The notes under the pieces are model-generated. The model was not told the origin of the DNA, did not search any database, and saw only the letters and a list, made by a program, of their open reading frames with translations. From contig OY843749.1 of assembly GCA_963693025.1 (NCBI GenBank), forward strand, positions 438,935 to 502,934: a stretch of 64,000 nucleotides of DNA. The letters are read 5' to 3'. Numbering within the stretch: position 1 is the stretch's first letter; every line of letters begins with the position of its first letter. Below are positions 1-64,000 of this stretch, in pieces. The position numbers and the translations under genes are program-made. Source of the DNA: Arenicellales bacterium (lineage in GTDB: Bacteria > Pseudomonadota > Gammaproteobacteria > Arenicellales > Poriferihabitantaceae).

Positions 1-832
1 GCGCCACGAGCGCGGAGACGCGAACCGCGATGTGATAATTCGCCACCTCTTCCGCCGACACGAAGAAGCCGAGCATGAAGATGTCGATTTTGCCGTTGAT
101 GAGTCCGATGCCGGCGAGAAAGATGAACGGCGCCGCTTCGCCCAGCCATTGGCGGGTGTGATAAACGGTCGGACCCTGATAAAACGCTTTCGGCAGTTGA
201 CGCCACAACCACCAGCCGAGCAAGGCGCAAGTCATTACGCTGACCAGCACGGCGATGGCGGCGGCGTATTCCGGAAAGCGCGTGTGCGGCAGCAGCCAGA
301 ACAGCAGGGCGAGCGCAATCAGCCGCAGCAGCGAGCCGACCACGCCGACCACGCCGCCGACCAGCACGTGGTTCATTCCATACAGCACCGCGCCGGCGAT
401 GCCGCTGACGACGCTCAGCGGCACCAGCGGCAGCAGCCAGATGGAGGTGTACAACTTGTGCACCGACAGCCGGTCGGCAAACCACCACAGCGCGAGCCCC
501 GAGACCAGCAGAATGGCAACCGCCAGCAGCGCGAGGACTTGCGAAAAACGCGCCACCATCGAGCGCAAATACGACCACTCCGAACTCACCAGACAGCGCG
601 TCGTGCTGCGCGTAATCAGGCTCGGCACCCCCAGTTGATTCAGCATCATCAGCAGCGAGATGATGGTCATCGCATACACATACACGCCATACCCTTGCGC
701 GCCCAGCCCGCGCGCCATGATGATGCTAATCGGCAGACCAATCGCGGTTCCCAGCACGCTCAAGACCGCCAGTTTGAAGGTGGACGAGATGAGGCGCCGC
801 TTGAGGTCGCCGGCGGACAGGAGGGTATTCAT
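1..832 (-). CDS. Wzx-like oligosaccharide flippase / polysaccharide biosynthesis protein (3' end outside window)
   Basis: Not in the ORF track. Manual minus-strand translation from ATG 832 gives MNTLLSAGDLKRRLISSTFKLAVLSVLGTAIGLPISIIMARGLGAQGYGVYVYAMTII...IDIFMLGFFVSAEEVANYHIAVRVS, with the typical ARxLGxxxYG and DxxMLGxxxxxxEVxxY flippase motifs and many TM segments. Confidence 0.85.
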   Translation of the reverse strand, partial: MNTLLSAGDLKRRLISSTFKLAVLSVLGTAIGLPISIIMARGLGAQGYGVYVYAMTIISLLMMLNQLGVPSLITRSTTRCLVSSEWSYLRSMVARFSQVLALLAVAILLVSGLALWWFADRLSVHKLYTSIWLLPLVPLSVVSGIAGAVLYGMNHVLVGGVVGVVGSLLRLIALALLFWLLPHTRFPEYAAAIAVLVSVMTCALLGWWLWRQLPKAFYQGPTVYHTRQWLGEAAPFIFLAGIGLINGKIDIFMLGFFVSAEEVANYHIAVRVSALVA

Positions 833-1072
833 AAAAAGGCGATGAACGGGTCGGGGTCGGGGTCGGAATCGGGAGGGTCGGGTATTCGCGCGCGCCGCGA
901 GACGGCTACGGGGTCGGCGATTATAATCGCAACGCCGCATCGGGTATAGTGGGCATTGGGGCAATGGGCGGTGGGCGGCTTGCCCGGCGCGCGCAGTATG
1001 GATACCATAGCCTCAGTCAAAACGCCGTGCCGCTCAGTCCAAACGCCGTGCCGCACAGACCGGAGCCGCGCC

Positions 1073-3124
1073 ATGGCGCGAAGAAGAACGCAGAAAACAC
1101 ACAAGCCAGCGAAGTCCGCCAGACCCGATAAGTCCGCCAAGCCCGGCGCAGCGCAAAGCGTTGCCATGCGCCCGGTCTCAATCGGCGCGGTCGTGGCGGT
1201 GTGCATCGCCGCGGCGGTGCCCGGCACATTCGTCGGCGCCAGCATCGGCTTCTCCGACCACTACCGCGAAGTCGCGGCGGAAGTCGGCTTTCTCGGCTTG
1301 CTGGTGTATTGGCTATACCGCAACCGCAACCTGCGCGAAATCACCCTCAACTTGAGCGGCACGCGCGGGTGGCTGGCGGGCTTGCTGGTGCTGGCGACCG
1401 CGTCGGTTTTCTGGTCGGGCGACCTCGGCTTCTTCGTCAGCAAATACTTGTTGTGGCTCGCCGCCGCCGCCGCGTTGCTGGTGACGCTGACGCTCAAACC
1501 CGACTTCGACTTGATGCTCAAACTGGCGCGCGGCTTCGCGCTAATCGCCGCGTATATCGCCGTTATCGGGCTTGTGCAGGCGTTGCTGGCGGTCGATATA
1601 TTCCTGCAAACGCATCCCCCCTCCGCCAACTTCCATAACAAAAACGCGGCCATGCAAGTTATCGTATTGGTGGCGCCGATGCTCGTCTTCGGGCTGCTGT
1701 TCGACCGCCACAAACACCTGTCAATCGTCTATTGGTTCGTGCTCGCGCTGGCGCTGGCTTATGCCTTCCACACGCGCACCCGCTCGGCGTGGCTGGCGCT
1801 GCTGCTGGAAGCGGTCATCATCATCGTCGGACTGCTCTGGCACCGCGGCTGGCTCAAGACCGCCATCCGCGAGGGGCGTGTGAATTGGGGGCGCGCGCAA
1901 CGACTCGCCGCGCCGGCGTCGGCGCTGCTGCTGGCGGTGTTGCTCAACCTCTCGGCGAGCGGCTGGGGGGGATTTGCCAACACGGTGTCGGGCGCCACGT
2001 CCAGTTTGCAGCAGGACATCGCTAGTTACTCGGAGCAGGTGTCGAAGCGGCAGTCGGAGCGCTATAAAATTTGGAGCAGCGCGCTCAAGATGATGGAGAC
2101 GCGCCCCGTGCTGGGCTCCGGCATGGGCAGTTTTTCGCGCAACCTGCTGACCGAGTCGGCGCGCTATCCGGTGTGGGCGCCGTTGCGCGTGCACAACGAC
2201 CTGCTGGAAACCGGCGTGGAGTTGGGCGCGCTCGGCCTGCTACTGTTGCTGGGCGCCGTCCTCGGCTTGCTCGGCGGCTTGCTCCGGCTACTGCGGCAAG
2301 CCGACTTCGCGGCGCGCTGCTTTTACCTGCTGGTCGCCGCCGCGCTGGGCGGCAGCGCGCTCAACATGCAATTCAGTTTCCCCTATCAAATGCCGGTGCC
2401 GCTTATCATCTTCGCCATCTACGCCGGGCTCATTCTCAAAAGCGGCGACGCCGTCAACCCGCGCATCAAAAGCCTGACCCTGACCCTGCAACGCCGCCAC
2501 TGGCTGGGCGGCCTCACCGTCGCCGGCGCCGCCTGCGCGCTGGCGCTCGCGGTCAACCTCTACTGGCTGCAAATACTCTTCACCGCCGACAGCAACCTGA
2601 CCCGCCGCGCGTGGCACGACCCGGTCAACCCCGCCCCGCCGCTATGCCACCGCGGCATCGTGCGGCTGTTCTTCCACCTCCCCTCCGCCTACCGCGAAGC
2701 CGGACGCCACCAGGAAATCCAAGGCCTGGTGAAATCCATCGAGCACTGCATCCCCGGCACCTGGCTGTCGCAACAAATCACCATCGCCGACCTGCTGCGA
2801 AAAAAACGCTGGCCCGAAGTCATCCCCCCCCTAAAACACGCCATCAACCACGCCCCCCCCGGCATCTACGTAGACCACATCAACCTGCTCGCCACCCACC
2901 TCCAACAAAACAACCTGCCGGGCGCGCTAGAAGTATACGAAAACCTAATCAACGAACCGACCGAGCGCCTGATCAAAAGAAGAGTCACACTACAAACCCT
3001 GGTCACCTTCTCGGTACAAACCAACAAACCGGAAGAAGCAAAAAAATTCTACCGGCTGCTAAATAAGCACTACAAGAAGAAGCCTGAATTTGAAGAAACG
3101 ATTCCGGGTTGGGTGCGGGAGTAG
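1073..3124 (+). CDS. O-antigen ligase (Wzy_C)/PglL-like membrane glycosyltransferase with soluble helical C-terminal extension
   Basis: Multi-TM protein with RSAWLA, R..IW..AL.M...RPVLGSGMGSF and HNDLLE..VELG motifs. Start uncertain (1073 or 1166). Confidence 0.8.
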   Translation: MARRRTQKTHKPAKSARPDKSAKPGAAQSVAMRPVSIGAVVAVCIAAAVPGTFVGASIGFSDHYREVAAEVGFLGLLVYWLYRNRNLREITLNLSGTRGWLAGLLVLATASVFWSGDLGFFVSKYLLWLAAAAALLVTLTLKPDFDLMLKLARGFALIAAYIAVIGLVQALLAVDIFLQTHPPSANFHNKNAAMQVIVLVAPMLVFGLLFDRHKHLSIVYWFVLALALAYAFHTRTRSAWLALLLEAVIIIVGLLWHRGWLKTAIREGRVNWGRAQRLAAPASALLLAVLLNLSASGWGGFANTVSGATSSLQQDIASYSEQVSKRQSERYKIWSSALKMMETRPVLGSGMGSFSRNLLTESARYPVWAPLRVHNDLLETGVELGALGLLLLLGAVLGLLGGLLRLLRQADFAARCFYLLVAAALGGSALNMQFSFPYQMPVPLIIFAIYAGLILKSGDAVNPRIKSLTLTLQRRHWLGGLTVAGAACALALAVNLYWLQILFTADSNLTRRAWHDPVNPAPPLCHRGIVRLFFHLPSAYREAGRHQEIQGLVKSIEHCIPGTWLSQQITIADLLRKKRWPEVIPPLKHAINHAPPGIYVDHINLLATHLQQNNLPGALEVYENLINEPTERLIKRRVTLQTLVTFSVQTNKPEEAKKFYRLLNKHYKKKPEFEETIPGWVRE

Positions 3125-3127
3125 TAT

Positions 3128-3367
3128 TACTCGTCATTCCTAAGTACTCGTCATTCCCTACTACTCGTCATTCTCGAGCGTTAGTGTCCGTTGCCGCCGC
3201 GCTTTTTCTTTTAAGCGGCGGCTTACGGACACTTACGACCTCGGGAATCTCCCTAAGATTGGCACGGGCTTTGTTGAAATTCACGGTAGCCTTAGGAAGA
3301 TTCCCGAAGGCGATGAAAAATATGGTCGCCTGTCGGCTCCCTATTTTTCTATCGTTCGAGAATGACG
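3128..3367. repeat. CGTC-tagged palindromic repeat dimer (arm A + arm B) with stuttered left terminus
   Basis: Terminal IRs CGTCATTCTCGA (3166) and TCGAGAATGACG (ends 3367); inner IR TCGGGAATCTCCCTAAG/CTTAGG(G/A)AGATTCCCGA; three tandem TACTCGTCATTC starts. Confidence 0.95.
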
Positions 3368-4102
3368 TGTATCAATCTTCTCCTCCACCGCCGTAAATAT
3401 CCCCCTCAGTATTCGAATTTCTCTTGAATGAGGGTGGGCTCGGTTGAATAGGCGGGTTAGTTTTCGGTGTAGTTTTTCGGGGTGGGTGTGGCTGAATTGG
3501 AGGAGGGTTAGGAGGTGTTCGAGGTGTTGGTAGAAGTGTTGCATTTCTTCGGCGGTTGCGTGGGGTTCGGGGGTTGCGGTGGCGGTGGCGGGGGCGGGGG
3601 TGTGGCGGAGGGCGGCTTTGTGTAGTTCGTAGAGTAAGACCATGACCGCCGAGGCGAGGTTGAGGGAGGGGAAGTCGGGGTTGACGGGGATGCGGACCAG
3701 GTGGTGGCAGCGGTCAAGTTCGCGGTTGGTGAGGCCGCGGCTTTCTCTGCCGAATAGCAGGGCGGTGCGGGACTGGGTTTGGTGCGCGGTGTTGATGGCT
3801 TTTTCCATCGCCTCCGCCGGCGCCAACTGCGGCCACTCGATAGACCTCGCCCTTGCGCTCGCGCCGATGACCAGCGCGCAGTCTGAAATGGCTTCGTCGA
3901 GTTGCTCCACGACTGCGGCGTTTTGCAAAATGGTGTCGGCGCCGGCGGCGCGGGCGGTGGCTTGCGGGCTGGGGAAATCGCGCGGTTGAACCAGCGCCAG
4001 TTGCGCGACTCCCATGTTCGCCATGGCGCGGGCGGTGGCGCCGATATTGCCGGGATGGGTGGGTTGAATCAGCACGACTCGGATATAATGCAACGCTTTC
4101 AT
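3341..4102 (-). CDS. trmJ: tRNA (cytidine/uridine-2'-O)-methyltransferase TrmJ
   Basis: IRVVLIQPTHPGNIGATARAMANMG, FGRESRGLTNREL and SLNLASAV SPOUT motifs; divergent from suhB as usual. Confidence 0.92.
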   Translation of the reverse strand: MKALHYIRVVLIQPTHPGNIGATARAMANMGVAQLALVQPRDFPSPQATARAAGADTILQNAAVVEQLDEAISDCALVIGASARARSIEWPQLAPAEAMEKAINTAHQTQSRTALLFGRESRGLTNRELDRCHHLVRIPVNPDFPSLNLASAVMVLLYELHKAALRHTPAPATATATPEPHATAEEMQHFYQHLEHLLTLLQFSHTHPEKLHRKLTRLFNRAHPHSREIRILRGIFTAVEEKIDTRHSRTIEK

Positions 4103-4220
4103 TACGGCATTGTGCCGCAAGCGGCGCGGCAATGGAACGCCTGCGCGAGGCGGCGCGCCCACGCGCATCGCCGGCACCACAGTAGCGCCTCCGGCGCGCG
4201 CCAACCAGCGGGAATCGTTG

Positions 4221-5027
4221 ATGAACCCTCACCTTAACATCGCGGTTAAAGCAGCCCGCCAAGCAGGCAAGACCATCTTGCGTTATATCGACCGCCTCGA
4301 CCGCGTCGCCGTGCAAGAAAAAGGGCGCGGCGATTTCGTCAGCGAGGTTGACCGGATGGCGGAAGACGACATCGTCAACACCCTCCACGCGCGTTACCCG
4401 AACCATCGCATCGTCGCCGAAGAGCGCGGCGGCACGCTCGCCGGCGCATCGGACGAGCACGAAATGGAATGGATTATCGACCCGCTGGACGGCACCACCA
4501 ACTACCTGCATCGCCATCCGCAATTCGCCGTCTCCATCGCCGCGCGGCAAAACGGGCGCCTGCAGCACGCGGTGATTTTTGACCCCTTGCGCGACGAGAT
4601 GTATACCGCCTCGCGCGGACAAGGCGCGCAGGTCAACAGTCGCCGCATCCGCGTAACCCATCAGCACAAACTGGAGCACGCCCTGCTGGCGAGCGGCTCG
4701 CGCAACCACGACCCGGCGTTGCACGATGAATGGCTGCGCGTTTTCACGGCGCTGTTGCCGCGGGTTGTCGATGTGCGCCGCGGCGGCTCGGCGGCGCTCG
4801 ACCTCGCGTATGTCGCGTGCGGTCGCCTGGACGGTTACTGGCAATGCGGTCTTGCGCCCTGGGATATTGCCGCCGGCGGCCTGTTGGTGCGCGAAGCCGG
4901 CGGGCTGGTGACGGACTATGCGGGGGCGCAAGACTTCCTTGAAACGGGGCAAGTTATCGCCGCCAATCAAATGATTTTCAACGATTTTATGCTCGCCATC
5001 ACCGCTCAAACGAGCGCCGCCCGGTAA
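4221..5027 (+). CDS. suhB: Inositol-1-monophosphatase SuhB
   Basis: [46 protein letters not shown]. Confidence 0.93.
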
Positions 5028-5035
5028 GGCGCCGC

Positions 5036-7651
<2,616 letters not shown>

Positions 7652-7730
7652 CGGTATATTTGCCGGCGCGAAAACCTTACAATAGCGCCTGCTTCCCGTC
7701 ACGAACCCCCCGTTAAAATGGAGCGTTGAA

Positions 7731-8054
7731 ATGACCTATGTTGTTGTCGAATCTTGCATCCGTTGCAAATATACGGACTGCGTTGAAGTCTGCCCGGTGG
7801 ATTGTTTTCATGAGGGGCCGAATTATTTGGTGATTGACCCGGAGGAGTGTATTGATTGTAGTTTGTGCGAGCCGGAATGTCCGGTGGATGCGATTTTTTC
7901 GGAGGATGATTTGCCGGATGAACAGCAGCACTTTCTCAAACTGAACGCGGAGTTGAGCGAAATCTGGCCCGTGATTACGGAGATGAAACCGGCGCCGGAG
8001 GATGCCGATGAGTGGGTGGATACGAAGGATAAGTTGCAACACTTGGAGCGTTGA
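7731..8054 (+). CDS. fdxA: 7Fe ferredoxin FdxA
   Basis: [26 protein letters not shown]...[12 protein letters not shown]; follows mutS as in many gammaproteobacteria. Confidence 0.93.
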
Positions 8055-8086
8055 GCCCGCCAACAACCCACCCAACAAACACCCAA

Positions 8087-10741
8087 ATGAAAACCAACCC
8101 CCCGCCGGTTACCCGCCTTGCAGACTACCGACCGCCGGCGTATCGCATCACCGAGACCACGCTGACCATCGCCCTGGATTTCAGCGAGACCAAAGTCAGC
8201 GCGCAACATCGCGTGCGTCGTTGCGAGCAATCGCAGTCCGACCTTGTGTTGGACATCGACCCGGAGGCGGTGCGGTTGGGGCGTGTTGGCATTGACGGCG
8301 CCGCTCTTGCGCCCGAGCGTTACCGCATAGATGCATCGCGGTTGATTATCTCCGATGTGCCGAATCAATTCGACCTTGCGATTGAAAACACCATCGCGCC
8401 CGACCGCAACACCGCGTTGAGTGGTTTGTATCAGTCCGGGGAGATGTTGTGCACGCAGTGCGAGGCGGAGGGCTTTCGGCGCATCACGCCCGCCATCGAC
8501 CGCCCGGACAACCTCGCGCGTTACACCGTTACGCTGCGCGCCGATGCGAAAGCGTTGCCGTTGTTGTTGTGCAACGGCAACTTGATTGACAGCGGCAGCG
8601 CGGGCGAGCGCCACCACACCACCTGGCACGACCCGTTTCCCAAGCCGACTTACTTGTTCGCTATCGTGGCGGGGAAACTGGCGTGCATGGAAGACCGCTT
8701 CACCACCGCCGGCAAGCGCGATGTCGCGCTGCGTTTTTTTGCGCGCGCGCGTGACATTGACAAGTGCGCGTATGCGATGGCGGCGCTCAAGCGCGCGATG
8801 GCGTGGGATGAAAAAACCTATGGGCGCGAATACGATTTGGACTTGTTCAACGTGGTCGCGGTCGGCGACTTCAACATGGGCGCGATGGAAAACAAGAGCC
8901 TGAACATTTTCAACACCCAGTATGTGCTCGCCGACCCGGACATCTCCACCGACGTCGATTTTGAGCACGTGGAAGCCGTCATCGGGCACGAATATTTTCA
9001 CAACTGGTCGGGCAACCGCGTCACCTGCCGCGACTGGTTTCAGTTGAGTCTCAAGGAAGGGTTGACCGTGTTCCGCGAGCAGCAATTCAGCGCCGACATG
9101 GGCTCGGCGGCGGTCAAGCGCATCGAAGATGTCGCGGCGTTGCGCGACCACCAGTTTCCGGAAGACGCGGGACCGATGACGCATCCGGTTCGCCCCGACT
9201 CCTACATTGAGATTAACAACTTCTACACCGCCACGGTCTATCACAAAGGCGCCGAGGTCATCCGCATGTTGCACACGCTGTTGGGCGCCGGCACATTTCG
9301 CCGCGGCGCCGATTTGTATTTTGCGCGCCACGACGGACAGGCGGCGACCACCGATGATTTCGTGGCGGCGATGGAAAGCGCCGGCGAATTGGATTTGAGC
9401 CGCTTCAAGCGTTGGTATAGTCAGGCGGGCACGCCGGTGGTGGATGCCAAAACCCACTACGATGCCGAGCGCGAGCGGTTTGAGATTACCCTCAGCCAGC
9501 ATTGCCCCGCCACGCCGAAGCAACCGCACAAGGAGCCGTTTGTGATTCCGATTAAGGCGGCGTTGTTTGACCGCGACGGCAAGCGCATGACGACCGCCAC
9601 CGCCACCGCTACCGCCGGCGGGGACGACCTGCTGGTGCTGTCCGAGCCGCGCCAGTCGTTCGTGTTTGAGGGCATTCCGTCCCCGCCGGTGGCTTCGCTG
9701 CTGCGCGGATTCAGCGCCCCGGTTGAACTGCGCCACCCGCTGTCCGAGCGCGATTTGGCATTGCTGTTGGCGCACGACGACGACCCGTTCAATCGCTGGG
9801 AAGCCGGGCAACGGCTGTTCTTCCGGCATCTGCTGTCCGGCGTTGAGCGGCTGCGGGCGGGGCGGGACATCGCGGTCAGCGACACGCTGATGCGGGCTTT
9901 CGAGTCGGTGCTTGTGCAGCACGAGCACAAGCACGGTGAGAACCACGACCGCGCGCTGCAAGCCAAAATTTTGACGCTACCGAGCGAGACCTATTTCAGC
10001 GAGACGCAAGAGGTCATCGACCCGGCGCTCACGCATCGCGCGCATCGCGGTTTGCGGCGTCATCTGGCGAGCGCCTTCAAGCCGCAACTGCTGGCGCGCT
10101 ATCACCTGCTCAACCGCGACAACGACGGCACGGTCAGCCCGCAACAAATCGCGGCGCGCAGTTTGCGCGATGTCTGCCTCGGCTACTTGGTGTCGCTGGA
10201 TGACGACGAAGTTCACGCGCTTGCCGCCGACTTGCTCGCCAATGCCCGCTGCATGACCGATGCGTCGGCGGCGTTGTCGGCGCTCGCCAATTCCGGCAAG
10301 CCCGACCGTCAGGCGTTGCTCGATGACTTCTACCACCGCCACCGCGACGAGCCGCTGGTGGTGGACCGGTGGCTGCGTATTCAGGCGACCGTCGCGCACC
10401 CGGACACGGTCGCGCGGGTGGCAGCGTTGACTCGTCACGCGGCGTTTGACCCCACCAATCCGAACAAGGTTTATGCGCTGATTCTCGCGTTCTGCCACGC
10501 CAACCTGACCGGCTTTCACCGCCCCGACGGCGCGGGTTACCGCTTCGCCGGCGACTGGGTCGCGCGCCTCGACCCGCTCAACCCGCAAGTCGCCGCCCGG
10601 CTGGTGACGGCGTTCACGCAGTGGAAAAAGTATACGCCCGACTTGAAGGCGCAGATGCAAACCACGCTAAAGGAAATCGCCGACTTGCCGTCGTTGTCCG
10701 GCGACGTGGCGGAAATCGTCTCCAAGAGTTTGGAGAACTAA
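8087..10741 (+). CDS. pepN: Aminopeptidase N (M1 family)
   Basis: GAMENK and HEYFHNW (HEXXH) motifs, TQCEAEGFRRIT, NPQVAARL C-terminus. Confidence 0.96.
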   Translation: MKTNPPPVTRLADYRPPAYRITETTLTIALDFSETKVSAQHRVRRCEQSQSDLVLDIDPEAVRLGRVGIDGAALAPERYRIDASRLIISDVPNQFDLAIENTIAPDRNTALSGLYQSGEMLCTQCEAEGFRRITPAIDRPDNLARYTVTLRADAKALPLLLCNGNLIDSGSAGERHHTTWHDPFPKPTYLFAIVAGKLACMEDRFTTAGKRDVALRFFARARDIDKCAYAMAALKRAMAWDEKTYGREYDLDLFNVVAVGDFNMGAMENKSLNIFNTQYVLADPDISTDVDFEHVEAVIGHEYFHNWSGNRVTCRDWFQLSLKEGLTVFREQQFSADMGSAAVKRIEDVAALRDHQFPEDAGPMTHPVRPDSYIEINNFYTATVYHKGAEVIRMLHTLLGAGTFRRGADLYFARHDGQAATTDDFVAAMESAGELDLSRFKRWYSQAGTPVVDAKTHYDAERERFEITLSQHCPATPKQPHKEPFVIPIKAALFDRDGKRMTTATATATAGGDDLLVLSEPRQSFVFEGIPSPPVASLLRGFSAPVELRHPLSERDLALLLAHDDDPFNRWEAGQRLFFRHLLSGVERLRAGRDIAVSDTLMRAFESVLVQHEHKHGENHDRALQAKILTLPSETYFSETQEVIDPALTHRAHRGLRRHLASAFKPQLLARYHLLNRDNDGTVSPQQIAARSLRDVCLGYLVSLDDDEVHALAADLLANARCMTDASAALSALANSGKPDRQALLDDFYHRHRDEPLVVDRWLRIQATVAHPDTVARVAALTRHAAFDPTNPNKVYALILAFCHANLTGFHRPDGAGYRFAGDWVARLDPLNPQVAARLVTAFTQWKKYTPDLKAQMQTTLKEIADLPSLSGDVAEIVSKSLEN

Positions 10742-10762
10742 CCGCCGCCACCGCCACGGCGC

Positions 10763-11632
10763 TCAGCCGCCGTGGAAAATCGACATCACCATGCGGCGAA
10801 TGTGCACCGGCAGGTGTTCGTCGTAGCCGCCCCAGTCCGCGTATTTCGGCAGTTTGAGTTCGTTCTGCCAGCGCTCAATACTCGTTATCACCGCCACCGG
10901 ACCGCCGGACTGCATCGCCGCTTGCACCTCGCCCAGCACCAAGTCATACAAGTCCTGAACGAACGCAAGGTTGTCCTCCACCATCTGCACCGAAGTGCTT
11001 TCCGAATGCGAGTTGACCGCGTGTTTGAGGTTTTTGTTTTTCAATTCTTTGAGCGTGCGCAAAATCGCCAGGTAGTTGTCGTCCTCCATCCATAGCCCGT
11101 TGGTCAAGCCGCCGTCTTCATACAAGTCAGCGGTGAAGGCGATGCGCTCGTCGGGCAGGAACACCACGGTGGAGGCGAAGCCGTCGGCGGGACCGTAGTT
11201 ATGCAAGTGCAACGTCTTGCCGCCGAAATCAAGGTGCATAAAATCACCAAAAGTCACATCCACCCGCTCCGGCGCAACCCCCATAACATCCAACGCAAAC
11301 ACCGCCTCGCAACTACGATGACAAATAATCTCCGCCCCCGGAAAAACCTCGGTGCCGCCGACGTGGTCGTAGTGTTCGTGCGACAGGATGATGTGCGTCA
11401 CCGGCTTGTCGGTGATGCCGGCAATCGTGCTTTTCATCGACTCTGCATGCGAGGTGAAAGACGGGTCGAGGATTAACACGCCGTCATCGCCGACTATGAT
11501 TAAACTGGTGTAGTGGTTTTCGCTGAATAGGTATATGTCGTCGGCTAAGGTTTTAACTACTGGTGCGGCGGTTGTGGTTAATGGGATGAGGAATGCTGTG
11601 GCGATGATGAGTGGTTTTAAGTGTTTGAACAT
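10763..11632 (-). CDS. Secreted metallo-beta-lactamase-fold hydrolase
   Basis: Signal peptide-like N-terminus and SHEHYDHVGG (HxHxDH) motif. Confidence 0.8.
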   Translation of the reverse strand: MFKHLKPLIIATAFLIPLTTTAAPVVKTLADDIYLFSENHYTSLIIVGDDGVLILDPSFTSHAESMKSTIAGITDKPVTHIILSHEHYDHVGGTEVFPGAEIICHRSCEAVFALDVMGVAPERVDVTFGDFMHLDFGGKTLHLHNYGPADGFASTVVFLPDERIAFTADLYEDGGLTNGLWMEDDNYLAILRTLKELKNKNLKHAVNSHSESTSVQMVEDNLAFVQDLYDLVLGEVQAAMQSGGPVAVITSIERWQNELKLPKYADWGGYDEHLPVHIRRMVMSIFHGG

Positions 11633-11697
11633 GGTGGGTGTCCTCTGTGGTTGGTGGTTGGGGTGGGTGGGATTATACCTGAAGGTGGTGCCTACTT

Positions 11698-12185
11698 CGT
11701 CATTCTCGAGCGTTAGTGTCCGTCGCCGCCCCCCCCTACTCCGTCATTCTCGAGCGTTAGTGTCCGTTGCCGCCGCGCTTTTTCTTTTAAGCGGCGGCTT
11801 ACGGACACTTGCGTCCTCGGGAATCTCCCTAAGATTGGCACGGACTTTATTGGAATTCACGCTAGCCTTAGGGAGATTCCCGAAGGTGATGAAAAATATA
11901 GTCGCTATCGCTCCTTATTTTTCTATCATTCGAGAATGACGGTAGTTGGTTATTTTTCTACCGTCCGGGAATGACAACTACAACTCGTCATTCTCGAGCG
12001 TTAGTGTCCGTTGCCGCCGCGCTTTTTCTTTTAAGCGGCGGCTTACGGACACTTGCGTCCTCGGGAATCTCCCTAAGATTGGCACGGGCTTCGGTAAAAT
12101 CCACGGTAGACTTAGGGAGATTCCCGAGGTCGTAAGCGCCCGTAAGCCGCTACGCGGCAACGGGCGCTAACGCTCGAGAATGACG
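11698..12185. repeat. Cluster of CGTC repeats: partial arm, A+B dimer (11742-11941), A+C dimer (11986-12185)
   Basis: Same terminal and inner IRs as the 3166 copy; arm C reads GGTCGTAAGCGCCCGTAAGCCGCTACGCGGCAACGGGCGCTAACGCTCGAGAATGACG. Confidence 0.95.
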
Positions 12186-13465
12186 GGTAACTTAGCCAAC
12201 TCCTCATCCACCAAAACACAAATCTTACCCAACGCACCGCGATTCTTCTCCACCAACTCCCGACCCCGCTCAGCATATTGCCCTATGAGTACCGCATCAC
12301 CCAACAACCGCAACACCACCTCAGCCAACTCCCCGCTATCCAAAACCTGAATCCCAGCCGCATGCCGCAATACCAAGTCGGCTATTTCGGTGAAGTTGAA
12401 CATCTGCCGCCCGAACACCACCGGCACGCCCGCCGCCGATGCTTCCAACACATTGTGCCCGCCGACAGGTACAAGGCTGCCGCCGATGAAGGCTATGTCG
12501 CCGGCGGCGATTAGCATGGGTAACTCGCCCATGGTGTCGCCGATGTAGATGTCGGTGTTTGGGCTGATGGTTTGGTGTTTGACTTGCGAGCGCAGGACGG
12601 TGTGGTAGCCGCGGCGGGCGCATAGGCGGGAGACGCGTTTGAAGCGTTGTGGGTGGCGTGGCACGATGACGAGTAGCAGCGACTTGTGCTGCGCGCGGAC
12701 TTGCGCGAATGCGTCCAGTATTTGCGACTCCTCGCCTTCGTGCGTGCTGCCGGCGACCCACACCGGGCGCTCGCGTCCCCATTGGTTGCGCAGCGACTGC
12801 GCCGCTTCGCGCTCGCCGGCGCCGGCGCTCAGCGCGACATCAAACTTGATGCTGCCGGTGACGGTGAGCGCCGACGCCGGCGCGCCGAGTCGCATCAACC
12901 GCTTGGCGTCGAAGCGCGTCTGCACCGCGAAGCGGTCGATTTTTTTTAGCGTGGGTTTGATGAGCGCTTTGAGGCGGTGATAGCCGCGATGCGAGCGCCG
13001 CGACAAGCGCACGTTGACATAGACCAGCGGCACGCCGAGTCGGTGGCAGCGGGCGATGAGGTTGGGCCAGATTTCGGTTTCCATCACCAACGCAAGGCGC
13101 GGCGAGACGGCGCCGAGAAAGCGCTTGACCGCACCGGGATAATCATACGGCAGATAGCAGTGCCGCACGCGCCCGGCGAAAGTCGCGGCGACTCGGTCGG
13201 CGCCGGTCGGCGTCATCGTGGTGACGGTGACCGGTTGATGCGGATAGGTCGCTAACAAATGCTCCACCAACGGCGCGGCGGCGTTGACCTCGCCGACCGA
13301 CACCGCGTGAATCCAAACCCCGCCGCTCGGCGGACGCTTGCCGACGAAGCCCAGCCGCTCAGAGACGCGCTCGAAGTAACGACGGTCGCGCAACGCGCGC
13401 GCCAGCAAGCGCAACATCACCAGCGGGAACGCCAGATACAACGCAATGCGATATAAAGTCAGCAA
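12167..13465 (-). CDS. waaA: 3-deoxy-D-manno-octulosonic acid (Kdo) transferase
   Basis: WIHAVSVGEV, METEIWPN, GSTHEGEE, VPRHPQRF, GDTMGEL, GGHNVLE. The stop codon lies inside a repeat arm. Confidence 0.95.
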   Translation of the reverse strand: MLTLYRIALYLAFPLVMLRLLARALRDRRYFERVSERLGFVGKRPPSGGVWIHAVSVGEVNAAAPLVEHLLATYPHQPVTVTTMTPTGADRVAATFAGRVRHCYLPYDYPGAVKRFLGAVSPRLALVMETEIWPNLIARCHRLGVPLVYVNVRLSRRSHRGYHRLKALIKPTLKKIDRFAVQTRFDAKRLMRLGAPASALTVTGSIKFDVALSAGAGEREAAQSLRNQWGRERPVWVAGSTHEGEESQILDAFAQVRAQHKSLLLVIVPRHPQRFKRVSRLCARRGYHTVLRSQVKHQTISPNTDIYIGDTMGELPMLIAAGDIAFIGGSLVPVGGHNVLEASAAGVPVVFGRQMFNFTEIADLVLRHAAGIQVLDSGELAEVVLRLLGDAVLIGQYAERGRELVEKNRGALGKICVLVDEELAKLPVILER

Positions 13466-13507
13466 GGTTTTCGCGCGCCTAACGCCTAACGATTAACTCG
13501 GCTCAAC

Positions 13508-14464
13508 TCAACCCGACTCGACTAAGCCCAGCCAATCTCTCGGCTTGAGGTAGTAGTCAACCAACCGCCGTTCATCGCTATCGGGAGCGGGGTCGACTTG
13601 CCAGTCGTATTTCCAGTGCGCCGCCGGCGGCATCGACATCAGAATGGATTCGGTTCTGCCGCCGGCTTGCAAGCCGAACAACGTGCCGCGGTCATACACC
13701 AAGTTGAACTCCACATAACGCCCGCGGCGGTAATGTTGGAAGCGTTGTTGGCGCTCGGTGTAAGGCGTGTCGCGCCGCCGTTGCACGATGGGCTCGTAAG
13801 CATCGAGGAAACTATCGCCAATCGCTTGAGAAAATTCAAACGCGCGCGCGAAACCGCCGTCGGTGTAGTCGTCAAAAAACAACCCGCCGATGCCGCGCGC
13901 CTCGTGCCGGTGTTTGAGATAAAAGTAGCGGTCGCACCACGCCTTGAAGCGCGGATAGTGGCGGCGGTCAAACCGGTCGCATGCCTGTTTCGCGGTTTGA
14001 TGCCAGTGGACGCAGTCTTCGTCAAAGCCGTAGTAGGGAGTCAAGTCGTAGCCGCCGCCGAACCACCACACCGGCGCCGCGCCATCGCCCTGCGCGTCCG
14101 CCAGAAAAAAACGCACATTCATATGGCAGCACGGCACATACGGATTGCGCGGATGCATCACCACGGAAACGCCGCTCGCCTCGAACGGCTTGCCGGCGAG
14201 ATGCGCGCGCTCGGTGCTGGCGGTGGCGGCGGTCGGCAACGCGTCTCCGCGAACGCCGGAAAAATTCACCCCGCCTTTTTCAAACAACGCGCCGTCCTCA
14301 ATCACTCGAGTCACGCCACCGCCACCGTGCGCGTGTTGCCACGCATCCTCACGGAACTCGGCGTCGGGCTCAAGCGCGCCCAACTCCCGGCAGATGCGCT
14401 CCTGCAACCGCCGAAACCCGCGCGCCACCGCCGCCGGGTCGGGGGTGTCCGAAGTCGCGCCCAC
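13508..14464 (-). CDS. hemF: Oxygen-dependent coproporphyrinogen III oxidase
   Basis: [41 protein letters not shown]. Confidence 0.96.
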
Positions 14465-14466
14465 CG

Positions 14467-15045
14467 TCAGCCCCGCACCACTTCACCGGTCTCGCCGTGG
14501 CGGATGCTCGACGGCGTGCGGGCGTTGCCAATCCGACCCTCGACGATGAAATCAATCTCATCGCCGAACTCGCGCAACACCGCGCGCCCGCTTCGCAACA
14601 TCCGGCGACCGGCGCGGTTGGCGCTGGTGGAGACGATAGGCGTGCGCGCCAGCCGGCAGAGTCGCGCCGCATCACGATGCGCCGTCACGCGCACCGCCAG
14701 CGTATGCCGCGCACTCTCCGACTCCGAGCGGCGCACCCCGGCGGCGGCGCGCTTGCGCGTCGGCAACAACCAGGTATGCGGACCGGGCCAAGACGCCAGC
14801 ATCTGCGCGCGGCAAGCCACCGCGAAGGAATCAACGAATGGCAACAACCGACTGGCGCGGTCGGCAATCACAATCAACCCTTTGGCGCGCGGGCGGCGCT
14901 TGATTCGCAACAACCGCCGCAACGCCGGCGCACTGCGCGGGTCGCAACCGAGGCCGAAACAAGATTCAGTCGGATAAGCCACCACCCCGCCCGCTCTGAT
15001 AACCGCGGCGGCGCGCGCGACCGAGCCGATGGGGGGCGTGCTCAA
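14467..15045 (-). CDS. tsaC: L-threonylcarbamoyladenylate synthase (TsaC/YrdC)
   Basis: [35 protein letters not shown]. Confidence 0.9.
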
Positions 15046-15557
15046 TCTGTGTTGGTAGTCAGAGACTTCTGCAAAGCATCATCCGCGGCGATGACCGCCT
15101 TGGCGTTCTCCTCCCGCCCGGCACGCACCCGCGCCGCCAAGCCATCATCGGCAAGCGCCAAAATCTGCGCCGCCAAATGCCCCGCATTCTTCGCACCCGC
15201 TTTCCCAATCGCCACACAAGCCACCGGCACCCCACCGGGCATCTGCACCGTGGAAAGCAACGCATCCCGCCCATTCAAAGGTCCCCCATCCATCGGCACA
15301 CCAATCACCGGCCGCACCGTCAACGCCGCCACCGCCCCCGCCAAATGCGCCGCCAACCCCGCCCCCGCCACAAACACCCCACACCCTCGTTGCTCTGCGT
15401 CGACGACGTATTGCCGGGTTGCTTCGGGGGTTCTATGTGCTGATGCGATTCGGGCTTCGAATGGGACTTTTAGTTGTTTGAGCACTGCGAAGGTTGCTTG
15501 CATTGTTGGGAGGTCGGATTCTGAGCCCATTAGGACTGCTACGAATGGTTTGTTCAT
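15042..15557 (-). CDS. purE: N5-CAIR mutase PurE
   Basis: MNKPFVAVLMGSESD, SAHRTP, AGLAAHLAG, STVQMPGGVPVA. Confidence 0.95.
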   Translation of the reverse strand: MNKPFVAVLMGSESDLPTMQATFAVLKQLKVPFEARIASAHRTPEATRQYVVDAEQRGCGVFVAGAGLAAHLAGAVAALTVRPVIGVPMDGGPLNGRDALLSTVQMPGGVPVACVAIGKAGAKNAGHLAAQILALADDGLAARVRAGREENAKAVIAADDALQKSLTTNTD

Positions 15558-15626
15558 TGGTTGGTGGGTGGTGGGTGTGGGGGGTAAGGGTAGCGAAATT
15601 GGGGTGGGGGGGCAAGGGTGATAACG

Positions 15627-16021
15627 CGTCATTCTCGAGCGTTAGTGTCCGTTTGCCGCCGCGCTTCTTCTTGCGGCGGCTTACGGACACTTGCGTCCTC
15701 GGGAATCTCCCTAAGGTTGGCACGGACTTGAACAAAGCGAGCGAAGCGGGCGGCGGGTAAGCCGCCGGTTTTTTGGTTTTTTGGATGGGGGCTTCGGTAA
15801 AGTCCACGCTAGTCTTAGAGAGATTCCCAAGGTCGTAAGCGCCCGTAAGCCGCTACGCGGCAACGGGCGCTAACGCTCGAGAGTGACGGAGTTGGGGGTT
15901 TTTGGTTGGGGGCTTTGTTGGAATTCACGGTAGGCTTAGGGAGATTCCCGAGGTCGTAAGTGTCCGGTAAGCCGCCGCTTAAAAGAAAAAGCGCGGCGGC
16001 AACGGACACTAACGCTCGAGA
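15627..16021. repeat. CGTC repeat cluster (A+C dimer 15627-15888, then an inverted arm A interrupted by IS110)
   Basis: Same IRs; the last arm breaks at CTCGAGA (16021) and resumes as ATGACG at 17233. Confidence 0.93.
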
Positions 16022-16037
16022 GTATCTGTGTTAAAAA

Positions 16038-16988
16038 TCAAGCGATATTTGCCGCCGCCGGCGTGTAGTTTTTCAGCCATGGGGTGCCGCGTTTGGCGAC
16101 TGCGTTTAGTTGGGTTAGCAGTTTTCGCATGACTGCCACTTGCGCCACTTTGGGCGGTTTGCCGCGGGCGCGTAGGCGCTCGTAAAACGCCTTCATCTCG
16201 GGGTTATAACGGCACGCCGACACCGCTCCCATGTAAAACGCGCAGCGCGGCTGCGCCCGACCGCCGCGGATGCTGCGCTTGGCGCGCATGGTGCCGCTGT
16301 CGCGCGCATACGGCGCCACGCCCATCAGCGCCGCAATCCGCCGATCGCTCACTTGCCCCAACTCCGGCAAATACGCCAGCAGGGTCATCGCAATCACTTC
16401 GCCGACACCGGTGACACTCTGATACAACGCCGCGCGCTCAGCCAACTCCGGCGCCGAACGCACGCACTCGCGGCAGGCTTTACTCACTGCTTCAATCTCC
16501 TCATCCAGCCACGCCAGATGCCGAAGGCACGATGCCTCAACGACCTCATCCGGACGCTTCTCCAGCCGGTTCTTCTCCTGCACTCGCTGCTTCACCAACT
16601 GCTCGCGACGCCTCATCAAGTCGCTCAACGCTTGACTCTCCGCGCTGCGCGCCGGCGTCGGCGGCAACTTCATCAGCGTCGCAAACTCAGCCAGCGTCCG
16701 CGCATCCAACTTGTCGGTCTTCGCCAACCGACCGCACGATTTCGCGTAGTCTTTGGCTCGCACCGGATGCACCACTTTCACCGGCATCCGCGCCGCATGC
16801 AGCGCGCGCACCAGATGGCGCTCATAACTGGACGCATCGCAAGCCACCTGCTCCACCGCGTTGTCGCGCAACCAAACCAACAGCGCCGGAAAGCCAGCAT
16901 CATCGTTGCTAAACTGCTGCGAGAAACCACCCGGCAACCACACATCCAAATACGCTTTGCCCACATCAATACCCGCAAACTTCTTCAT
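16038..16988 (-). CDS. IS110-family bridge recombinase (RuvC-like DEDD domain + Tnp20 domain)
   Basis: GIDVGK, KTDKLDA, GVG...A, RDSG, GKPPKVAQVAVMRKLL; AGGAGG RBS upstream of ATG 16988. Confidence 0.95.
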   Translation of the reverse strand: MKKFAGIDVGKAYLDVWLPGGFSQQFSNDDAGFPALLVWLRDNAVEQVACDASSYERHLVRALHAARMPVKVVHPVRAKDYAKSCGRLAKTDKLDARTLAEFATLMKLPPTPARSAESQALSDLMRRREQLVKQRVQEKNRLEKRPDEVVEASCLRHLAWLDEEIEAVSKACRECVRSAPELAERAALYQSVTGVGEVIAMTLLAYLPELGQVSDRRIAALMGVAPYARDSGTMRAKRSIRGGRAQPRCAFYMGAVSACRYNPEMKAFYERLRARGKPPKVAQVAVMRKLLTQLNAVAKRGTPWLKNYTPAAANIA

Positions 16989-17040
16989 CAAAGCACCTCC
17001 TAACAAAAGCAACAAAAGGGTTAAAATGAGTTAACATCAG

Positions 17041-17217
17041 CGCTGTTTCCGCACACTTATATACGGGGCATTATCCCCAAGCATCTGTTCGCGGCAACAA
17101 CGGCGCGAGGGGTCCGTACTCTCGAACGCTGCAGCAGGAATCAATGACACCTGCCCAGCACATGACAAACCGGTTCACCCCTCGCGCCCACCCTCTACTC
17201 TGGCCTGAATAGGGGGT
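17041..17217 (-). ncRNA. Predicted bridge RNA of IS110 copy 1
   Basis: 5' hairpin (17191-17216); target loop closed by GGCGCGAGGGG/CCCCUCGCGCC with guides UUUGUCAU and UCGAGAG; donor loop with ACAGAUGCU and AUAUAAG. Ends approximate. Confidence 0.85.
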
Positions 17218-17345
17218 AAACTGAACATATAAATGACGAAGTTGTTGTTGTGAATGACGAAGTTGGGGGGTGGCGGGGTTGGGGGAATGACGGGGAGGGT
17301 GGTAGAATAACCAACCACCAAAATAACCAGCCCCAAACCATCCCC

Positions 17346-17639
17346 ATGCCTGACAAGCAACCCGCAATCTACATTATGGCGAACAAGCGAGACGGGGCGA
17401 TTTATACGGGGGTGACTTCCGACTTGTCTGCGCGTGTGTGGCAACACAGAACCAACGCAATCGGAAGTCATACCAAGAAATACAACATCCACCGGTTGGT
17501 TTATTTTGAGCAATGCGGGGATATGTATTCGGCTATTTCGCGGGAGAAGCAAATTAAAAAGTGGGGGCGGGGGCGGAAGGTGGAGTTGATTGAAAGGGAA
17601 AATCCGGAGTGGCGGGATTTGTGGGAGGATATTGGGTGA
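17346..17639 (+). CDS. Small stand-alone GIY-YIG nuclease (~97 aa)
   Basis: AIYIMANKRDGAIYTGVTSDLSARVWQH...LVYFEQ...AISREKQIKKW.R..K..LIE..NPEWRDL. Confidence 0.9.
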   Translation: MPDKQPAIYIMANKRDGAIYTGVTSDLSARVWQHRTNAIGSHTKKYNIHRLVYFEQCGDMYSAISREKQIKKWGRGRKVELIERENPEWRDLWEDIG

Positions 17640-17686
17640 GTTTGGTTTGTTATTTTTGGATGGTGGAAAATGGGGAGCGTCCTACT

Positions 17687-18148
17687 TCGTCATTCGAGCG
17701 TTAGTGTCCCCCGACTTCGTCATTCTCGAGCGTTAGTGTCCGCCGCCGCCGCCACAACAACAACAACAACTTCGTCATTCTCGAGCGTTAGTGTCCGTTA
17801 GTCGCCGCGCTTTTTCTTTTAAGCGGCGGGTTACGGACCACTTGCGTCCTCGGGAATCTCCCTAAGGTTGGCACGGATTCAAACGGAGTGAGCGAAGCGG
17901 GCGGCGGGTAAGCCGCCGGTCTTTTGGGTGGGGGGCTTTGTTGGAATTCGCGGTAGGGTTAGGGAGATTCCCGAGGTCGTAAGCGCCCGTAAGCCGCTAC
18001 GCGGCAACGGGCGCTAACGCTCGAGAATGACGGGGTTGGGGGTTTTTTGGGTGGGGGTTTTGTTGGAGTTCGCGGTAGTCTTAGGGAGATTCCCGAGGTC
18101 GTAAGCGCCCGTAAGCCGCTATGCGGCAACGGGCGCTAACGCTCGAGA
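17687..18148. repeat. CGTC repeat cluster (two stuttered partial arms, A+C dimer, second arm C interrupted by IS110)
   Basis: CGTCATT starts at ~17688, 17718 and 17773; dimer ends at 18032; next arm breaks at 18148. Confidence 0.93.
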
Positions 18149-18164
18149 GTATCTGTGTTAAAAA

Positions 18165-19115
18165 TCAAGCGATATTTACCGCCGCCGGCGTGTAGTTTTT
18201 CAGCCATGGGGTGCCGCGTTTGGCGACTGCGTTTAGTTGGGTTAGCAGTTTTCGCATGACTGCCACTTGCGCCACTTTGGGCGGTTTGCCGCGGGCGCGT
18301 AGGCGCTCGTAAAACGCCTTCATCTCGGGGTTATAACGGCACGCCGACACCGCTCCCATGTAAAACGCGCAGCGCGGCTGCGCCCGACCGCCACGGATGC
18401 TGCGCTTGCCGCGCATTTTGCCGCTGTCGCGCGTATACGGCGCCACGCCCATCAGCGCCGCAATCCGCCGATCGCTCACTTGCCCCAACTCCGGCAAATA
18501 CGCCAGCAGGGTCATCGCAATCACTTCGCCGACACCGGTGACACTCTGATACAACGCCGCGCGCTCAGCCAACTCCGGCGCCGAACGCACGCACTCGCGG
18601 CAGGCTTTACTCACTGCTTCAATCTCCTCATCCAGCCACGCCAGATGCCGAAGGCACGATGCCTCAACGACCTCATCCGGACGCTTCTCCAGCCGGTTCT
18701 TCTCCTGCACTCGCTGCTTCACCAACTGCTCGCGACGCCTCATCAAGTCGCTCAACGCTTGACTCTCCGCGCTGCGCGCCGGCGTCGGCGGCAACTTCAT
18801 CAGCGTCGCAAACTCAGCCAGCGTCCGCGCATCCAACTGGTCGGTCTTCGCCAACCGACCGCACGATTTCGCGTAGTCTTTGGCTCGCACCGGATGCACC
18901 ACTTTCACCGGCATCCGCGCCGCATGCAGCGCGCGCACCAGATGGCGCTCATAACTGGACGCATCGCAAGCCACCTGCTCCACCGCGTTGTCGCGCAACC
19001 AAACCAACAGCGCCGGAAAGCCAGCATCATCGTTGCTAAACTGCTGCGAGAAACCACCCGGCAACCACACATCCAAATACGCTTTGCCCACATCAATACC
19101 CGCAAACTTCTTCAT
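18165..19115 (-). CDS. IS110-family bridge recombinase, copy 2
   Basis: Nearly identical to copy 1 (differences K>Q, A>T, T>K, A>G, A>V). Confidence 0.95.
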   Translation of the reverse strand: MKKFAGIDVGKAYLDVWLPGGFSQQFSNDDAGFPALLVWLRDNAVEQVACDASSYERHLVRALHAARMPVKVVHPVRAKDYAKSCGRLAKTDQLDARTLAEFATLMKLPPTPARSAESQALSDLMRRREQLVKQRVQEKNRLEKRPDEVVEASCLRHLAWLDEEIEAVSKACRECVRSAPELAERAALYQSVTGVGEVIAMTLLAYLPELGQVSDRRIAALMGVAPYTRDSGKMRGKRSIRGGRAQPRCAFYMGAVSACRYNPEMKAFYERLRARGKPPKVAQVAVMRKLLTQLNAVAKRGTPWLKNYTPAAVNIA

Positions 19116-19167
19116 CAAAGCACCTCCTAACAAAAGCAACAAAAGGGTTAAAATGAGTTAACATCAG

Positions 19168-19344
19168 CGCTGTTTCCGCACACTTATATACGGGGCATTA
19201 TCCCCAAGCATCTGTTCGCGGCAACAACGGCGCGAGGGGTCCGTACTCTCGAACGCTGCAGCAGGAATCAATGACACCTGCCCAGCACATGACAAACCGG
19301 TTCACCCCTCGCGCCCACCCTCTACTCTGGCCTGAATAGGGGGT
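19168..19344 (-). ncRNA. Predicted bridge RNA of IS110 copy 2
   Basis: Sequence identical by eye to 17041-17217. Confidence 0.85.
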
Positions 19345-19359
19345 AAACTGAACATATAA

Positions 19360-19567
19360 ATGACGAAGTTGTGGGGGTGGCACGGACTTGAACAAAGTGG
19401 GCGAAGCGGGTGGCGGGTAAGGCGCCGGTTTTTTGGGTTTTTTGGGTGGGGGCTTCGGTAAAGTCCACGGTAGTCTTAGGGAGATTCCCGAGGTCGTAAG
19501 TGTCCGGTAAGCCGCCGCTTAAAAGAAGAAGCGCGGCGGCAACGGACACTAACGCTCGAGAATGACG
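19360..19567. repeat. CGTC repeat (remainder of the interrupted terminus, spacer and inverted arm A)
   Basis: CTTAGGGAGATTCCCGAGG...CTAACGCTCGAGAATGACG ending at 19567. Confidence 0.9.
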
Positions 19568-19573
19568 GGGTTG

Positions 19574-22500
19574 CTAAAACTCCACTTCCCCCTTCAGCCA
19601 AACCCCCTGGTTGTTTTGGTGGTTGGTATACAGGTTCAAGTTTAGGTGGGGGGTTTTTTGGTATTTTAGGCCTAGGCGGTAGGATTGGGTTTTGCCTAGG
19701 GTTAGTTGGGTGTAGGGGGTTATTGGGTGGGTGGTTAGGCCGTAGGATAGGTTGGCGCGTAGATTGGCTTCTAATTTTGAGTCTGCTGTTGTTGAACCTG
19801 AGCCCAGGGTTGAGGCGGACGATGACGAACCCGCCCCCGCCGAACTCCTTATCCCCTCATCCCACACCTCACTCATCCGGCTACTTGAGTTGCCGTAGGT
19901 GGGGGTTAGGGATAGGGATAGGCCTTGGCCGTCTTTTCCGGGGGATAGGTTTAGGTGGGCGCTTATTCCCCAGTCGTCGTATTCTCCGCTGTGGCCGAAT
20001 AGGGCTCTGGCGTTTCCTGAGAGGGTTACGCCGCGGGCTTGGTTGGTGTATTGGATGCCGCCGCCTACTTCTATTCCGGAGCCGGTTTCGCCGTCTCCGG
20101 TGTCGGAGCGGATGCCGATTTCGGCGTTGCGGTTGAGTTCGCCGCCGGTGGCGGTGGTTTGTTTGTGGTTGCCTTCCAAGGCGAAGCGCAGGCGGTTGGC
20201 GTCTACTTCGCGCGCCATGTAGTCGTCGGTTTTGTCTACATCGGTTTTGGTGACGAAGGCTTCGGCTTTTAGGCGCATTTCGGTTTTGCCGAAGTGGAAC
20301 CAGGTGCCGCTGCCGCCGATGCCGAGCATTTGCGTGCTGATGTCGGTCTTATATGATTCGTCGGGGTCGTTATCAAAGGTGGCTTCGATTTCGCCGCTAC
20401 CGAAGCCGGCGGTCGCCCACATGTCCAGCCGCCCGTCGCGCGCGCTCCAGCCGAGGTAGGGGTTGACGCCGGTGTGGGTGAGGTCGTAGTCGCCGCCGCC
20501 GTTGATGCCGCCGGCGAACTCAATGTCCGCTTCGCTGTGGGTGACGAGCAAGCCGGTGAGCAGGTCGGGGCGCACGCGCGCGTCGAAGCCGAGGTTGACG
20601 CTGAACAGCGTGCCTTCCCAATCCAGCGCGCCGCTTTCGCCGCCGAGTTCGCGGTGGTCGCCGCCGCCCCAGAAGGTGGCGTTGTGCAATCCGCCGGCGC
20701 CGAATCCGCCGCCGCCCGCGCCCACCCCAAAGCCGCCGTTACCGTCGGCAGCTGCGGACAACGGCATCACGAATTCGGAGCCGCCGAGCGCGCGTTGGAA
20801 ATCTATGCCGTCGGTGTTGACCGCCGCATCGGCTTGCGTGGCGGCGATGCCTTCGAGCGTGGATTGCCCGGCGAATGACAGGCTCGCGCCGCCGCCGCCG
20901 CCCTCGCCGAGTTTGGCTTGGCGGATGCGGCGGGCAATCGCGCCGGTTTGCTGGTCTGCCATAGCGCGCACGATTTCGGGCAGGATGACGCGGTTGAGTT
21001 CATCGAGCGCGGCGGTTGGGGAGGGTCGGACCATGAACTCGGGCATGGTGAGGACGCCGTTTCTGAAGTAGTCGGCGTAGTTGCTAGCCCCGGTGACGGC
21101 GTGGCTGAGGCCGATGCCGTCGGGATAGGTGTCGGGCGTGAAGTCAGCGGTGGCGGTCACGGTCACCGTTTGTGGCATGCTCCAGTTGCCGGCGATGGCG
21201 GTGAATGTCAGCGCCGAGGCGGGCGTTAGCGTCACGCTTACCACGTCCGGCGGGACGGTGCTCGGCGTCACCAGCACATCGGCGCTCGGTGGGGTCTCCA
21301 GCACGATTGTATAGATCTTGCTCTCGCCCGGATTGAGGCTGAAACCGAGCGGGGCGAAGGTGATGCCGGCTTGGTTGACCGTCACCTGAAAAGCCTTCGT
21401 GACATCGCCGTAGTTTGCCCCGCTCGCCGTGTGGGCGATGGTGAAACTGCCGGCGGTGCTGGCGGGGGCATCCGGGGGGGACATCAACGCCACCTGCACC
21501 GGCTGATTCCAGTTACTGTCGGAGAAGGTCAGCGTGGCGTCGGAGACCATGAGATTGTCGGCGTTGCTGCTCGCTATCATCACCGTGACATCGCCGGTCG
21601 GGAGTTCGGAAAGCCGCACGCTGTAATCCATATCCGTGCCTTCGCCGAAGTTGGCGGCGGCGGTGATGCTCTCCGGGGTAAACGTCAGGTCAGGACCCGG
21701 CACCCTAATCGTATAAAACGCCCCCGCAGGCATGGGGATAGGCACGCCCCCCACGGTCGCGCCCGGACCGGTGAGCGAGGTCATCCGTATTTCATAGTCC
21801 CCGGCGGCGCCGGCGGGAATCACCACATCCAATGCCCCCAGGGGGAGGTTGGCACCGGTGGGGTTGGCTTCGGGCATGAAGACGACCGGAGACGGGTTGA
21901 GCGTTGGCAAGTAGGTGGGGGTGTCGCCGTCCATGCGCACCACTTCAAACGCGACCGTCAAATTGCCTTCCAGATGGGTGTTGATATCCAGTTCAATGGT
22001 CAGGGTCTCGCCCGGTCTGACGACCCGCGGGTCTGCGGGTGTGCCGCTTCCGCCGCCGCCGCTACCGGTGCTTAAAGCCCTTGTCGAAGTGATCCTCGGC
22101 GAAGCCACTCCCACACCAACGCTCGTGGAAAGCGCGGCATATTCGGGCGCGTCATCGCTGCTGGATGTGTGCCTGACTTGCAGGGTGAAGTCATCGGCTT
22201 GCCGCTCGGCAACGGTGACGGTTACCAACTTCCTGGTGAGCCAGTCATCTTGGCTGGCGGCGGTGAAAGTCAGCGTGGCGGGGGTGATTTCGCCTTGCGA
22301 CGCCGTCAACGACACCACCACCGTGCCGTCACCGGCGGGCTGGGTCGCCAGCGCGACTCCGTAGATGAGCGTGCCGTCCGCATTGATGATGTTTAGCCCA
22401 CTGTTCGGCAACGGACCGCCCGCTTCCGTGAGAACCAAAATCTCCGCCACATCGTTCTCAATAATCGTCACATTAAACGGACCAGCAGGCTGGGTGGCGT

Positions 22501-25500
22501 CGATGCCTTCATACGACTCACCCGTGGCGGTGGCGGCGCCGGAAATCGCGTGCGTAATCGTCTGCGTGAGGTCGCCGTCGTCAATCACGTCGCCGACAGT
22601 GCCCACCGTGACCATTTGCGCCATCGCCCAGTTGGTGGCGTCAAAAACCAGCGCCGCCGGCGTGAATGTCAAATCCGCCGCGCCAGTGCCCGGTCCGTGC
22701 GCCGGCGTCACCGTCACCAACCCGCGCGGGTCGCTCGCCAGCACAATAGTATAAGTATCCGTCTCGCCACCTTCGTCAATCCGCAAATTATCCACCCCCC
22801 CCACCAAAACCCCCGGCGTGTCGTTGGTAATCGTCACTTCAACCGGCGGGATGGTTTCGCTGTTGTAATCGCCGCCGGAGACGCTGTGGGTGACCATCAG
22901 CGTTACATGCTCAAGGCTGTCGTCGCGCCCCGGCGCGGCGGTGATGCTCACGGTCTGGCGCACATTCCAGTTGGCGTCGGTGAAGGTCAGCGCGTCCGGC
23001 AGCGTCAATTCGCCGCTCAAACTCGCGCTCGGGGTAATCACCACATCCGCCGCCGGCAGGCTGTTCAAGACGATGGTGTAGATTAGGCTGCTGGCGCTGT
23101 CGCCTTCCAGCACGCTCTTGTCGTCCGCGGTGAACAACGCCCCGCCGGCAATCACATCGGCGACATCGTCATCCGCCACCGTCACCGCCACCGAGCCGAC
23201 GCTGGCGCCGTTGTAATCATCCCCCGCGCTCACCGCGGTGTGGCTGATGTTCGCCGAATCGTCGTTGTTGGCGCCGCCCTCGCCGGTGTCTCTGGCGGTG
23301 TCGTGCGCGGCGGCAACGGTGACCACTTGCGGCGTGTTCCAGGTGGCGTCGGTGAACACCAACGCGCCGCTCGGTGTCAGCGTCAGGTCGCTGTCGTCCG
23401 GCGCCACCGCCGGCGTGATGGTCACATCCTCCGACGGAATATCGCCCAACATCACGGTGTAGGTCGTGAATTCGCCCTCGTCCACGCTCAGCGCGCTCGC
23501 CGAGACCAGCACGCCGACCACATCGTCGTCGACCACGGTGACGGTGAACTGCTGTTCGCCGATGTCGTCGTCGGCGTAGTTGGTGGCGCTGTGGGTGACG
23601 GTGAAGGTGCGGTCAGCCTCGCCGCCCTCGCCGTTGTCAAGTGCCGTTACCCCCACCGTTTGCGTCACTTGCCAGTTGTCGGCGGTGAACCGCACCTCGG
23701 GAATGGTCAGGTAGCCGCCCGCCAGCGGGGTGGCGGCGACATAGACGGGGGTGATGGTGGCAACGCCGTCGGGAATGCCGAGCAGTTCCACGGTGTAAGT
23801 CGGGCTCGCCCCGCCTTCGTTCACCCGCAGCGGCTCAGTGGAAATCACCACATTGGGGTCGTTGTTGTAAATCGTGACCGCCACATCCGCCGTCGTGGCG
23901 TCAAAGGCGGAACCGTAGCGCAATGCTCGGGGGTCGGTTGTCGGTATGGTTATCGGCTCGTCTATACCAATCACCTGACCGGCGCTCGTCGCGTGATCCT
24001 CGGGGAAGACGTCGGTTACGCCGTCGGCGAACGCCAGCGTGCGAATGCCGCCGGACAATTCGTGGGTGATGGAGACGGTGTCCGACCTGCGCGTGTCTTC
24101 GTCATTATCCGCGCTCACCACGGACACCGTCTGCGGCGTGTTCCAAGTGGCGGCGGTGAAGGTCAGGGCGGCGGTTGAGGGGTGCACGCTCAGCCGCGAG
24201 TCGGGGTCGTTTGTCGTACTCGGCGTGACGATGACCGCGCCGGCGCTGTCTAACGGGGGCTGTACGCTGAAGCCCGGTATGCCGTGGGGCGGCACGCCGG
24301 TGAGCGAGACGGTGTAGGTGCCGGCGCCGCCTTCGTTGATGGTGATGCCGGACGCCGAGACGGTGATGCCTTGCTCCTCAAGCGGGTCGTCATCCGCGAT
24401 AGGCATCGCAAAAACCGCAGGAGCGGCGCCGTAATACTCTCTTCTTCCGGGTACTGTACTTGAGCCAGTCGGCTCGTATCGAATTTGATAGTACGAATCG
24501 GCGCTGTTGGCGTCTTGAGCCGTCGTGATGGACCTCGACACCGGGATGTGCCAGTTGTCGGGGCTAAAGATTAAGTTCGAGCCTACAGTAAAGTTGCGGG
24601 CGAAAGTATTCTCATTCGCCTCATGGTACCGGTTGAGATTCCGCTGGTTGGTATTGAACTGGCTAATTATCACGTTGTCGAGCAACGGTCTCGCCCCCAG
24701 CCGGACGGTGTGGTGGGAGACGCCGCCTTCGGTGACGGTCAAGCGCGCGGGCTCAATGACGATGCGCGGCTGACCCACCACCGTCACGGTGATGGCGGGG
24801 ACTGGCAAGCCGTCGTAGGTGCCGTAGCCGGCGACCGTGTGCGTAATCGTGGCGATGTCGTCGATGGTGTCCTCGCCGGCGGCGGTGGCGGTCACCGGTT
24901 GCGGCGTGTTCCAGTTGGCGGCGGTGAACACCAGCGTGCCGTCGGCGTTGCCGGTGTTCAGCGTGACGGCGGCGGGGTTGTCGTTCGCCGGCGTGACCGT
25001 CACCTCGCCGCGCGGCTGGGTGGCGAGCGCGACGGTGTACGCGCCGGTCGTGCTGGCAATCACATTCAGGTTATTGTCCGGATTAAGCGCCAACGCGGCT
25101 TCGTCGTCGTCGGCGATGGAGGCCGTAATCGGCGCGACGGTTGCGTAGTCGCCGCCGCTGCCGCCGCCGCTGCTGGCGTAGGCGAGGGTGGTGGTGTCGT
25201 TGTCGTTGTCAAAGTCGTGCGCGGCGGACACGAGCACCGTTCGCGGCACATTCCAATCGGCGACGGTGAACTCCACCGTCGGCGGGTCAAGCGTGAGCGC
25301 GCCCGCCGCGCCCGCCGCGGGCAACCCGGTCGGCGTCAGCGTCACCGTGCCGGTCGGCACGCTCTTCATCTCAAGGACAACCGTGGCAGGGTCGCCGCCC
25401 TCGTTCAGGGTGAAGGCGCCGGTGTTCGAGAAAATCAGTTCGTCGTTGTTGAGAACCGTCAGCGGAATCGAATCCGCGGACAGCGCGCCGTAACCGGCGA

Positions 25501-27460
25501 TGTCGCCGCCGCCGGGAGTGTTGGTAATGGTGCGAAGTTCGGTGTCAAACCCGCCGTTGTTCTCGCCGGCGGTGAGGCTGACGGTCTGCGGCGTGTTCCA
25601 GTTGGTGGTGGTGAAGGTCAAGGTGGCGGGGGCGAGCGTGACCGGCACAAAGGGGTTGGTGGCCGCCGCGCTGAGCGTCGGAGTGATGACCACGTTGCTA
25701 CCGGGCACGCTGTTCAGTTGCGCGGTGTAGAAGGCGGAGCCGCCCTCGGTCAGCAGCAGGGTTTGCTCGGAGAAGCGCATCGCGGCGCGGTCGTTATCCA
25801 GAATCGTGATGGTGACGACGCCGGGGTCGGAGAACCCGGGACCGCTGGCGAGGCTCGGCGTGAGGCGGAATGACAAGTCTGCGGTGCCCATGCCGCCGTC
25901 GATGGTGGACACGGACACGCACTGCGGCGTCCCGACGGCGGTCAACGGCGGCAACGTCCCGCCGGTCGCCATCGGGGCGGGCAACGTGTAATGGTCGCTG
26001 GTGGCGCCGTTGGTGAAACCGGCGTTGTCCGGCGTCAGCAGAATGTTCAAAGGGCTCGTCGCGAGGTTAATGTCGGCGGGCGAGCGCACGACTTCCAAGC
26101 ACACATCCGTCGCGCTCCCTTCAGCGAGGCGAAGCGCGGTTGGCGTCGTGAAGCGCAGCAGCGGCGCTTCTTGAACCGTCAGCGTGAAATCCGCAGCCGG
26201 ACCCACGTCTTCCCCGAAACGCACGCGCTGCGAGATGACGACGCTGTCGGTGTCCCCGTCCTCATCCGGCAACGCCGTAACGGTAACCTGCTGCACCGTA
26301 TTCCAGTTGGCTTTGGTGAAGGTCAGCGTGTCGGGGGTGAGCCTGGCGAGGGTGTCGCCGTCGTCATCCATCGCGGCGCTGCCGGTGACGACCACGCTGC
26401 CGCCGGGTTGCAGCCAATCCGAGGCGAGGGCGACATCATAGGAGCCGCGCTGGTTTTCGCGCAAGGTCGCCGGGGTGCGGGCGATGGCGAGGACGGCGCC
26501 GATGCGGTCGTCGTCGATGATGTTGACGGTGAGGGTCTCGTTGACTATCGCGACATTCGCCACGGGATTTGACGGGTTGTTAAAGGAATTGATGGCTGTC
26601 AGCCGGACGGTAAACTGCTCGTTGCCCTCGGGGTAAGCGTCATTCTCGAGGCCCATACTTTGGACAACGGGGACAAAGTCGTTGCTGTGTTCTGCGTGGA
26701 GGCCGAATTGGAACGAACCGAGTCCGGATAAACCGTAGGCGTCAACGCCGCCGCCGCTCCCGCCGGCGTAGGTGGCGCTGCCGCTTATTCCCTGCGTGTT
26801 AAAGTAGAGGAAGTCGCCGCCGGTGTAACCGGGGGTTTCGTAGGTGACTCGGCGCATCGGCGGGTTCATTACTTGCACGCGTAAAGGGACCCCGGTGCCA
26901 ATATCATCGCCCTCGCCGAAAGTTGCTGTATCACCAGCATGGTCCCAGCGAAGAATCGGGCGCTCCGGCGCCAGCCCGCTCACCGCCGGACCGACGCTGA
27001 CCGAGGCGCCGCTCGCCGCGTGGGTGATGGTGAAGGGGTTGTCAATCGCATCGGCATCCACAATGCCGGTTACCGTGACCGACTGCGCGGTGTTGTAGTT
27101 GGCGGGGGTGAATGTCAGCGTCGCCGGCGAAATGGAAACCGCGCCGGCGCCGACGCTAATGGAAGGCGTAACCGTCACGTTGCCGCTGGGGGCGGTCTGC
27201 AACGTCACGCCATAACTGCCGGTCAGCCCTTCAACAACGAGATTCTGGGTTGTCGGGAAATTACCGTGAGTGTCCCGAGTAAACCCCGCCGAAATCACCA
27301 CCCCCCCCGCCGTCTGGGCGAAGGCGGTTTGCGCGGTGAAGGTGGCAAGAAGAAGGGCGGCAAGCAAAGCCAGCCACCGGCGGCGAGGGTCAAGGTCTGG
27401 ATTCATGGGGTCGTCTCGGGTCATGAGGTTGTGAGCCATTTCGGTTAGGGTAAATGCCAT
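19574..27460 (-). CDS. Giant autotransporter-type adhesin with tandem Ig/Calx-beta/cadherin-like repeats
   Basis: Signal peptide (RRRWLALLAALLLATFTAQTAFA); more than 10 repeats with YTVxLxxxPxxxVTVTP...LTFTxxNWNTPQTVTV and acidic DDD motifs; C-terminal beta-barrel-like region ending in F. Start may be 27406. Confidence 0.8.
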   Translation of the reverse strand: MAFTLTEMAHNLMTRDDPMNPDLDPRRRWLALLAALLLATFTAQTAFAQTAGGVVISAGFTRDTHGNFPTTQNLVVEGLTGSYGVTLQTAPSGNVTVTPSISVGAGAVSISPATLTFTPANYNTAQSVTVTGIVDADAIDNPFTITHAASGASVSVGPAVSGLAPERPILRWDHAGDTATFGEGDDIGTGVPLRVQVMNPPMRRVTYETPGYTGGDFLYFNTQGISGSATYAGGSGGGVDAYGLSGLGSFQFGLHAEHSNDFVPVVQSMGLENDAYPEGNEQFTVRLTAINSFNNPSNPVANVAIVNETLTVNIIDDDRIGAVLAIARTPATLRENQRGSYDVALASDWLQPGGSVVVTGSAAMDDDGDTLARLTPDTLTFTKANWNTVQQVTVTALPDEDGDTDSVVISQRVRFGEDVGPAADFTLTVQEAPLLRFTTPTALRLAEGSATDVCLEVVRSPADINLATSPLNILLTPDNAGFTNGATSDHYTLPAPMATGGTLPPLTAVGTPQCVSVSTIDGGMGTADLSFRLTPSLASGPGFSDPGVVTITILDNDRAAMRFSEQTLLLTEGGSAFYTAQLNSVPGSNVVITPTLSAAATNPFVPVTLAPATLTFTTTNWNTPQTVSLTAGENNGGFDTELRTITNTPGGGDIAGYGALSADSIPLTVLNNDELIFSNTGAFTLNEGGDPATVVLEMKSVPTGTVTLTPTGLPAAGAAGALTLDPPTVEFTVADWNVPRTVLVSAAHDFDNDNDTTTLAYASSGGGSGGDYATVAPITASIADDDEAALALNPDNNLNVIASTTGAYTVALATQPRGEVTVTPANDNPAAVTLNTGNADGTLVFTAANWNTPQPVTATAAGEDTIDDIATITHTVAGYGTYDGLPVPAITVTVVGQPRIVIEPARLTVTEGGVSHHTVRLGARPLLDNVIISQFNTNQRNLNRYHEANENTFARNFTVGSNLIFSPDNWHIPVSRSITTAQDANSADSYYQIRYEPTGSSTVPGRREYYGAAPAVFAMPIADDDPLEEQGITVSASGITINEGGAGTYTVSLTGVPPHGIPGFSVQPPLDSAGAVIVTPSTTNDPDSRLSVHPSTAALTFTAATWNTPQTVSVVSADNDEDTRRSDTVSITHELSGGIRTLAFADGVTDVFPEDHATSAGQVIGIDEPITIPTTDPRALRYGSAFDATTADVAVTIYNNDPNVVISTEPLRVNEGGASPTYTVELLGIPDGVATITPVYVAATPLAGGYLTIPEVRFTADNWQVTQTVGVTALDNGEGGEADRTFTVTHSATNYADDDIGEQQFTVTVVDDDVVGVLVSASALSVDEGEFTTYTVMLGDIPSEDVTITPAVAPDDSDLTLTPSGALVFTDATWNTPQVVTVAAAHDTARDTGEGGANNDDSANISHTAVSAGDDYNGASVGSVAVTVADDDVADVIAGGALFTADDKSVLEGDSASSLIYTIVLNSLPAADVVITPSASLSGELTLPDALTFTDANWNVRQTVSITAAPGRDDSLEHVTLMVTHSVSGGDYNSETIPPVEVTITNDTPGVLVGGVDNLRIDEGGETDTYTIVLASDPRGLVTVTPAHGPGTGAADLTFTPAALVFDATNWAMAQMVTVGTVGDVIDDGDLTQTITHAISGAATATGESYEGIDATQPAGPFNVTIIENDVAEILVLTEAGGPLPNSGLNIINADGTLIYGVALATQPAGDGTVVVSLTASQGEITPATLTFTAASQDDWLTRKLVTVTVAERQADDFTLQVRHTSSSDDAPEYAALSTSVGVGVASPRITSTRALSTGSGGGGSGTPADPRVVRPGETLTIELDINTHLEGNLTVAFEVVRMDGDTPTYLPTLNPSPVVFMPEANPTGANLPLGALDVVIPAGAAGDYEIRMTSLTGPGATVGGVPIPMPAGAFYTIRVPGPDLTFTPESITAAANFGEGTDMDYSVRLSELPTGDVTVMIASSNADNLMVSDATLTFSDSNWNQPVQVALMSPPDAPASTAGSFTIAHTASGANYGDVTKAFQVTVNQAGITFAPLGFSLNPGESKIYTIVLETPPSADVLVTPSTVPPDVVSVTLTPASALTFTAIAGNWSMPQTVTVTATADFTPDTYPDGIGLSHAVTGASNYADYFRNGVLTMPEFMVRPSPTAALDELNRVILPEIVRAMADQQTGAIARRIRQAKLGEGGGGGASLSFAGQSTLEGIAATQADAAVNTDGIDFQRALGGSEFVMPLSAAADGNGGFGVGAGGGGFGAGGLHNATFWGGGDHRELGGESGALDWEGTLFSVNLGFDARVRPDLLTGLLVTHSEADIEFAGGINGGGDYDLTHTGVNPYLGWSARDGRLDMWATAGFGSGEIEATFDNDPDESYKTDISTQMLGIGGSGTWFHFGKTEMRLKAEAFVTKTDVDKTDDYMAREVDANRLRFALEGNHKQTTATGGELNRNAEIGIRSDTGDGETGSGIEVGGGIQYTNQARGVTLSGNARALFGHSGEYDDWGISAHLNLSPGKDGQGLSLSLTPTYGNSSSRMSEVWDEGIRSSAGAGSSSSASTLGSGSTTADSKLEANLRANLSYGLTTHPITPYTQLTLGKTQSYRLGLKYQKTPHLNLNLYTNHQNNQGVWLKGEVEF

Positions 27461-27511
27461 TATGCTTGTCTCTGGTTGGGTTCGTCAATAGGGTGGGGGG
27501 GCAAAAAGCCT

Positions 27512-27706
27512 GTCATTCTCGAACGGTAGAAAATAGGGAGCCGATAGGCGACCATATTTTCTTCGATTCGGGAATCTCCCTAAGGCTAGCGTGGACTTTG
27601 GCGAAGACCGTGCCAATCTTAGGGAGATTCCCGAGGTCGTAAGTGTCCGTAAGCCGCCGCAAGAAGAAGCGCGGCGGCAAACGGTCACTAACGCTCGAGA
27701 ATGACG
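27512..27706. repeat. CGTC repeat dimer (arm B + inverted arm A)
   Basis: GTCATTCTCGAACGGTAGAAAATAGGGAGCCG ... ACGCTCGAGAATGACG. Confidence 0.93.
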
Positions 27707-27717
27707 AGTTGTGGCCG

Positions 27718-27852
27718 TCATTCTTCGCCGTGCGTGGCGGCATCCCGCTCGGATTCCTCTTCGCGCCGCGCGCCCAAATAAGCGCCGACCAACAACACGA
27801 CGACCAAAGGCACGACCGCCACCCATGTGGCGACGACTGCTGCGTTTATCAT
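27718..27852 (-). CDS. 44-aa single-TM peptide (paralog of 28918-29052)
   Basis: MINAAVVATWVAVVPLVVVLLVGAYLGARREEESERDAATHGEE; preceded by the conserved leader repeat; a frame-preserving paralog supports coding. Confidence 0.6.
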   Translation of the reverse strand: MINAAVVATWVAVVPLVVVLLVGAYLGARREEESERDAATHGEE

Positions 27853-27903
27853 TTTGGTTTCCGTGAGTGTTAAGAGGGTGATTTTACCTGATTGGCAAGC
27901 CAC

Positions 27904-28266
27904 TTATAAACCCGCCGTCCCAAACCCCACAATGGCCGCCAGTATCACCGCCAACGTCGGCACGACAAAAGTCAGCGTTAACTTCCAATGCCGGTCGCCG
28001 TTTTCTTTCACGGCGACGACGCTGTCTTTCAGGGCGAGGATGCTTTCTTTCAGGACGGCAATGTCTGTTTTTACCTCAGCGAATTCCGTCTTGGTCACCA
28101 TATCGGCGATATCCGCTTTGGTGACCATATCGGCAATATCCGCCTTAGTCACAATATCGCCCTGCCGCTCGGCAATGATGTGACTAATCACCTCAGCCTG
28201 TACGCGCTCCATACCCACCTCCTCCATCTTCTTGGCGGCGGTTAGCGTGTCAAAAGCAAGATTCAT
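27904..28266 (-). CDS. DUF1640/CCDC90-like membrane-anchored coiled-coil protein, paralog 1
   Basis: FDTLTAAKKMEEVG...QAE head, VTKADI beta-layer-type motifs, coiled coil, C-terminal TM. Confidence 0.75.
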   Translation of the reverse strand: MNLAFDTLTAAKKMEEVGMERVQAEVISHIIAERQGDIVTKADIADMVTKADIADMVTKTEFAEVKTDIAVLKESILALKDSVVAVKENGDRHWKLTLTFVVPTLAVILAAIVGFGTAGL

Positions 28267-28318
28267 CGGGTGTTCTCCGTGGGTGTTGAGGGGGTGATTT
28301 TACTTGATTGGCGGCGGC

Positions 28319-28822
28319 TTACACACCCGGTAATTTTATCAAAATCTGTATAATCGCCACCGTAGCCCCTACCATAGCCAGCAATATCGTCAGCATCGCC
28401 GGCATCAGAAAAAACAGTATTACCTTCTTCTGCCAGTCGCTACTTTCTTTCAGGGATTTGATGTCGCCTTTTAACTCAAACATGACTTCTTTCATATCAG
28501 CCATGACTGCTTTCATATCAGCCATGTCTGCTTTCATATCAGCCATGTCTGCTCTAAATTCCGCTCTGGTTATCAAATCAGCAATATCCGCCTTGGTTAG
28601 AAAATCAGCAATGTCCGCTTTGGTTATAAAATCAGCAATGTCCGCCTTGGTTACCATATCAGCGATATCCGCTTTGGTCACCATATCGGCGATATCCGCC
28701 TTAGTCACAAGACCGCCCTGCCTTTCAGCAATGATGTGACTAATCACCTCAGCCTGCACGCGCTCCATACCCACCTCCTCCATCTTCTTGGCGGCGGTGA
28801 GCGTGTCAAAAGCAAGATTCAT
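28319..28822 (-). CDS. DUF1640/CCDC90-like membrane-anchored coiled-coil protein, paralog 2
   Basis: Same head; five TKADIAD nonads plus ADMADMK-type heptads; different TM tail. Confidence 0.75.
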   Translation of the reverse strand: MNLAFDTLTAAKKMEEVGMERVQAEVISHIIAERQGGLVTKADIADMVTKADIADMVTKADIADFITKADIADFLTKADIADLITRAEFRADMADMKADMADMKAVMADMKEVMFELKGDIKSLKESSDWQKKVILFFLMPAMLTILLAMVGATVAIIQILIKLPGV

Positions 28823-28917
28823 TGGGTGGTTTCCGTGAGTGTTGAGGGGTTGATTTTACCTGATTGTGGTGGCGGCGGCAAACGGATACTAACGCTCGAG
28901 AGACGAGACTGTGGTGG

Positions 28918-29052
28918 TCATTCGTCGCCATGCGTGGCGGTGTCCTGCTCAGATTCCCCTTCCCGCCGAGCCCCCAAATAAGCGCCGACCAACAACACGA
29001 TGACCAGAGGGATTACTGCGACCCATGTGGCGACGACTGCTGCGGTTATCAT
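28918..29052 (-). CDS. 44-aa single-TM peptide (paralog of 27718-27852)
   Basis: Manual translation MITAAVVATWVAVIPLVIVLLVGAYLGARREGESEQDTATHGDE; ATG overlaps the upstream stop (ATGA). Confidence 0.6.
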   Translation of the reverse strand: MITAAVVATWVAVIPLVIVLLVGAYLGARREGESEQDTATHGDE

Positions 29053-29234
29053 AGTGGTTTCCTCGGGGTGATGCCGCTCGCTAACAAAAGCAGAATGCCG
29101 CCGGCGGCGATGAGCGCGGCGGCGCCGATGTTCCGATTACCAAAAGCCCCATCGAGAACCGCCGCGGTGATTATTGCAACGGCTACATGTGACGCGCCTC
29201 GGCGCACGAGTTCTAAATCGTAACCGATTTTCAT
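29049..29234 (-). CDS. Small two-TM hypothetical protein
   Basis: MKIGYDLELVRRGASHVAVAIITAAVLDG...AAALIAAGGILLLLASG; ATGA coupling to the downstream peptide. Confidence 0.5.
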   Translation of the reverse strand: MKIGYDLELVRRGASHVAVAIITAAVLDGAFGNRNIGAAALIAAGGILLLLASGITPRKPL

Positions 29235-29301
29235 GGGGGGGGAGTGTAGCATTTTAAGGGTTGTGGGGTGGGAAAGCCTAACGCTCGAGAATGACGAGTA
29301 A

Positions 29302-29496
29302 TCAATTCGACCCAACTTGCAAGCCATACATATAACCCACCCCCGCCGCCCAAAACGCCACAATCATCACCAGTATCAAAATCGATATCCATATCACGGC
29401 AACCAGGGTATAAAACAGCTGGTCAAGGTTTTTTTTCAAGGCGGCGATTTCGGTTTTCAAGGCGGCGAATTCGGCGTTGGGTTTGTCAGAATTCAT
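29302..29496 (-). CDS. Head-less short coiled-coil + TM member of the array
   Basis: MNSDKPNAEFAALKTEIAALKKNLDQ followed by a TM; preceded by the leader repeat. Confidence 0.55.
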   Translation of the reverse strand: MNSDKPNAEFAALKTEIAALKKNLDQLFYTLVAVIWISILILVMIVAFWAAGVGYMYGLQVGSN

Positions 29497-29549
29497 TGGG
29501 TGGTTTCCGTGAGTGTAAGACGCTTGATTTTACCTGATTTGCGGGCAAC

Positions 29550-29717
29550 TTATAAACCCGCCGACACCTTCATGGACGCCTGCCCCGCCAAAAACCCAAA
29601 CTGGTAAATAATCACCAGCCCAATCGACCACGCCAACATGCTCATAGCCAGCATTATCTTCCAATACCGGTCATGGCGCTTTTTCCACTCTTTGCTGTCG
29701 ATTTCTGTTTCAGTCAT
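29550..29717 (-). CDS. 55-aa TM tail-only member of the array
   Basis: Manual translation MTETEIDSKEWKKRHDRYWKIMLAMSMLAWSIGLVIIYQFGFLAGQASMKVSAGL; shares DRxWK and the AGL-stop tail with 27904-28266. Confidence 0.5.
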   Translation of the reverse strand: MTETEIDSKEWKKRHDRYWKIMLAMSMLAWSIGLVIIYQFGFLAGQASMKVSAGL

Positions 29718-29726
29718 GGCTTCTTT

Positions 29727-30200
29727 CTATGAACCCGCCGACGTCCCCGGAAGTTCAACCCCCAAAGCAATCGCCAATACCATCAGCAACAGCGGCACCA
29801 TAAAACCCATTGTTATCGTCCAATATGTTCTAACGTTTTGGCTCAAGGTTTTGATGTCGCCTTTTACCTCAGCGAATTTCTCAGCGAATTCCGCCTTGGT
29901 TACACAATTAGCGATGTCCGCCTTAAGGATAGCGATGTCCGCCTTGGTCGCCATATCAGCGATGTCCGCCTTGGTCGCCATATCAGCGATGTCCGCCTTA
30001 GTCGCCATATCAGCGATGTCCGCCTTGGTCGCCATATCAGCGATGTCCGCCTTGGTCGCCATATCAGCGATGTCCGCCTTAGTCACCAAATCACCCTGCC
30101 GCTCGGCAATGATATGACTAAGCACCTCAGCCTGTACGCGCTCTATACCAACCTCCTCCATCTTCTTGGCGGCGGTGAGCGTGTCAAAAGCAAGATTCAT
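29727..30200 (-). CDS. DUF1640/CCDC90-like membrane-anchored coiled-coil protein, paralog 3
   Basis: Same head; six TKADI units encoded by near-perfect 27-bp tandem repeats (~29930-30085); C-terminal TM. Confidence 0.75.
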   Translation of the reverse strand: MNLAFDTLTAAKKMEEVGIERVQAEVLSHIIAERQGDLVTKADIADMATKADIADMATKADIADMATKADIADMATKADIADMATKADIAILKADIANCVTKAEFAEKFAEVKGDIKTLSQNVRTYWTITMGFMVPLLLMVLAIALGVELPGTSAGS

Positions 30201-30384
30201 TGGGTGGTTTCCGTGAGTGTTGAGGGGGTGATTTTACCTGATTTGCGGCAAAAACAAGGGGATTTCGTGTACGTCCTTGCCGAACGGCGAAAATATACAT
30301 CATCGGAAGGCGGGTTGGCAAGGGTGGTGGAGGGGGGAATCGGGTGTTGTGTAGTCCCAACGCCGCCGACTCCGTCATTCCCCC

Positions 30385-31056
30385 CTACCCCCCCCGAACC
30401 TCCCTCAACCGCCCCTTCGTCCCAACATCCACCCACCGCCCACCATAAACCTCACCACTAACCCGCCGACCAACAATCCCCCGCCGAATAACCGAAACCA
30501 AAGGAAACCGCTCCGCCGCAAACCCATCAAACGCCCGGCGGCGAAAGCAGCCTATGCCGGCATAAGTCCAACTCGGCAACTCGCCCAACACAACCCCGCC
30601 ATCCACCAACCCAAAATCCCCTTCAGGATTATGCGGCGGGTTTTCCACCAGCACCAAATGCATATCGCAACCCGCCCCCACCCGCAGCCCGGCGAAGTCA
30701 AAGTCACAAAAAACATCCCCATTGATTACGATAAACGGCTCACTCAACAACCCCAACGCATTCACAACCCCGCCGCCCGTCTCCAACGCACCGTCCGGCT
30801 CTTCGGAATAACGCACGCGCAACCCGAACCGTTTGCCGTCTCCGAGGTGGTCGCGGATTTGTTCGCCTAGCCATGCGAGGTTGATGACGACTTCGGTGAA
30901 GCCTTGCGTTGCCAGCCGGTCTAGGTGGTGTTCCAGCAGGGTTTTTTTGCCTACTTGGAGTAGGGTTTTGGGGGTGGAGTCGGTTAGGGGGCGGAGGCGG
31001 TTTCCGCGTCCGGCGGCTAGGATTAAGGCGGTTGGCATTTTGATAGTACTCGTCAT
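30385..31056 (-). CDS. murU: N-acetylmuramate alpha-1-phosphate uridylyltransferase MurU
   Basis: ALILAAGRGNRLRPLTDSTPK, ALETGGG, LVLVENPPHNPEGDF, WVDVGT. Start is 31056 (inside the repeat) or 31038. Confidence 0.85.
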   Translation of the reverse strand: MTSTIKMPTALILAAGRGNRLRPLTDSTPKTLLQVGKKTLLEHHLDRLATQGFTEVVINLAWLGEQIRDHLGDGKRFGLRVRYSEEPDGALETGGGVVNALGLLSEPFIVINGDVFCDFDFAGLRVGAGCDMHLVLVENPPHNPEGDFGLVDGGVVLGELPSWTYAGIGCFRRRAFDGFAAERFPLVSVIRRGIVGRRVSGEVYGGRWVDVGTKGRLREVRGG

Positions 31057-31160
31057 TCTCGAGCGTTAGTGTCCGTTGTCGCCGCGCTTTTTCTTTTAAG
31101 CGGCGGCTTACCGGACACTTGCGTCCTCGGGAATCTCCCTAAGGTTGGCACGGACTTCAC
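31051..31160. repeat. Single CGTC repeat arm A between murU and lipB
   Basis: CGTCATTCTCGAGCGTTAG...TCGGGAATCTCCCTAAGGTTGGCACGG. Confidence 0.92.
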
Positions 31161-31762
31161 CCAAACCCAACCCCCAACCCTTCAGCCAAAACCCCCTCAA
31201 CCTCCTCAACCTCCACATCAACAAACTCACTCATCTTCGTAACCCGCAACCCCGCAAACCCACACGGGTCAATCAACCCATACGGCGTCAAGTCCATATC
31301 CACATTCAAACTCAACCCATGAAAACAACACCCCCGCCTGATACGCAACCCAAGCGCCGCGATTTTTGCGCCGCGCACATAGACGCCGGGCGCGCCGGGG
31401 TGGCGGGTGGCGGGTAAGTCGTAGGTGGCTAGCAGGTCGATGACGACTTGCTCGATTTGTTTCACCACCGACTTGACCCCGAGCCCGCGGCGTTTGATGT
31501 CTAGTAGCAGGTAGGCGACCAGTTGACCGGGTCCATGATAGGTAATCTGCCCGCCGCGGTCGGTGTGGATGACGGGGATGGCGCCGGCGCGGGGGGTGGT
31601 GTGGCAGTTGGTTCCTTGCGTGAAGACCGGGGGGTGTTGGAGTAGCCAGATTTGGTCGGCGGTGGTGGGGGTGCGGGTGTGGGTGAAGTGTTGCATGCGC
31701 TGCCAGATGGGGTGGTAGTCGCGGAGGCCTAGGTGGTGGATGGTTGGTTGCAATTTCGTCAT
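31157..31762 (-). CDS. lipB: Octanoyltransferase LipB
   Basis: HPPVFTQG, DRGGQITYHGPGQLVAY, KIAALGLR, FHGLSLNV, IDPCG. Confidence 0.95.
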   Translation of the reverse strand: MTKLQPTIHHLGLRDYHPIWQRMQHFTHTRTPTTADQIWLLQHPPVFTQGTNCHTTPRAGAIPVIHTDRGGQITYHGPGQLVAYLLLDIKRRGLGVKSVVKQIEQVVIDLLATYDLPATRHPGAPGVYVRGAKIAALGLRIRRGCCFHGLSLNVDMDLTPYGLIDPCGFAGLRVTKMSEFVDVEVEEVEGVLAEGLGVGFG

Positions 31763-32083
31763 TCTCGAGCGTTAGCGCCCGTTGCCGCGTAGCGGCTTAC
31801 GGGCGCTTACGACCTCGGGAATCTCCATAAGGTTGGCACGGACTTGAACAAAGCGGGCGAAGCAGGCGGCGGGTAAGCCGCCATTCTCGCAGTCTTTTGA
31901 GTGGGGATGACGGCTTTGTTTGGGCTCAGCGCTAGTCTTAGGGAGATTCCCGAGGACGCAAGTGTCCGTAAGCCGCCGCTTAAAAGAAAAAGCGCGGCGG
32001 CAACGGTCACTAACGCTCGAGAATGACGAAGTTGGGGCCAACGGACACTAACGCTCGAGAATGACGAAGTAGTGAGAATGACG
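31757..32083. repeat. CGTC repeat dimer (arm C + inverted arm A) with stuttered right terminus
   Basis: Dimer ends at 32028; extra GAGAATGACG termini at ~32066 and 32083. Confidence 0.93.
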
Positions 32084-32090
32084 GGTAATG

Positions 32091-33263
32091 TCAAAACCCC
32101 AAAACAAAAACCATCCGCCGAAAATAATCCACCACCCTCGACCACCACTCCCCCGCCGCGTAATCCTCAGCCGGATACAACGGCATCACCCGCACAACCT
32201 CTCCGTCAAATTTTATCTCAGCCTTCCCAACCTCGTCATCAACCGACAACGGCGCGTCCAAACTATGTGGCAACTTAATCTCGCCCGACAACTTCCCCTT
32301 GCCCCCCTTAGGATACAAAATCCCCAGCGCATCATTAATCTTAACCCGCGCTTCACGCTCAAGCCCCATCCATAGCGGCAACACATCGACTTCTTTACCC
32401 GCCGGATACACCAACACGCTTTCGTAATTTGCATAACCATATTGCAGCAGAGCATAAACCTGGTCGGCGCGGATTTTGGCGCTTTGGGAGCCTATTACGG
32501 TGGCGATTAGGCGCATGCCGTTGCGGTTGGCGGTGCCGATTAGGCAGTAGCCGGCTTTGCGGGTGTAGCCGGTTTTGATGCCGTCTACGCTGGGGTCGCG
32601 CGCTAGTAGCAGGTTGCGGTTTTGTTGGGTGATGCCGTTGTAGGTGAATTCTTTTTCGGAATAGATTCGGTAGTGGTCGGGGAAGCGGCGGATGAGCGCG
32701 AGGGTGAGGATGCTCATGTCGCGCGCGCTGCTGTAATGCTCCGGGTGCGGCAAGCCGCTGCTGTTGACGAAGTTCGTGTTGCGCATGCCGAGTTGCGCCG
32801 CGGTGTGATTCATCTGCGCCGCAAACCCCGCCTCCGAGCCGCCGAGATGCTCCGCCAACGCCACCGCCGCATCGTTGCCCGACTGCACGATTAACCCGCG
32901 CAGCAAGTCCGCCACGCTGACCCGAGTATCCACCCGAATAAACATCCTCGACCCGCCGGTCTGCCACGCCTTCTTGCTGACATAAACGAGGTCGTCCAAC
33001 GCAATCGCGTTGCGCGAAAGCGCATCAAAGACGAGATAGCCGGTCATCAATTTAGTCAAACTAGCCGGCTCAATCCGCGCGTCGGCGTTAACGCTGTCAA
33101 TAACCCAACCGCTCTCGAAGTCTGCCAGCAGCCAGGCGTTGACCGGCATTTCCGGGACGGGCATGCGGGATTTTAGGGGGACGGGGAGTGGGGCGAGTAG
33201 TGGCTCGGCTAGGGCCGAGGTGGCGCAGAGTAAGAGCGCGATTAGGAAGGTGGGCTTTGGCAT
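32091..33263 (-). CDS. D-alanyl-D-alanine carboxypeptidase (PBP5/6, DacA/DacC family)
   Basis: PASLTKLM (SxxK), SGNDA (SxN), KTG motif. Confidence 0.93.
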   Translation of the reverse strand: MPKPTFLIALLLCATSALAEPLLAPLPVPLKSRMPVPEMPVNAWLLADFESGWVIDSVNADARIEPASLTKLMTGYLVFDALSRNAIALDDLVYVSKKAWQTGGSRMFIRVDTRVSVADLLRGLIVQSGNDAAVALAEHLGGSEAGFAAQMNHTAAQLGMRNTNFVNSSGLPHPEHYSSARDMSILTLALIRRFPDHYRIYSEKEFTYNGITQQNRNLLLARDPSVDGIKTGYTRKAGYCLIGTANRNGMRLIATVIGSQSAKIRADQVYALLQYGYANYESVLVYPAGKEVDVLPLWMGLEREARVKINDALGILYPKGGKGKLSGEIKLPHSLDAPLSVDDEVGKAEIKFDGEVVRVMPLYPAEDYAAGEWWSRVVDYFRRMVFVLGF

Positions 33264-33326
33264 CGGGGATGGTTTCGGGTGGGGGGAGGGTGATTATAGC
33301 GGGGGGTTGTGGGGGAATTCCATACT

Positions 33327-33526
33327 CGTCATTCTCGAACGGTAGAAAATAGGGAGCCGACAGGCGACCATATTTTCTTCGATTCGGGAATCTCCCTAAG
33401 TCTACCGTGAATTCCAACAAAGACTGTGCCAGTCTTAGGGAGATTCCCGAGGTCGTAAGTGTCCGTAAGCCGCCGCTTAAAAGAAAAAGCGCGGCGGCAA
33501 ACGGTCACTAACGCTCGAGAATGACG
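33327..33526. repeat. CGTC repeat dimer (arm B + inverted arm A)
   Basis: Nearly identical to 27512-27706. Confidence 0.93.
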
Positions 33527-33587
33527 GGGTGGGGGTTTTTTTGGGGGTGGTCGCCACTCCCGCCCCCGCCCCCGTATAATCACTCCC

Positions 33588-34517
33588 ATGATTACCTACT
33601 CCTCCATCGAAAACGCGGCACTTGTGGTTATGCGGGGGGCGGCTGTTGATATTCCGGAGGATTATCGGGTGGCGGTGGCGGGGTTGGCGGAGGGGGAGGA
33701 GGATGGGCTTTCTTGTTTTGTGCTTAAGACGATGCTGGATAATTATGCGGCGGCTTCCGCCGACCGGCGACCGATGTGCGCGGATACCGGGTTGCCGCGT
33801 TACTATGTGAAGGTCGGCAACGAGGCGCGGATTGAGGGCGGGATGGTGGCGTTGGAGAAGGCGTTGCGCTCGGCGACGGCGCGCGCGACGCACGATATTC
33901 CGCTTCGCCCGAACCGCGTGCATCCGCTTTGGCGCACCGACCCGAACAACAATGTCGGCATCAACGCGCCGGAAATCGATTGGAGTTTTGAGCCGCGCGC
34001 CGACTGGCTGGAGGTGACCACGGTGCACAAGGGCGGGCTGTTCGGCACCGATTACCGGATGTTGTTTCCGGGCGACGGCATCGACGGCATCAAGCGTTTT
34101 TTGCTGGACACGCTGATCGCCTTCGGCAAGCGCGGGCTGGCTTGCCAACCGGCGATTGTCGGGGTCGGGCTGGGCGGCTCGAAGGATGCGTGCATGGTCT
34201 TGGGCAAGCAAGCCGCCTGCCTGCGCGTCGTCGGCGACCGCCACCCCGACCCGAAAATCGCCGAACTGGAATTGGAGTTGAAAGACCTCGGCAATCGCAT
34301 CGGCATGGGTCCGATGGGTTTCGTGGGGCGCTCGATGGTCGCCGACTTGCACATTGAAGTCGGTCACACGCATACCGGCGGGATGCCGATGAGCGTGCAC
34401 ACCTTCTGCTTGTCGTCGCGGCGGGCGACGGTTCGCATCGGCGACGACGGGTCGACGCAATACCGAAGCGACCCGCGTTGGTTTTCGGATTATAGCCGCA
34501 GGGAGGGGATTGAATGA
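33588..34517 (+). CDS. Fe-S hydro-lyase alpha subunit (fumarate hydratase/tartrate dehydratase type)
   Basis: PMCADTG, ACQPAIVGVGLGG, GMGPMG, C.SSRR. Confidence 0.85.
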   Translation: MITYSSIENAALVVMRGAAVDIPEDYRVAVAGLAEGEEDGLSCFVLKTMLDNYAAASADRRPMCADTGLPRYYVKVGNEARIEGGMVALEKALRSATARATHDIPLRPNRVHPLWRTDPNNNVGINAPEIDWSFEPRADWLEVTTVHKGGLFGTDYRMLFPGDGIDGIKRFLLDTLIAFGKRGLACQPAIVGVGLGGSKDACMVLGKQAACLRVVGDRHPDPKIAELELELKDLGNRIGMGPMGFVGRSMVADLHIEVGHTHTGGMPMSVHTFCLSSRRATVRIGDDGSTQYRSDPRWFSDYSRREGIE

Positions 34518-35215
34518 CGCCGTCGTCGCCGCCATCGCAGCCGCCATCCGCGCCCACCCGACTCACTCTGCCGGCGCGCGCCGATGATTTGGCGCAACTC
34601 GCCATCGGCGCGGTGGTGTATCTCGACGGCGTCATTTACACCGGGCGCGAAGGCGTGTATCAGCGCGTGTTGGAGGAAGGCGTCGCCCTGCCGTCGGACT
34701 GGCACACGGCGAGCCGGGCGAACTTCCACTGCTCGCCGGCGGCGGCGATTGAGGCGGACGGCAGTTACCACGTCGGCGGCGTCACCGCGACCGCGAGTTT
34801 TCGTTTTGCCAAGTGGATGAAGGCGTGGTTTGAAGTCTCCGGCGCGAACATCATCATCGGCAAAGGCGGCATGAGCGCGCGCGACTACGCCGACCTGTTC
34901 GTGCCCGCCGGCGCGATTTACCTGACCACGGTGGGCTACGGCAGCGGCGCCTTGCTGGGGCGCGGAATCAAGCGCGTGCTGGATGTTTTCTGGGTGGAAG
35001 AACTCGGCAACGCGCAAGCGATGTGGGTGTTTGAAGTGGAAAACTTCGGACCCTTTCTGGTGGAGAGCGACATCAACGGCAACAGTTTGTTCGAGCAACA
35101 CAGCGCGCGCATCAACGCCAATATCGAGTCGCTATACCGCGGACTCAAAGCGCCCGCGCTGAGCCGCTTCGGCGAAACCGACGACCGCAAGGATGACTTG
35201 ATTCAGTCGGAATAA
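34514..35215 (+). CDS. Fe-S hydro-lyase beta subunit (fumarate hydratase C-terminal type)
   Basis: YLDGVIYTGR, ATASFR, IIGKGGM, ELGNAQAMW..EVENFGP; overlaps the alpha-subunit stop. Confidence 0.85.
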   Translation: MTPSSPPSQPPSAPTRLTLPARADDLAQLAIGAVVYLDGVIYTGREGVYQRVLEEGVALPSDWHTASRANFHCSPAAAIEADGSYHVGGVTATASFRFAKWMKAWFEVSGANIIIGKGGMSARDYADLFVPAGAIYLTTVGYGSGALLGRGIKRVLDVFWVEELGNAQAMWVFEVENFGPFLVESDINGNSLFEQHSARINANIESLYRGLKAPALSRFGETDDRKDDLIQSE

Positions 35216-35281
35216 ACCCGCCGCGCGCCGTCCATTGCGCGTTACAATGCGCGCCCACCGCAACCCACCCCGCAATCAAAA

Positions 35282-35902
35282 ATGCCAAACCTCGAAGAGT
35301 TGGTCAAACTGGGACAAATCATTCTCGTTGACCTCGTGCTGGCCGGCGACAACGCCATCGTCATCGGCTTGGTGGCTGCCAAATTCACCGCGCAGTACCG
35401 CCGCAAGGTGATTTTCTACGGCGTTGCCGCCGCGGTGTTGATGCGTATCTTGTTTGCAATCATCACCGTGCAGTTGCTGCAAATTATCGGCTTGCTGTTA
35501 GCCGGCGGTCTGCTACTGCTGTGGATTTGCTGGAAATTATGGCGCGACCTGCGCGCGCCACAGCCGGAATCGAAACCGCAACCATCCAACCTTGACGCCA
35601 CCAACGCCGACAACGACAGCGGCGCTGAAGACCCGCCACTCCGCAACGCGATTATGCAAATCGTGGTCGCCGATGTGTCGATGTCGCTCGACAACGTGCT
35701 CGCCGTCGCCGGCATCGCCGAAGGCCACACGCTACTGCTGGTGTTCGGCCTCGCGTTGTCGGTCGCACTGATGGCTTTCGCCGCCACGCTCATCGCCAAC
35801 ATGCTCGAACGCCACCGATGGATAGGCTATGTCGGCCTGGCGATGATTCTCTATGTCGCGCTGAAAATGATTTATCAGGGGGGGTTGCAATTGATTGGGT
35901 GA
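35282..35902 (+). CDS. TerC-family membrane protein
   Basis: DLVLAGDNAIVI and ADVSMSLDNVLAVAG motifs. Confidence 0.9.
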   Translation: MPNLEELVKLGQIILVDLVLAGDNAIVIGLVAAKFTAQYRRKVIFYGVAAAVLMRILFAIITVQLLQIIGLLLAGGLLLLWICWKLWRDLRAPQPESKPQPSNLDATNADNDSGAEDPPLRNAIMQIVVADVSMSLDNVLAVAGIAEGHTLLLVFGLALSVALMAFAATLIANMLERHRWIGYVGLAMILYVALKMIYQGGLQLIG

Positions 35903-35909
35903 GGCGGGG

Positions 35910-37538
35910 TTATGTGGGGTCGGTTGGTGGCGGCGTCATGTGCGACTCAAGCAGCCGAATATCCAGCATCGCGCGCAGTTGCGCATCGACGGCGGGAGCG
36001 ATGTGCGCCGGGAAGTGGGTTGCCAGAATGTGCCGCGCACGGCGGCGGGCGGTCTCACGAATGTCGTGCGCGCCGTCCGCCTCCCACTCGGCAAAGGAGC
36101 GGCGGTCGGCGATTGCCGGGTAGAGGAAATCGCTCTCCATTCGGCGCAAGGTGTCGGCGTGCCCGAGGAAATGCCCTTCGCCGTCCACGACGCCGGCGAT
36201 GGCGTCCACCGCCAGGGTGTCGGCGTTGACTTCCGGCGGGCTGAGGGTGCGCAGGATGCCGCCGAGCATGTCGTTATCGATGACATAACTCTCCAACGCG
36301 CAAGCCGACAAACTCGCCAGCATACCGCACGCCTGAGTGATGACATTGGAGCCGGATTGCGCCGCCAGCGTCACCGACAAACCCTTCTCAAAGCCGCTCT
36401 GGGCGTCGGCGATTTTGCTGTCGGTCGCCCCGGCAATCGACGTATTCGGCAGGTCATAGTAGTGCGCCATCTGCGTGCCGGCGGCCATCAACACGGCCTG
36501 CTCGCCGCCGCCGCCGGAGAGCGCGCCGGTGCGCAAGTCGGTGACCATCGGGCGCGCGCCGAAGGTGACTTTCGCATCCTCGTTGACGCTCCAGGCGAAG
36601 ATCATCCCGGCCAGGGTTTCCGCCACGTTCTGCGCCACCGACCCGGCGATGGTGACCGGGCTGGAAGCCCCCAACTGCCCGAAGGAATTGGCGTGCACCG
36701 GAAACCCCAGCCGCACCGCCGCCGCCATAACCTCGCAAGCGTCCGCCGCGTAGCGCAACGGCGGCACCGCGTGATTGATGTTGAAAGACAGAAACGGGCG
36801 CGCCGCAAAAGCGCTTTCGGAGCCGGCGATGGCGAAGCACATCTCGGCGATTTGGTGAACCTGTGCGGGCGCGCCGGCGGCGGTGAACACCGGCTTGGCG
36901 GTGCCTTTGATGCTGGCGTAGGCGGTATTGAGGTCGAGCGCCGCCGCATCCGGCATGTCGCCGGCGACCAGCGAGCGGCTGAAAAAATGTATATTTTCCA
37001 GCGCATCCACCAACCGCGCCGCATCGTATAAATCGCGCAACGTGGAGCGGCGGTAGCGCCCGCTTGTCAAGTCAACGATATTCGGCGCGGCGCCACCGGA
37101 GCCGACATGCACGCGCTTGCCCCGCAAGCACATGTCGTGCTCCGGTTTGCGCCCCGGCAGCGTGAAATTCCGACTGAGCCCGGCGAGGGCGTCGTCAATC
37201 AGCCGCGCCGAAAACAGCAAGCGACCATCATCGTTGAGCCGCCCGCCACGCGCGGTGATGTGCTCCACCACCACCGCCGGCGCCTCCGCCATGCCGATGG
37301 TTTGCAAAATCTCGCGCACGGCGCCGTCGATACGCGCCACATCCCGCGGCGACAACGGCGCAAAACACCCGCCGCTGACCCCGGCGCCGCTGGGCGTAGC
37401 GCGCCGCACCGCCGCGCTACGCGCTCTGCGCCCGCGCCGTGCTGCGTTGGCGGGGGCGGCGGAGGTTTTGGTTTTGGTTTTGGGCATGGGGGAAGCGGGG
37501 TGGGGACGGTGGCGGGCGGAGGAATGCTGTGTGGTCAT
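35910..37538 (-). CDS. Trimethylamine methyltransferase (MttB) family protein, non-pyrrolysine
   Basis: GSGGAAP, SPVTIAG...AETLAG, DLRTG, AGATDSKIADAQSGFEK, GHFLGHADT; no in-frame amber. Start may be further downstream. Confidence 0.85.
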   Translation of the reverse strand: MTTQHSSARHRPHPASPMPKTKTKTSAAPANAARRGRRARSAAVRRATPSGAGVSGGCFAPLSPRDVARIDGAVREILQTIGMAEAPAVVVEHITARGGRLNDDGRLLFSARLIDDALAGLSRNFTLPGRKPEHDMCLRGKRVHVGSGGAAPNIVDLTSGRYRRSTLRDLYDAARLVDALENIHFFSRSLVAGDMPDAAALDLNTAYASIKGTAKPVFTAAGAPAQVHQIAEMCFAIAGSESAFAARPFLSFNINHAVPPLRYAADACEVMAAAVRLGFPVHANSFGQLGASSPVTIAGSVAQNVAETLAGMIFAWSVNEDAKVTFGARPMVTDLRTGALSGGGGEQAVLMAAGTQMAHYYDLPNTSIAGATDSKIADAQSGFEKGLSVTLAAQSGSNVITQACGMLASLSACALESYVIDNDMLGGILRTLSPPEVNADTLAVDAIAGVVDGEGHFLGHADTLRRMESDFLYPAIADRRSFAEWEADGAHDIRETARRRARHILATHFPAHIAPAVDAQLRAMLDIRLLESHMTPPPTDPT

Positions 37539-37598
37539 TCGGCGCCCGCCAGTATATAATCTTCCGTTCTTTCATTCACCAACTGAGACCATACCAAA

Positions 37599-39107
37599 AT
37601 GAAAAACACCAACATCCTCAAAGCCTGTGCCGTCGCAACTTGTGCGATGGTGGCGGGCGTGTCGCTTATGGCGGCGAGCGTCGCGGGCGCGTCCAGTGGA
37701 ACATTTCGGCAAGCGTACGAGGTTGGGTTCGGCAGTTCCTCCAGCCTCGACCCCATCGCCAAGGGCCGCGTGTTTCAGATTACCGAAAAGATTATGAACC
37801 GGCTGGTGCGCCCCGGGCTGGACGGCAAACCGAGCCCTGACCTGGCGGTCAGTTGGTCTGCCAACGACGACGCCACCGAGTGGACTTTCCAACTGCGTAG
37901 CGGCGTGAAATTTCACGATGGTTCGAGTTTCGGCGCCGAGGACGTGGTCTATTCCCTGGGGCGGGTGCTCGACCCCGATTCCGACAGCCCGGCGCGCTCG
38001 GCGGTGAAAATGATCGACGCGGTTGAAGCGGTTGATTCGCGCACGGTGCGCATCTCGCTGAACACACCGTTTGCCGATATGCCGCTGCAATTGATGGACT
38101 ACCGCCTGCGCATGATTCCCGAAGGCTCCGGCGACACCATCGGCGCGACCGGCATCGGCACGGGACCCTTCAAGGTGGAAACATTCAACGCGCAGAGCAC
38201 CACGGTGCTGCTCGCCAACCCCGACTACTGGGAAGGCGCGCCGGGGCTCGCCAGTATTGAAATCATCGGCATTCCCGATGGCCAGGCGCGCGTGCAGGCA
38301 TTGCTCGGCGGTCAGATCGACATGTTGCGCAATGTGACCGCGCAGCAGAGTGTGATGCTCGCCGACAGCGCCAAATATAACATTCAGCAAATCCCGGTGG
38401 GCAACTGGCGCGGGTTGGTGTTCCGCACCGATGTGGCGCCCTTCAGCGATGTGCGCGTGCGCCAGGCGGTGCGCATGGTGGCCGACCGGCAAGAGTTGGT
38501 TGACCTCATCCTCGGCGGTGGCGGCGTAGTCGCCTGCGATGCGCCGGTCGAGCCCAACGACCAATACCGCGCGGACTTGTCCTGCCCGCAGGACATCGAA
38601 GGCGCCAAAGCGCTGCTCGCCGAGGCGGGCTACCCCGACGGGCTGGACATCGACATTCACGTCTCCACGCTCGAACCCACCTGGCCGCAACTGGCCGAAG
38701 CCTATCAGCAGCAGGCCGCCAAAGCGGGCATTCGCGTCAACATCGTTCAGGTGCCGACCGACGGCTACTGGAAGGAAGCCTGGATGAAGAAGGACGTGGT
38801 GGCGACGCGCTGGAACGAGCGCCCGGCTGACCAGGCATTGCATGAAATTTATCTGAGCACCGCCAAGTGGAACGAGTCCTATTACAAAAACCCCGAGTTC
38901 GACCAACTACTCGCCGCCGCCCGGCGCGAACTTGACTTCACAAAACGCAGAGCGATTTACGTCAAGGCGCAGGAGCATCTTTTTGCAACCGCCGGCACGT
39001 TGATTCCGTATACGGTGACGCGCAATGTCGGCACCACGGCACGCGTGAAAAACCTCGACGCGGTTAAGAATGAGGCGGTTCGGTGGCATAAGATTACGGT
39101 GGATTGA
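37599..39107 (+). CDS. ABC transporter substrate-binding protein, family 5 (peptide/nickel type)
   Basis: PDLAVSW, F.LRSGVKFHDG, GTGPFK, AKALLAEAGY. Confidence 0.9.
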   Translation: MKNTNILKACAVATCAMVAGVSLMAASVAGASSGTFRQAYEVGFGSSSSLDPIAKGRVFQITEKIMNRLVRPGLDGKPSPDLAVSWSANDDATEWTFQLRSGVKFHDGSSFGAEDVVYSLGRVLDPDSDSPARSAVKMIDAVEAVDSRTVRISLNTPFADMPLQLMDYRLRMIPEGSGDTIGATGIGTGPFKVETFNAQSTTVLLANPDYWEGAPGLASIEIIGIPDGQARVQALLGGQIDMLRNVTAQQSVMLADSAKYNIQQIPVGNWRGLVFRTDVAPFSDVRVRQAVRMVADRQELVDLILGGGGVVACDAPVEPNDQYRADLSCPQDIEGAKALLAEAGYPDGLDIDIHVSTLEPTWPQLAEAYQQQAAKAGIRVNIVQVPTDGYWKEAWMKKDVVATRWNERPADQALHEIYLSTAKWNESYYKNPEFDQLLAAARRELDFTKRRAIYVKAQEHLFATAGTLIPYTVTRNVGTTARVKNLDAVKNEAVRWHKITVD

Positions 39108-39188
39108 GGTTGAGGGGGGCTCGGTCGATAACGACCAACATCAACATCAACATCAACACCAACACCAACACCAACACGACCACGACTT

Positions 39189-39470
39189 CGTCATTCTCGA
39201 GCGTTAGTGTCCGTTTGCCGCCGCGCTTTTTCTTTTAAGCGGCGGCTTACGGACACTTACGTCCTCGGGAATCTCCCTAAGGTTGGCACGGGCTTTGTTG
39301 AAATTCACGGTAGCCTTAGGGAGATTCCCGAAGGCGATGAAAAATCCGCCCGGAGCGGATTTTCGCGTAGCCCGAAGGGTTTGTATCAGGGATGATACAA
39401 ACAAAAATATGGTCGCTGACGCTCCCTATTTTTCTATCGTTCGAGAATGACGGCTTTGTTGTGAATGACG
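39189..39470. repeat. CGTC repeat dimer (arm A + arm B carrying a ~60-bp insertion)
   Basis: Termini at 39189 and 39452, extra GAATGACG at ~39470; preceded by a (CAACAY)n microsatellite at ~39136-39177. Confidence 0.93.
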
Positions 39471-39489
39471 AGGTTTTTTACGGTACCGG

Positions 39490-40452
39490 ATGATGCTAAA
39501 AATGATTTTGCGCCGGTTGTTGCTTGGCGTGGTGACTATTGGCATGGTGTCGCTGATTATTTTCGGCGGGGTTGAGTTGTTGCCGGGGGATGCGTGTACC
39601 GCCTTCCTTGAGCGCGAGGCACAGGGCAAGTTGCTGGAAAACTGCCGCGCCGAACTGGGGCTCAATCGCCCGGCGTACGTGCGCTACTGGAGTTGGGTCA
39701 GTGGCGCGGTGCATGGCGATTTCGGCATCGCGGTCAATGGCCGCGAAACCATCGCCTCGCTGGTCGGTGAGCGGTTGCTGAACACCCTGTTGCTGACCGG
39801 TTGCGCGATGCTGGTCGGCATTCCGCTCGCGCTGTTGCTCGGCGTGGTGTGCGCGTTGTGGCGCGACCGCTCGGTGGATTTGCTCTTCTCCTCGCTCGCC
39901 ATCCTCGCCATGACCATCCCGGAATTCGTCTCTGCCACGCTGCTCATCCTGGTTTTCAGCGTCTGGCTCGGCTGGATTCCCGGCATCGTGTTGACCCCCG
40001 CCGAGGCGCCCTTGCGGGAATTTTTTCCGGAAATCCTGCTGCCCATCATGGTGCTGGCGATGGTGATGACGGCGCATATTCTGCGCACCGTGCGCTCCTC
40101 GGTGATCGAAACACTGGCGAGCGATTACGCCCAGATGGCGGCGTTGAAAGGGGTGCCCTACTGGCGGATTATCTTCCGCCACGTCCTGCCGAATGCGCTG
40201 CTGCCGACCATCAACGTGGTCGCGCTGACCATCGCCTGGCTGCTCGGCGGTGTGGTGGTCATCGAAACCGTGTTCAACTACCCAGGGCTTGGGCGCATGA
40301 TGATCGACTCCATCTCCGACCGCGACCTCGCGGTGACGCAGACCCTGGCGCTGATTATCGCGCTCATCTATGTCGGCGTGAACCTGCTCGCGGATGTACT
40401 CACGATGCTCGCCAACCCGCGCTTGAGAACGCTCAAAGCGCGGACGCCATGA
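39490..40452 (+). CDS. ABC transporter permease (DppB-like)
   Basis: LPGD, ELGLNRP, RHVLPNALLP, ETVFNYPGLG. Confidence 0.9.
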   Translation: MMLKMILRRLLLGVVTIGMVSLIIFGGVELLPGDACTAFLEREAQGKLLENCRAELGLNRPAYVRYWSWVSGAVHGDFGIAVNGRETIASLVGERLLNTLLLTGCAMLVGIPLALLLGVVCALWRDRSVDLLFSSLAILAMTIPEFVSATLLILVFSVWLGWIPGIVLTPAEAPLREFFPEILLPIMVLAMVMTAHILRTVRSSVIETLASDYAQMAALKGVPYWRIIFRHVLPNALLPTINVVALTIAWLLGGVVVIETVFNYPGLGRMMIDSISDRDLAVTQTLALIIALIYVGVNLLADVLTMLANPRLRTLKARTP

Positions 40453-41327
40453 ACGACGCCGCCGCCCACAACCCCCTGGCCGGGCTCGCCGCGGTGGTGC
40501 GCGATATTGTCCGCACGCCGTCCGGAGCAGCCGGGCTGACGCTGCTCGTCATCCACCTCGCGGTCGCCGTGAGCGCGCCTTTCTGGGCGCCCTACGACTA
40601 CCGCGAGGTCAGTTCGTTGCTGCTCCTCAAACCGCCCAGCCCGGAGCACTGGTTCGGCACCGACCATCTGGGGCGCGACACCTTCACGCGCACGTTGCTG
40701 GGCGGGCGCGAGGCGCTCATCGTCACCGGCGTGGCGACCCCGGTGGCGGTCGCGTGGGGCGGCTTCGTCGGCATTTTTTTCGGCTTGGTCGGCGGGCGGT
40801 TGGACGATGTCTTCATGCGCTTCGTGGACGCCTTTCTGTCGTTGCCGTGGATACTCAAAATGCTGGTCTTGATCGTCACCTTCGGTACCGGACCGGAAGT
40901 CTTCATCCCGACTCTGGCGTTTTTCTACGGCGTGCCAATCATCCGCGTGGCGCGCGCGGCGACGCATGATGTGGTCGCGCGCGACTTCGTGTGGGCGGCG
41001 CGGGCGCGCGGGCATAGCCGCATGACCCTCATCAGGAAGGAGTTGCTGCCCAATGTGCGCGACGCCCTGCTGGTGGAGGGCGCGATGCGCTGGTCGTGGA
41101 TGTTGCTGGCGTTTTCATCGCTGTCGTTCCTCGGCTTCGGGGTCTCTCCGCCGACCCCCGATTGGGGGCTGATGATCGCCAACGCGCGCGGCTATATGTC
41201 GTTCGCGCCGTGGGGCGTGCTGGCGCCGATGGTTGCGCTCTCCAGCCTCATCATCGGCATCAACCTGACCGCCGATGCGCTCGCCAAAACCCTCGGGGTT
41301 GACCGCGCGCAAAAAGCGCCGATTTAG
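40449..41327 (+). CDS. ABC transporter permease (DppC-like)
   Basis: HWFGTDHLGRD, LSFLGFG..PPTPDWGLMI. Confidence 0.9.
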   Translation: MNDAAAHNPLAGLAAVVRDIVRTPSGAAGLTLLVIHLAVAVSAPFWAPYDYREVSSLLLLKPPSPEHWFGTDHLGRDTFTRTLLGGREALIVTGVATPVAVAWGGFVGIFFGLVGGRLDDVFMRFVDAFLSLPWILKMLVLIVTFGTGPEVFIPTLAFFYGVPIIRVARAATHDVVARDFVWAARARGHSRMTLIRKELLPNVRDALLVEGAMRWSWMLLAFSSLSFLGFGVSPPTPDWGLMIANARGYMSFAPWGVLAPMVALSSLIIGINLTADALAKTLGVDRAQKAPI

Positions 41328-41340
41328 CGCGCCGCCGACG

Positions 41341-43398
41341 ATGCGCGCGCCACCCCTGCTCAACATTCGCGGTCTGTCAATCGGTTTCACGGGGCAGTCG
41401 GGGGAAACCCTGCCGATTCTGCGGCGCGTCGACCTTGCGGTGGCGCCCGGCGAAAGCGTCGGCATCGTCGGCGAAAGCGGCTCGGGCAAGAGCACGCTGG
41501 CGCTCGCCGCGATGGGCTATCTCAAGCACGGCTTGCGCGTCATCGCCGGTGATGTGCTTTTTCCTGAGCGCGACATGTTCGCGTTGTCGCCGACCGAATT
41601 GCAGGTCATCCGCGGGCGGCGCCTCGCGCTCATTCCGCAGAACTCCGGACAGTCGCTGACGCCTTCCATGCGCATCGGCGCGCAACTGAGCGAAGCGCTG
41701 GCGTTGCATTCCGGCGCCGCCAAGCGCGACTATCCGGCGCGCGTGACCGACCTGCTGAACAAGGTGCGCTTGCCGGACCCGGTCGCCATCGCGCGGCGCT
41801 ACCCCCACGAGTTGTCCGGCGGGCAGCAGCAGCGCGTCGCCATCGCCATGGCGCTGGCGGGCGAGCCCGAAGCGCTGTTGCTCGACGAGCCGACCACCGG
41901 GCTGGACGTCACCACCCAGGCGCACATCCTCGAATTGCTGCGCGACCTGGCGGCGCAATACGGCACCTCGATGATTTATGTCAGCCACGACCTCGGCGCC
42001 ATCGCCAGGGTATGCGCGCGCGTGGTCGTCATGTATGCCGGCGAAATCGTGCTGGCGGGCGCCACGCGCCGGGTGCTGAGCAATCCGAGCCACCCCTATG
42101 CGCGCGGCTTGCTCGCCTCCATACCGCGGCTGGCGAGTTCGCAACTACCCGCCGCGCTCGACGGCATCCCGCCGATGCCCGGCGGCGCCGGCGCCGGTTG
42201 CGCCTTCGCCACGCGTTGCGCGCTCGCCGAGGAGCGCTGCGCGCGGCAACACCCGGACTTGAACGACCCCGACCCCGCCTTTGATAACCAACAAGCGCGT
42301 TGCCACTTCGCCGAGCGCGCGGTGGAGATTCCCCTGCACACGCAGACGCCGCCCCAACCGGCGGTCAACGGCGGCACGGCGGCGGCGCTCACGCTGGACG
42401 AGGTGTCAATCCGTTACGCCCGACCGACGCTACTCCAACAACTGCTGGCGCGCCGCGCGACCGCCACGCCGACCGTCAGCGACATATCGCTTGCCGTCGT
42501 CAAGGGCGAAACCCTGGGGCTGGTGGGCGAGTCCGGCTCCGGCAAATCCACCATACTAAAAACCATCGCGGGCTTGCTGCCGACCGACCACGGCGCGATT
42601 TATCTCGGCGAAGACGAGGCGCTTGCCGGCGAAATCGAGCGGCGCACTCATGCCCAACTGCGCCGCATTCAACTGGTCTTCCAGAACCCGGACGAAAGCC
42701 TCAACCCGCGGCACACGGTCGCCGAGATTCTGGCGCAACCGCTGCAACTCTATTTTCAACTGAGCGGTCCAGAACTGCGCCAACGCAGCCGGCAACTCCT
42801 CGACACCGTGCGCCTCAGCGCGCACTATCTCGAGCGCTTGCCGAGCCAACTCTCCGGCGGCGAAAAGCAGCGTATCGCCATCGCCCGGGCGTTCGCCGCC
42901 GAGCCCGACATCGTGCTGTGCGACGAAGTCACTTCGGCGCTCGATGTATCCGTGCAGGCGGCGGTGCTCAACCTCCTCGACACCCTGCGCCGCGAGCGCG
43001 GCACCACCTACATTTTCGTCTCCCACGACCTCGCCGTGGTGCGCGCGCTGGCGGACCGCGTGGCGGTGCTCTATCAGGGGCGGCTGTGCGAAGTCGGCGC
43101 CACGTCGCAGGTCTATTCGCTGCCGTCGCATCCCTACACCGAAGCGTTGCTGAGCGCGGCGCTGGAACCCGACCCCGACAGCGCGCCGCGCCTGACCGCC
43201 AACGATGTCATCGAGTCGTCCCCGCCGGCGGCGGGATGCCCGTTTCAACGGCGCTGCGCGCACCGCATCGGTCCCGTGTGCGACCGCGAAACGCCGCCGT
43301 GGCGCACACCGCAGCCGGGGCATGCGATTCGCTGTCATTTGCCAATGGCGGCGGATGCGCCCGCGCGCGCAACCGGCGGGCATGGCGGGGTAAACTGA
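41341..43398 (+). CDS. Fused double ABC ATPase (DppD/DppF-like)
   Basis: Two GESGSGKST Walker A and two LSGG signatures, each followed by a Cys-rich oligopeptide C-terminal domain. Confidence 0.92.
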
Positions 43399-43403
43399 CC
43401 GCC

Positions 43404-44594
43404 ATGACCCTGTTCGGCAACCCAATCTATTCCGGCGAGGACGCGCGGCGGCTGGCACGGCGGCGGATGCCGCGCATGATGTATGACTTTGTCGCCGGCG
43501 CGACCGGGCACGAGTTGGCGGCGCGGCGCAATCGCGCGGCGTTTGCCAACATTCGGTTGTTGCCGCGGGTGCTGAACGACACCAAAACGCGCGTGCTCAC
43601 GCAGCGCATTCTGGGCGAGGTAAAGGGGCTGCCGTTTGGCGTGGCGCCGATGGGCATGTGCAACCTCGCCTGGCCCGGCGCCGACCGGATGCTGGCGGCG
43701 GCGGCGGCGCGGCACGCCATTCCGCTGGGCGTGTCGACGGCGGCATCGACCCCGCTGGAAGACATCTACCGGCAGTCCGAGGGGCAGGCGTGGTTTCAAC
43801 TCTATGTCAACCACGCCGGCGATGGCGGCGATGACGGCGATTCCGCGTTGCGCATGGCGGAGCGCGCGCAGGCGGCAGGATACACGCACCTGATGCTGAC
43901 CGCCGATGTACCGCAGATTGCCCGCCGCATCCGCGATTTGAAAAACGGGTTTCAGGTGCCGTTTCGGATGGGGTTGCGGCAATTCGGCGATTTTGCGCTG
44001 CATCCGCGATGGTCGATTGAAACGCTGATGCGGGGAGTGCCGCGCCTGATGAATTATGAAGCGCCGGGCTCCGGCAAGTTTGTCAGAACCGCCGAGCGTG
44101 GCGCGGCTGACTGGGCTTTCCTCGACCGGTTGCGCGCACGGTGGCGCGGCAAGTTGATCGTCAAAGGCGTACTGTCGGCGCAGGATGCGCGGCGCATCGT
44201 GCGGGCGGGCGCGGACGCGGTCTATGTCTCCAACCACGGCGGGCGGCAACTCGACAGCGCGCCGCCGTCAATCGACAGGCTGGCGGCCATCCGCGCGGCG
44301 GTCGGCGCCGACTATCCGCTGATTCTTGACAGCGGCATCCGCAGCGGTGAGGATGTCGTCAAGGCGCTCGCGCTGGGGGCGAATTTTGTCATGCTTGGCC
44401 GCCCGATGTTGTATGCGCTCGGCGCCGACGGCGCGCGCGGGCTGGCGGCGCTCATCGACATTCTGGCAAACGAAATCAGCGTCGTGCTGGCGCAACTCGG
44501 GTTGCGGCGGGTCAGCGACATCAGCGCGGCGGTGGTCGCCGGGCACAGCGGCGAAGACGCATCGGGCGATGACGGGATGGCGGATGCCCGGTAA
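43404..44594 (+). CDS. FMN-dependent alpha-hydroxy-acid oxidase/dehydrogenase
   Basis: APMGM, VKGV, VSNHGGRQLD, DSGIRSGEDVVKALALGA. Confidence 0.9.
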   Translation: MTLFGNPIYSGEDARRLARRRMPRMMYDFVAGATGHELAARRNRAAFANIRLLPRVLNDTKTRVLTQRILGEVKGLPFGVAPMGMCNLAWPGADRMLAAAAARHAIPLGVSTAASTPLEDIYRQSEGQAWFQLYVNHAGDGGDDGDSALRMAERAQAAGYTHLMLTADVPQIARRIRDLKNGFQVPFRMGLRQFGDFALHPRWSIETLMRGVPRLMNYEAPGSGKFVRTAERGAADWAFLDRLRARWRGKLIVKGVLSAQDARRIVRAGADAVYVSNHGGRQLDSAPPSIDRLAAIRAAVGADYPLILDSGIRSGEDVVKALALGANFVMLGRPMLYALGADGARGLAALIDILANEISVVLAQLGLRRVSDISAAVVAGHSGEDASGDDGMADAR

Positions 44595-44625
44595 TTCGCC
44601 GGCGAATTAGCGAGCCCATACAACA

Positions 44626-46365
44626 ATGACAACCAAACGACAACTTCGGGGCGGCAACTTGCTCGCGCGGGCGTTGCGCGACAAAGGGGTGGAGCATGTT
44701 TTCACGCTCGCCGGCGGTTTCTGCAACCCGGCGCTGGAAGGCTTTATGCAGTGCGCGATGGCGGTGGTCAACTGCCCGCACGAGCAGGTCGCCGGGCATC
44801 TGGCGGATGGCCACGCGCGCATCACCCGCCAACCGACGGTTTGTCTGGTGGGACCGGAGGGTTTCGCCAACGCGGTGCCGGCGATGATGGAGGCCTGGGG
44901 GGAGCGCTCGCCGGTGATTTTCGTGACCGGCTCCAGCACGCTCAAACGAGACGGCGCCGGCGGCTTCAAGGAAATCAACGATGTCGCAATCGCCGCGCCG
45001 CTGTGCAAGCACAGCATCAGCATCACGGACGGCGGCAGAATCGGCGAATTCGTCGACCGCGCATGGAAAATCGCCATCGGCGGCTATCCGGGTCCCGTGC
45101 ACCTGAGCTTGCCCGTCGATATTATGTTTTCATCTTTTGACGAGGATGTGGGGCGCGATGAACGCCCCTTCGAGCGCGCCGCCCGCCCGCCGCCGCGCGC
45201 GTGGCCCGACCCGGACGCGCTGGCGCCGCTGCTGGACCTCGTTGCCGCCGCCGAGCGACCGGTGCTGATTGGCGGGCACGGGGTGTGGTGGTCGGGCGGC
45301 GAGAAAAAACTGGAGGCTAGCGGCGCGGCGCTGTCAATCCCGGTGTTCAATGTGCCGTATCACCAAAAACTGTTGGGCGAGTCGAGCCCGGCGTATTTCG
45401 GGCTGGCAGACATTCACCAATATCCGCCCTCCAAGTTCGCCCTGCAGCAATCCGATGTCGTCATCCTGCTCGGCGCGCGGCTCGACAACCAGATGAATTT
45501 TGGCAACCCGCCGCTCTTCCCGCCGTCCACCACGCTGGTCTGCGTCAACGGCTCGCACGAAGAGTTGCTGCACAACCGTGCGGCGGATTATCTGCTGCTG
45601 TCCGACCCCGGCGCTTTTCTGGATGCGCTGCTTCGCCTGCGCGACCGCGGCGGACCGAGCCTCAGCGGCGAATGGTATGAACTCAACCGGCAAAAGCGCG
45701 GCGCGTGGGTCGATGCGACGCTGGCTGAGTTGCGGCGTGATACCGAGACCGAGGCGGGCGGCAAGATACACCCGTTGCAACTCGCCCTCGATGTGCAGGA
45801 GGCGCTGGCGGAGGATGACTGGCTGGTGTTCGACGGCGGCAACACCCACTTTTGGTCGGAAATTGCGGTCAATATCGCCGGCTGGCGGGGCAAGAAACTC
45901 GGCGGCATCCTGCATCCCGGCTCATTCAGCATGTTGGGGGTCGGGGTGCCGTTTGCGGTCGCCGCCAAGAACACGCACCCGGATTCGAAGGTGGTATTGA
46001 TTAGCGGAGACGGCGCGTTTCTCTCGGGCGGGCTGTCGATTGAAACCGCTTTTCAGGAGCGCTGGCCCATCGTCGTCGTGGTGGACAACAACGGCGGGCT
46101 GGACTGCATTTCCCAGCAGCAAGAGCGGCTGTTTGAGAGCGCCCGGCACTTCGCCACCGATTTCCGGGACATCCCCTTCCACACGCTTTTCGAGGGACTC
46201 GGCGGCCACGGCGAACTGGTCGAAACCCGCGACCAACTCGCCCCCGCGCTACGGCGCGCCTTCGCCAGCGGCAAGCCGGCGTGCGTCAATGTGAAGACCA
46301 AAGGCGTGATTAGCCCGATCGTGCTTGCCACCACCAGCAAGCGCGACAAAGCGTCCATCGAGTAG
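44626..46365 (+). CDS. Thiamine-pyrophosphate-dependent enzyme (acetolactate synthase-like superfamily)
   Basis: HEQ..GH.ADG, GPVHLSLPVD, GDG(X)nNN TPP-binding motif. Confidence 0.85.
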   Translation: MTTKRQLRGGNLLARALRDKGVEHVFTLAGGFCNPALEGFMQCAMAVVNCPHEQVAGHLADGHARITRQPTVCLVGPEGFANAVPAMMEAWGERSPVIFVTGSSTLKRDGAGGFKEINDVAIAAPLCKHSISITDGGRIGEFVDRAWKIAIGGYPGPVHLSLPVDIMFSSFDEDVGRDERPFERAARPPPRAWPDPDALAPLLDLVAAAERPVLIGGHGVWWSGGEKKLEASGAALSIPVFNVPYHQKLLGESSPAYFGLADIHQYPPSKFALQQSDVVILLGARLDNQMNFGNPPLFPPSTTLVCVNGSHEELLHNRAADYLLLSDPGAFLDALLRLRDRGGPSLSGEWYELNRQKRGAWVDATLAELRRDTETEAGGKIHPLQLALDVQEALAEDDWLVFDGGNTHFWSEIAVNIAGWRGKKLGGILHPGSFSMLGVGVPFAVAAKNTHPDSKVVLISGDGAFLSGGLSIETAFQERWPIVVVVDNNGGLDCISQQQERLFESARHFATDFRDIPFHTLFEGLGGHGELVETRDQLAPALRRAFASGKPACVNVKTKGVISPIVLATTSKRDKASIE

Positions 46366-46380
46366 GCAGCGGGAGCAGTC

Positions 46381-46773
46381 GTGGCGACGCTGACAACACA
46401 TGTCCTGGATTCCGTCAACGGCGCCCACGCCGCCGGCGTCGGCGTTGCGCTATACCGCATCGAATCATCCGGCGCAAAAACGACGTTGTTCAACGCCGCC
46501 ACGGACGCCAACGGACGCCTGCGCCAAACCATCTCGCCGGACGCCGTGGCCGCGGGAATGACCTGCGAACTGGTGTTTCAGGTAGCCGATTATTTCGCCG
46601 CCCAACCGGCGGCGCTCGGCGGCACGCGCATCCTGTGCGAAGCGGTATTCCGCTTTTCCATGCCCGACCCGTGCGGCGCCTATCACATCCCGCTGATGCT
46701 GTCGCCGAGCGGGTATTCGGTTTGGTATTCGCAGGCTGCCGTTCCGGCGCAGGGCGGTGTGGACGCTGAGTAA
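46381..46773 (+). CDS. uraH: 5-hydroxyisourate hydrolase (transthyretin-like)
   Basis: LTTHVLD, TDANGR, YHIPLMLSP.GYSVW. Confidence 0.8.
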   Translation: MATLTTHVLDSVNGAHAAGVGVALYRIESSGAKTTLFNAATDANGRLRQTISPDAVAAGMTCELVFQVADYFAAQPAALGGTRILCEAVFRFSMPDPCGAYHIPLMLSPSGYSVWYSQAAVPAQGGVDAE

Positions 46774-46797
46774 TTCGCCGGGTTTCATGAACAACAA

Positions 46798-47928
46798 ATG
46801 ACAACCAACCACCTCAACCTCTCCCGCCGCATTCGGCGCACGCCTTTTACGGAGAAAGTCGAAGCCCTCGGCGTACGCGGCTACTCGGTGGTCAACCACA
46901 TGTTGCTGCCGAAAGCGTTTGCAACCTCGGTGGAGGATGACTACTGGCATCTGCGCGCGCACGTGCAGATGTGGGATGTCGCCTGCCAGCGGCAAGTCGA
47001 CATTCGCGGCGCCGATGCCGCCCGATTGGTGCAGTGGATGACACCGCGCAACCTCTCGAAGGCGCGCGCCGGGGATTGCTTGTATGCGCCGCTGGTGGAC
47101 GAGTCCGGCGGCATAATCAACGACCCCGTCATTCTGAAATTGGCATCCGACCACTTCCGGCTGTCGATTGCGGATTCGGATGTGTTGTTGTGGGCAAAGG
47201 GGTTGGCGCTCGGCGCCGGCATGGATGTCGTCATCGAAGAGCCCGACGTGTCGCCGCTCGCCATTCAGGGACCGCGCGCCGAAGCGTTGATGAGCGCGGT
47301 TTTCGGCGAGCGCATCCGCGAAATCCGCTTCTTTAAGTTTGCCCGCTTTGAGTTCATGGGGAGCAGTCATGTTATCGCCCGCTCCGGCTATTCGCGTCAG
47401 GACGGGTTTGAAATCTACCTGGAAGACAGCCGGCTCGGCGCCGCCCTCTGGGACAGGTTATGGGAGGCCGGGCAAGCGTTCAACATCCGCCCCGGCTGCC
47501 CCAACCTCATCGAGCGTATCGAAGGCGGGTTACTTTCTTACGGCAACGAGATGACGCGCAAGAACAACCCGCTGGAATGCGGACTGGCGGCATTTTGCGA
47601 CCTCGACGAGCCACTGGACTGCATCGGCGGCGGCGCCTTGCGCGCAATCAAAGCCGCCGGCATCACGCGGCAGATTCGCGGCTTAATCTTCGATGGCGAC
47701 CCTTGCCCGCCTTGCGCCACGCCGTGGCCCGTCCGCCGCGCACAAGGCAACGACCGGGCAGCCCCAGTCGGCGAAGTCACCTCCGCCGCCTACTCGCCGC
47801 GGCTGCGCGCCAATGTTGCGTTGGCGATGATGAACAACGGCTTCCGGGCGCCGGGCGAGCGCGTGTTGGTACACAGCGCCGACAGCCAAACGCGCGCGGG
47901 CGTGGTTAGCGCCCTGCCCTTTGCGTGA
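46798..47928 (+). CDS. dmdA: Dimethylsulfoniopropionate demethylase DmdA (GcvT family)
   Basis: SRRIRRTPF..V...GV.GYSV.NHMLLP, DYWHL..HVQMWDVACQRQV, GCPNLIERIEGGLLSYGN match DmdA as I recall it. Confidence 0.8.
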   Translation: MTTNHLNLSRRIRRTPFTEKVEALGVRGYSVVNHMLLPKAFATSVEDDYWHLRAHVQMWDVACQRQVDIRGADAARLVQWMTPRNLSKARAGDCLYAPLVDESGGIINDPVILKLASDHFRLSIADSDVLLWAKGLALGAGMDVVIEEPDVSPLAIQGPRAEALMSAVFGERIREIRFFKFARFEFMGSSHVIARSGYSRQDGFEIYLEDSRLGAALWDRLWEAGQAFNIRPGCPNLIERIEGGLLSYGNEMTRKNNPLECGLAAFCDLDEPLDCIGGGALRAIKAAGITRQIRGLIFDGDPCPPCATPWPVRRAQGNDRAAPVGEVTSAAYSPRLRANVALAMMNNGFRAPGERVLVHSADSQTRAGVVSALPFA

Positions 47929-47995
47929 CGCCGATGAATAGGCGGGGTTGCGGCGCACCGGCATTCGTCGGCGACTCAGCGCCACCCTCACTGCG

Positions 47996-49099
47996 ATGAA
48001 AATAACCGCCATCGACACGTTTTCTAATCGGTTTATCGGCATGGTGAAGGTGACCGCCGAGACCGGTGATGTTGGTTGGGGGCAGGTTGCGCCGTATCAG
48101 GCGGATATTACTTCGCGGGTGCTTCATCGTCAGGTTGCGCCGCATGCTATTGGCGAGGATGCGTTGGATATTGCGGCGTTGGTGGGGTGTATTCCGGAAC
48201 TTGAGCATAAGTTTCCGGGCTCTTATTTGTGCCGGGCGCTTGCCGGGTTGGATACGGCGTTGTGGGATTTGCGCGGGAAATTGGAGGGGCAGCCGGTGTG
48301 CAGATTGCTGGGCGGCGAGCCGGGGCGGATTCGCGCTTATGCCTCTTCGATGAAACGCGACATCAGCGGCGAGCAAGAAGCGGAGCGGCTGACCCGGCTG
48401 CGCGAACAACACGGCTTTGATGCCTTCAAGTTTCGCATCGCCGATGAATGCGGGCACGATGTGGATGCGTGGCCCGGGCGAACCGAGGACATCGTGCGGC
48501 GCATGAGCGCGGCGATGGATGACGGGGTTGAGTTGTTGGTGGATGCCAACTCGGGTTACTCGCCGGCGAAGGCGATTGAGGTCGGGCGGTTTCTGCAAGA
48601 CCATCGCGTCTCGCATTTTGAAGAGCCCTGCCCTTACTGGGAGTTGGAGCAGACGCGGGAAGTGACCGCCGCTTTGTCGCTCGACGTCACCGGCGGCGAA
48701 CAGGATTGCGATTTGCCGACTTGGAAGCGGATGATTGCCGAGCGCGTGGTCGATATCGTCCAGCCGGATATTTGCTATGTCGGCGGGCTGACGCGCGCGC
48801 TGGCGGTGGCGAAAATGGCGGCGGAGCGCGGGCTAGCGTGCACGCCGCACTGCGCCAACTTGTCTATGGTGACGCTATTCACCATGCACTTTCTGCGCGC
48901 CATTCCCAACGCCGGAAAGTATCTCGAGTTTTCCATCGAGGGCGCGGATTATTATCCGTGGCAGCAGGGGTTATACCGCGACGACCCGTATGCGATTACG
49001 GACGGCTGCGTGACGCTGACCGACCAGCCGGGTTGGGGCGTGGAGATTCATCCCGACTGGCTGAGCGCGGCTCGTCATCATCAAAGCCGGTTGGGATGA
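47996..49099 (+). CDS. Mandelate racemase/muconate lactonizing enzyme family protein
   Basis: DTALWDL.GK, VDAN, FEEP, GGEQD, VQPD. Confidence 0.88.
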
Positions 49100-50430
49100 T
49101 GGACTCGGCGATTTTCACGGCGGATTTCCGAGAGGCGCCGTATTGGTGGGAGCGAACGCCCCGCCCCGGCGGCGGTGGCGATGGCGGTGGCGGTGACGGT
49201 GACGGTGACGCCCCGCCCGGCGACGCCGATGTGGTCATCGTCGGGTCGGGATATACCGGGTTGTCGGCGGCGATTCAGACCGCGCAACACGGTCGCCACA
49301 CCGTCGTGCTGGACGCCGAGGCGGCGGGTTGGGGATGCAGTTCGCGCAATGGCGGGCAGGTCAGCACGAGCATCAAGCCGGGCTTTCCGTTGCTGGCGAA
49401 AAAATTCGGGGCGGATGCCGCGCTCAACATTTTGCGCGAAGGCAACAACGCGTTGTCGTGGATTGAGGCGTTTATCCGAGACAACGAGATTGACTGCGAC
49501 TACCGCAAGGTCGGGCGATTTCACGCCGCGCACACCGCCAAGGCGTTTGACGAACTGAGGCAAAAAATCGACGACATACCGCCTCAGTTAAACATCGGCG
49601 CATACCCCGTCGCACCGCACGAACAACGCCGCGAAATCGGCAGCGCGTTCTACCACGGCGGCGTCGTGTATCCGCATCACGCATCGCTTGACCCTGGGCG
49701 CTATCATCGCGGGCTGCTGGAATGCGCGCAAGCAAAAGGCGTGGAGGTCGTGAGTCATTGCCGGGTTGAGTCGATAAAAAAACGCGGCGCTCGCTTCACC
49801 GTTGAGACATCCAAAGGCAACATCACCGCCGGCGATGTCGTGGTCGCCACCAGCGGCTACACCGGCGGCGCCACGCCCTGGCAACGCCGGCGCATCATCC
49901 CAATCGGCTCATACATGATTGCCACCGAAGCATTGCCGGCGGAAACTGTCGCGCGCCTCATACCGAATGACCGCGTGGTCACCGACACGCGCAAACTCGT
50001 GGTGTTCTACCGCACCTGCCCGGAACGCCGCCGCCTGCTTTTCGGCGGCAGGGTCTCGCTGAAAGAAACCGACCTGCGCCGAAGCGCCCGCCTCCTGCGC
50101 CGGCAGATGCTCGACATCTTCCCCGAACTTGCCGCGGCGCGCATCAGCCATTCGTGGATGGGTTTCGTCGGCTACACCTTCGACGCGATGCCGCACACCG
50201 GAAAACACGACGGCATCTTTTACAGCATGGGCTACTGCGGCTCGGGCATTTCGCTCGCCAGTTACTTCGGCATGCGAACCGGATTGAAAGTCCTAAACGA
50301 CCCCAAAGGCAACACCGCCCTCGACACCTTGACTTTCCCCGCCCGACTCTATTATCGTCGCAACCCCTGGTTCCTCGCGCCCTCCATCTGCTACTATCAC
50401 TGGCGCGACCGGCGGGCGATGAAACGTTAA
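49096..50430 (+). CDS. FAD-dependent amine oxidoreductase (DAO/PuuB-like)
   Basis: [29 protein letters not shown]. Confidence 0.88.
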
Positions 50431-50540
50431 GTGGGTCAAGCAGCCATTTTGTCTTCGGATGGCTCACCCCGCCAGCCGGCAACCGCCACGATTTTTATAA
50501 TCCCCTTTCACCAACACCATTTTTTACGGAGGAATAAACG

Positions 50541-51617
50541 ATGACAACAAAAGCAACTTCGACCCCGCGACTGCGCGCAGTTTCCGGCGCGGTTCTCGGC
50601 TTGACTTTCCTTGCCGGCGCGGGTTCATCCGCCGCGCTCGCGCAGGAGGTGACCGTGGCTTCCTGGGGCGGCTCGTATCAGGACGCGCAAAGCAAGGCGC
50701 TGTTCCAGCCGGTCGCCAAATCGCTCGGCATCACCATCAACGAAGAAACCTGGAAAGGCATCGGGCAACTGCGCACCAAGGTCGCCGCCGGCGCGGTTCC
50801 CTGGGACATCATCAGCACCGGCTCCGGCGGCGGCGCGCGCGCCTGCGCCGAGGGCATTCTGATGACGCTGGATTACAACCTCATCGACGTCTCCCAGTTT
50901 GTTCCCGACACCTACCTGCCGTGTTGCGTCGGCTCGGACATATTCGCCACCGTCGCCGCGTGGAACACCGAAACATACGGCGAGAACGGACCGCAGAACT
51001 GGGCGGACTTTTGGGATGTCAAAAAATTCCCCGGCACGCGCTCGATTCGCAACAAAATGCACGGCATGCTGGAGCCGGCGTTGATGGCGGACGGCGTGCC
51101 GGCAGGGCAAGTGTATGCGGTGCTCGACAGCGAAGCGGGCATCACGCGCGCGCTCGACAAGATTCGTGAACTCAAACCGCATGTCGCCGTGTGGTGGAGT
51201 TCCGGCGCGCAGCACGCGCAGTTGATGAAAGACGGCGAAGTGGATATGACCACCGGCTGGAACGGACGTTTCGATGTGGCAAAAGCGGACGGCGCCAAAG
51301 TGGCTTATACCCTGGTGCAGGCGTTGCAAGATTACGACTGCTTCGGCATTCCCACAGGCGCGCCCAATCCGAAGTTGGCGATGCAGACTATCGCCGAGAT
51401 GAGCAAGGCGGAGTTTCAAGTCAACCTGCCCAAATACATCACCTATGGTCCGACCAACTCCGATGTCTATAAAACCGGCAAAATTGACGAAGCGCTGGCG
51501 AAGCAACTCCCTTCGCATCCCGACAACGTCGGCGATATGCTGCCGATTAGCCAGGAGTGGTATGCCAAGTGGGAGAAACTGGCGTCGGAGATGTATCAGG
51601 ACATGATTACCGAGTAA
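50541..51617 (+). CDS. ABC substrate-binding protein (PotD/PotF-like)
   Basis: SWGGSYQDAQ, WADFWDVKKFPG, GWNGR. Confidence 0.88.
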   Translation: MTTKATSTPRLRAVSGAVLGLTFLAGAGSSAALAQEVTVASWGGSYQDAQSKALFQPVAKSLGITINEETWKGIGQLRTKVAAGAVPWDIISTGSGGGARACAEGILMTLDYNLIDVSQFVPDTYLPCCVGSDIFATVAAWNTETYGENGPQNWADFWDVKKFPGTRSIRNKMHGMLEPALMADGVPAGQVYAVLDSEAGITRALDKIRELKPHVAVWWSSGAQHAQLMKDGEVDMTTGWNGRFDVAKADGAKVAYTLVQALQDYDCFGIPTGAPNPKLAMQTIAEMSKAEFQVNLPKYITYGPTNSDVYKTGKIDEALAKQLPSHPDNVGDMLPISQEWYAKWEKLASEMYQDMITE

Positions 51618-51654
51618 CGACGGCACCTTGGCGGCGGCGGAATATGCCGGAAGC

Positions 51655-51688
51655 AAGGCGGCGCAATCAACGGCGCCGCCTTCTTTTT
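51655..51688 (+). terminator. Rho-independent terminator/stabilising hairpin after the substrate-binding protein gene
   Basis: AAGGCGGCGC-loop-GCGCCGCCTT followed by CTTTTT. Confidence 0.6.
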
Positions 51689-51737
51689 GTGCGCGCCGCC
51701 ATTGACACTGCGTCATAACTTAACGGACGGCAAGAAC

Positions 51738-52844
51738 ATGGGGCGAATTGCGGCATTGCCCATCGGTATCCGCGCGGTCACCAAAACCTACGGCGACATT
51801 TACGCGTTGGAGCATGTCGACCTCGATGTTCAGAGCGGGGAATTCCTGACGTTGCTGGGTCCCTCGGGGTCGGGCAAGACCACGCTGCTGATGGTGCTTG
51901 CGGGGTTCACGCGCCCCGATTCCGGCAGCGTGCGCTTTGGCGACGAGGAGATGATTCGAATGCCGCCGCACAAACGCGAAGTCGGCATGGTCTTTCAGAA
52001 CTACGCGCTGTTTCCCCACATGGACGTGGCGGGCAACATCGGCTTTCCGTTGAAACTGAGAGGGGCGTCAAAAGACGACATCGGCGCGCGCGTTGAAAGC
52101 GCGCTGGCGACCGTCCAACTGGAAGGCTACGGCGAGCGCCGAATCACCCAACTGTCCGGCGGGCAGAAACAACGCGTCGCGCTTGCCCGAGCCATCGTCT
52201 TTGAGCCCCGCATACTCCTCATGGATGAGCCGTTGTCGGCGCTCGACAAAAAACTGCGCGAGCACATGCAAATTGAGTTGCGCCGCCTGCACGACCAACT
52301 CGGCATGACCACGGTGTATGTGACCCACGACCAACGCGAAGCGCTGACCATGTCCGACCGCATCGCCGTCATCAACCACGGAAAACTCATCCAGTTGGAC
52401 GACCCCCGCAACATCTACGACCATCCGGCGGACCCGTTCGTGGCTAACTTCATCGGCGAGTCGGTTCTGCTGCCGGTCGAATACATCGGCGGCGCGCCCT
52501 GCTACCGGGGCGAGCCTTTGCGGCTGTCCGAGTCCGCCGCAGCGGCGGCGGGGGGGCATTTGCTGATGCTTCGACCGGAGCGGCTGGTCTTGCTGACCGA
52601 CGAGCAGCCGGCAGACCACGCGCACTACAATCGATTCAAGGGAAGCGTCGGCCATGTGGTTTATCAGGGCGAGAGTTTTGTCACGTATGTGACGCTCGCC
52701 GACGGCGCCGAAGTGGCGGTGCGAAGCGTCAGCCGGCGGCAAACCCTGGCGGCGGCGCCGCCGCCCGGAAGCGAAGTCACGCTGGGCTTGCACCCGGATG
52801 AAACCACGCTGATTCCGGACCCGAGTCAAACGCGCGATGACTGA
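51738..52844 (+). CDS. ABC ATPase (PotA-like)
   Basis: GPSGSGKTT, LSGGQKQRVALARA, TOBE-like C-terminus. Confidence 0.92.
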   Translation: MGRIAALPIGIRAVTKTYGDIYALEHVDLDVQSGEFLTLLGPSGSGKTTLLMVLAGFTRPDSGSVRFGDEEMIRMPPHKREVGMVFQNYALFPHMDVAGNIGFPLKLRGASKDDIGARVESALATVQLEGYGERRITQLSGGQKQRVALARAIVFEPRILLMDEPLSALDKKLREHMQIELRRLHDQLGMTTVYVTHDQREALTMSDRIAVINHGKLIQLDDPRNIYDHPADPFVANFIGESVLLPVEYIGGAPCYRGEPLRLSESAAAAAGGHLLMLRPERLVLLTDEQPADHAHYNRFKGSVGHVVYQGESFVTYVTLADGAEVAVRSVSRRQTLAAAPPPGSEVTLGLHPDETTLIPDPSQTRDD

Positions 52845-53751
52845 ACACGCCGTTATGAATCGCACCGCCGCGGGCGTCAATGCCGCCGGAATTCGCCGAG
52901 ACGAGTTGCGCGAAAAGTTAACGTTGTTTGGCTTGGCGGCGCCGGCGGCGATGCTGGTTTTGGTCATCATCGTCATTCCGGTCGGCTGGCTGTTCTGGTT
53001 GTCGCTGTTCAACGACGAAGGCGTGATGTCGCTGAGCAACTATACCCGGATGCTCGAAAGCAAATCCTACACCCGCATATTCACGACCACCTTCAAGGTC
53101 AGTTTTCTAACCACGGCGCTGTGCGTCTTGCTCGGCTATCCGCTCGCCTATTTTCTCGCCCAGTTGCCGAAACGCTGGGCGGCGCTCGGCATGATGGCGG
53201 TGTTGCTGCCGTTCTGGACGTCGCTGCTGGTGCGAACCTATGCGTGGCTGGTGGTGCTGCAACGCAAGGGGCTGATTAACCAATGGGGAATCGAACTGGG
53301 CTTGTGGGACACGCCCATCCGGCTGGCGCACAACTTGAACGGCACGCTCATCGGCATGGCGCACATCATGCTGCCGTTTCTGGTGCTGCCGCTGTATGGC
53401 GCGATGAAATCCATCGACTTTGATTATATGAAGGCGGCATCAAATCTCGGCGCTACGCCGGCTTATGCGTTTCGGCATGTGTTCTTCCCGCTGTCCCTGC
53501 CGGGGCTGTTCGCCGGCATCATTATCGTCTTCGTGCTCTGCCTCGGCTTCTTCGTAACTCCGGCGGTGCTCGGCGGCGGCAAGGTCATCATGGTCTCGAT
53601 GAAAATCGAAACGCTGGTGGACTTGTTCTTCAACTTCGGCACCGCCAGCGCGCTCGGCGTCGTGTTGCTGGCGCTGACGCTGCTGGTTCTGTTTCTGGCG
53701 CACCGCCTCCTGCAACTCGACCGCGTGCTCGGCGGGGGGCATGGCGGATGA
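52837..53751 (+). CDS. ABC permease (PotB-like)
   Basis: LLPFWTSLLVRTYAW, AASNLGA, TPAVLGG. Confidence 0.9.
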   Translation: MTEHAVMNRTAAGVNAAGIRRDELREKLTLFGLAAPAAMLVLVIIVIPVGWLFWLSLFNDEGVMSLSNYTRMLESKSYTRIFTTTFKVSFLTTALCVLLGYPLAYFLAQLPKRWAALGMMAVLLPFWTSLLVRTYAWLVVLQRKGLINQWGIELGLWDTPIRLAHNLNGTLIGMAHIMLPFLVLPLYGAMKSIDFDYMKAASNLGATPAYAFRHVFFPLSLPGLFAGIIIVFVLCLGFFVTPAVLGGGKVIMVSMKIETLVDLFFNFGTASALGVVLLALTLLVLFLAHRLLQLDRVLGGGHGG

Positions 53752-54584
53752 ACCGCCGGCGCGCACACGGGAACTGGCTCGCGCAACCCGCCTCCGACAC
53801 CCAAATCACCCACGGCGGCAGGCTCTGGCTGTATGCCGTCGCCGCGCTGATTATGCTGTTTTTAATCATCCCGACTCTGATCGTTATCCCGATGTCATTT
53901 TCCGGCTCCCAGTATCTGGAATTTCCGCCGCGCAGTTGGTCGGGCAGGTGGTATGACAATTATTTTGGCTCCAACGAATGGATGCGAGCGACCTGGGTCT
54001 CAATCAAAGCCGCGATTTTAACCGTGCTCGTCATCACGCCGATGGCGACCATGGCGGCGTACGGATTGTATGTTTCCAACCTCAAAGCGGCGCGCTATGT
54101 TTTCATTCTGCTGATAACGCCGATGATGGTGCCGGTCATCCTGATTGCCATCGGCGTCTTCTTCGCGTATACCCACTTGCGCTTGAACAACACCCTGCTC
54201 GGGCTGGTGCTCGCCCACTCGGCGCTGGCGTTGCCGTTGTGCTTGATCGTAATCAGCGCGGGGCTGAAAAGTTACGATATGAATCAGGAACTCGTCGCGC
54301 GAAGCCTGGGCGCGTCCAGACTGCGGGCTTTTCTGGTCATCACCCTGCCGCAAATACGCTTTTCCGTCATCACCGGCGGATTGCTCGCGTTCATCGTTTC
54401 ATTCGATGAAGTCATCGTCGCGTTGTTCATCTCGGGCAGGGACATGTCAACCATCACGCGCAGCATGTTTCTCGCGCTACGCGATCAAATCGACCCGACC
54501 ATCGCCGCAATCTCCACCATCATGATTCTCATCACCACCGCCGCGCTGGTCATCGCGCAGGTGTTCGGGAAGTCGTCGGACTAG
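53748..54584 (+). CDS. ABC permease (PotC-like)
   Basis: ARSLGA..ITLP, SFDEV, PTIAAIST. Confidence 0.9.
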   Translation: MNRRRAHGNWLAQPASDTQITHGGRLWLYAVAALIMLFLIIPTLIVIPMSFSGSQYLEFPPRSWSGRWYDNYFGSNEWMRATWVSIKAAILTVLVITPMATMAAYGLYVSNLKAARYVFILLITPMMVPVILIAIGVFFAYTHLRLNNTLLGLVLAHSALALPLCLIVISAGLKSYDMNQELVARSLGASRLRAFLVITLPQIRFSVITGGLLAFIVSFDEVIVALFISGRDMSTITRSMFLALRDQIDPTIAAISTIMILITTAALVIAQVFGKSSD

Positions 54585-54595
54585 CGCGGCGCGTT

Positions 54596-55495
54596 TTACG
54601 AGTTGAGTTTGGCGAAAGTTTTTTTCACGGTTTTTAGCACTTGTTCTATGTTGCGTTTCTCCTTTTTATTGAGCACGCGTAGCGGGGAGCGGGCGGGGCC
54701 TGCGGGTAGGCCGCTCAGGGTGCAGGCGTATTTGATTGCTTGAACGAATTTTCCGCCTTGCTCCAGCACCGACATCAGCGGCAACAGCGCGGCCATGATT
54801 TCGCGGCCCTTTGCGATGTCGTTTTCAACCGCCACCGCCTGATATAGCGCCATGTGCTCTTTCGGCAGAAAGTTTCCGCCGGCGCAGACCCAGCCGCGCG
54901 CGCCCCAGGCGAAGAACTCCAGCGCTTGGTCATCGACTCCGCACAGCAGCGTGATATTCGGATAGTCGCACGCCAGCATGCGCAGTTGGGCGGGGTCGGC
55001 GGAAGCGTCTTTGACTGCCGCGAAATTTTTGCGGTGGCTGATGCGCTTGAAAAAGTCCGCCTGCATCATCGTCCCGGTGCGGGCGGGATAGTTATACAGC
55101 ATGACCGGCAGGTTGACCGCCCGGACAACGTCGAGCGCATATTCGGCGAGTTCGTGCTGAGTGGGCAACACATAACTCGGCGCATTGAGCAGGATCGCTT
55201 TCGCGCCATGCTCGTGCGCGGCTTCGGCATACGCGATGCACTCTTCGGTGCGAATCGAGCCGACACCGGCAATCATCGGCACCCTGCCGGCAATCGTCTG
55301 CGCCGCCAGTTCCATCAGCCGCACGCGCTCTTCAAAAGTCTGCGCGTAATACTCGCCGGTGGTCCCGCCCACGACAATGCCATGCACGCCGGCTTTAATC
55401 AGACGCTCAAGCACGACGGCAAAACCGTCCTCGTCAATCGAACAGTCATCGTGATACGGCGTGATGACCGGCGGATAAATGCCTTCAAATTTCAT
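54596..55495 (-). CDS. Dihydrodipicolinate synthase/N-acetylneuraminate lyase family protein (probably catabolic)
   Basis: GGTTGE, YNYP, Schiff-base Lys in VKDAS; follows an amino-acid ABC operon. Confidence 0.85.
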   Translation of the reverse strand: MKFEGIYPPVITPYHDDCSIDEDGFAVVLERLIKAGVHGIVVGGTTGEYYAQTFEERVRLMELAAQTIAGRVPMIAGVGSIRTEECIAYAEAAHEHGAKAILLNAPSYVLPTQHELAEYALDVVRAVNLPVMLYNYPARTGTMMQADFFKRISHRKNFAAVKDASADPAQLRMLACDYPNITLLCGVDDQALEFFAWGARGWVCAGGNFLPKEHMALYQAVAVENDIAKGREIMAALLPLMSVLEQGGKFVQAIKYACTLSGLPAGPARSPLRVLNKKEKRNIEQVLKTVKKTFAKLNS

Positions 55496-55516
55496 AATAT
55501 TCTCCTCACGGTGGAT

Positions 55517-56239
55517 TCATAAAATTTTACCAAGAAATTCCCTGGTGCGCGCTTCTTTCGGATGGTCGATTAATGCGCCGGCGGCGCCGACTTCATGAAT
55601 CACCCCCTGGTGAAAAAACGCAACCCGGTCGGCGACTTCCCGCGCGAAGGGCATCTCATGCGTGACCGCAATCATCGTCATACCGTCTTTGGCGAGCATT
55701 CGCAAGGTGTCGAGCACCTCGCCCACCAATTCCGGGTCGAGCGCGGAAGTCACTTCATCCAGCAACAGGTAATCCGGGCTCATCGCCAGTGCGCGCGCGA
55801 TGGCAAGCCGCTGTTGCTGACCACCCGACAGTTGCGCCGGATAGCATTCAATTTTATCACCGAGTCCGACTTTTTCAAGGTGTTGTTCGGCCAGCAAGCC
55901 GGCTTCTTTGGGCGGCATTTTCAGCACTTTTCGGGGCGCCAGCGCGACATTCTGGCGGGCGGTCAGGTGGGGGAAGGCGTTGAATTGCTGGAAGACGATG
56001 CCGAGTTTTCGGCGCAGTTTGTCTTGATTGGTTTGCTTGGAATGGACATCGATGCCGTCGACCACAATCCGTCCGCGCGCAATTGGCTCGAGCGCGTTGA
56101 TGCACAGCAGCAGGGTTGATTTCCCCGAGCCGCTGGCGCCGATGAGGCAAACCACTTCGCCTTTGTCAACCACGAGGTCGATTCCTTTCAGCACCTCAAG
56201 CGCGCCAAAAGATTTGTGGACGTTGTCAATTTCAATCAC
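55517..56239 (-). CDS. Polar amino-acid ABC ATPase
   Basis: [36 protein letters not shown] start overlapping the upstream stop. Confidence 0.92.
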   Translation of the reverse strand: MIEIDNVHKSFGALEVLKGIDLVVDKGEVVCLIGASGSGKSTLLLCINALEPIARGRIVVDGIDVHSKQTNQDKLRRKLGIVFQQFNAFPHLTARQNVALAPRKVLKMPPKEAGLLAEQHLEKVGLGDKIECYPAQLSGGQQQRLAIARALAMSPDYLLLDEVTSALDPELVGEVLDTLRMLAKDGMTMIAVTHEMPFAREVADRVAFFHQGVIHEVGAAGALIDHPKEARTREFLGKIL

Positions 56240-56904
56240 CGCGCAACCTCGTGTTTTTGCCGCCACGATTTTTCATAGCGCCCGGCGAACAGCGTGATGA
56301 CATAGCACATGACGAAGTAGAAAGCCCCGGCGCCGAGCAGAATCAGCAGCGGCTCTTGAATGCGGTTGATGATGATTTGCGAGGCGCGCAAGAGTTCGGG
56401 TGGCGTGGCGCCGAGCACGGCGATTAACGAGGTGTCCTTCATCAAGCCGAGCATCAAACCGACCCAGGCGGGGAACACGGTGCGCATGCCGATGGGCACG
56501 ACCACATTGGAAAAGTCCTGGGCATAGGTCATGCCGAGCCCGCGCGCGGCTTTGCTCATGACCGCCGGCACCGATTCGATGCCCGCCTTGACCACTTCCG
56601 ACACATACCCGGAGATATACACCGACAGCGTGATGATGCCGGAGGTGAACGGGTCGAGCGGGTTGCCGGCGATTGCCATGAAACTGTTGAACAGGACGAA
56701 CTGTATGATGAGCGGTATGGAGCGGATGATATCGACATACGCGCCCAGCAAGCCGCGCAACAGCGGGTTGCGGCTGGTGCGCGCCCAGCCGATGAGGAAA
56801 CCCATCACGCTGCCCAGCGCGCCGGCGACGAGGGTCAGCACGAATGTGATGCCGGCGCCGCGCGCCATGAACCACAGGTCGTTGGCGGTGAAGGTGTAAA
56901 TCAT
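56236..56904 (-). CDS. Polar amino-acid ABC permease
   Basis: RSIPLIIQ, SEVVKAGIESV, KDTSL. Confidence 0.9.
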   Translation of the reverse strand: MIYTFTANDLWFMARGAGITFVLTLVAGALGSVMGFLIGWARTSRNPLLRGLLGAYVDIIRSIPLIIQFVLFNSFMAIAGNPLDPFTSGIITLSVYISGYVSEVVKAGIESVPAVMSKAARGLGMTYAQDFSNVVVPIGMRTVFPAWVGLMLGLMKDTSLIAVLGATPPELLRASQIIINRIQEPLLILLGAGAFYFVMCYVITLFAGRYEKSWRQKHEVAR

Positions 56905-57575
56905 TTCACCGCCCCGCCGCGCGACAGGTAGGCCGCGACCAGTTGCGCGAGGACGGTTGCGATTTTGGCGATGACCAAATACATGCAGGCGGCGACAAAA
57001 TAGAATTCAAACGGACGGAAAGTTTGCGATTGCAGAAACGTCGTCATTCCCGTCAATTCCTGCAAGCCGATGATCATTCCAAGCGAAGTGGCGAGCATCG
57101 CCCAGATGACTTGATTGACGATCGGCAAAAACACCGCACGCAATACTTGCGGCAGGGTCACATAGAGATAGGACTGCGCCGGTGTCAGCCCCAAACCGCG
57201 CGCCGCCAGTTTTTGTGAGGCGGGAACCGAACTGAAACCGCCCCGGATAATCTCGGCGAGATAGCCCGCGTTGTTGAACGCAACCGCGCTGAGGACGGCC
57301 GTGTAGGGCGTCAGGTGGATGCCGAACGCGCCAAGCCCGAAGTAAGCCATATAGATTTGCAGCAACGCCGGCGTGTTGCGGGCAAGCGCAATCCACGCAA
57401 TCGATGCGCTTTTTAGAATCGGATTATCGGAGTCCTTGAATACCGCCAGCAGGGCCGCGATGACGAGGCCGATGATGATGGAAAGCAGGGTCAGTTGCAG
57501 CGTCAGCAAGCCCGCCTGAAACAACTCGGGCCAGTGCTTCCAAACGACCCGCCATTGAAAGGTGTAGTCGAGCAT
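56901..57575 (-). CDS. Polar amino-acid ABC permease
   Basis: RNTPALLQ, AEIIRGG, LPQ. Confidence 0.9.
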   Translation of the reverse strand: MLDYTFQWRVVWKHWPELFQAGLLTLQLTLLSIIIGLVIAALLAVFKDSDNPILKSASIAWIALARNTPALLQIYMAYFGLGAFGIHLTPYTAVLSAVAFNNAGYLAEIIRGGFSSVPASQKLAARGLGLTPAQSYLYVTLPQVLRAVFLPIVNQVIWAMLATSLGMIIGLQELTGMTTFLQSQTFRPFEFYFVAACMYLVIAKIATVLAQLVAAYLSRGGAVK

Positions 57576-57606
57576 TACACGCTATGGTCGGGGGCATGCC
57601 CACGCC

Positions 57607-57648
57607 ACGCGAAATGAATCCGGGAGGCGGTCCCCGGATTTATTTCGC
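57607..57648. other. Intergenic hairpin between substrate-binding protein and permease genes
   Basis: CGCGAAATGAATCCGGG-loop-CCCGGATTTATTTCGCG. Confidence 0.6.
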
Positions 57649-57677
57649 GCGTTTGTTGGCGGGCTCGGCTCAGTTTT

Positions 57678-58508
57678 TCAATATCCGTGAATGCCCGGAT
57701 ACGTCATGCTGGGCGCCGGATAGCCAAACCATTTAATGTACAGTTCATCCGTGCGACCGGTCTTCCACTGATGCCAGACGAACAGGTTAATCCAGTTCAA
57801 CAGCCCCTGATGATCTCGATTGACCATCAAACCCGTCCAGTCGGAGGGCGCGGTGGTGACGCTGCAACAAACCTTTATCTTGTCCTTGCCTTTGCCCTTC
57901 GCGTATTCGCCAAAAATCGCGGTGCTTTCGACTATCGCATCGACCTTGCCTTGCGACAACGCCAAAAACTGCTCCGCGTTTGACCCGTAGGCGATGTGCG
58001 ATGTCCCGCCGCCCCATTTCTTCATGTCTTTGAGGAACGCCACCTCGCCGGTTGTGCCGCGCACGGTGCCGATCGCCTTGCCCTTCAAATCGTCATAGGT
58101 GCGGATGGTGGTGTTGTCCGCCGCAACCGCGACCCCGACATCCCAGATTTGATACGGAATTGAAAACGCCACCGACTTGGCGCGCTCCAGCGAGTTGGTC
58201 GCCGAGGCGACACCGACATCGACGCGCCCCGACAGAATCGCGGGAATGCGGTCCGGAGCCGGCGTCTCGACGATGACCGCTTCCACGCCCAGCGCCTCCG
58301 CCATATCCCGGCAAAACTCCACATCATAGCCAACCGGTCGGTTGTCGTTGTCGCGCATGCCAACCGGCGGAACATCGAGCATGATGCCGCACTTGACCTC
58401 GCCTTGCGCGATGATGTCGTCAAGCCGGTCAGCCAACACGGCGGTGGAAATGAAGGCGGCGCCGATCGTTGCCGCCGCCAGATACTTCGGGGTTTTATAT
58501 GATTTCAT
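57678..58508 (-). CDS. Polar amino-acid ABC substrate-binding protein (family 3)
   Basis: GYDVEF, RIPAILSGRVD, ERAKSVAFSIPY; GGAGG RBS before ATG 58508. Confidence 0.9.
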   Translation of the reverse strand: MKSYKTPKYLAAATIGAAFISTAVLADRLDDIIAQGEVKCGIMLDVPPVGMRDNDNRPVGYDVEFCRDMAEALGVEAVIVETPAPDRIPAILSGRVDVGVASATNSLERAKSVAFSIPYQIWDVGVAVAADNTTIRTYDDLKGKAIGTVRGTTGEVAFLKDMKKWGGGTSHIAYGSNAEQFLALSQGKVDAIVESTAIFGEYAKGKGKDKIKVCCSVTTAPSDWTGLMVNRDHQGLLNWINLFVWHQWKTGRTDELYIKWFGYPAPSMTYPGIHGY

Positions 58509-58656
58509 GGTATACCTCCTACGGTTGAGTATTAAATAAGATACGCGGTGTTTCTTTCCCCACCGCCTGGTCACGCATTTTTGACTTTGCTTAATCGACC
58601 GTGCCTGCGATAATCCGGGTTAATCTACTCCTTTTATTCGCAACATACAATTTTCG

Positions 58657-59772
58657 GTGAAGATTACAAAAATCTCGGTTTATCAGGTTGCCTTGCCGAT
58701 GAAGGAAGGCGCGTATAGTTGGTCAACGCAGTCCTTTTCGGCGTTTGACAGCACGGTGGTCATCGTTGAGACCGACTGCGGCTTGAGCGGCGCCGGCGAA
58801 ACCTGCCCGCTGGGGCCGTCCTACCTGCCCGCTTTTGCGGAAGGCGCGCGCGCCGGGCTTGCCAAACTCGCCGCCGGACTCATCGGCGAGAACCCCATTG
58901 AACTGAATGCGATTAACGGGCGCATGGATGCGTTGTTGAAGGGGCATCCGTATGTCAAGTCGGCGATCGATATGGCGTGCTGGGACCTCTTCGGCAAGGC
59001 GACCGGTCAACCGGTTTATACGCTGCTTGGCGGAATGTGCCAGCCGCGCGTCAAGTTATTCAAGGTGGTCAGCCGGCAGAAGGCGGACGCCATGGCGGTG
59101 AAAATTCGAGACTATCAAGCGCAAGGTTTCAAGCAGTTCCAAATCAAGGTCGGGGCGGGCGCGGATGATGATATTGAGCGCATCTTCAAGGTGTCCGCCG
59201 AACTCAGGGCGGGCAATGTGCTCAACGCCGACGCCAACACCGGCTGGCGCCAGCACGACGCCATTCGCGTCGTCAAAGCAATCCGCGATGTGGACGTGTA
59301 TATCGAGCAACCCTGCCTGACCTACCCGGAGTGCCTGGCGGTGCGCCGCCACTGCGACCACCCGATGATTCTGGACGAGTGCATCGACAGCATCGACATC
59401 TTGATGCGCGGCTACCGCGACAGCGCCATGGATTTAATCAACCTGAAAATCAACCGGGTCGGCGGTTTGACCAAAGCCTGCCAGTTCCGAGACTTGTGCA
59501 TGACCATGGGCTTGGCGATGACCATTGAAGACGCCTGGGGGAGTGAAATCGCCACGGCGGCGATCGCGCATCTGGCGCATTCATTGCCGCAGGAATTTCA
59601 CTTCCAGTCATCCGCCTTTCACGAATACACCGAGGTTGAGGTCGCAAGCGGCGCTCCCGTCATCGAAGACGGCTATATGAAAGTGTCCGACCGCCCCGGC
59701 CTGGGCGTCGAACCCAACCCGGACGTCCTCGGCGAAGCGGTGTTTACCACGGACAGCGGAGCCCCTCGATGA
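58657..59772 (+). CDS. Enolase-superfamily enzyme, probable cis-3-hydroxy-L-proline dehydratase
   Basis: EGAYSWS..FDSTVV, CPLG.SYLP, GHPY.K..ID.ACWD, FQIKVG, ADANTGW, YIEQPCLTY resemble the characterised cis-3-hydroxy-L-proline dehydratase as I recall it. Confidence 0.7.
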   Translation: MKITKISVYQVALPMKEGAYSWSTQSFSAFDSTVVIVETDCGLSGAGETCPLGPSYLPAFAEGARAGLAKLAAGLIGENPIELNAINGRMDALLKGHPYVKSAIDMACWDLFGKATGQPVYTLLGGMCQPRVKLFKVVSRQKADAMAVKIRDYQAQGFKQFQIKVGAGADDDIERIFKVSAELRAGNVLNADANTGWRQHDAIRVVKAIRDVDVYIEQPCLTYPECLAVRRHCDHPMILDECIDSIDILMRGYRDSAMDLINLKINRVGGLTKACQFRDLCMTMGLAMTIEDAWGSEIATAAIAHLAHSLPQEFHFQSSAFHEYTEVEVASGAPVIEDGYMKVSDRPGLGVEPNPDVLGEAVFTTDSGAPR

Positions 59773-61175
59773 CAACCCCTTACAACACCGCCGAACTGCG
59801 CGACCTTGACCGTAAGCATCACTTTCATCCGTTCACCAATCACCGCCGCATGCATGCCGGCGGGGCGCGTATTATTTGTGGGGCTGAGGGGGTTTATGTT
59901 TATGATTCGGATGGCAAGCAATATCTTGACGCGATGTCGGGGTTGTGGTGTGTCAATATTGGTTATGGGCGGCGCGAACTTGCCACGGTCGCGGCGGAGC
60001 AGATGGAGCGGTTGCCCTATTACAACAGTTTTTTTCAGACCGCGCAGGTGCCGGCGGTGGAGTTGGCGCACGCGCTCGCCGAGGTGACGCCGGCGCAGTA
60101 TAAGCGGGTGTTTTTTGGTTGCACCGGCTCGGATGCGAACGACACCATCGTGCGTTTGGCGCGATACTACTGGCAACTGCGCGGGCGCGCCGAGCGTCAA
60201 ATCATTATCAGCCGGCACAACGCCTACCACGGCAGCACCCTCGCCGGCGCGAGTCTCGGCGGGATGAATGCGATGCATGCGCAGGGCGGTTTGCCGATTC
60301 CCGGCATCGAGCATATCGAGCAGCCCTATTACTTTGGGCGCGGGGGCGATGATGAAGCATTGTCCGAGGCCGATTTTGGCATTCACGCGGCGCGCGCGCT
60401 GGAGAATAAAATCGTGGCGCTCGGCGCGGACAAGGTGGCGGCGTTCATCGGCGAGCCGATTCAGGGCGCCGGCGGCGTCATCATTCCGCCGCACACCTAC
60501 TGGCCCGAAATCCAACGCATCTGCAAAAAATACGACATCCTGCTCATCGTCGACGAGGTCATCTGCGGCTTCGGTCGCACCGGCAACTGGTTCGGCTCGG
60601 ACACCTTCGCCATCGAAGGCGATTTGATGACCCTCGCCAAGGGTTTGTCGTCCGGCTACCAGCCCATCAGCGCGGTGATGGTGGCGGACAAAATCGCCGA
60701 CGCGCTCGATGAACACGACGACGAGTTCAGCCACGGCTACACCTATTCGGGGCATCCGGTCGCCTGCGCGGTCGCCTTGAAAAACATCGAGATACTGCGA
60801 CGCGAACGCATCATAGAAAACGCCCGCGCGCACAGTATGGACTACCTGCAAACGCGCCTGCAAACCCTCGCCGCGCATCCCCTGGTCGGCGAGGTGCGGG
60901 TCGAGGGTTTCGTCGGCGCGATTGAGTTGGTCGCGGACAAAACAACCCGTCAACGCTTCGACACCAACGGCACCGCCGGCACACTATGCCGCGAAGCCTG
61001 TTTTGACAACGGCCTGGTAATGCGCGCGGTTGGCGACACGATGGTATTTTCTCCGCCGCTTGTTATTAGTCATGCTGAGATCGATGAGTTTGTTGAAAAG
61101 GCGGGGGGGAGTTTGGAGGTGGTTGGGCGGGTAATCTCGTCATTCTCGAATGATAGAAAAATAGGGAGCCGGTAG
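59769..61175 (+). CDS. Class III (omega) aminotransferase, SpuC-like
   Basis: DAMSGLWCVNIGYGR, AYHGST, GEPIQGAGG, DEVICGFGRTG, LAKG. The stop codon lies inside a repeat arm. Confidence 0.9.
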   Translation: MTTPYNTAELRDLDRKHHFHPFTNHRRMHAGGARIICGAEGVYVYDSDGKQYLDAMSGLWCVNIGYGRRELATVAAEQMERLPYYNSFFQTAQVPAVELAHALAEVTPAQYKRVFFGCTGSDANDTIVRLARYYWQLRGRAERQIIISRHNAYHGSTLAGASLGGMNAMHAQGGLPIPGIEHIEQPYYFGRGGDDEALSEADFGIHAARALENKIVALGADKVAAFIGEPIQGAGGVIIPPHTYWPEIQRICKKYDILLIVDEVICGFGRTGNWFGSDTFAIEGDLMTLAKGLSSGYQPISAVMVADKIADALDEHDDEFSHGYTYSGHPVACAVALKNIEILRRERIIENARAHSMDYLQTRLQTLAAHPLVGEVRVEGFVGAIELVADKTTRQRFDTNGTAGTLCREACFDNGLVMRAVGDTMVFSPPLVISHAEIDEFVEKAGGSLEVVGRVISSFSNDRKIGSR

Positions 61176-61359
61176 GCGACCATATTTTTCATCACCTTCG
61201 GGAATCTCCCTAAGGTTACCGTGGACTTTGGCGAAGCCCTTGCCAATCTTAGGGAGATTCCCGAGGACGCAAGTGTCCGGTAAGCCGCCGCTTAAAAAGA
61301 AAAAGCGCGGCGGCAACGGACACTAACGCTCGAGAATGACGACGTAATGGAGAATGACG
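61138..61359. repeat. CGTC repeat dimer (arm B + inverted arm A) with stuttered end
   Basis: Termini at 61138 and 61341; extra AGAATGACG at 61351-61359. Confidence 0.93.
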
Positions 61360-61465
61360 AAGCATAAAAAAATCACCCAATTTGTGACATTTCCCACAAC
61401 TTTTTTACGGAACCCTCACTACCCTGCGCCTAATTTCACAAGCGGGCTTTGCAGGGAGCACGGAT

Positions 61466-63049
61466 ATGTCAGGAACACGGAAACAAGTGGGAAACGAGCA
61501 CGGTTCACCACACAGAAAGGCGCATCGGCGGGCGGTTATTGGCGTTTGCTTCAGTCACGTTAGCAATAACGCAAAGCGCGCATTGTTGCATCTTTGCCTG
61601 GTTTTATTGCTGCTTCCAACCCCTTCCCTTGCCATCACCGAAGCGCAGTTTATCGACAAGGTGTTGGCGCAGGACAAACTGTTGGAAGAGGCGCAAATCG
61701 GGCTTGACATTAAGCGCATTGAGCGCGATGCGAGCCGTGATAATTATGTCAACTGGAAAGCCAATTTGTCGTGGGATGTGGGTTATCGTTACCGCGATTT
61801 GGACCGGGACATCTACACCACTTACGACTACACCAGTCAGACTCGGGACTACCCGAAGACGGTCGGGGTGGCTGTTGAAAAACGGTTTCTGTCGCACCCC
61901 GGCAGTCTGCGAATGGGCATTAGCCGGAGCAAAGACAAAGGCACGGAAGAGCGCAACGACTCGCCCACGAAATCTCAGCGGGAAAGAAACATCGATGACC
62001 GAACCACTTATCACCACGTCAAAGAATACAAAACCCGGCACTACATTCAGTTCAACTATCCGCTGCTCAAACACGACACCAACGCCCTCTCGCTCAAAAC
62101 CCACCGCCGCGATATCGTTGACCTCAAGCGGCAACAGTTGTCGTTTTATGAAACCAAAGAGGACTTCCTCGACGCGCGGCTGAGCGACTATTTGTCGTGG
62201 ATGCGTTATCAGCGCCGGGTGATTATCAACCGGGAGTTGCTGGATAAACTGCGGCGGCTGCATCCCGACGGCGAGGCTGAAACCGCGCTGCTTAAAAGCA
62301 CGGTTTATCAAATAGAAAGATACCAGTCGGACGCCGGCATTCAGTTGCAGGCGATTAAGGAGAAACTGTCGGTGCTGCTCGACGACGCGGCGATTTTAAC
62401 CGAGACGCCGGAATACGAGTTGCACAAACGCATTGACTTTATTCGCGGAGATTTGCCGGACTATCTGACAACGCACAACCGCGAGTTGCAGCGCATCGCT
62501 TTGAGTATGGAGTTAAACAAAATTGAAATCGCCCACTATAAAAATCAAAACCTGCCGGAGTTGGATTTGATACTGCGCGCCGAGGAAAACTCAAACCAGG
62601 GGCATACGCGCACTTCCAAAATCAATGACGACCGGACAAACTATACCGCCACGCTGGAATTCAGTTATCCGTTGGGCGGCAACATTGCCAACAAGGCGAA
62701 CCTGAAAAAATTCCAGTTGGGGGTGCGCCGGTTGGAAATCAGTTATCAGGAGGAATTGCAAGACATCGTCGCCGACATTCAACGCTTGCACACGCTGCTG
62801 ACGCTGGACGAAGCGCAACTCCTAGAAGCCATCAACGCGGCGGCGCAGAGTGCGCGGATTGAGTTTGAAAACTATCAGTCGGGGGAGACTTCGTTTCGGG
62901 ATTTGTTGCAAGCCTTTCAGGATGAGCGCACGGCTAAATTGAATCATATTGATAATGTGATTGATTATCAACTTAATAGTATTGATTATGATAATTTGCT
63001 TGATAGGATTATTGAGACGCCTTGTGGGGTTGGGTTGTCTGGGTGTTGA
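61466..63049 (+). CDS. TolC-family outer membrane efflux-like protein
   Basis: Signal-like segment, helical and beta alternation, LPELDL...LEFSYPLG and YQSG..SFRDLL motifs. Start uncertain. Confidence 0.65.
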   Translation: MSGTRKQVGNEHGSPHRKAHRRAVIGVCFSHVSNNAKRALLHLCLVLLLLPTPSLAITEAQFIDKVLAQDKLLEEAQIGLDIKRIERDASRDNYVNWKANLSWDVGYRYRDLDRDIYTTYDYTSQTRDYPKTVGVAVEKRFLSHPGSLRMGISRSKDKGTEERNDSPTKSQRERNIDDRTTYHHVKEYKTRHYIQFNYPLLKHDTNALSLKTHRRDIVDLKRQQLSFYETKEDFLDARLSDYLSWMRYQRRVIINRELLDKLRRLHPDGEAETALLKSTVYQIERYQSDAGIQLQAIKEKLSVLLDDAAILTETPEYELHKRIDFIRGDLPDYLTTHNRELQRIALSMELNKIEIAHYKNQNLPELDLILRAEENSNQGHTRTSKINDDRTNYTATLEFSYPLGGNIANKANLKKFQLGVRRLEISYQEELQDIVADIQRLHTLLTLDEAQLLEAINAAAQSARIEFENYQSGETSFRDLLQAFQDERTAKLNHIDNVIDYQLNSIDYDNLLDRIIETPCGVGLSGC

Positions 63050-63067
63050 TTTTGATGGGGTGTTGAG

Positions 63068-63443
63068 ACCGTGCCAGTCTTAGGGAGATTCCCGAGGACG
63101 TAAGTGTCCGTAAGCCGCCGCTTAAAAGAAGAAGCGCGGCGGCAACGGTCACTAACGCTCGAGAATGACGAGTTATGCCCGTCATTCTCGAACGATAGAA
63201 AAATAAGGAGCGCCAGCGACCATATTTTTCATCGCCTTCGGGAATCTCCCTAAGGCTAGCGTGGACTTCAACAAAGCCTGTGCTAGTCTTAGGGAGATTC
63301 CCGAGGTCGTAAGTGTCCGTAAGCCGCCGCTTAAAAGAAGAAGCGCGGCGGCAAACGGACACTAACGCTCGAGAATGACGGGTGGTTGGGAATGACGAAG
63401 TGGGGGGCGGCGGGAACGGGCGCTGACGCTCGCTCGAATGACG
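63068..63443. repeat. CGTC repeat cluster (inverted arm A, B+A dimer 63180-63380, degenerate stuttered termini)
   Basis: GAATGACG termini at ~63171, 63380, 63397 and 63443. Confidence 0.93.
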
Positions 63444-63536
63444 GGGTTTTTATTGTTTTTATTATAGACAATACAAACTATAATCCGCCCGCACCCGCTT
63501 TGCCGGGTCCGTATACCTACGCTGAACGGGTTTGTT

Positions 63537-64000
63537 ATGACTAGTCAAATTGAGAACGGCGCCATCAGGGAGATTGACGGCGTTGCGCATATTTTTTATG
63601 ACGATTATTGGATTCGGTATTATGAGCCGCCGGCGGAAGCGCTTTCGGCTAAGAAGAAATTGATTGATGCGCTCACTCGGCGCACTTTTCATCATACCGA
63701 GGCGGGCATCAATACGCCGGGGGAAAAACTTGAGGAGGCGCGGAGCGCTTGGGAGGCGGAGACCGATGCGCGGCGCAAGCGGGTTAATGCGGCGATGCTC
63801 GCCGGTGCGTTGTTCAACCGCGCGACCGATATTTTCACCACCATCGTCGAACTGGAAGAGCGCGGCATTCGCATCAACGGCGACAATGAATTGATGCGCG
63901 AATGCGCCAACTGCTTTACCGAGGCGCTTGAGTTGAGCGTTCATGTCAAGCATTACAGCGGCGAAGATGGCGTGGATGAATTGTGGGGCGAGCCGGTCAA
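63537..64000 (+). CDS. Hypothetical protein (runs off window)
   Basis: Manual translation from ATG 63537, open to the window end: MTSQIENGAIREIDGVAHIFYDDYWIRYYEPP...GALFNRATDIF...DELWGEPV. Confidence 0.7.
   Translation, partial: MTSQIENGAIREIDGVAHIFYDDYWIRYYEPPAEALSAKKKLIDALTRRTFHHTEAGINTPGEKLEEARSAWEAETDARRKRVNAAMLAGALFNRATDIFTTIVELEERGIRINGDNELMRECANCFTEALELSVHVKHYSGEDGVDELWGEPV

Follow-up and report, generated by a model that had tools for sequence, protein, structure and literature searches.

The genome of the Arenicellales bacterium studied here (G000) carries halos of C/A-rich and G/T-rich sequence around its CGTC repeats. We tentatively interpret these as local, strand-specific footprints that follow CGTC hairpins, with SsnA-like cutting of the exposed strand and subsequent error-prone resynthesis as the likely cause (probability about 0.48 for this reading as a whole). 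The window, i.e., the whole stretch of 64,000 nt that was analysed, contains both the repeats and a candidate nuclease gene (Table 1).

We identified 465 loci of enlarged CGTC-tagged (Ssn-type) hairpins genome-wide, with 1,139 head matches. The dominant form is an inverted dimer with its heads facing outward, and units are ~70-90 nt long, as they are in the congener G008. In the DNA fold the CGTC tag is unpaired and is followed by a palindrome, which matches the definition of CGTC-tagged REPs (intergenic, often dimeric). The two strands of the hairpin fold nearly equally well (-28.8 vs -26.2 kcal/mol). All but one of the repeat loci (464/465) lie outside called genes (2,180 genes from hexamer-based calling, which misses some short or skewed starts), and gaps between convergent genes are enriched for them (141/465 loci vs 188/1,351 gaps over 40 nt).

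Table 1. Repeat loci, halos, insertion sequences and the candidate nuclease in the window; values in brackets are keto skews.
Feature	Position	Strand	Remarks
Repeat locus	3162..3367	.	Inverted dimer, heads outward; flanks with far zone, little near zone
Left halo, metallo-beta-lactamase-fold gene	11230..11690	+	C/A 11230-11350 (-0.49), G/T 11500-11690 (+0.47)
Repeat locus	11698..12190	.	Two dimers and an extra head
Right halo, kdtA 3' end	12190..12700	+	C/A 12190-12380 (-0.46), G/T 12540-12700 (+0.33)
Left halo across purE	15130..15620	+	C/A 15130-15390 (-0.43), G/T 15410-15620 (+0.45)
Repeat locus	15624..16023	.	Dimer and third unit, head of third split by IS110
IS110 copy	16021..17235	-	NF033542; inserted in repeat head; weak zoning
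SsnA-like single-domain GIY-YIG nuclease, 97 aa, putative hairpin cutter	17346..17639	+	Pfam PF01541 E=1.8e-13, sole domain
Repeat locus	17718..18150	.	Downstream of nuclease gene
Second IS110 copy	18148..19362	-	In repeat head, same insertion site
Single-orientation unit	19375..19569	-	Head toward adhesin gene end; far C/A zone on coding strand
Repeat locus	27511..27709	.	Dimer
Halo across murU	30380..31045	+	C/A 30380-30840 (-0.45), G/T 30850-31045 (+0.36)
Single-orientation unit (monomer)	31047..31168	+	
Halo across lipB, between two loci	31160..31750	+	C/A 31160-31360 (-0.56), G/T 31400-31750 (+0.34)
Repeat locus	31757..32066	.	Extra head and dimer
Halo in dacA 3' part	32090..32720	+	C/A 32090-32460 (-0.35), G/T 32480-32720 (+0.35)
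Repeat locus	33327..33528	.	Dimer
Repeat locus	39189..39452	.	Dimer; near zone absent on both sides
Repeat locus	61138..61341	.	Dimer
Repeat locus	63066..63383	.	Three units

The distance-dependent skew on which the original prediction had staked itself is present genome-wide. Keto skew, (G+T-A-C)/N, was computed at four-fold sites, taking the strand that reads toward the locus (745 locus sides, bootstrapped by locus). It is +0.84 [0.77,0.92] at 10-30 nt, crosses zero near 120 nt (+0.03 at 110-130 nt), falls to -0.36 [-0.39,-0.31] at 200-250 nt and is gone by ~800 nt (-0.005 at 800-1000 nt, and within 0.03 of zero beyond 800 nt). The position of the flip has a median of ~140 nt (IQR 97-216; 432 strong sides of 807). 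The skew is most marked at silent sites. Its sign is the same for genes that end at a repeat and genes that start from one, so the pattern does ignore gene orientation, as had been claimed. The far zone lies below -0.2 at 57% of 639 sides compared to 13% of 2,421 control positions, and is thus common but not universal; it is below zero at 80% of sides and 50% of controls. The near zone is missing on some sides. Control windows are rarely skewed (0.2% of 18,316 200-nt windows >1.5 kb from a repeat exceed a magnitude of 0.4). We found halo strength to be unrelated to the number of units, to their type, to whether the tail is intact and to the 10-mer at the expected cut site. The left and right halos of one locus are hardly correlated in strength. 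A long-range gradient or chromosome-wide skew was not detected in G000, nor was dependence of the halo on replichore or chromosome position.

In the window, all 12 intervals first offered as examples have the expected sign, with keto skew magnitudes of 0.33-0.56. Effects on proteins were also borne out: H/T/Q/P/N residues are enriched at the LipB N-terminus, the TrmJ C-terminus and the adhesin end, and V/G/E residues at the C-termini of LipB and MurU. Zoning as described occurs in the GIY-YIG gene (-0.27 then +0.39) but is weak in the IS110 body (+0.12, -0.22).

The pattern was originally described as its own reverse complement. This holds for inverted dimers but not for the single unit, whose halo is directional; the strand symmetry arises because most loci are inverted dimers, in which two directional halos are superimposed. 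Along the CGTC strand of a single unit, the order is C/A from about -700 to -130 (far zone), G/T from about -110 to -10 (near zone), the hairpin, and then a C/A stretch of ~130 nt beyond the tail. Loci with units in one orientation have the long C/A zone 5' of CGTC only (far-zone skew: head side -0.26, tail side -0.02; n=22, p=0.0006 by paired Wilcoxon test and p=0.0004 by permutation), which is at odds with a fully symmetric halo around single units. The tail-side near zone is based on 16 sides. The same direction recurs in G008 and, more weakly and with small n, in G004.

Matching contigs from other samples rule out an assembly artefact, a concern raised at the outset: one contig has 0 differences from the window over 31182-31784 and 2 over 32054-33320. 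Comparison with orthologues, which the original prediction had proposed, gives -0.01/-0.03 (near/far) in repeat-free G005 where G000, with a repeat, has +0.41/-0.31. In the reciprocal case (repeat in G008 only), G008 has +0.20/-0.26 vs -0.05/-0.04 in G000. In these comparisons the halo tracks each lineage's own repeat positions. Halos are clear in G008 and weak in G004, which lacks the near zone despite its long hairpins. They were not seen in G002 and G099 despite 211 and 218 pattern matches, nor in 272 sides pooled from 80 distant ssn loci, where every bin is within 0.04 of zero. Thus, nuclease plus repeats are not sufficient. The halo comparison covered G002, G004, G005, G008 and G099 besides G000, together with the distant ssn loci. 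Within the genus, a close ssn homologue is encoded by 5/6 other repeat-rich genomes and 0/5 repeat-poor ones. Metagenome scans gave 0 matches and then single matches that are probably due to chance.

The nuclease gene is flanked on both sides by CGTC heads or stubs, and a second ssn copy is likewise embedded in repeats. Its predicted catalytic residues Y9/Y20/E67 have the spacing given for Y6/Y17/E64 of the Neisseria meningitidis (Nm) SsnA, an enzyme reported to cut ssDNA a few nt 5' of CGTC, leaving the reverse strand uncut (Chenal et al., 2025, PMC11893778). The genome encodes DinB, MutS and MutL but not MutH, the competence proteins ComEC and DprA, and two genes of the uracil-DNA glycosylase family. 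DinB and MutL occur genus-wide and do not explain halos confined to some lineages. SbcD was not found in 12/12 genus genomes, and hairpin cleavage by SbcCD was rejected on this ground. NucS/EndoMS had no match in G000 (96.5% complete). No RecB was found over the cut-off; two open frames that match weakly, of 1,154 aa and 750 aa, are probably AddA-like and UvrD-like, respectively.

One spectrum on the strand that gains G/T (A>G, C>T and C>G) fits all zones and all four base frequencies. All three changes are needed (deviance 138 vs 461, 864 and 1316). Transitions dominate the fit, with an A>G/C>T ratio of 1.8, although the rate ratios vary with the background matrix that is assumed, and a deviance of 138 on about 58 df marks an imperfect fit. 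Among polarised four-fold changes on this strand, C>T rises most (4-6 fold: 0.036 background, 0.15 far, 0.22 near), and C>G goes from 0.165 in the background to 0.26 (far) and 0.30 (near). The mirror-image excess of C>N and A>N around a fixed site is present at the repeats. In a pair of tuf genes, the 123 nt next to the tail of a unit hold 16 differences, as many as the other 1,070 nt; on the + strand, 11 of the clustered differences are G/T to C/A as predicted, 1 is the reverse and 4 are within class. When paralogue pairs are pooled, the counts are 22:13 in the near zone and 53:57 in the far zone, where the signal is thus absent. A second haplotype differs at 12/204 sites in the lipB halo (31170-31373) and at 15/228 in the dacA halo (32136-32363). 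Strain divergence is patchy, with 47/2,020 differences far from repeats in one contig and 0/603 and 1/526 inside halos in others. The tuf cluster and some haplotypes speak for a raised mutation rate as opposed to a fixation bias; the other contigs and the pooled paralogues do not. No dinucleotide, methylation or deaminase context (e.g., TC, CG) is evident. Fold-back copying between near and far zones was rejected, as reverse-complement 6-, 8- and 10-mers are not in excess (8,879 vs 9,074; 888 vs 975; 102 vs 97). Variants among IS110 copies (47 sites in 11 copies) are too few and too shared to polarise.

In our proposal, the target of the SsnA-like nuclease would be the CGTC strand, cut immediately 5' of the hairpin while that strand is single-stranded, exposed as lagging-strand template or as displaced strand. 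The opposite nascent strand may stall at the tail foot of the hairpin and be resynthesised from that point across the gap on the hairpin's 5' side, giving the tail zone and the long far zone. The 3' end of the cut strand would be trimmed and remade over ~100 nt, giving the near zone. Such repair would proceed by homologous recombination away from the replisome, with Pol I or Pol IV and weak mismatch correction, and could leave errors of the replication type; in mismatch repair-defective E. coli, A>G and C>T are reported to be biased to one strand (10.1101/346874). The strand that gains G/T could be either the new strand or the template. Repeat-anchored mutation through nicking and biased resynthesis was the first of two options in the original prediction. 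It is the best-supported reading because of the strength at silent sites, the lineage-specific repeat positions, the dependence on CGTC orientation and the GIY-YIG gene in the window; cutting and error-prone repair remain the inferred part of it.

An unlikely but serious competitor is biased gene conversion, a fixation bias on existing variation rather than new mutation. In this scenario, transforming ssDNA is cut by the nuclease at the CGTC head as it enters, donor ends accumulate at repeats, and end-directed mismatch repair removes well-recognised donor G/T alleles and passes C/A on the CGTC strand. Under this reading, a single unit should be flanked by C/A on that strand at its head as well as its tail, which is what the far and tail zones show. 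The competence genes and the MutS-MutL complement without MutH fit, and strains are mosaics of identical and divergent blocks. In vivo, SsnA has been shown to act by cutting transforming DNA (PMC11893778), recombination tracts in Neisseria end near dRS3 arrays in 13/19 mapped cases (Bentley et al., 2007, PMC1797815), and skews accompany gene conversion in GRINS (Nivina et al., 2021, PMC8256042). However, a second process is needed for the G/T near zone, and neither the 6-7% haplotype divergence in some halos nor the dense tuf cluster is directly predicted. Mismatch-repair specificity should make the C:C vs G:G bias strongest, yet transitions dominate the fit.

Less probable still is damage to ssDNA exposed around cuts (deamination, lesion bypass), by which the exposed strand loses C and A. 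The strong rise of C>T and the two uracil-DNA glycosylase family genes are in its favour, and a C>N, A>N strand asymmetry flanks human meiotic break hotspots (Hinch et al., 2023, PMC7615360). Against it, no TC or CG context is evident and far-zone polarity is opposite to that of a resected 3' tail. Spontaneous deamination is not known to produce A>G at or above the rate of C>T, whereas the (model-dependent) fit requires A>G at least as fast.

We regard as improbable that long hairpins stall replication and leave gaps without a nuclease, with error-prone gap filling making the halo. Genomes with long units (G000, G008) do have halos, none were seen in those whose observed units are mostly short (G002, G099), and ssn presence alone does not predict halos. 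Yet both strands fold almost equally while the far zone is only on the CGTC head side, chromosome-position dependence is absent, and the long hairpins of G004 have a weak halo.

A further reading takes the repeats as merely co-located with transcription-unit ends, where selection would act on RNA or ssDNA for Rho loading sites or structure-free flanks. We consider it very improbable: repeats are enriched between convergent genes and, of 99 strong repeat-free switches, 71% fall at gene boundaries (18% at random), but head stubs are kept at some of these switches, convergent ends have +0.33/-0.21 with a repeat and a weak +0.07/-0.10 without (so the skew is not common to all gene ends, an outcome that would have told against repeat anchoring), divergent-pair gene starts have -0.18 vs -0.03, operon-internal boundaries are about zero, orthologous ends in G005 lack skew, and the flip shifts little with the intergenic gap (median 122 to 178 nt). 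Halos also differ from Rho-dependent terminators (rut), which lie at transcript 3' ends, on the coding strand and independently of repeats. The second of the original options, selection for structure-free flanks, finds no support in the orientation independence or in the raised substitution.

The repeats alter codon use and the protein termini of core genes by what is probably a non-adaptive process, which is relevant to the reading of dN/dS, codon bias and the higher divergence of repeat-adjacent genes. Through the halos, the strong and otherwise unexplained GRINS-type G/T vs C/A skew gains a polarity, a candidate enzyme and a fixed address, so that its cause can be tested using a single small gene and a single hairpin. 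A role of the widespread Ssn nucleases beyond restricting transformation is suggested. Averaging the footprint over hundreds of sites may allow the lengths of resection and resynthesis tracts to be read in a bacterium not yet in culture. It is possible, if doubtful, that the 97-residue nuclease and the hairpin form a protein-addressed, directional local mutator or converter with ~465 addresses, which would have rewritten the nearest 700 nt (~23% of the genome, an end of 672/2,180 genes), left ghost halos after repeat loss and represent an anchored form of the process behind GRINS.

Replication-associated GC/keto skew is a known compositional signature of the same base classes, and the far zones are origin-like in polarity (C/A left, G/T right). 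Halos, however, are confined to <800 nt and do not persist to the next terminus. In repeat class and dimer organisation, our loci resemble CGTC-tagged REPs (Di Nocera et al., 2013, PMC3733652) and the dRS3/NIME arrays of Neisseria (PMC1797815). Genes beside dRS3 arrays are more divergent, which was ascribed to recombination with foreign DNA (PMC1797815); the word "skew" does not occur in the main texts of these two papers. The Ssn system with its NTS/SRM repeats likewise pairs a small single-domain GIY-YIG gene with hundreds of CGTC-headed hairpins, and its strand-specific cut 5' of CGTC is on the side where the far zone lies here (PMC11893778). Hairpins there are 28 nt, compared to 70-90 nt and mostly outward-facing dimers here, and the relevant sections of that paper describe restriction of transforming DNA and mention no flanking skew.

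Programmed meiotic breaks (PMC7615360) and E. coli break hotspots (Shee et al., 2012, PMC3607216) share with halos a sequence-addressed break, a zoned footprint, and C>T, C>G and A>G on one strand with the mirror image on the opposite side. As reported, those footprints span 2 kb to 60 kb and are seen as mutation excess, whereas halos span 100-700 nt, reverse sign within a flank and have base composition near fixation. The original prediction knew of no description of such a pattern. Our literature searches turned up no REP-anchored halos, but the same compositional signature has been published as GRINS, with intense correlated GC and TA skews, abrupt switches inside genes, strongest effects at third positions and proteins shifted toward G/V/C/W or P/T/H/Q; error-prone G/T misinsertion was proposed in that study (PMC8256042). 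In 8,866 halo windows, mean |GC| is 0.161 and mean |TA| 0.199 (r=0.61), compared to 0.099 and 0.150 (r=0.25) in windows of unique sequence remote from repeats. GRINS are described as duplicated coding regions over 500 bp whose anchor is not known (PMC8256042). The halo windows counted here are unique sequence rather than >500 bp duplications of >80% identity, and halos differ from GRINS in affecting single-copy genes and in having a short-repeat anchor, a fixed polarity and a decay with distance.

The genome is a single contig of 3.15 Mb (GC content 60.2%) in which we identified 1,139 matches to the CGTC head and 886 to the tail of the repeat, merged into 465 loci. The repeat unit is an unpaired CGTC tag followed by a hairpin of 70-90 nt, of which there are two main types, and belongs to the CGTC-tagged REP class as set out in the accessible text of PMC3733652. 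Inverted dimers whose two heads point outward are the commonest locus form (exactly so in 97 of 465), and of 661 outward-facing heads, 567 belong to loci that contain both orientations. Head matches number 78-745 in six of 11 congeners and 3-13 in the remaining five. Among intergenic bases at positions -1 to -12 5' of the heads, G makes up only 7%. Chromosome-wide GC skew is absent from the whole genome, and replichore-scale GC skew from every genome examined (this one entire; stretches of the congeners G002, G004, G005 and G008), the repeat-free G005 included. Synteny with congener stretches is fragmented (47-60 blocks per 400 kb).

We use K for G or T, M for A or C, and inward strand for the strand running 5' to 3' toward a repeat locus; skew is (G+T-A-C)/N. 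The original prediction held that C/A- and G/T-rich zones flank the repeats strand-symmetrically, irrespective of gene orientation, and alter proteins. All 12 of its example intervals carry the claimed sign (skew magnitude 0.33-0.56). Over 745 sides, inward-strand skew at four-fold sites is +0.84 at 10-30 nt, +0.03 at 110-130, -0.36 at 200-250, -0.11 at 500-600 and -0.005 at 800-1000, with the same sign for genes ending at and starting from a repeat. The far zone falls below -0.2 on 57% of 639 sides vs 13% of controls; thus prevalence is partial. The distance at which the skew flips varies from side to side. Protein termini are skewed as described, and conserved residues are altered at 13.9% in the near zone (124/892, a figure partly reflecting gene-end effects), 10.8% in the far zone (734/6,770) and 9.4% in background (3,419/36,378).

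Orthologues tie the skew to the repeats. Where a repeat is present only in this genome, near/far skew is +0.41/-0.31 (n=458/2,857) vs -0.01/-0.03 in G005; where only G008 has one, it is +0.20/-0.26 there (n=55/533) vs -0.05/-0.04 in the orthologous codons here (400 kb of each relative compared). Nor is the skew common to all gene ends: at convergent ends it is +0.33/-0.21 where a repeat is present vs +0.07/-0.10 at repeat-free ones, far-zone skew at divergent starts is -0.18 vs -0.03, respectively, and operon-internal boundaries are close to zero. Contigs from other samples carry identical halo bases, which rules out an assembly artefact. We conclude that the halo is genuine and linked to the repeats (probability about 0.93). 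Strong switches more than 1.5 kb from any repeat number 99, 71% of them at gene boundaries and some with head stubs, and may be ghosts or scars of lost repeats, which may also account for the weak signal at repeat-free ends. Far from repeats, third-position skew has an SD of about 0.19 per 300 nt, its variance being about twice the binomial expectation.

The halo is clear in the far zone of G008 (-0.41 at 150-200 nt; near zone weak; 94 sides in 800 kb) and weak in G004 (138 sides in 800 kb, half of it picked around repeats). It was not seen in G002 (44 sides), in G099, a repeat-rich relative of the same class (113 sides), or in 272 pooled sides from the best 80 of 381 confirmed ssn loci, where a loose repeat pattern was used. 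Thus, the halo is restricted to certain lineages. None of mutS, mutL, dinB and dprA separates halo-bearing from halo-free lineages.

At 53 single-orientation loci, far-zone skew (250-600 nt) is -0.26 on the head side (-0.32 to -0.19; 50 sides) vs -0.02 on the tail side (-0.14 to +0.10; 25 sides), with p=0.0006 in the paired comparison (n=22) and 0.0004 by permutation. Near-zone skew on the same two sides is +0.25 and +0.66 (16 tail sides), respectively. When genes are separated by orientation, far-zone skew on the tail side is +0.05 (17 sides) and -0.20 (9 sides; the interval includes zero), which makes genes ending at a repeat the clearest case of the contrast. G008 and G004 show the same head-side lean, with few tail-only sides. 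These signs imply one unit along the CGTC strand: long M, short K, hairpin, short M. The predicted symmetry therefore describes dimers, as two directional patterns back to back, and not the individual unit. The two hairpin strands fold about equally, so some factor reads CGTC orientation.

On the K-gaining strand, every codon family shows C giving way to T and G, and A to G, with no clear neighbour-base context. Polarised by orthologues that agree with each other, C>T rises from 0.036 in background to 0.15 in the far zone (n=751 C sites) and 0.22 in the near zone (n=87). C>G increases likewise, starting at 0.165 and reaching 0.26 (far) and 0.30 (near). A two-component equilibrium model with one spectrum, strong and brief on the inward strand and weaker on the outward strand (e-fold about 180 nt), accounts for all four base frequencies, with a deviance of 138 (about 58 df); dropping C>G raises the deviance to 461, dropping A>G to 864, and keeping C>T alone to 1,316. 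Fitted ratios (A>G 1.8, C>T 1, C>G 0.5) are contingent on the assumed background matrix.

A raised mutation rate near repeats is suggested. The repeat-adjoining tuf copy differs from its pair at 16/123 nt beside the unit's tail and 16/1,070 elsewhere; if the repeat-free copy is ancestral, 11 of the 16 changes beside the tail run in the predicted direction and one is opposed. A second haplotype (three runs) differs at 12/204 and 15/228 halo sites vs 3/575 mid-dacA among the 40 of 81 variants listed. Counter to a raised rate, other contigs show no differences within halos, one having 47/2,020 far from repeats, and pooled paralogue pairs lack the far-zone direction.

Features of the window and of contig OY843749.1
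Feature	Coordinates	Remarks
mutS	window 5087-7651	full length; halo-like switch in 3' end (genome ~446260), >1.5 kb from repeat
IS110 copies	window 16021-17235, 18148-19362	11 genome-wide, 97-100% identical, plus two distant; one fixed target site within repeat head, parting CGTC tag from hairpin
GIY-YIG gene	window 17346-17639	97 aa; Tyr-Tyr-Glu spacing as in Neisseria SsnA
Head stubs (example)	window 17680-17775	5' of CGTC heads; short, duplicated, variable C/A-rich linkers between
2,600-codon gene	window 19574-27460	repeats of about 115 residues; presumably adhesin-like, C-terminus barrel-like
Small-gene cluster	window 27904-30200	27-nt tandem repeats, common upstream sequence; one weak CCDC90-like match
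Repeat-free boundary switches (examples)	contig 63960, 570180, 1856680, 3066480	head stub at some
dif-like matches	contig near 229.4 kb	two, opposite strands
1.62-kb multicopy element	contig 258676-260297	four more copies; 4/5 within second hairpin type
Giant ORF	contig 314595-393161	26,189 codons; several others 4,000-15,000; internal duplications
Second ssn-like gene	contig 3106588	60% identical; embedded in repeat-variant array (3105300-3107300) resembling G004 type

Genes for close homologues of the ssn nuclease were identified in five of six repeat-rich congeners and none of five repeat-poor ones, these being related genomes and hence dependent data points. The second ssn-like gene and its array are suggestive of a separate acquisition. 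The cleavage site of Neisseria SsnA in ssDNA lies a few bases to the 5' side of CGTC, the reverse strand being left uncut, according to the accessible part of PMC11893778. We favour, at slightly under even odds, cutting of the exposed CGTC strand by the nuclease followed by error-prone resynthesis. The nuclease would need ssDNA and would cut the CGTC strand while it is exposed; the nascent strand would stall at the hairpin's tail foot, a proposal by which the zones bracket the hairpin yet the long one is on the 5' side of CGTC. SbcD was not found in this genome and its congeners (12 genus genomes). The duplicated head stubs and C/A-rich linkers may be scars of cut-site repair.

Biased repair of nuclease-cut transforming DNA fits the demonstrated role of the Ssn enzyme and would account for two of the three zones; we consider it a distinctly less probable alternative. 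Damage to ssDNA is improbable as the source, and gaps arising without the nuclease somewhat more so. Selection on RNA or ssDNA, such as for Rho loading at transcript ends, is very improbable, and the comparison by boundary class counts against the Rho reading.

In the open-access literature we found no account of REP or Ssn repeats being surrounded by skew halos; supplementary material of PMC11893778 and PMC8256042 may be relevant. The CGTC repeats are similar to the NTS/SRM motif. Nuclease cutting with error-prone resynthesis resembles break-flanking mutagenesis in its logic, the latter acting at a larger scale. Among uncorrected replication errors in E. coli, in the portion of 10.1101/346874 available, A>G and C>T fall preferentially on one strand, as on the K-gaining strand here, and SOS increases strand-biased G:C to C:G (10.1101/2020.01.15.908301, available in part). 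Halos share a compositional signature with GRINS, as far as the accessible text of PMC8256042 describes it, but GRINS are duplicated regions by definition and halos fail the duplication test; somewhat similar to GRINS are the duplicated windows of the giant ORFs, whose GC and TA skews are correlated (r=0.58) and modest in size.

What the first reader, a model, noticed from the sequence alone, without database searches (positions are those of the whole stretch)
16021..17232. IS110 with a fully readable bridge RNA programmed to hit the CGTC repeat terminus
Seen (minus strand): target is TTCGTCA-TT-CTCGA and the reconstructed donor junction is ACAGATA-CT-TATAT. The non-coding end has a 5' hairpin, then a loop closed by an 11-bp stem (17102-17112/17178-17188) holding UUUGUCAU (17162-17169, matches left target with one wobble) and UCGAGAG (17119-17125, complementary to core + right target). 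A second loop holds ACAGAUGCU (17080-17088, left donor + core, one wobble) and AUAUAAG (17056-17062, perfect complement of CTTATAT) around a GGGG/CCCC hairpin. Established: this is the IS621-type bridge RNA layout, and the donor resembles the IS621 donor as I recall it (ACAGTATCTTGTAT). The mechanism is known; this is a new compact (316 aa) ortholog parasitising a different repeat family. Empty perfect targets remain (e.g. 11696, 17716, 17771, 31755, 39187).
Basis: partly seen in the sequence, partly recalled or inferred. Interest (0 to 1): 0.75.

Follow-up and report, generated by a model that had tools for sequence, protein, structure and literature searches.

The report
Bridge-RNA transposon clade with mismatched core
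This is a jumping gene of the known RNA-guided IS110 kind, found 13 times in the same spot of a host DNA repeat, and it differs from the genome-editing models in that the two-base crossover site of its landing place (TT) does not match the one at its own end (CT), a mismatch shared by most close relatives and written into its predicted guide RNA, which likely means that only one DNA strand sets the joints and would loosen a design rule for programmable DNA insertion.

Summary
The element is an IS110-family recombinase with an IS621-like fold. It has 13 copies in the genome, all in a CGTC/dRS3-type repeat that has 1,076 empty copies.

This holds in 11 of 13 copies here (the other two carry two extra bases) and in 88 of 100 parsed loci (TT/CT in 20 of 23 genomes). 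One relative has recoded the donor and its three core-pairing guide positions to TT. No junction of bottom-strand type was found (0 of 100), so the top strand likely sets both joints.

Against activity: the catalytic DEDD reads DDDD, no two copies are identical, and no circle or RNA was seen. My paper searches found no description of natural mismatched cores; this scan has noted them before in three other genomes. Verdict: new variant of a known kind.

The parts
16021..17231 (-). IS110 element proper (right donor arm through left donor arm plus CT), 1,211 bp; one of 11 family-A copies
16038..16988 (-). 316-aa recombinase; D8, D51 (E60 in IS621), D92, D95, S231; ribosome-binding site at 17001-16996
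17040..17220 (-). predicted bridge RNA (ends approximate): 5' hairpin, target-binding loop, donor-binding loop
   Evidence: expression not shown
17161..17169 (-). left target guide; position 8 is U and reads the target's T; positions 1 and 3 vary between copies
17117..17125 (-). right target guide (17125-17119, ends AG) and handshake guide UA (17118-17117); together the exact reverse complement of the right junction
17080..17088 (-). left donor guide; position 8 is C, one G wobble at position 7
17054..17062 (-). right donor guide (17062-17056, ends AG) and handshake guide UG (17055-17054), which pairs with target C6-A7
17232..17240 (-). left half of the split repeat: left target (17240-17234) and target core TT (17233-17232)
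16021..16029 (-). left donor arm (16029-16023) and donor core CT (16022-16021)
15932..16020 (-). right half of the split repeat: right target (16020-16016) and the rest of the hairpin
16036..16041 (-). predicted -35 box; 17 nt from the -10 box once the ends are joined
   Evidence: script printed 18 because it counted 17232; corrected by hand; inference
17224..17229 (-). predicted -10 box; used as my anchor for the left end, so present in all parsed loci by construction
   Evidence: inference
18148..19358 (-). second family-A copy, same orientation, same junction type
17346..17639 (+). 97-aa single-domain GIY-YIG gene (Ssn-like) between the two copies
   Evidence: Ssn description in PMC11893778

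Best explanation
An IS110 recombinase and its predicted bridge RNA likely insert the element into the host's CGTC repeat by cutting and swapping the top strand after position 9, with the host likely copying the other strand from it, so the left joint keeps the target's TT and the right joint keeps the element's CT. Shown in sequence: 13 of 13 copies have the same right joint in the repeat; 11 have TT on the left and CT on the right; the left target guide reads T at position 8 and the left donor guide reads C; both right guides end in AG. Inferred from the IS621 structures: that G forms a G.T wobble with whichever strand brings TT, before exchange in the target loop and after it in the donor loop, so the mismatch costs nothing net; the handshake guides go from 2 to 4 Watson-Crick pairs through position 6 and drive insertion, although position 7 is A in both partners. 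Inferred: top-strand excision would always rebuild a CT donor and a 17-nt-spaced promoter. The hundreds of intergenic repeats give safe landing sites.
For: Junctions in 13 copies. Empty sites: 1,076 TT against 8 CT; 540 TT against 14 CT in five other genomes. Among 100 parsed loci the left/right cores are TT/CT 85, CT/CT 11, CC/CT 2, TC/CT 1, TT/TT 1. Right-joint positions 6-9 are donor type in all 100, and no left joint carries donor positions 6-9. In the CC/CT case left-guide position 8 is C, and only 1 of 95 empty sites has CT. In L003 the donor core is TT, left donor guide position 8 is U and both right guides end AA. Right guide equals the right target in 87 of 100; 19 guide classes score 4.55 of 5 against 2.03 +/- 0.29 shuffled, 0 of 20,000. 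Literature: IS621 cuts top strands after position 9, and bottom strands at 9*/10*, which by the paper's numbering lies opposite top positions 5/6 (PMC11208158 sections 8 and 12); CazIS110 integrates by the top strand over 1,300-fold more efficiently (10.1101/2025.10.25.684509 passages).
Against: The junction pattern cannot tell top-strand-only transfer from full exchange followed by repair of a nicked bottom strand (PMC13626964 methods passage). The loci are kin, so 100 loci are not 100 independent events. My right-end pattern could not have parsed a bottom-type end: of 8 unparsed loci, 4 show donor-type ends (L108-L111) were not resolved. Two of 13 copies have a 2-bp longer left joint. The catalytic E is D, family A lacks one residue in the core-reading loop, and no two copies are identical (4-33 differences). 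IS621 itself strongly prefers CT in both partners (PMC11208160).
Confidence: 0.6

Rival explanations
1. Canonical four-strand exchange as in IS621 leaves a 4-nt heteroduplex (positions 6-9) beside an unligated bottom strand, and nick-directed repair copies the top strand. The chemistry is standard and only the tolerance of a core mismatch is new.
For: Bottom-strand cleavage is seen in the IS621 structure. Unligated, mismatched bottom strands are the expected in vitro product. It predicts the same joints as observed.
Against: It needs repair to pick the top strand at both joints every time (0 of 100 exceptions). CazIS110 data favour top-strand integration.
Confidence: 0.28
2. The effective core is a single shared base (T9): both strands are exchanged around it and no mismatch forms.
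For: T9 is shared in the 85 TT/CT loci. T9 is described as almost invariant and read by the protein (PMC11208158).
Against: CC/CT (2 loci) and TC/CT (1 locus) do not share base 9. Guides and handshake positions keep the two-base IS621 register, and L003 recodes position 8 in three guide positions at once.
Confidence: 0.07
3. Family A (the window's copy) is catalytically weak or dead, and its copies are old or were moved in trans, for example by family B, which has the same donor arms.
For: D in place of the catalytic E is found in only 2 of the 120 nearest proteins, which are the clusters of these two families. Family A also has a one-residue deletion. No identical copies; 27 non-synonymous against 13 synonymous variable codons. 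IS621 E60 mutation abolishes recombination.
Against: All 11 reading frames are intact. The non-coding end is more conserved than the gene (3 of 244 against 44 of 951 variable sites, p = 0.015). Family B carries the same D, so a helper with E is not in this genome (13 hits only). The model keeps the IS621 fold (TM 0.81).
Confidence: 0.15

Closest known systems
IS621 (E. coli) and ISCro4/IS622 bridge recombinases (PMC11208160, PMC11208158, PMC13626964, bioRxiv 10.1101/2025.05.14.653916)
   Same: Fold (TM 0.79-0.82, 31-35% identity; E 2e-40 and 5e-36). Long left non-coding end with a three-part bridge RNA, two guide loops with handshake guides, REP-type target, and a similar donor (left arm 4 of 7, right arm 4 of 5 identical to the IS621 donor printed).
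   Different: Target and donor cores differ (TT against CT), whereas IS621 has CT at both ends. Position 7 is identical in both partners, which the IS622 design rules filter out. The natural right target guide covers 7 nt. The tetrad reads DDDD. The target is a CGTC repeat.
CazIS110 (bioRxiv 10.1101/2025.10.25.684509) and IS621 single-strand excision (bioRxiv 10.64898/2026.08.31.748434)
   Same: Top-strand excision and integration would give exactly the joints seen here.
   Different: Those are biochemical results on other elements. The word 'core' does not occur in the CazIS110 text. Here the evidence is genomic only.
ISEc21 and ISEc11 seekRNA elements (PMC11187229)
   Same: The authors argue there is no target duplication and that one copy of the apparent duplication belongs to the element. 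This clade fits that view: CT belongs to the element's right end.
   Different: They do not describe a guide RNA that encodes different target and donor cores (passages read only). Sequence relationship to these elements was not tested.
Neisseria Nf1/MDA phage IS110 transposase integrating at dRS3 (PMC7058167)
   Same: IS110-type enzyme aimed at a CGTC-1 repeat (dRS3 equals CGTC-1, PMC3733652).
   Different: It is a phage integrase and targets a dRS3 subtype at a conserved CT motif. Here a stand-alone IS cuts at the base of the repeat stem, at TT.
CGTC REPs / NTS / Ssn-related motifs with SsnA nuclease (PMC3733652, PMC11893778)
   Same: Unpaired CGTC tag, stem starting with AT, hundreds of copies, and a small GIY-YIG gene flanked by repeats.
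   Different: The loop is replaced by a long inserted hairpin (units of about 65-85 nt). Neither paper's searched passages link these repeats to IS110: the term occurs 0 times in each.

Membership tests
IS110 family | PF01548 plus PF02371 domains; NCBIfam NF033542 above cut-off | tested here: met
   E 2.6e-23 and 6.3e-17; 199.4 bits against cut-off 140
IS110 family | RuvC-coiled coil-Tnp fold with catalytic serine | tested here: met
   model pLDDT 85.5; TM 0.81 to 8WT6; S231 invariant in 40 sequences
IS110 family | DEDD tetrad | tested here: not met
   D8-D51-D92-D95: the E is D in both families of this genome; 113 of 120 nearest proteins parse with E, 2 with D, 5 unparsed. Conservative change, so filed as a variant.
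IS110 family | long non-coding end upstream of the gene, short right end | tested here: met
   243 nt upstream, 17 nt after the stop codon
IS110 family | site- and orientation-specific insertion | tested here: met
   13 of 13 copies share the same right joint and orientation in the repeat
IS110 family | circular intermediate with junction promoter | tested here: inconclusive
   -35/-10 boxes 17 nt apart on joining; the joined form was not observed
IS621-type bridge system | 5' hairpin plus two guide loops, supported by covariation | tested here: met
   30 of 42 pairs with two-sided changes; 94.9% paired against 81.9% shuffled and 37-52% slid. The structure was derived from the same alignment.
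IS621-type bridge system | guides covary with target and donor | tested here: met
   87 of 100 exact right-guide matches; right donor guide follows the donor in 100 of 100 over its last 4 nt
IS621-type bridge system | handshake guides pairing with the other partner's positions 6-7 | tested here: met
   UA with donor T6-A7 in 91 of 100; UG in 99 of 100, facing target C6-A7 in 91
IS621-type bridge system | same core dinucleotide (CT) in target and donor | tested here: not met
   TT/CT in 11 of 13 copies; cores differ in 88 of 100 loci. Not filed as a canonical CT:CT system.
IS621-type bridge system | RNA is expressed, binds the protein and reprogrammes targeting | not testable with these tools
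   needs RNA-seq and a recombination assay
CGTC REP / Ssn-related motif (target) | unpaired CGTC tag followed by a stem starting with AT | tested here: met
   folds of three empty units, z -2.9 to -5.7; definition in PMC3733652
CGTC REP / Ssn-related motif (target) | 4-5 nt loop, 20-40 bp unit | tested here: not met
   long inserted hairpin, units mostly 65-85 nt; an enlarged variant
Ssn nuclease (neighbour gene) | membership of CDD family cd10448 | not testable with these tools
   only Pfam GIY-YIG (E 6e-14), size (97 aa) and flanking repeats were checked

The most novel reading that the evidence does not exclude
A clade of bridge recombinases spread over at least five named phyla plus this host needs no shared core at all. 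CT is part of the element's own end, the target core can be TT, CC or TC, and the bridge RNA encodes the asymmetry on purpose. The joints are a natural record that only the top strand is transferred, and the clade offers enzymes free of the CT-in-target rule.
Probability: 0.55. Interest if true: 0.68.

Novelty: new variant of a known kind. Interest (0 to 1): 0.5.

Why it matters
Bridge-editing designs require matching cores, usually CT (10.1101/2025.05.14.653916; PMC13396178 names the CT preference as a constraint), and use different cores to keep two guides from cross-reacting (10.64898/2026.04.29.721476). A natural clade that routinely joins CT to TT, and sometimes to CC or TC, would widen the targetable sites and show how to program it: the left guide follows the target while the right guides keep G. 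It also bears on the open question of one-strand against two-strand integration, because the mismatch marks which strand wins. The original pipeline defined cores as repeats at both ends and favoured CT (PMC11208160 methods passage), which may be why such elements were not singled out.

Tried and rejected
Circle junction: not found in Logan contigs of 7 runs (whole element on X1, X2, X3, X5; left end on X1, X4, X7, X8). Contigs drop rare variants, so this says nothing either way. No RNA holder listed. Rfam: 0 matches at E up to 1 over 15500-19600. The promoter scan of the linear locus does not list the junction promoter, as expected.

My first idea, that CT/CT elements are the ancestors of the TT/CT group, was not supported: in a quick tree of 47 proteins the CT/CT rows nest inside the TT/CT rows (the careful search did not finish and no clade test was run), so I claim no order of events. 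My guess that L027/L029 hit a TC core was wrong: empty sites have CT (0 matches; 10 and 23), and my left-guide register for those two rows is off by one. mis-parsed several guides and ends and was replaced; the right-donor-guide columns were shifted and were redone. Mutation of the left joint after insertion was rejected because empty sites are TT.

Rows dropped: of 179 loci, 175 had a protein hit; 67 distant loci (L113-L179) gave no ends with my anchors and were left out; 8 of the remaining 108 were unparsed.

Paper searches for prior description: (IS110 with mismatched core, core mismatch, non-matching core or TT core: 2 papers, neither on natural mismatched cores), and (DDDD: 0 papers). Subscription papers and supplements were not seen; the supplementary boundary tables of PMC11208160 may hold members of this clade. 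A look-up of earlier findings by sequence returned nothing.

Full report
Observation. The window carries a 316-aa gene at 16988-16038 (minus strand) with both IS110 Pfam domains and an NCBIfam IS110 score above cut-off. Its model matches the IS621 and ISCro4 cryo-EM chains at TM 0.79-0.82. The four guides occur together in 0 of 20,000 shuffles of the non-coding end.

Copies and target. The genome holds 13 full copies: 11 of family A (93-100% amino-acid identity) and 2 of family B (59%). All 13 share the right joint ACAGATA-CT-CTCGA. Eleven have the left joint CGTCA-TT-TATAT and two have CGTCA-TT-CT-TATAT. The empty motif CGTCATTCTCGA occurs 1,076 times against 0.7 expected; the CT-core version occurs 8 times. 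The repeat has an unpaired CGTC tag and a stem starting with AT, enlarged by an inner hairpin. This places it with the CGTC REPs, whose Neisseria member is dRS3/NTS (PMC3733652, passages; PMC11893778, passages). One of only two small GIY-YIG genes found in the genome lies between the two window copies.

The bridge RNA. An alignment of 33 distinct non-coding ends gives a 5' hairpin and two guide loops; 30 of 42 pairs have two-sided changes, and slid controls fall from 94.9% to 37-52% paired. The structure was derived from that alignment, which favours it. Of 108 close loci examined, 100 had both ends parsed: 13 from this genome and 87 from 22 other genomes and metagenome contigs. The right target guide is the exact reverse complement of the right target in 87 of 100. 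Across 19 guide classes the mean match is 4.55 of 5, against 2.03 +/- 0.29 when classes are shuffled (0 of 20,000). These loci are kin, so the test overstates independence, but it shows natural reprogramming. Next to the right guides sit handshake dinucleotides: UA pairs with donor T6-A7, and UG pairs with target C6-A7. By the IS621 rules (PMC11208158 sections 8 and 12; PMC13626964 passages) this raises handshake pairing from 2 to 4 Watson-Crick pairs on exchange. That step is inferred.

The departure. Target and donor cores differ. Left/right cores are TT/CT in 85 of 100 loci (20 of 23 genomes), CC/CT in 2, TC/CT in 1, CT/CT in 11 and TT/TT in 1. Empty sites in five other genomes are TT 540 times and CT 14 times; in the CC/CT host only 1 of 95 is CT. 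The RNA encodes the asymmetry. Left-target-guide position 8 is U in all 86 TT loci and C in both CC loci, while both right guides end AG in 99 of 100. The exception proves the register: in L003 the donor core is TT, the left donor guide has U at position 8 and both right guides end AA. The 11 CT/CT cases are the two longer joints here, two copies retargeted to another palindrome with a true CT core, two sites that depart from the repeat consensus, and five metagenome loci with unrelated targets. Position 7 is A in both partners in most loci, a combination the IS622 design rules avoid (10.1101/2025.05.14.653916, passages).

How it likely works. In IS621 the top strands are cut after position 9 and the bottom strands opposite positions 5/6 (the register is my reading of the paper's numbering), so unequal bases at 6-9 form a heteroduplex. 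If both strands segregated unrepaired, half the copies would carry donor bases on the left and target bases on the right. None does: right-joint positions 6-9 are donor type in 100 of 100 and no left joint has them, and direct searches of this genome find 0 hybrid joints. My parser could not have read a bottom-type right end; 4 of the 8 unparsed loci show donor-type ends and 4 are unresolved. So the top strand sets both joints. I favour top-strand transfer finished by the host, in line with CazIS110 (10.1101/2025.10.25.684509, passages) and single-strand excision of IS621 (10.64898/2026.08.31.748434, abstract, introduction and passages). Full exchange with repair at a nicked bottom strand gives the same joints and is not excluded. 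A single shared T as core fails for the CC and TC targets.

The two longer joints. They fit a CT-to-CT exchange in a rare repeat variant with a doubled CT, guided by the right arm alone: 2 of 7 such sites are filled against 11 of 1,087 normal ones (p = 0.003). The 5 empty variants could instead be scars. One public run holds the same longer joint, but it may be the source sample.

Against present activity. The second catalytic residue is D, not E, in both families (2 of 120 nearest proteins), and family A lacks one residue in the loop that reads the core in IS621. No two family-A genes are identical (4-33 differences; 27 non-synonymous and 13 synonymous variable codons). On the other side, all 11 frames are intact and the non-coding end is more conserved than the gene (3 of 244 against 44 of 951 sites, p = 0.015).

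Comparison with what is known. The mechanism, RNA layout and REP parasitism are known (PMC11208160, passages). There, non-CT cores were tested only by changing target, donor and guides together. IS110 integration into a CGTC repeat is known from the Neisseria Nf1 phage (PMC7058167, passages). The seekRNA paper already argues that the apparent duplication belongs to the element (PMC11187229, passages). Searches found no account of natural elements with unequal cores. I read passages or named sections of 14 papers, none whole (the others are 10.64898/2026.08.14.744561; 10.64898/2026.04.29.721476; 10.64898/2026.03.19.712850; PMC13396178), and no supplements. This scan's earlier agents noted mismatched cores in three other genomes. 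Those notes are unchecked and came after I had recorded my reading; they suggest the trait is wider than this clade.

Verdict. The element works like IS621 and belongs to the IS110 family by curated profiles and fold, but it fails the literal DEDD and shared-core tests. It is a new variant of a known kind. Interest 0.5: the mechanism class is known and nothing is shown at the bench, but the clade-wide core asymmetry with a natural recoding control is directly testable and relevant to bridge editing.

Noticed in passing
window 16021-19358: Two same-orientation IS copies bracket one of the genome's two Ssn-like GIY-YIG genes, so the outer ends could move the nuclease gene as cargo in a 3.3-kb composite. 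Not tested.
   Followed up: partly
window 17169 and 17167: Of only 3 variable sites in the 244-nt left end of 11 copies, 2 lie in the left target guide (positions 1 and 3, C/U), facing the variable pyrimidine-rich start of the repeat. The 17169 variant is also in runs X1 and X5.
   Followed up: partly
G000, all family-A copies: All 11 sit in the repeat subtype continuing with GCGTTAG, which makes up 584 of 1,076 empty sites (p about 0.001) and folds more strongly in the few units folded. A target-hairpin effect is described for ISPpu10.
   Followed up: partly
G000, family-A coding sequences: Variants are shared in mixed combinations between copies, as after recombination or gene conversion.
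   Followed up: no
L027, L029: A Nitrospirales relative has been retargeted to a different palindromic repeat with a true CT core; both target guides changed.
   Followed up: yes
L003 (G007): Same-genus relative with a natural TT/TT core and matching changes in three guide positions.
   Followed up: yes
L045/L046: Two copies in tandem, separated by a short piece of repeat.
   Followed up: no
G000 repeats: 39 repeat copies lack the CT after the TT core and 5 have it doubled; slippage or element scars.
   Followed up: partly
window 19574-27460: A 2,628-aa open frame with many repeated segments and an aromatic C-terminus, resembling a large surface protein (resemblance recalled, not tested).
   Followed up: no
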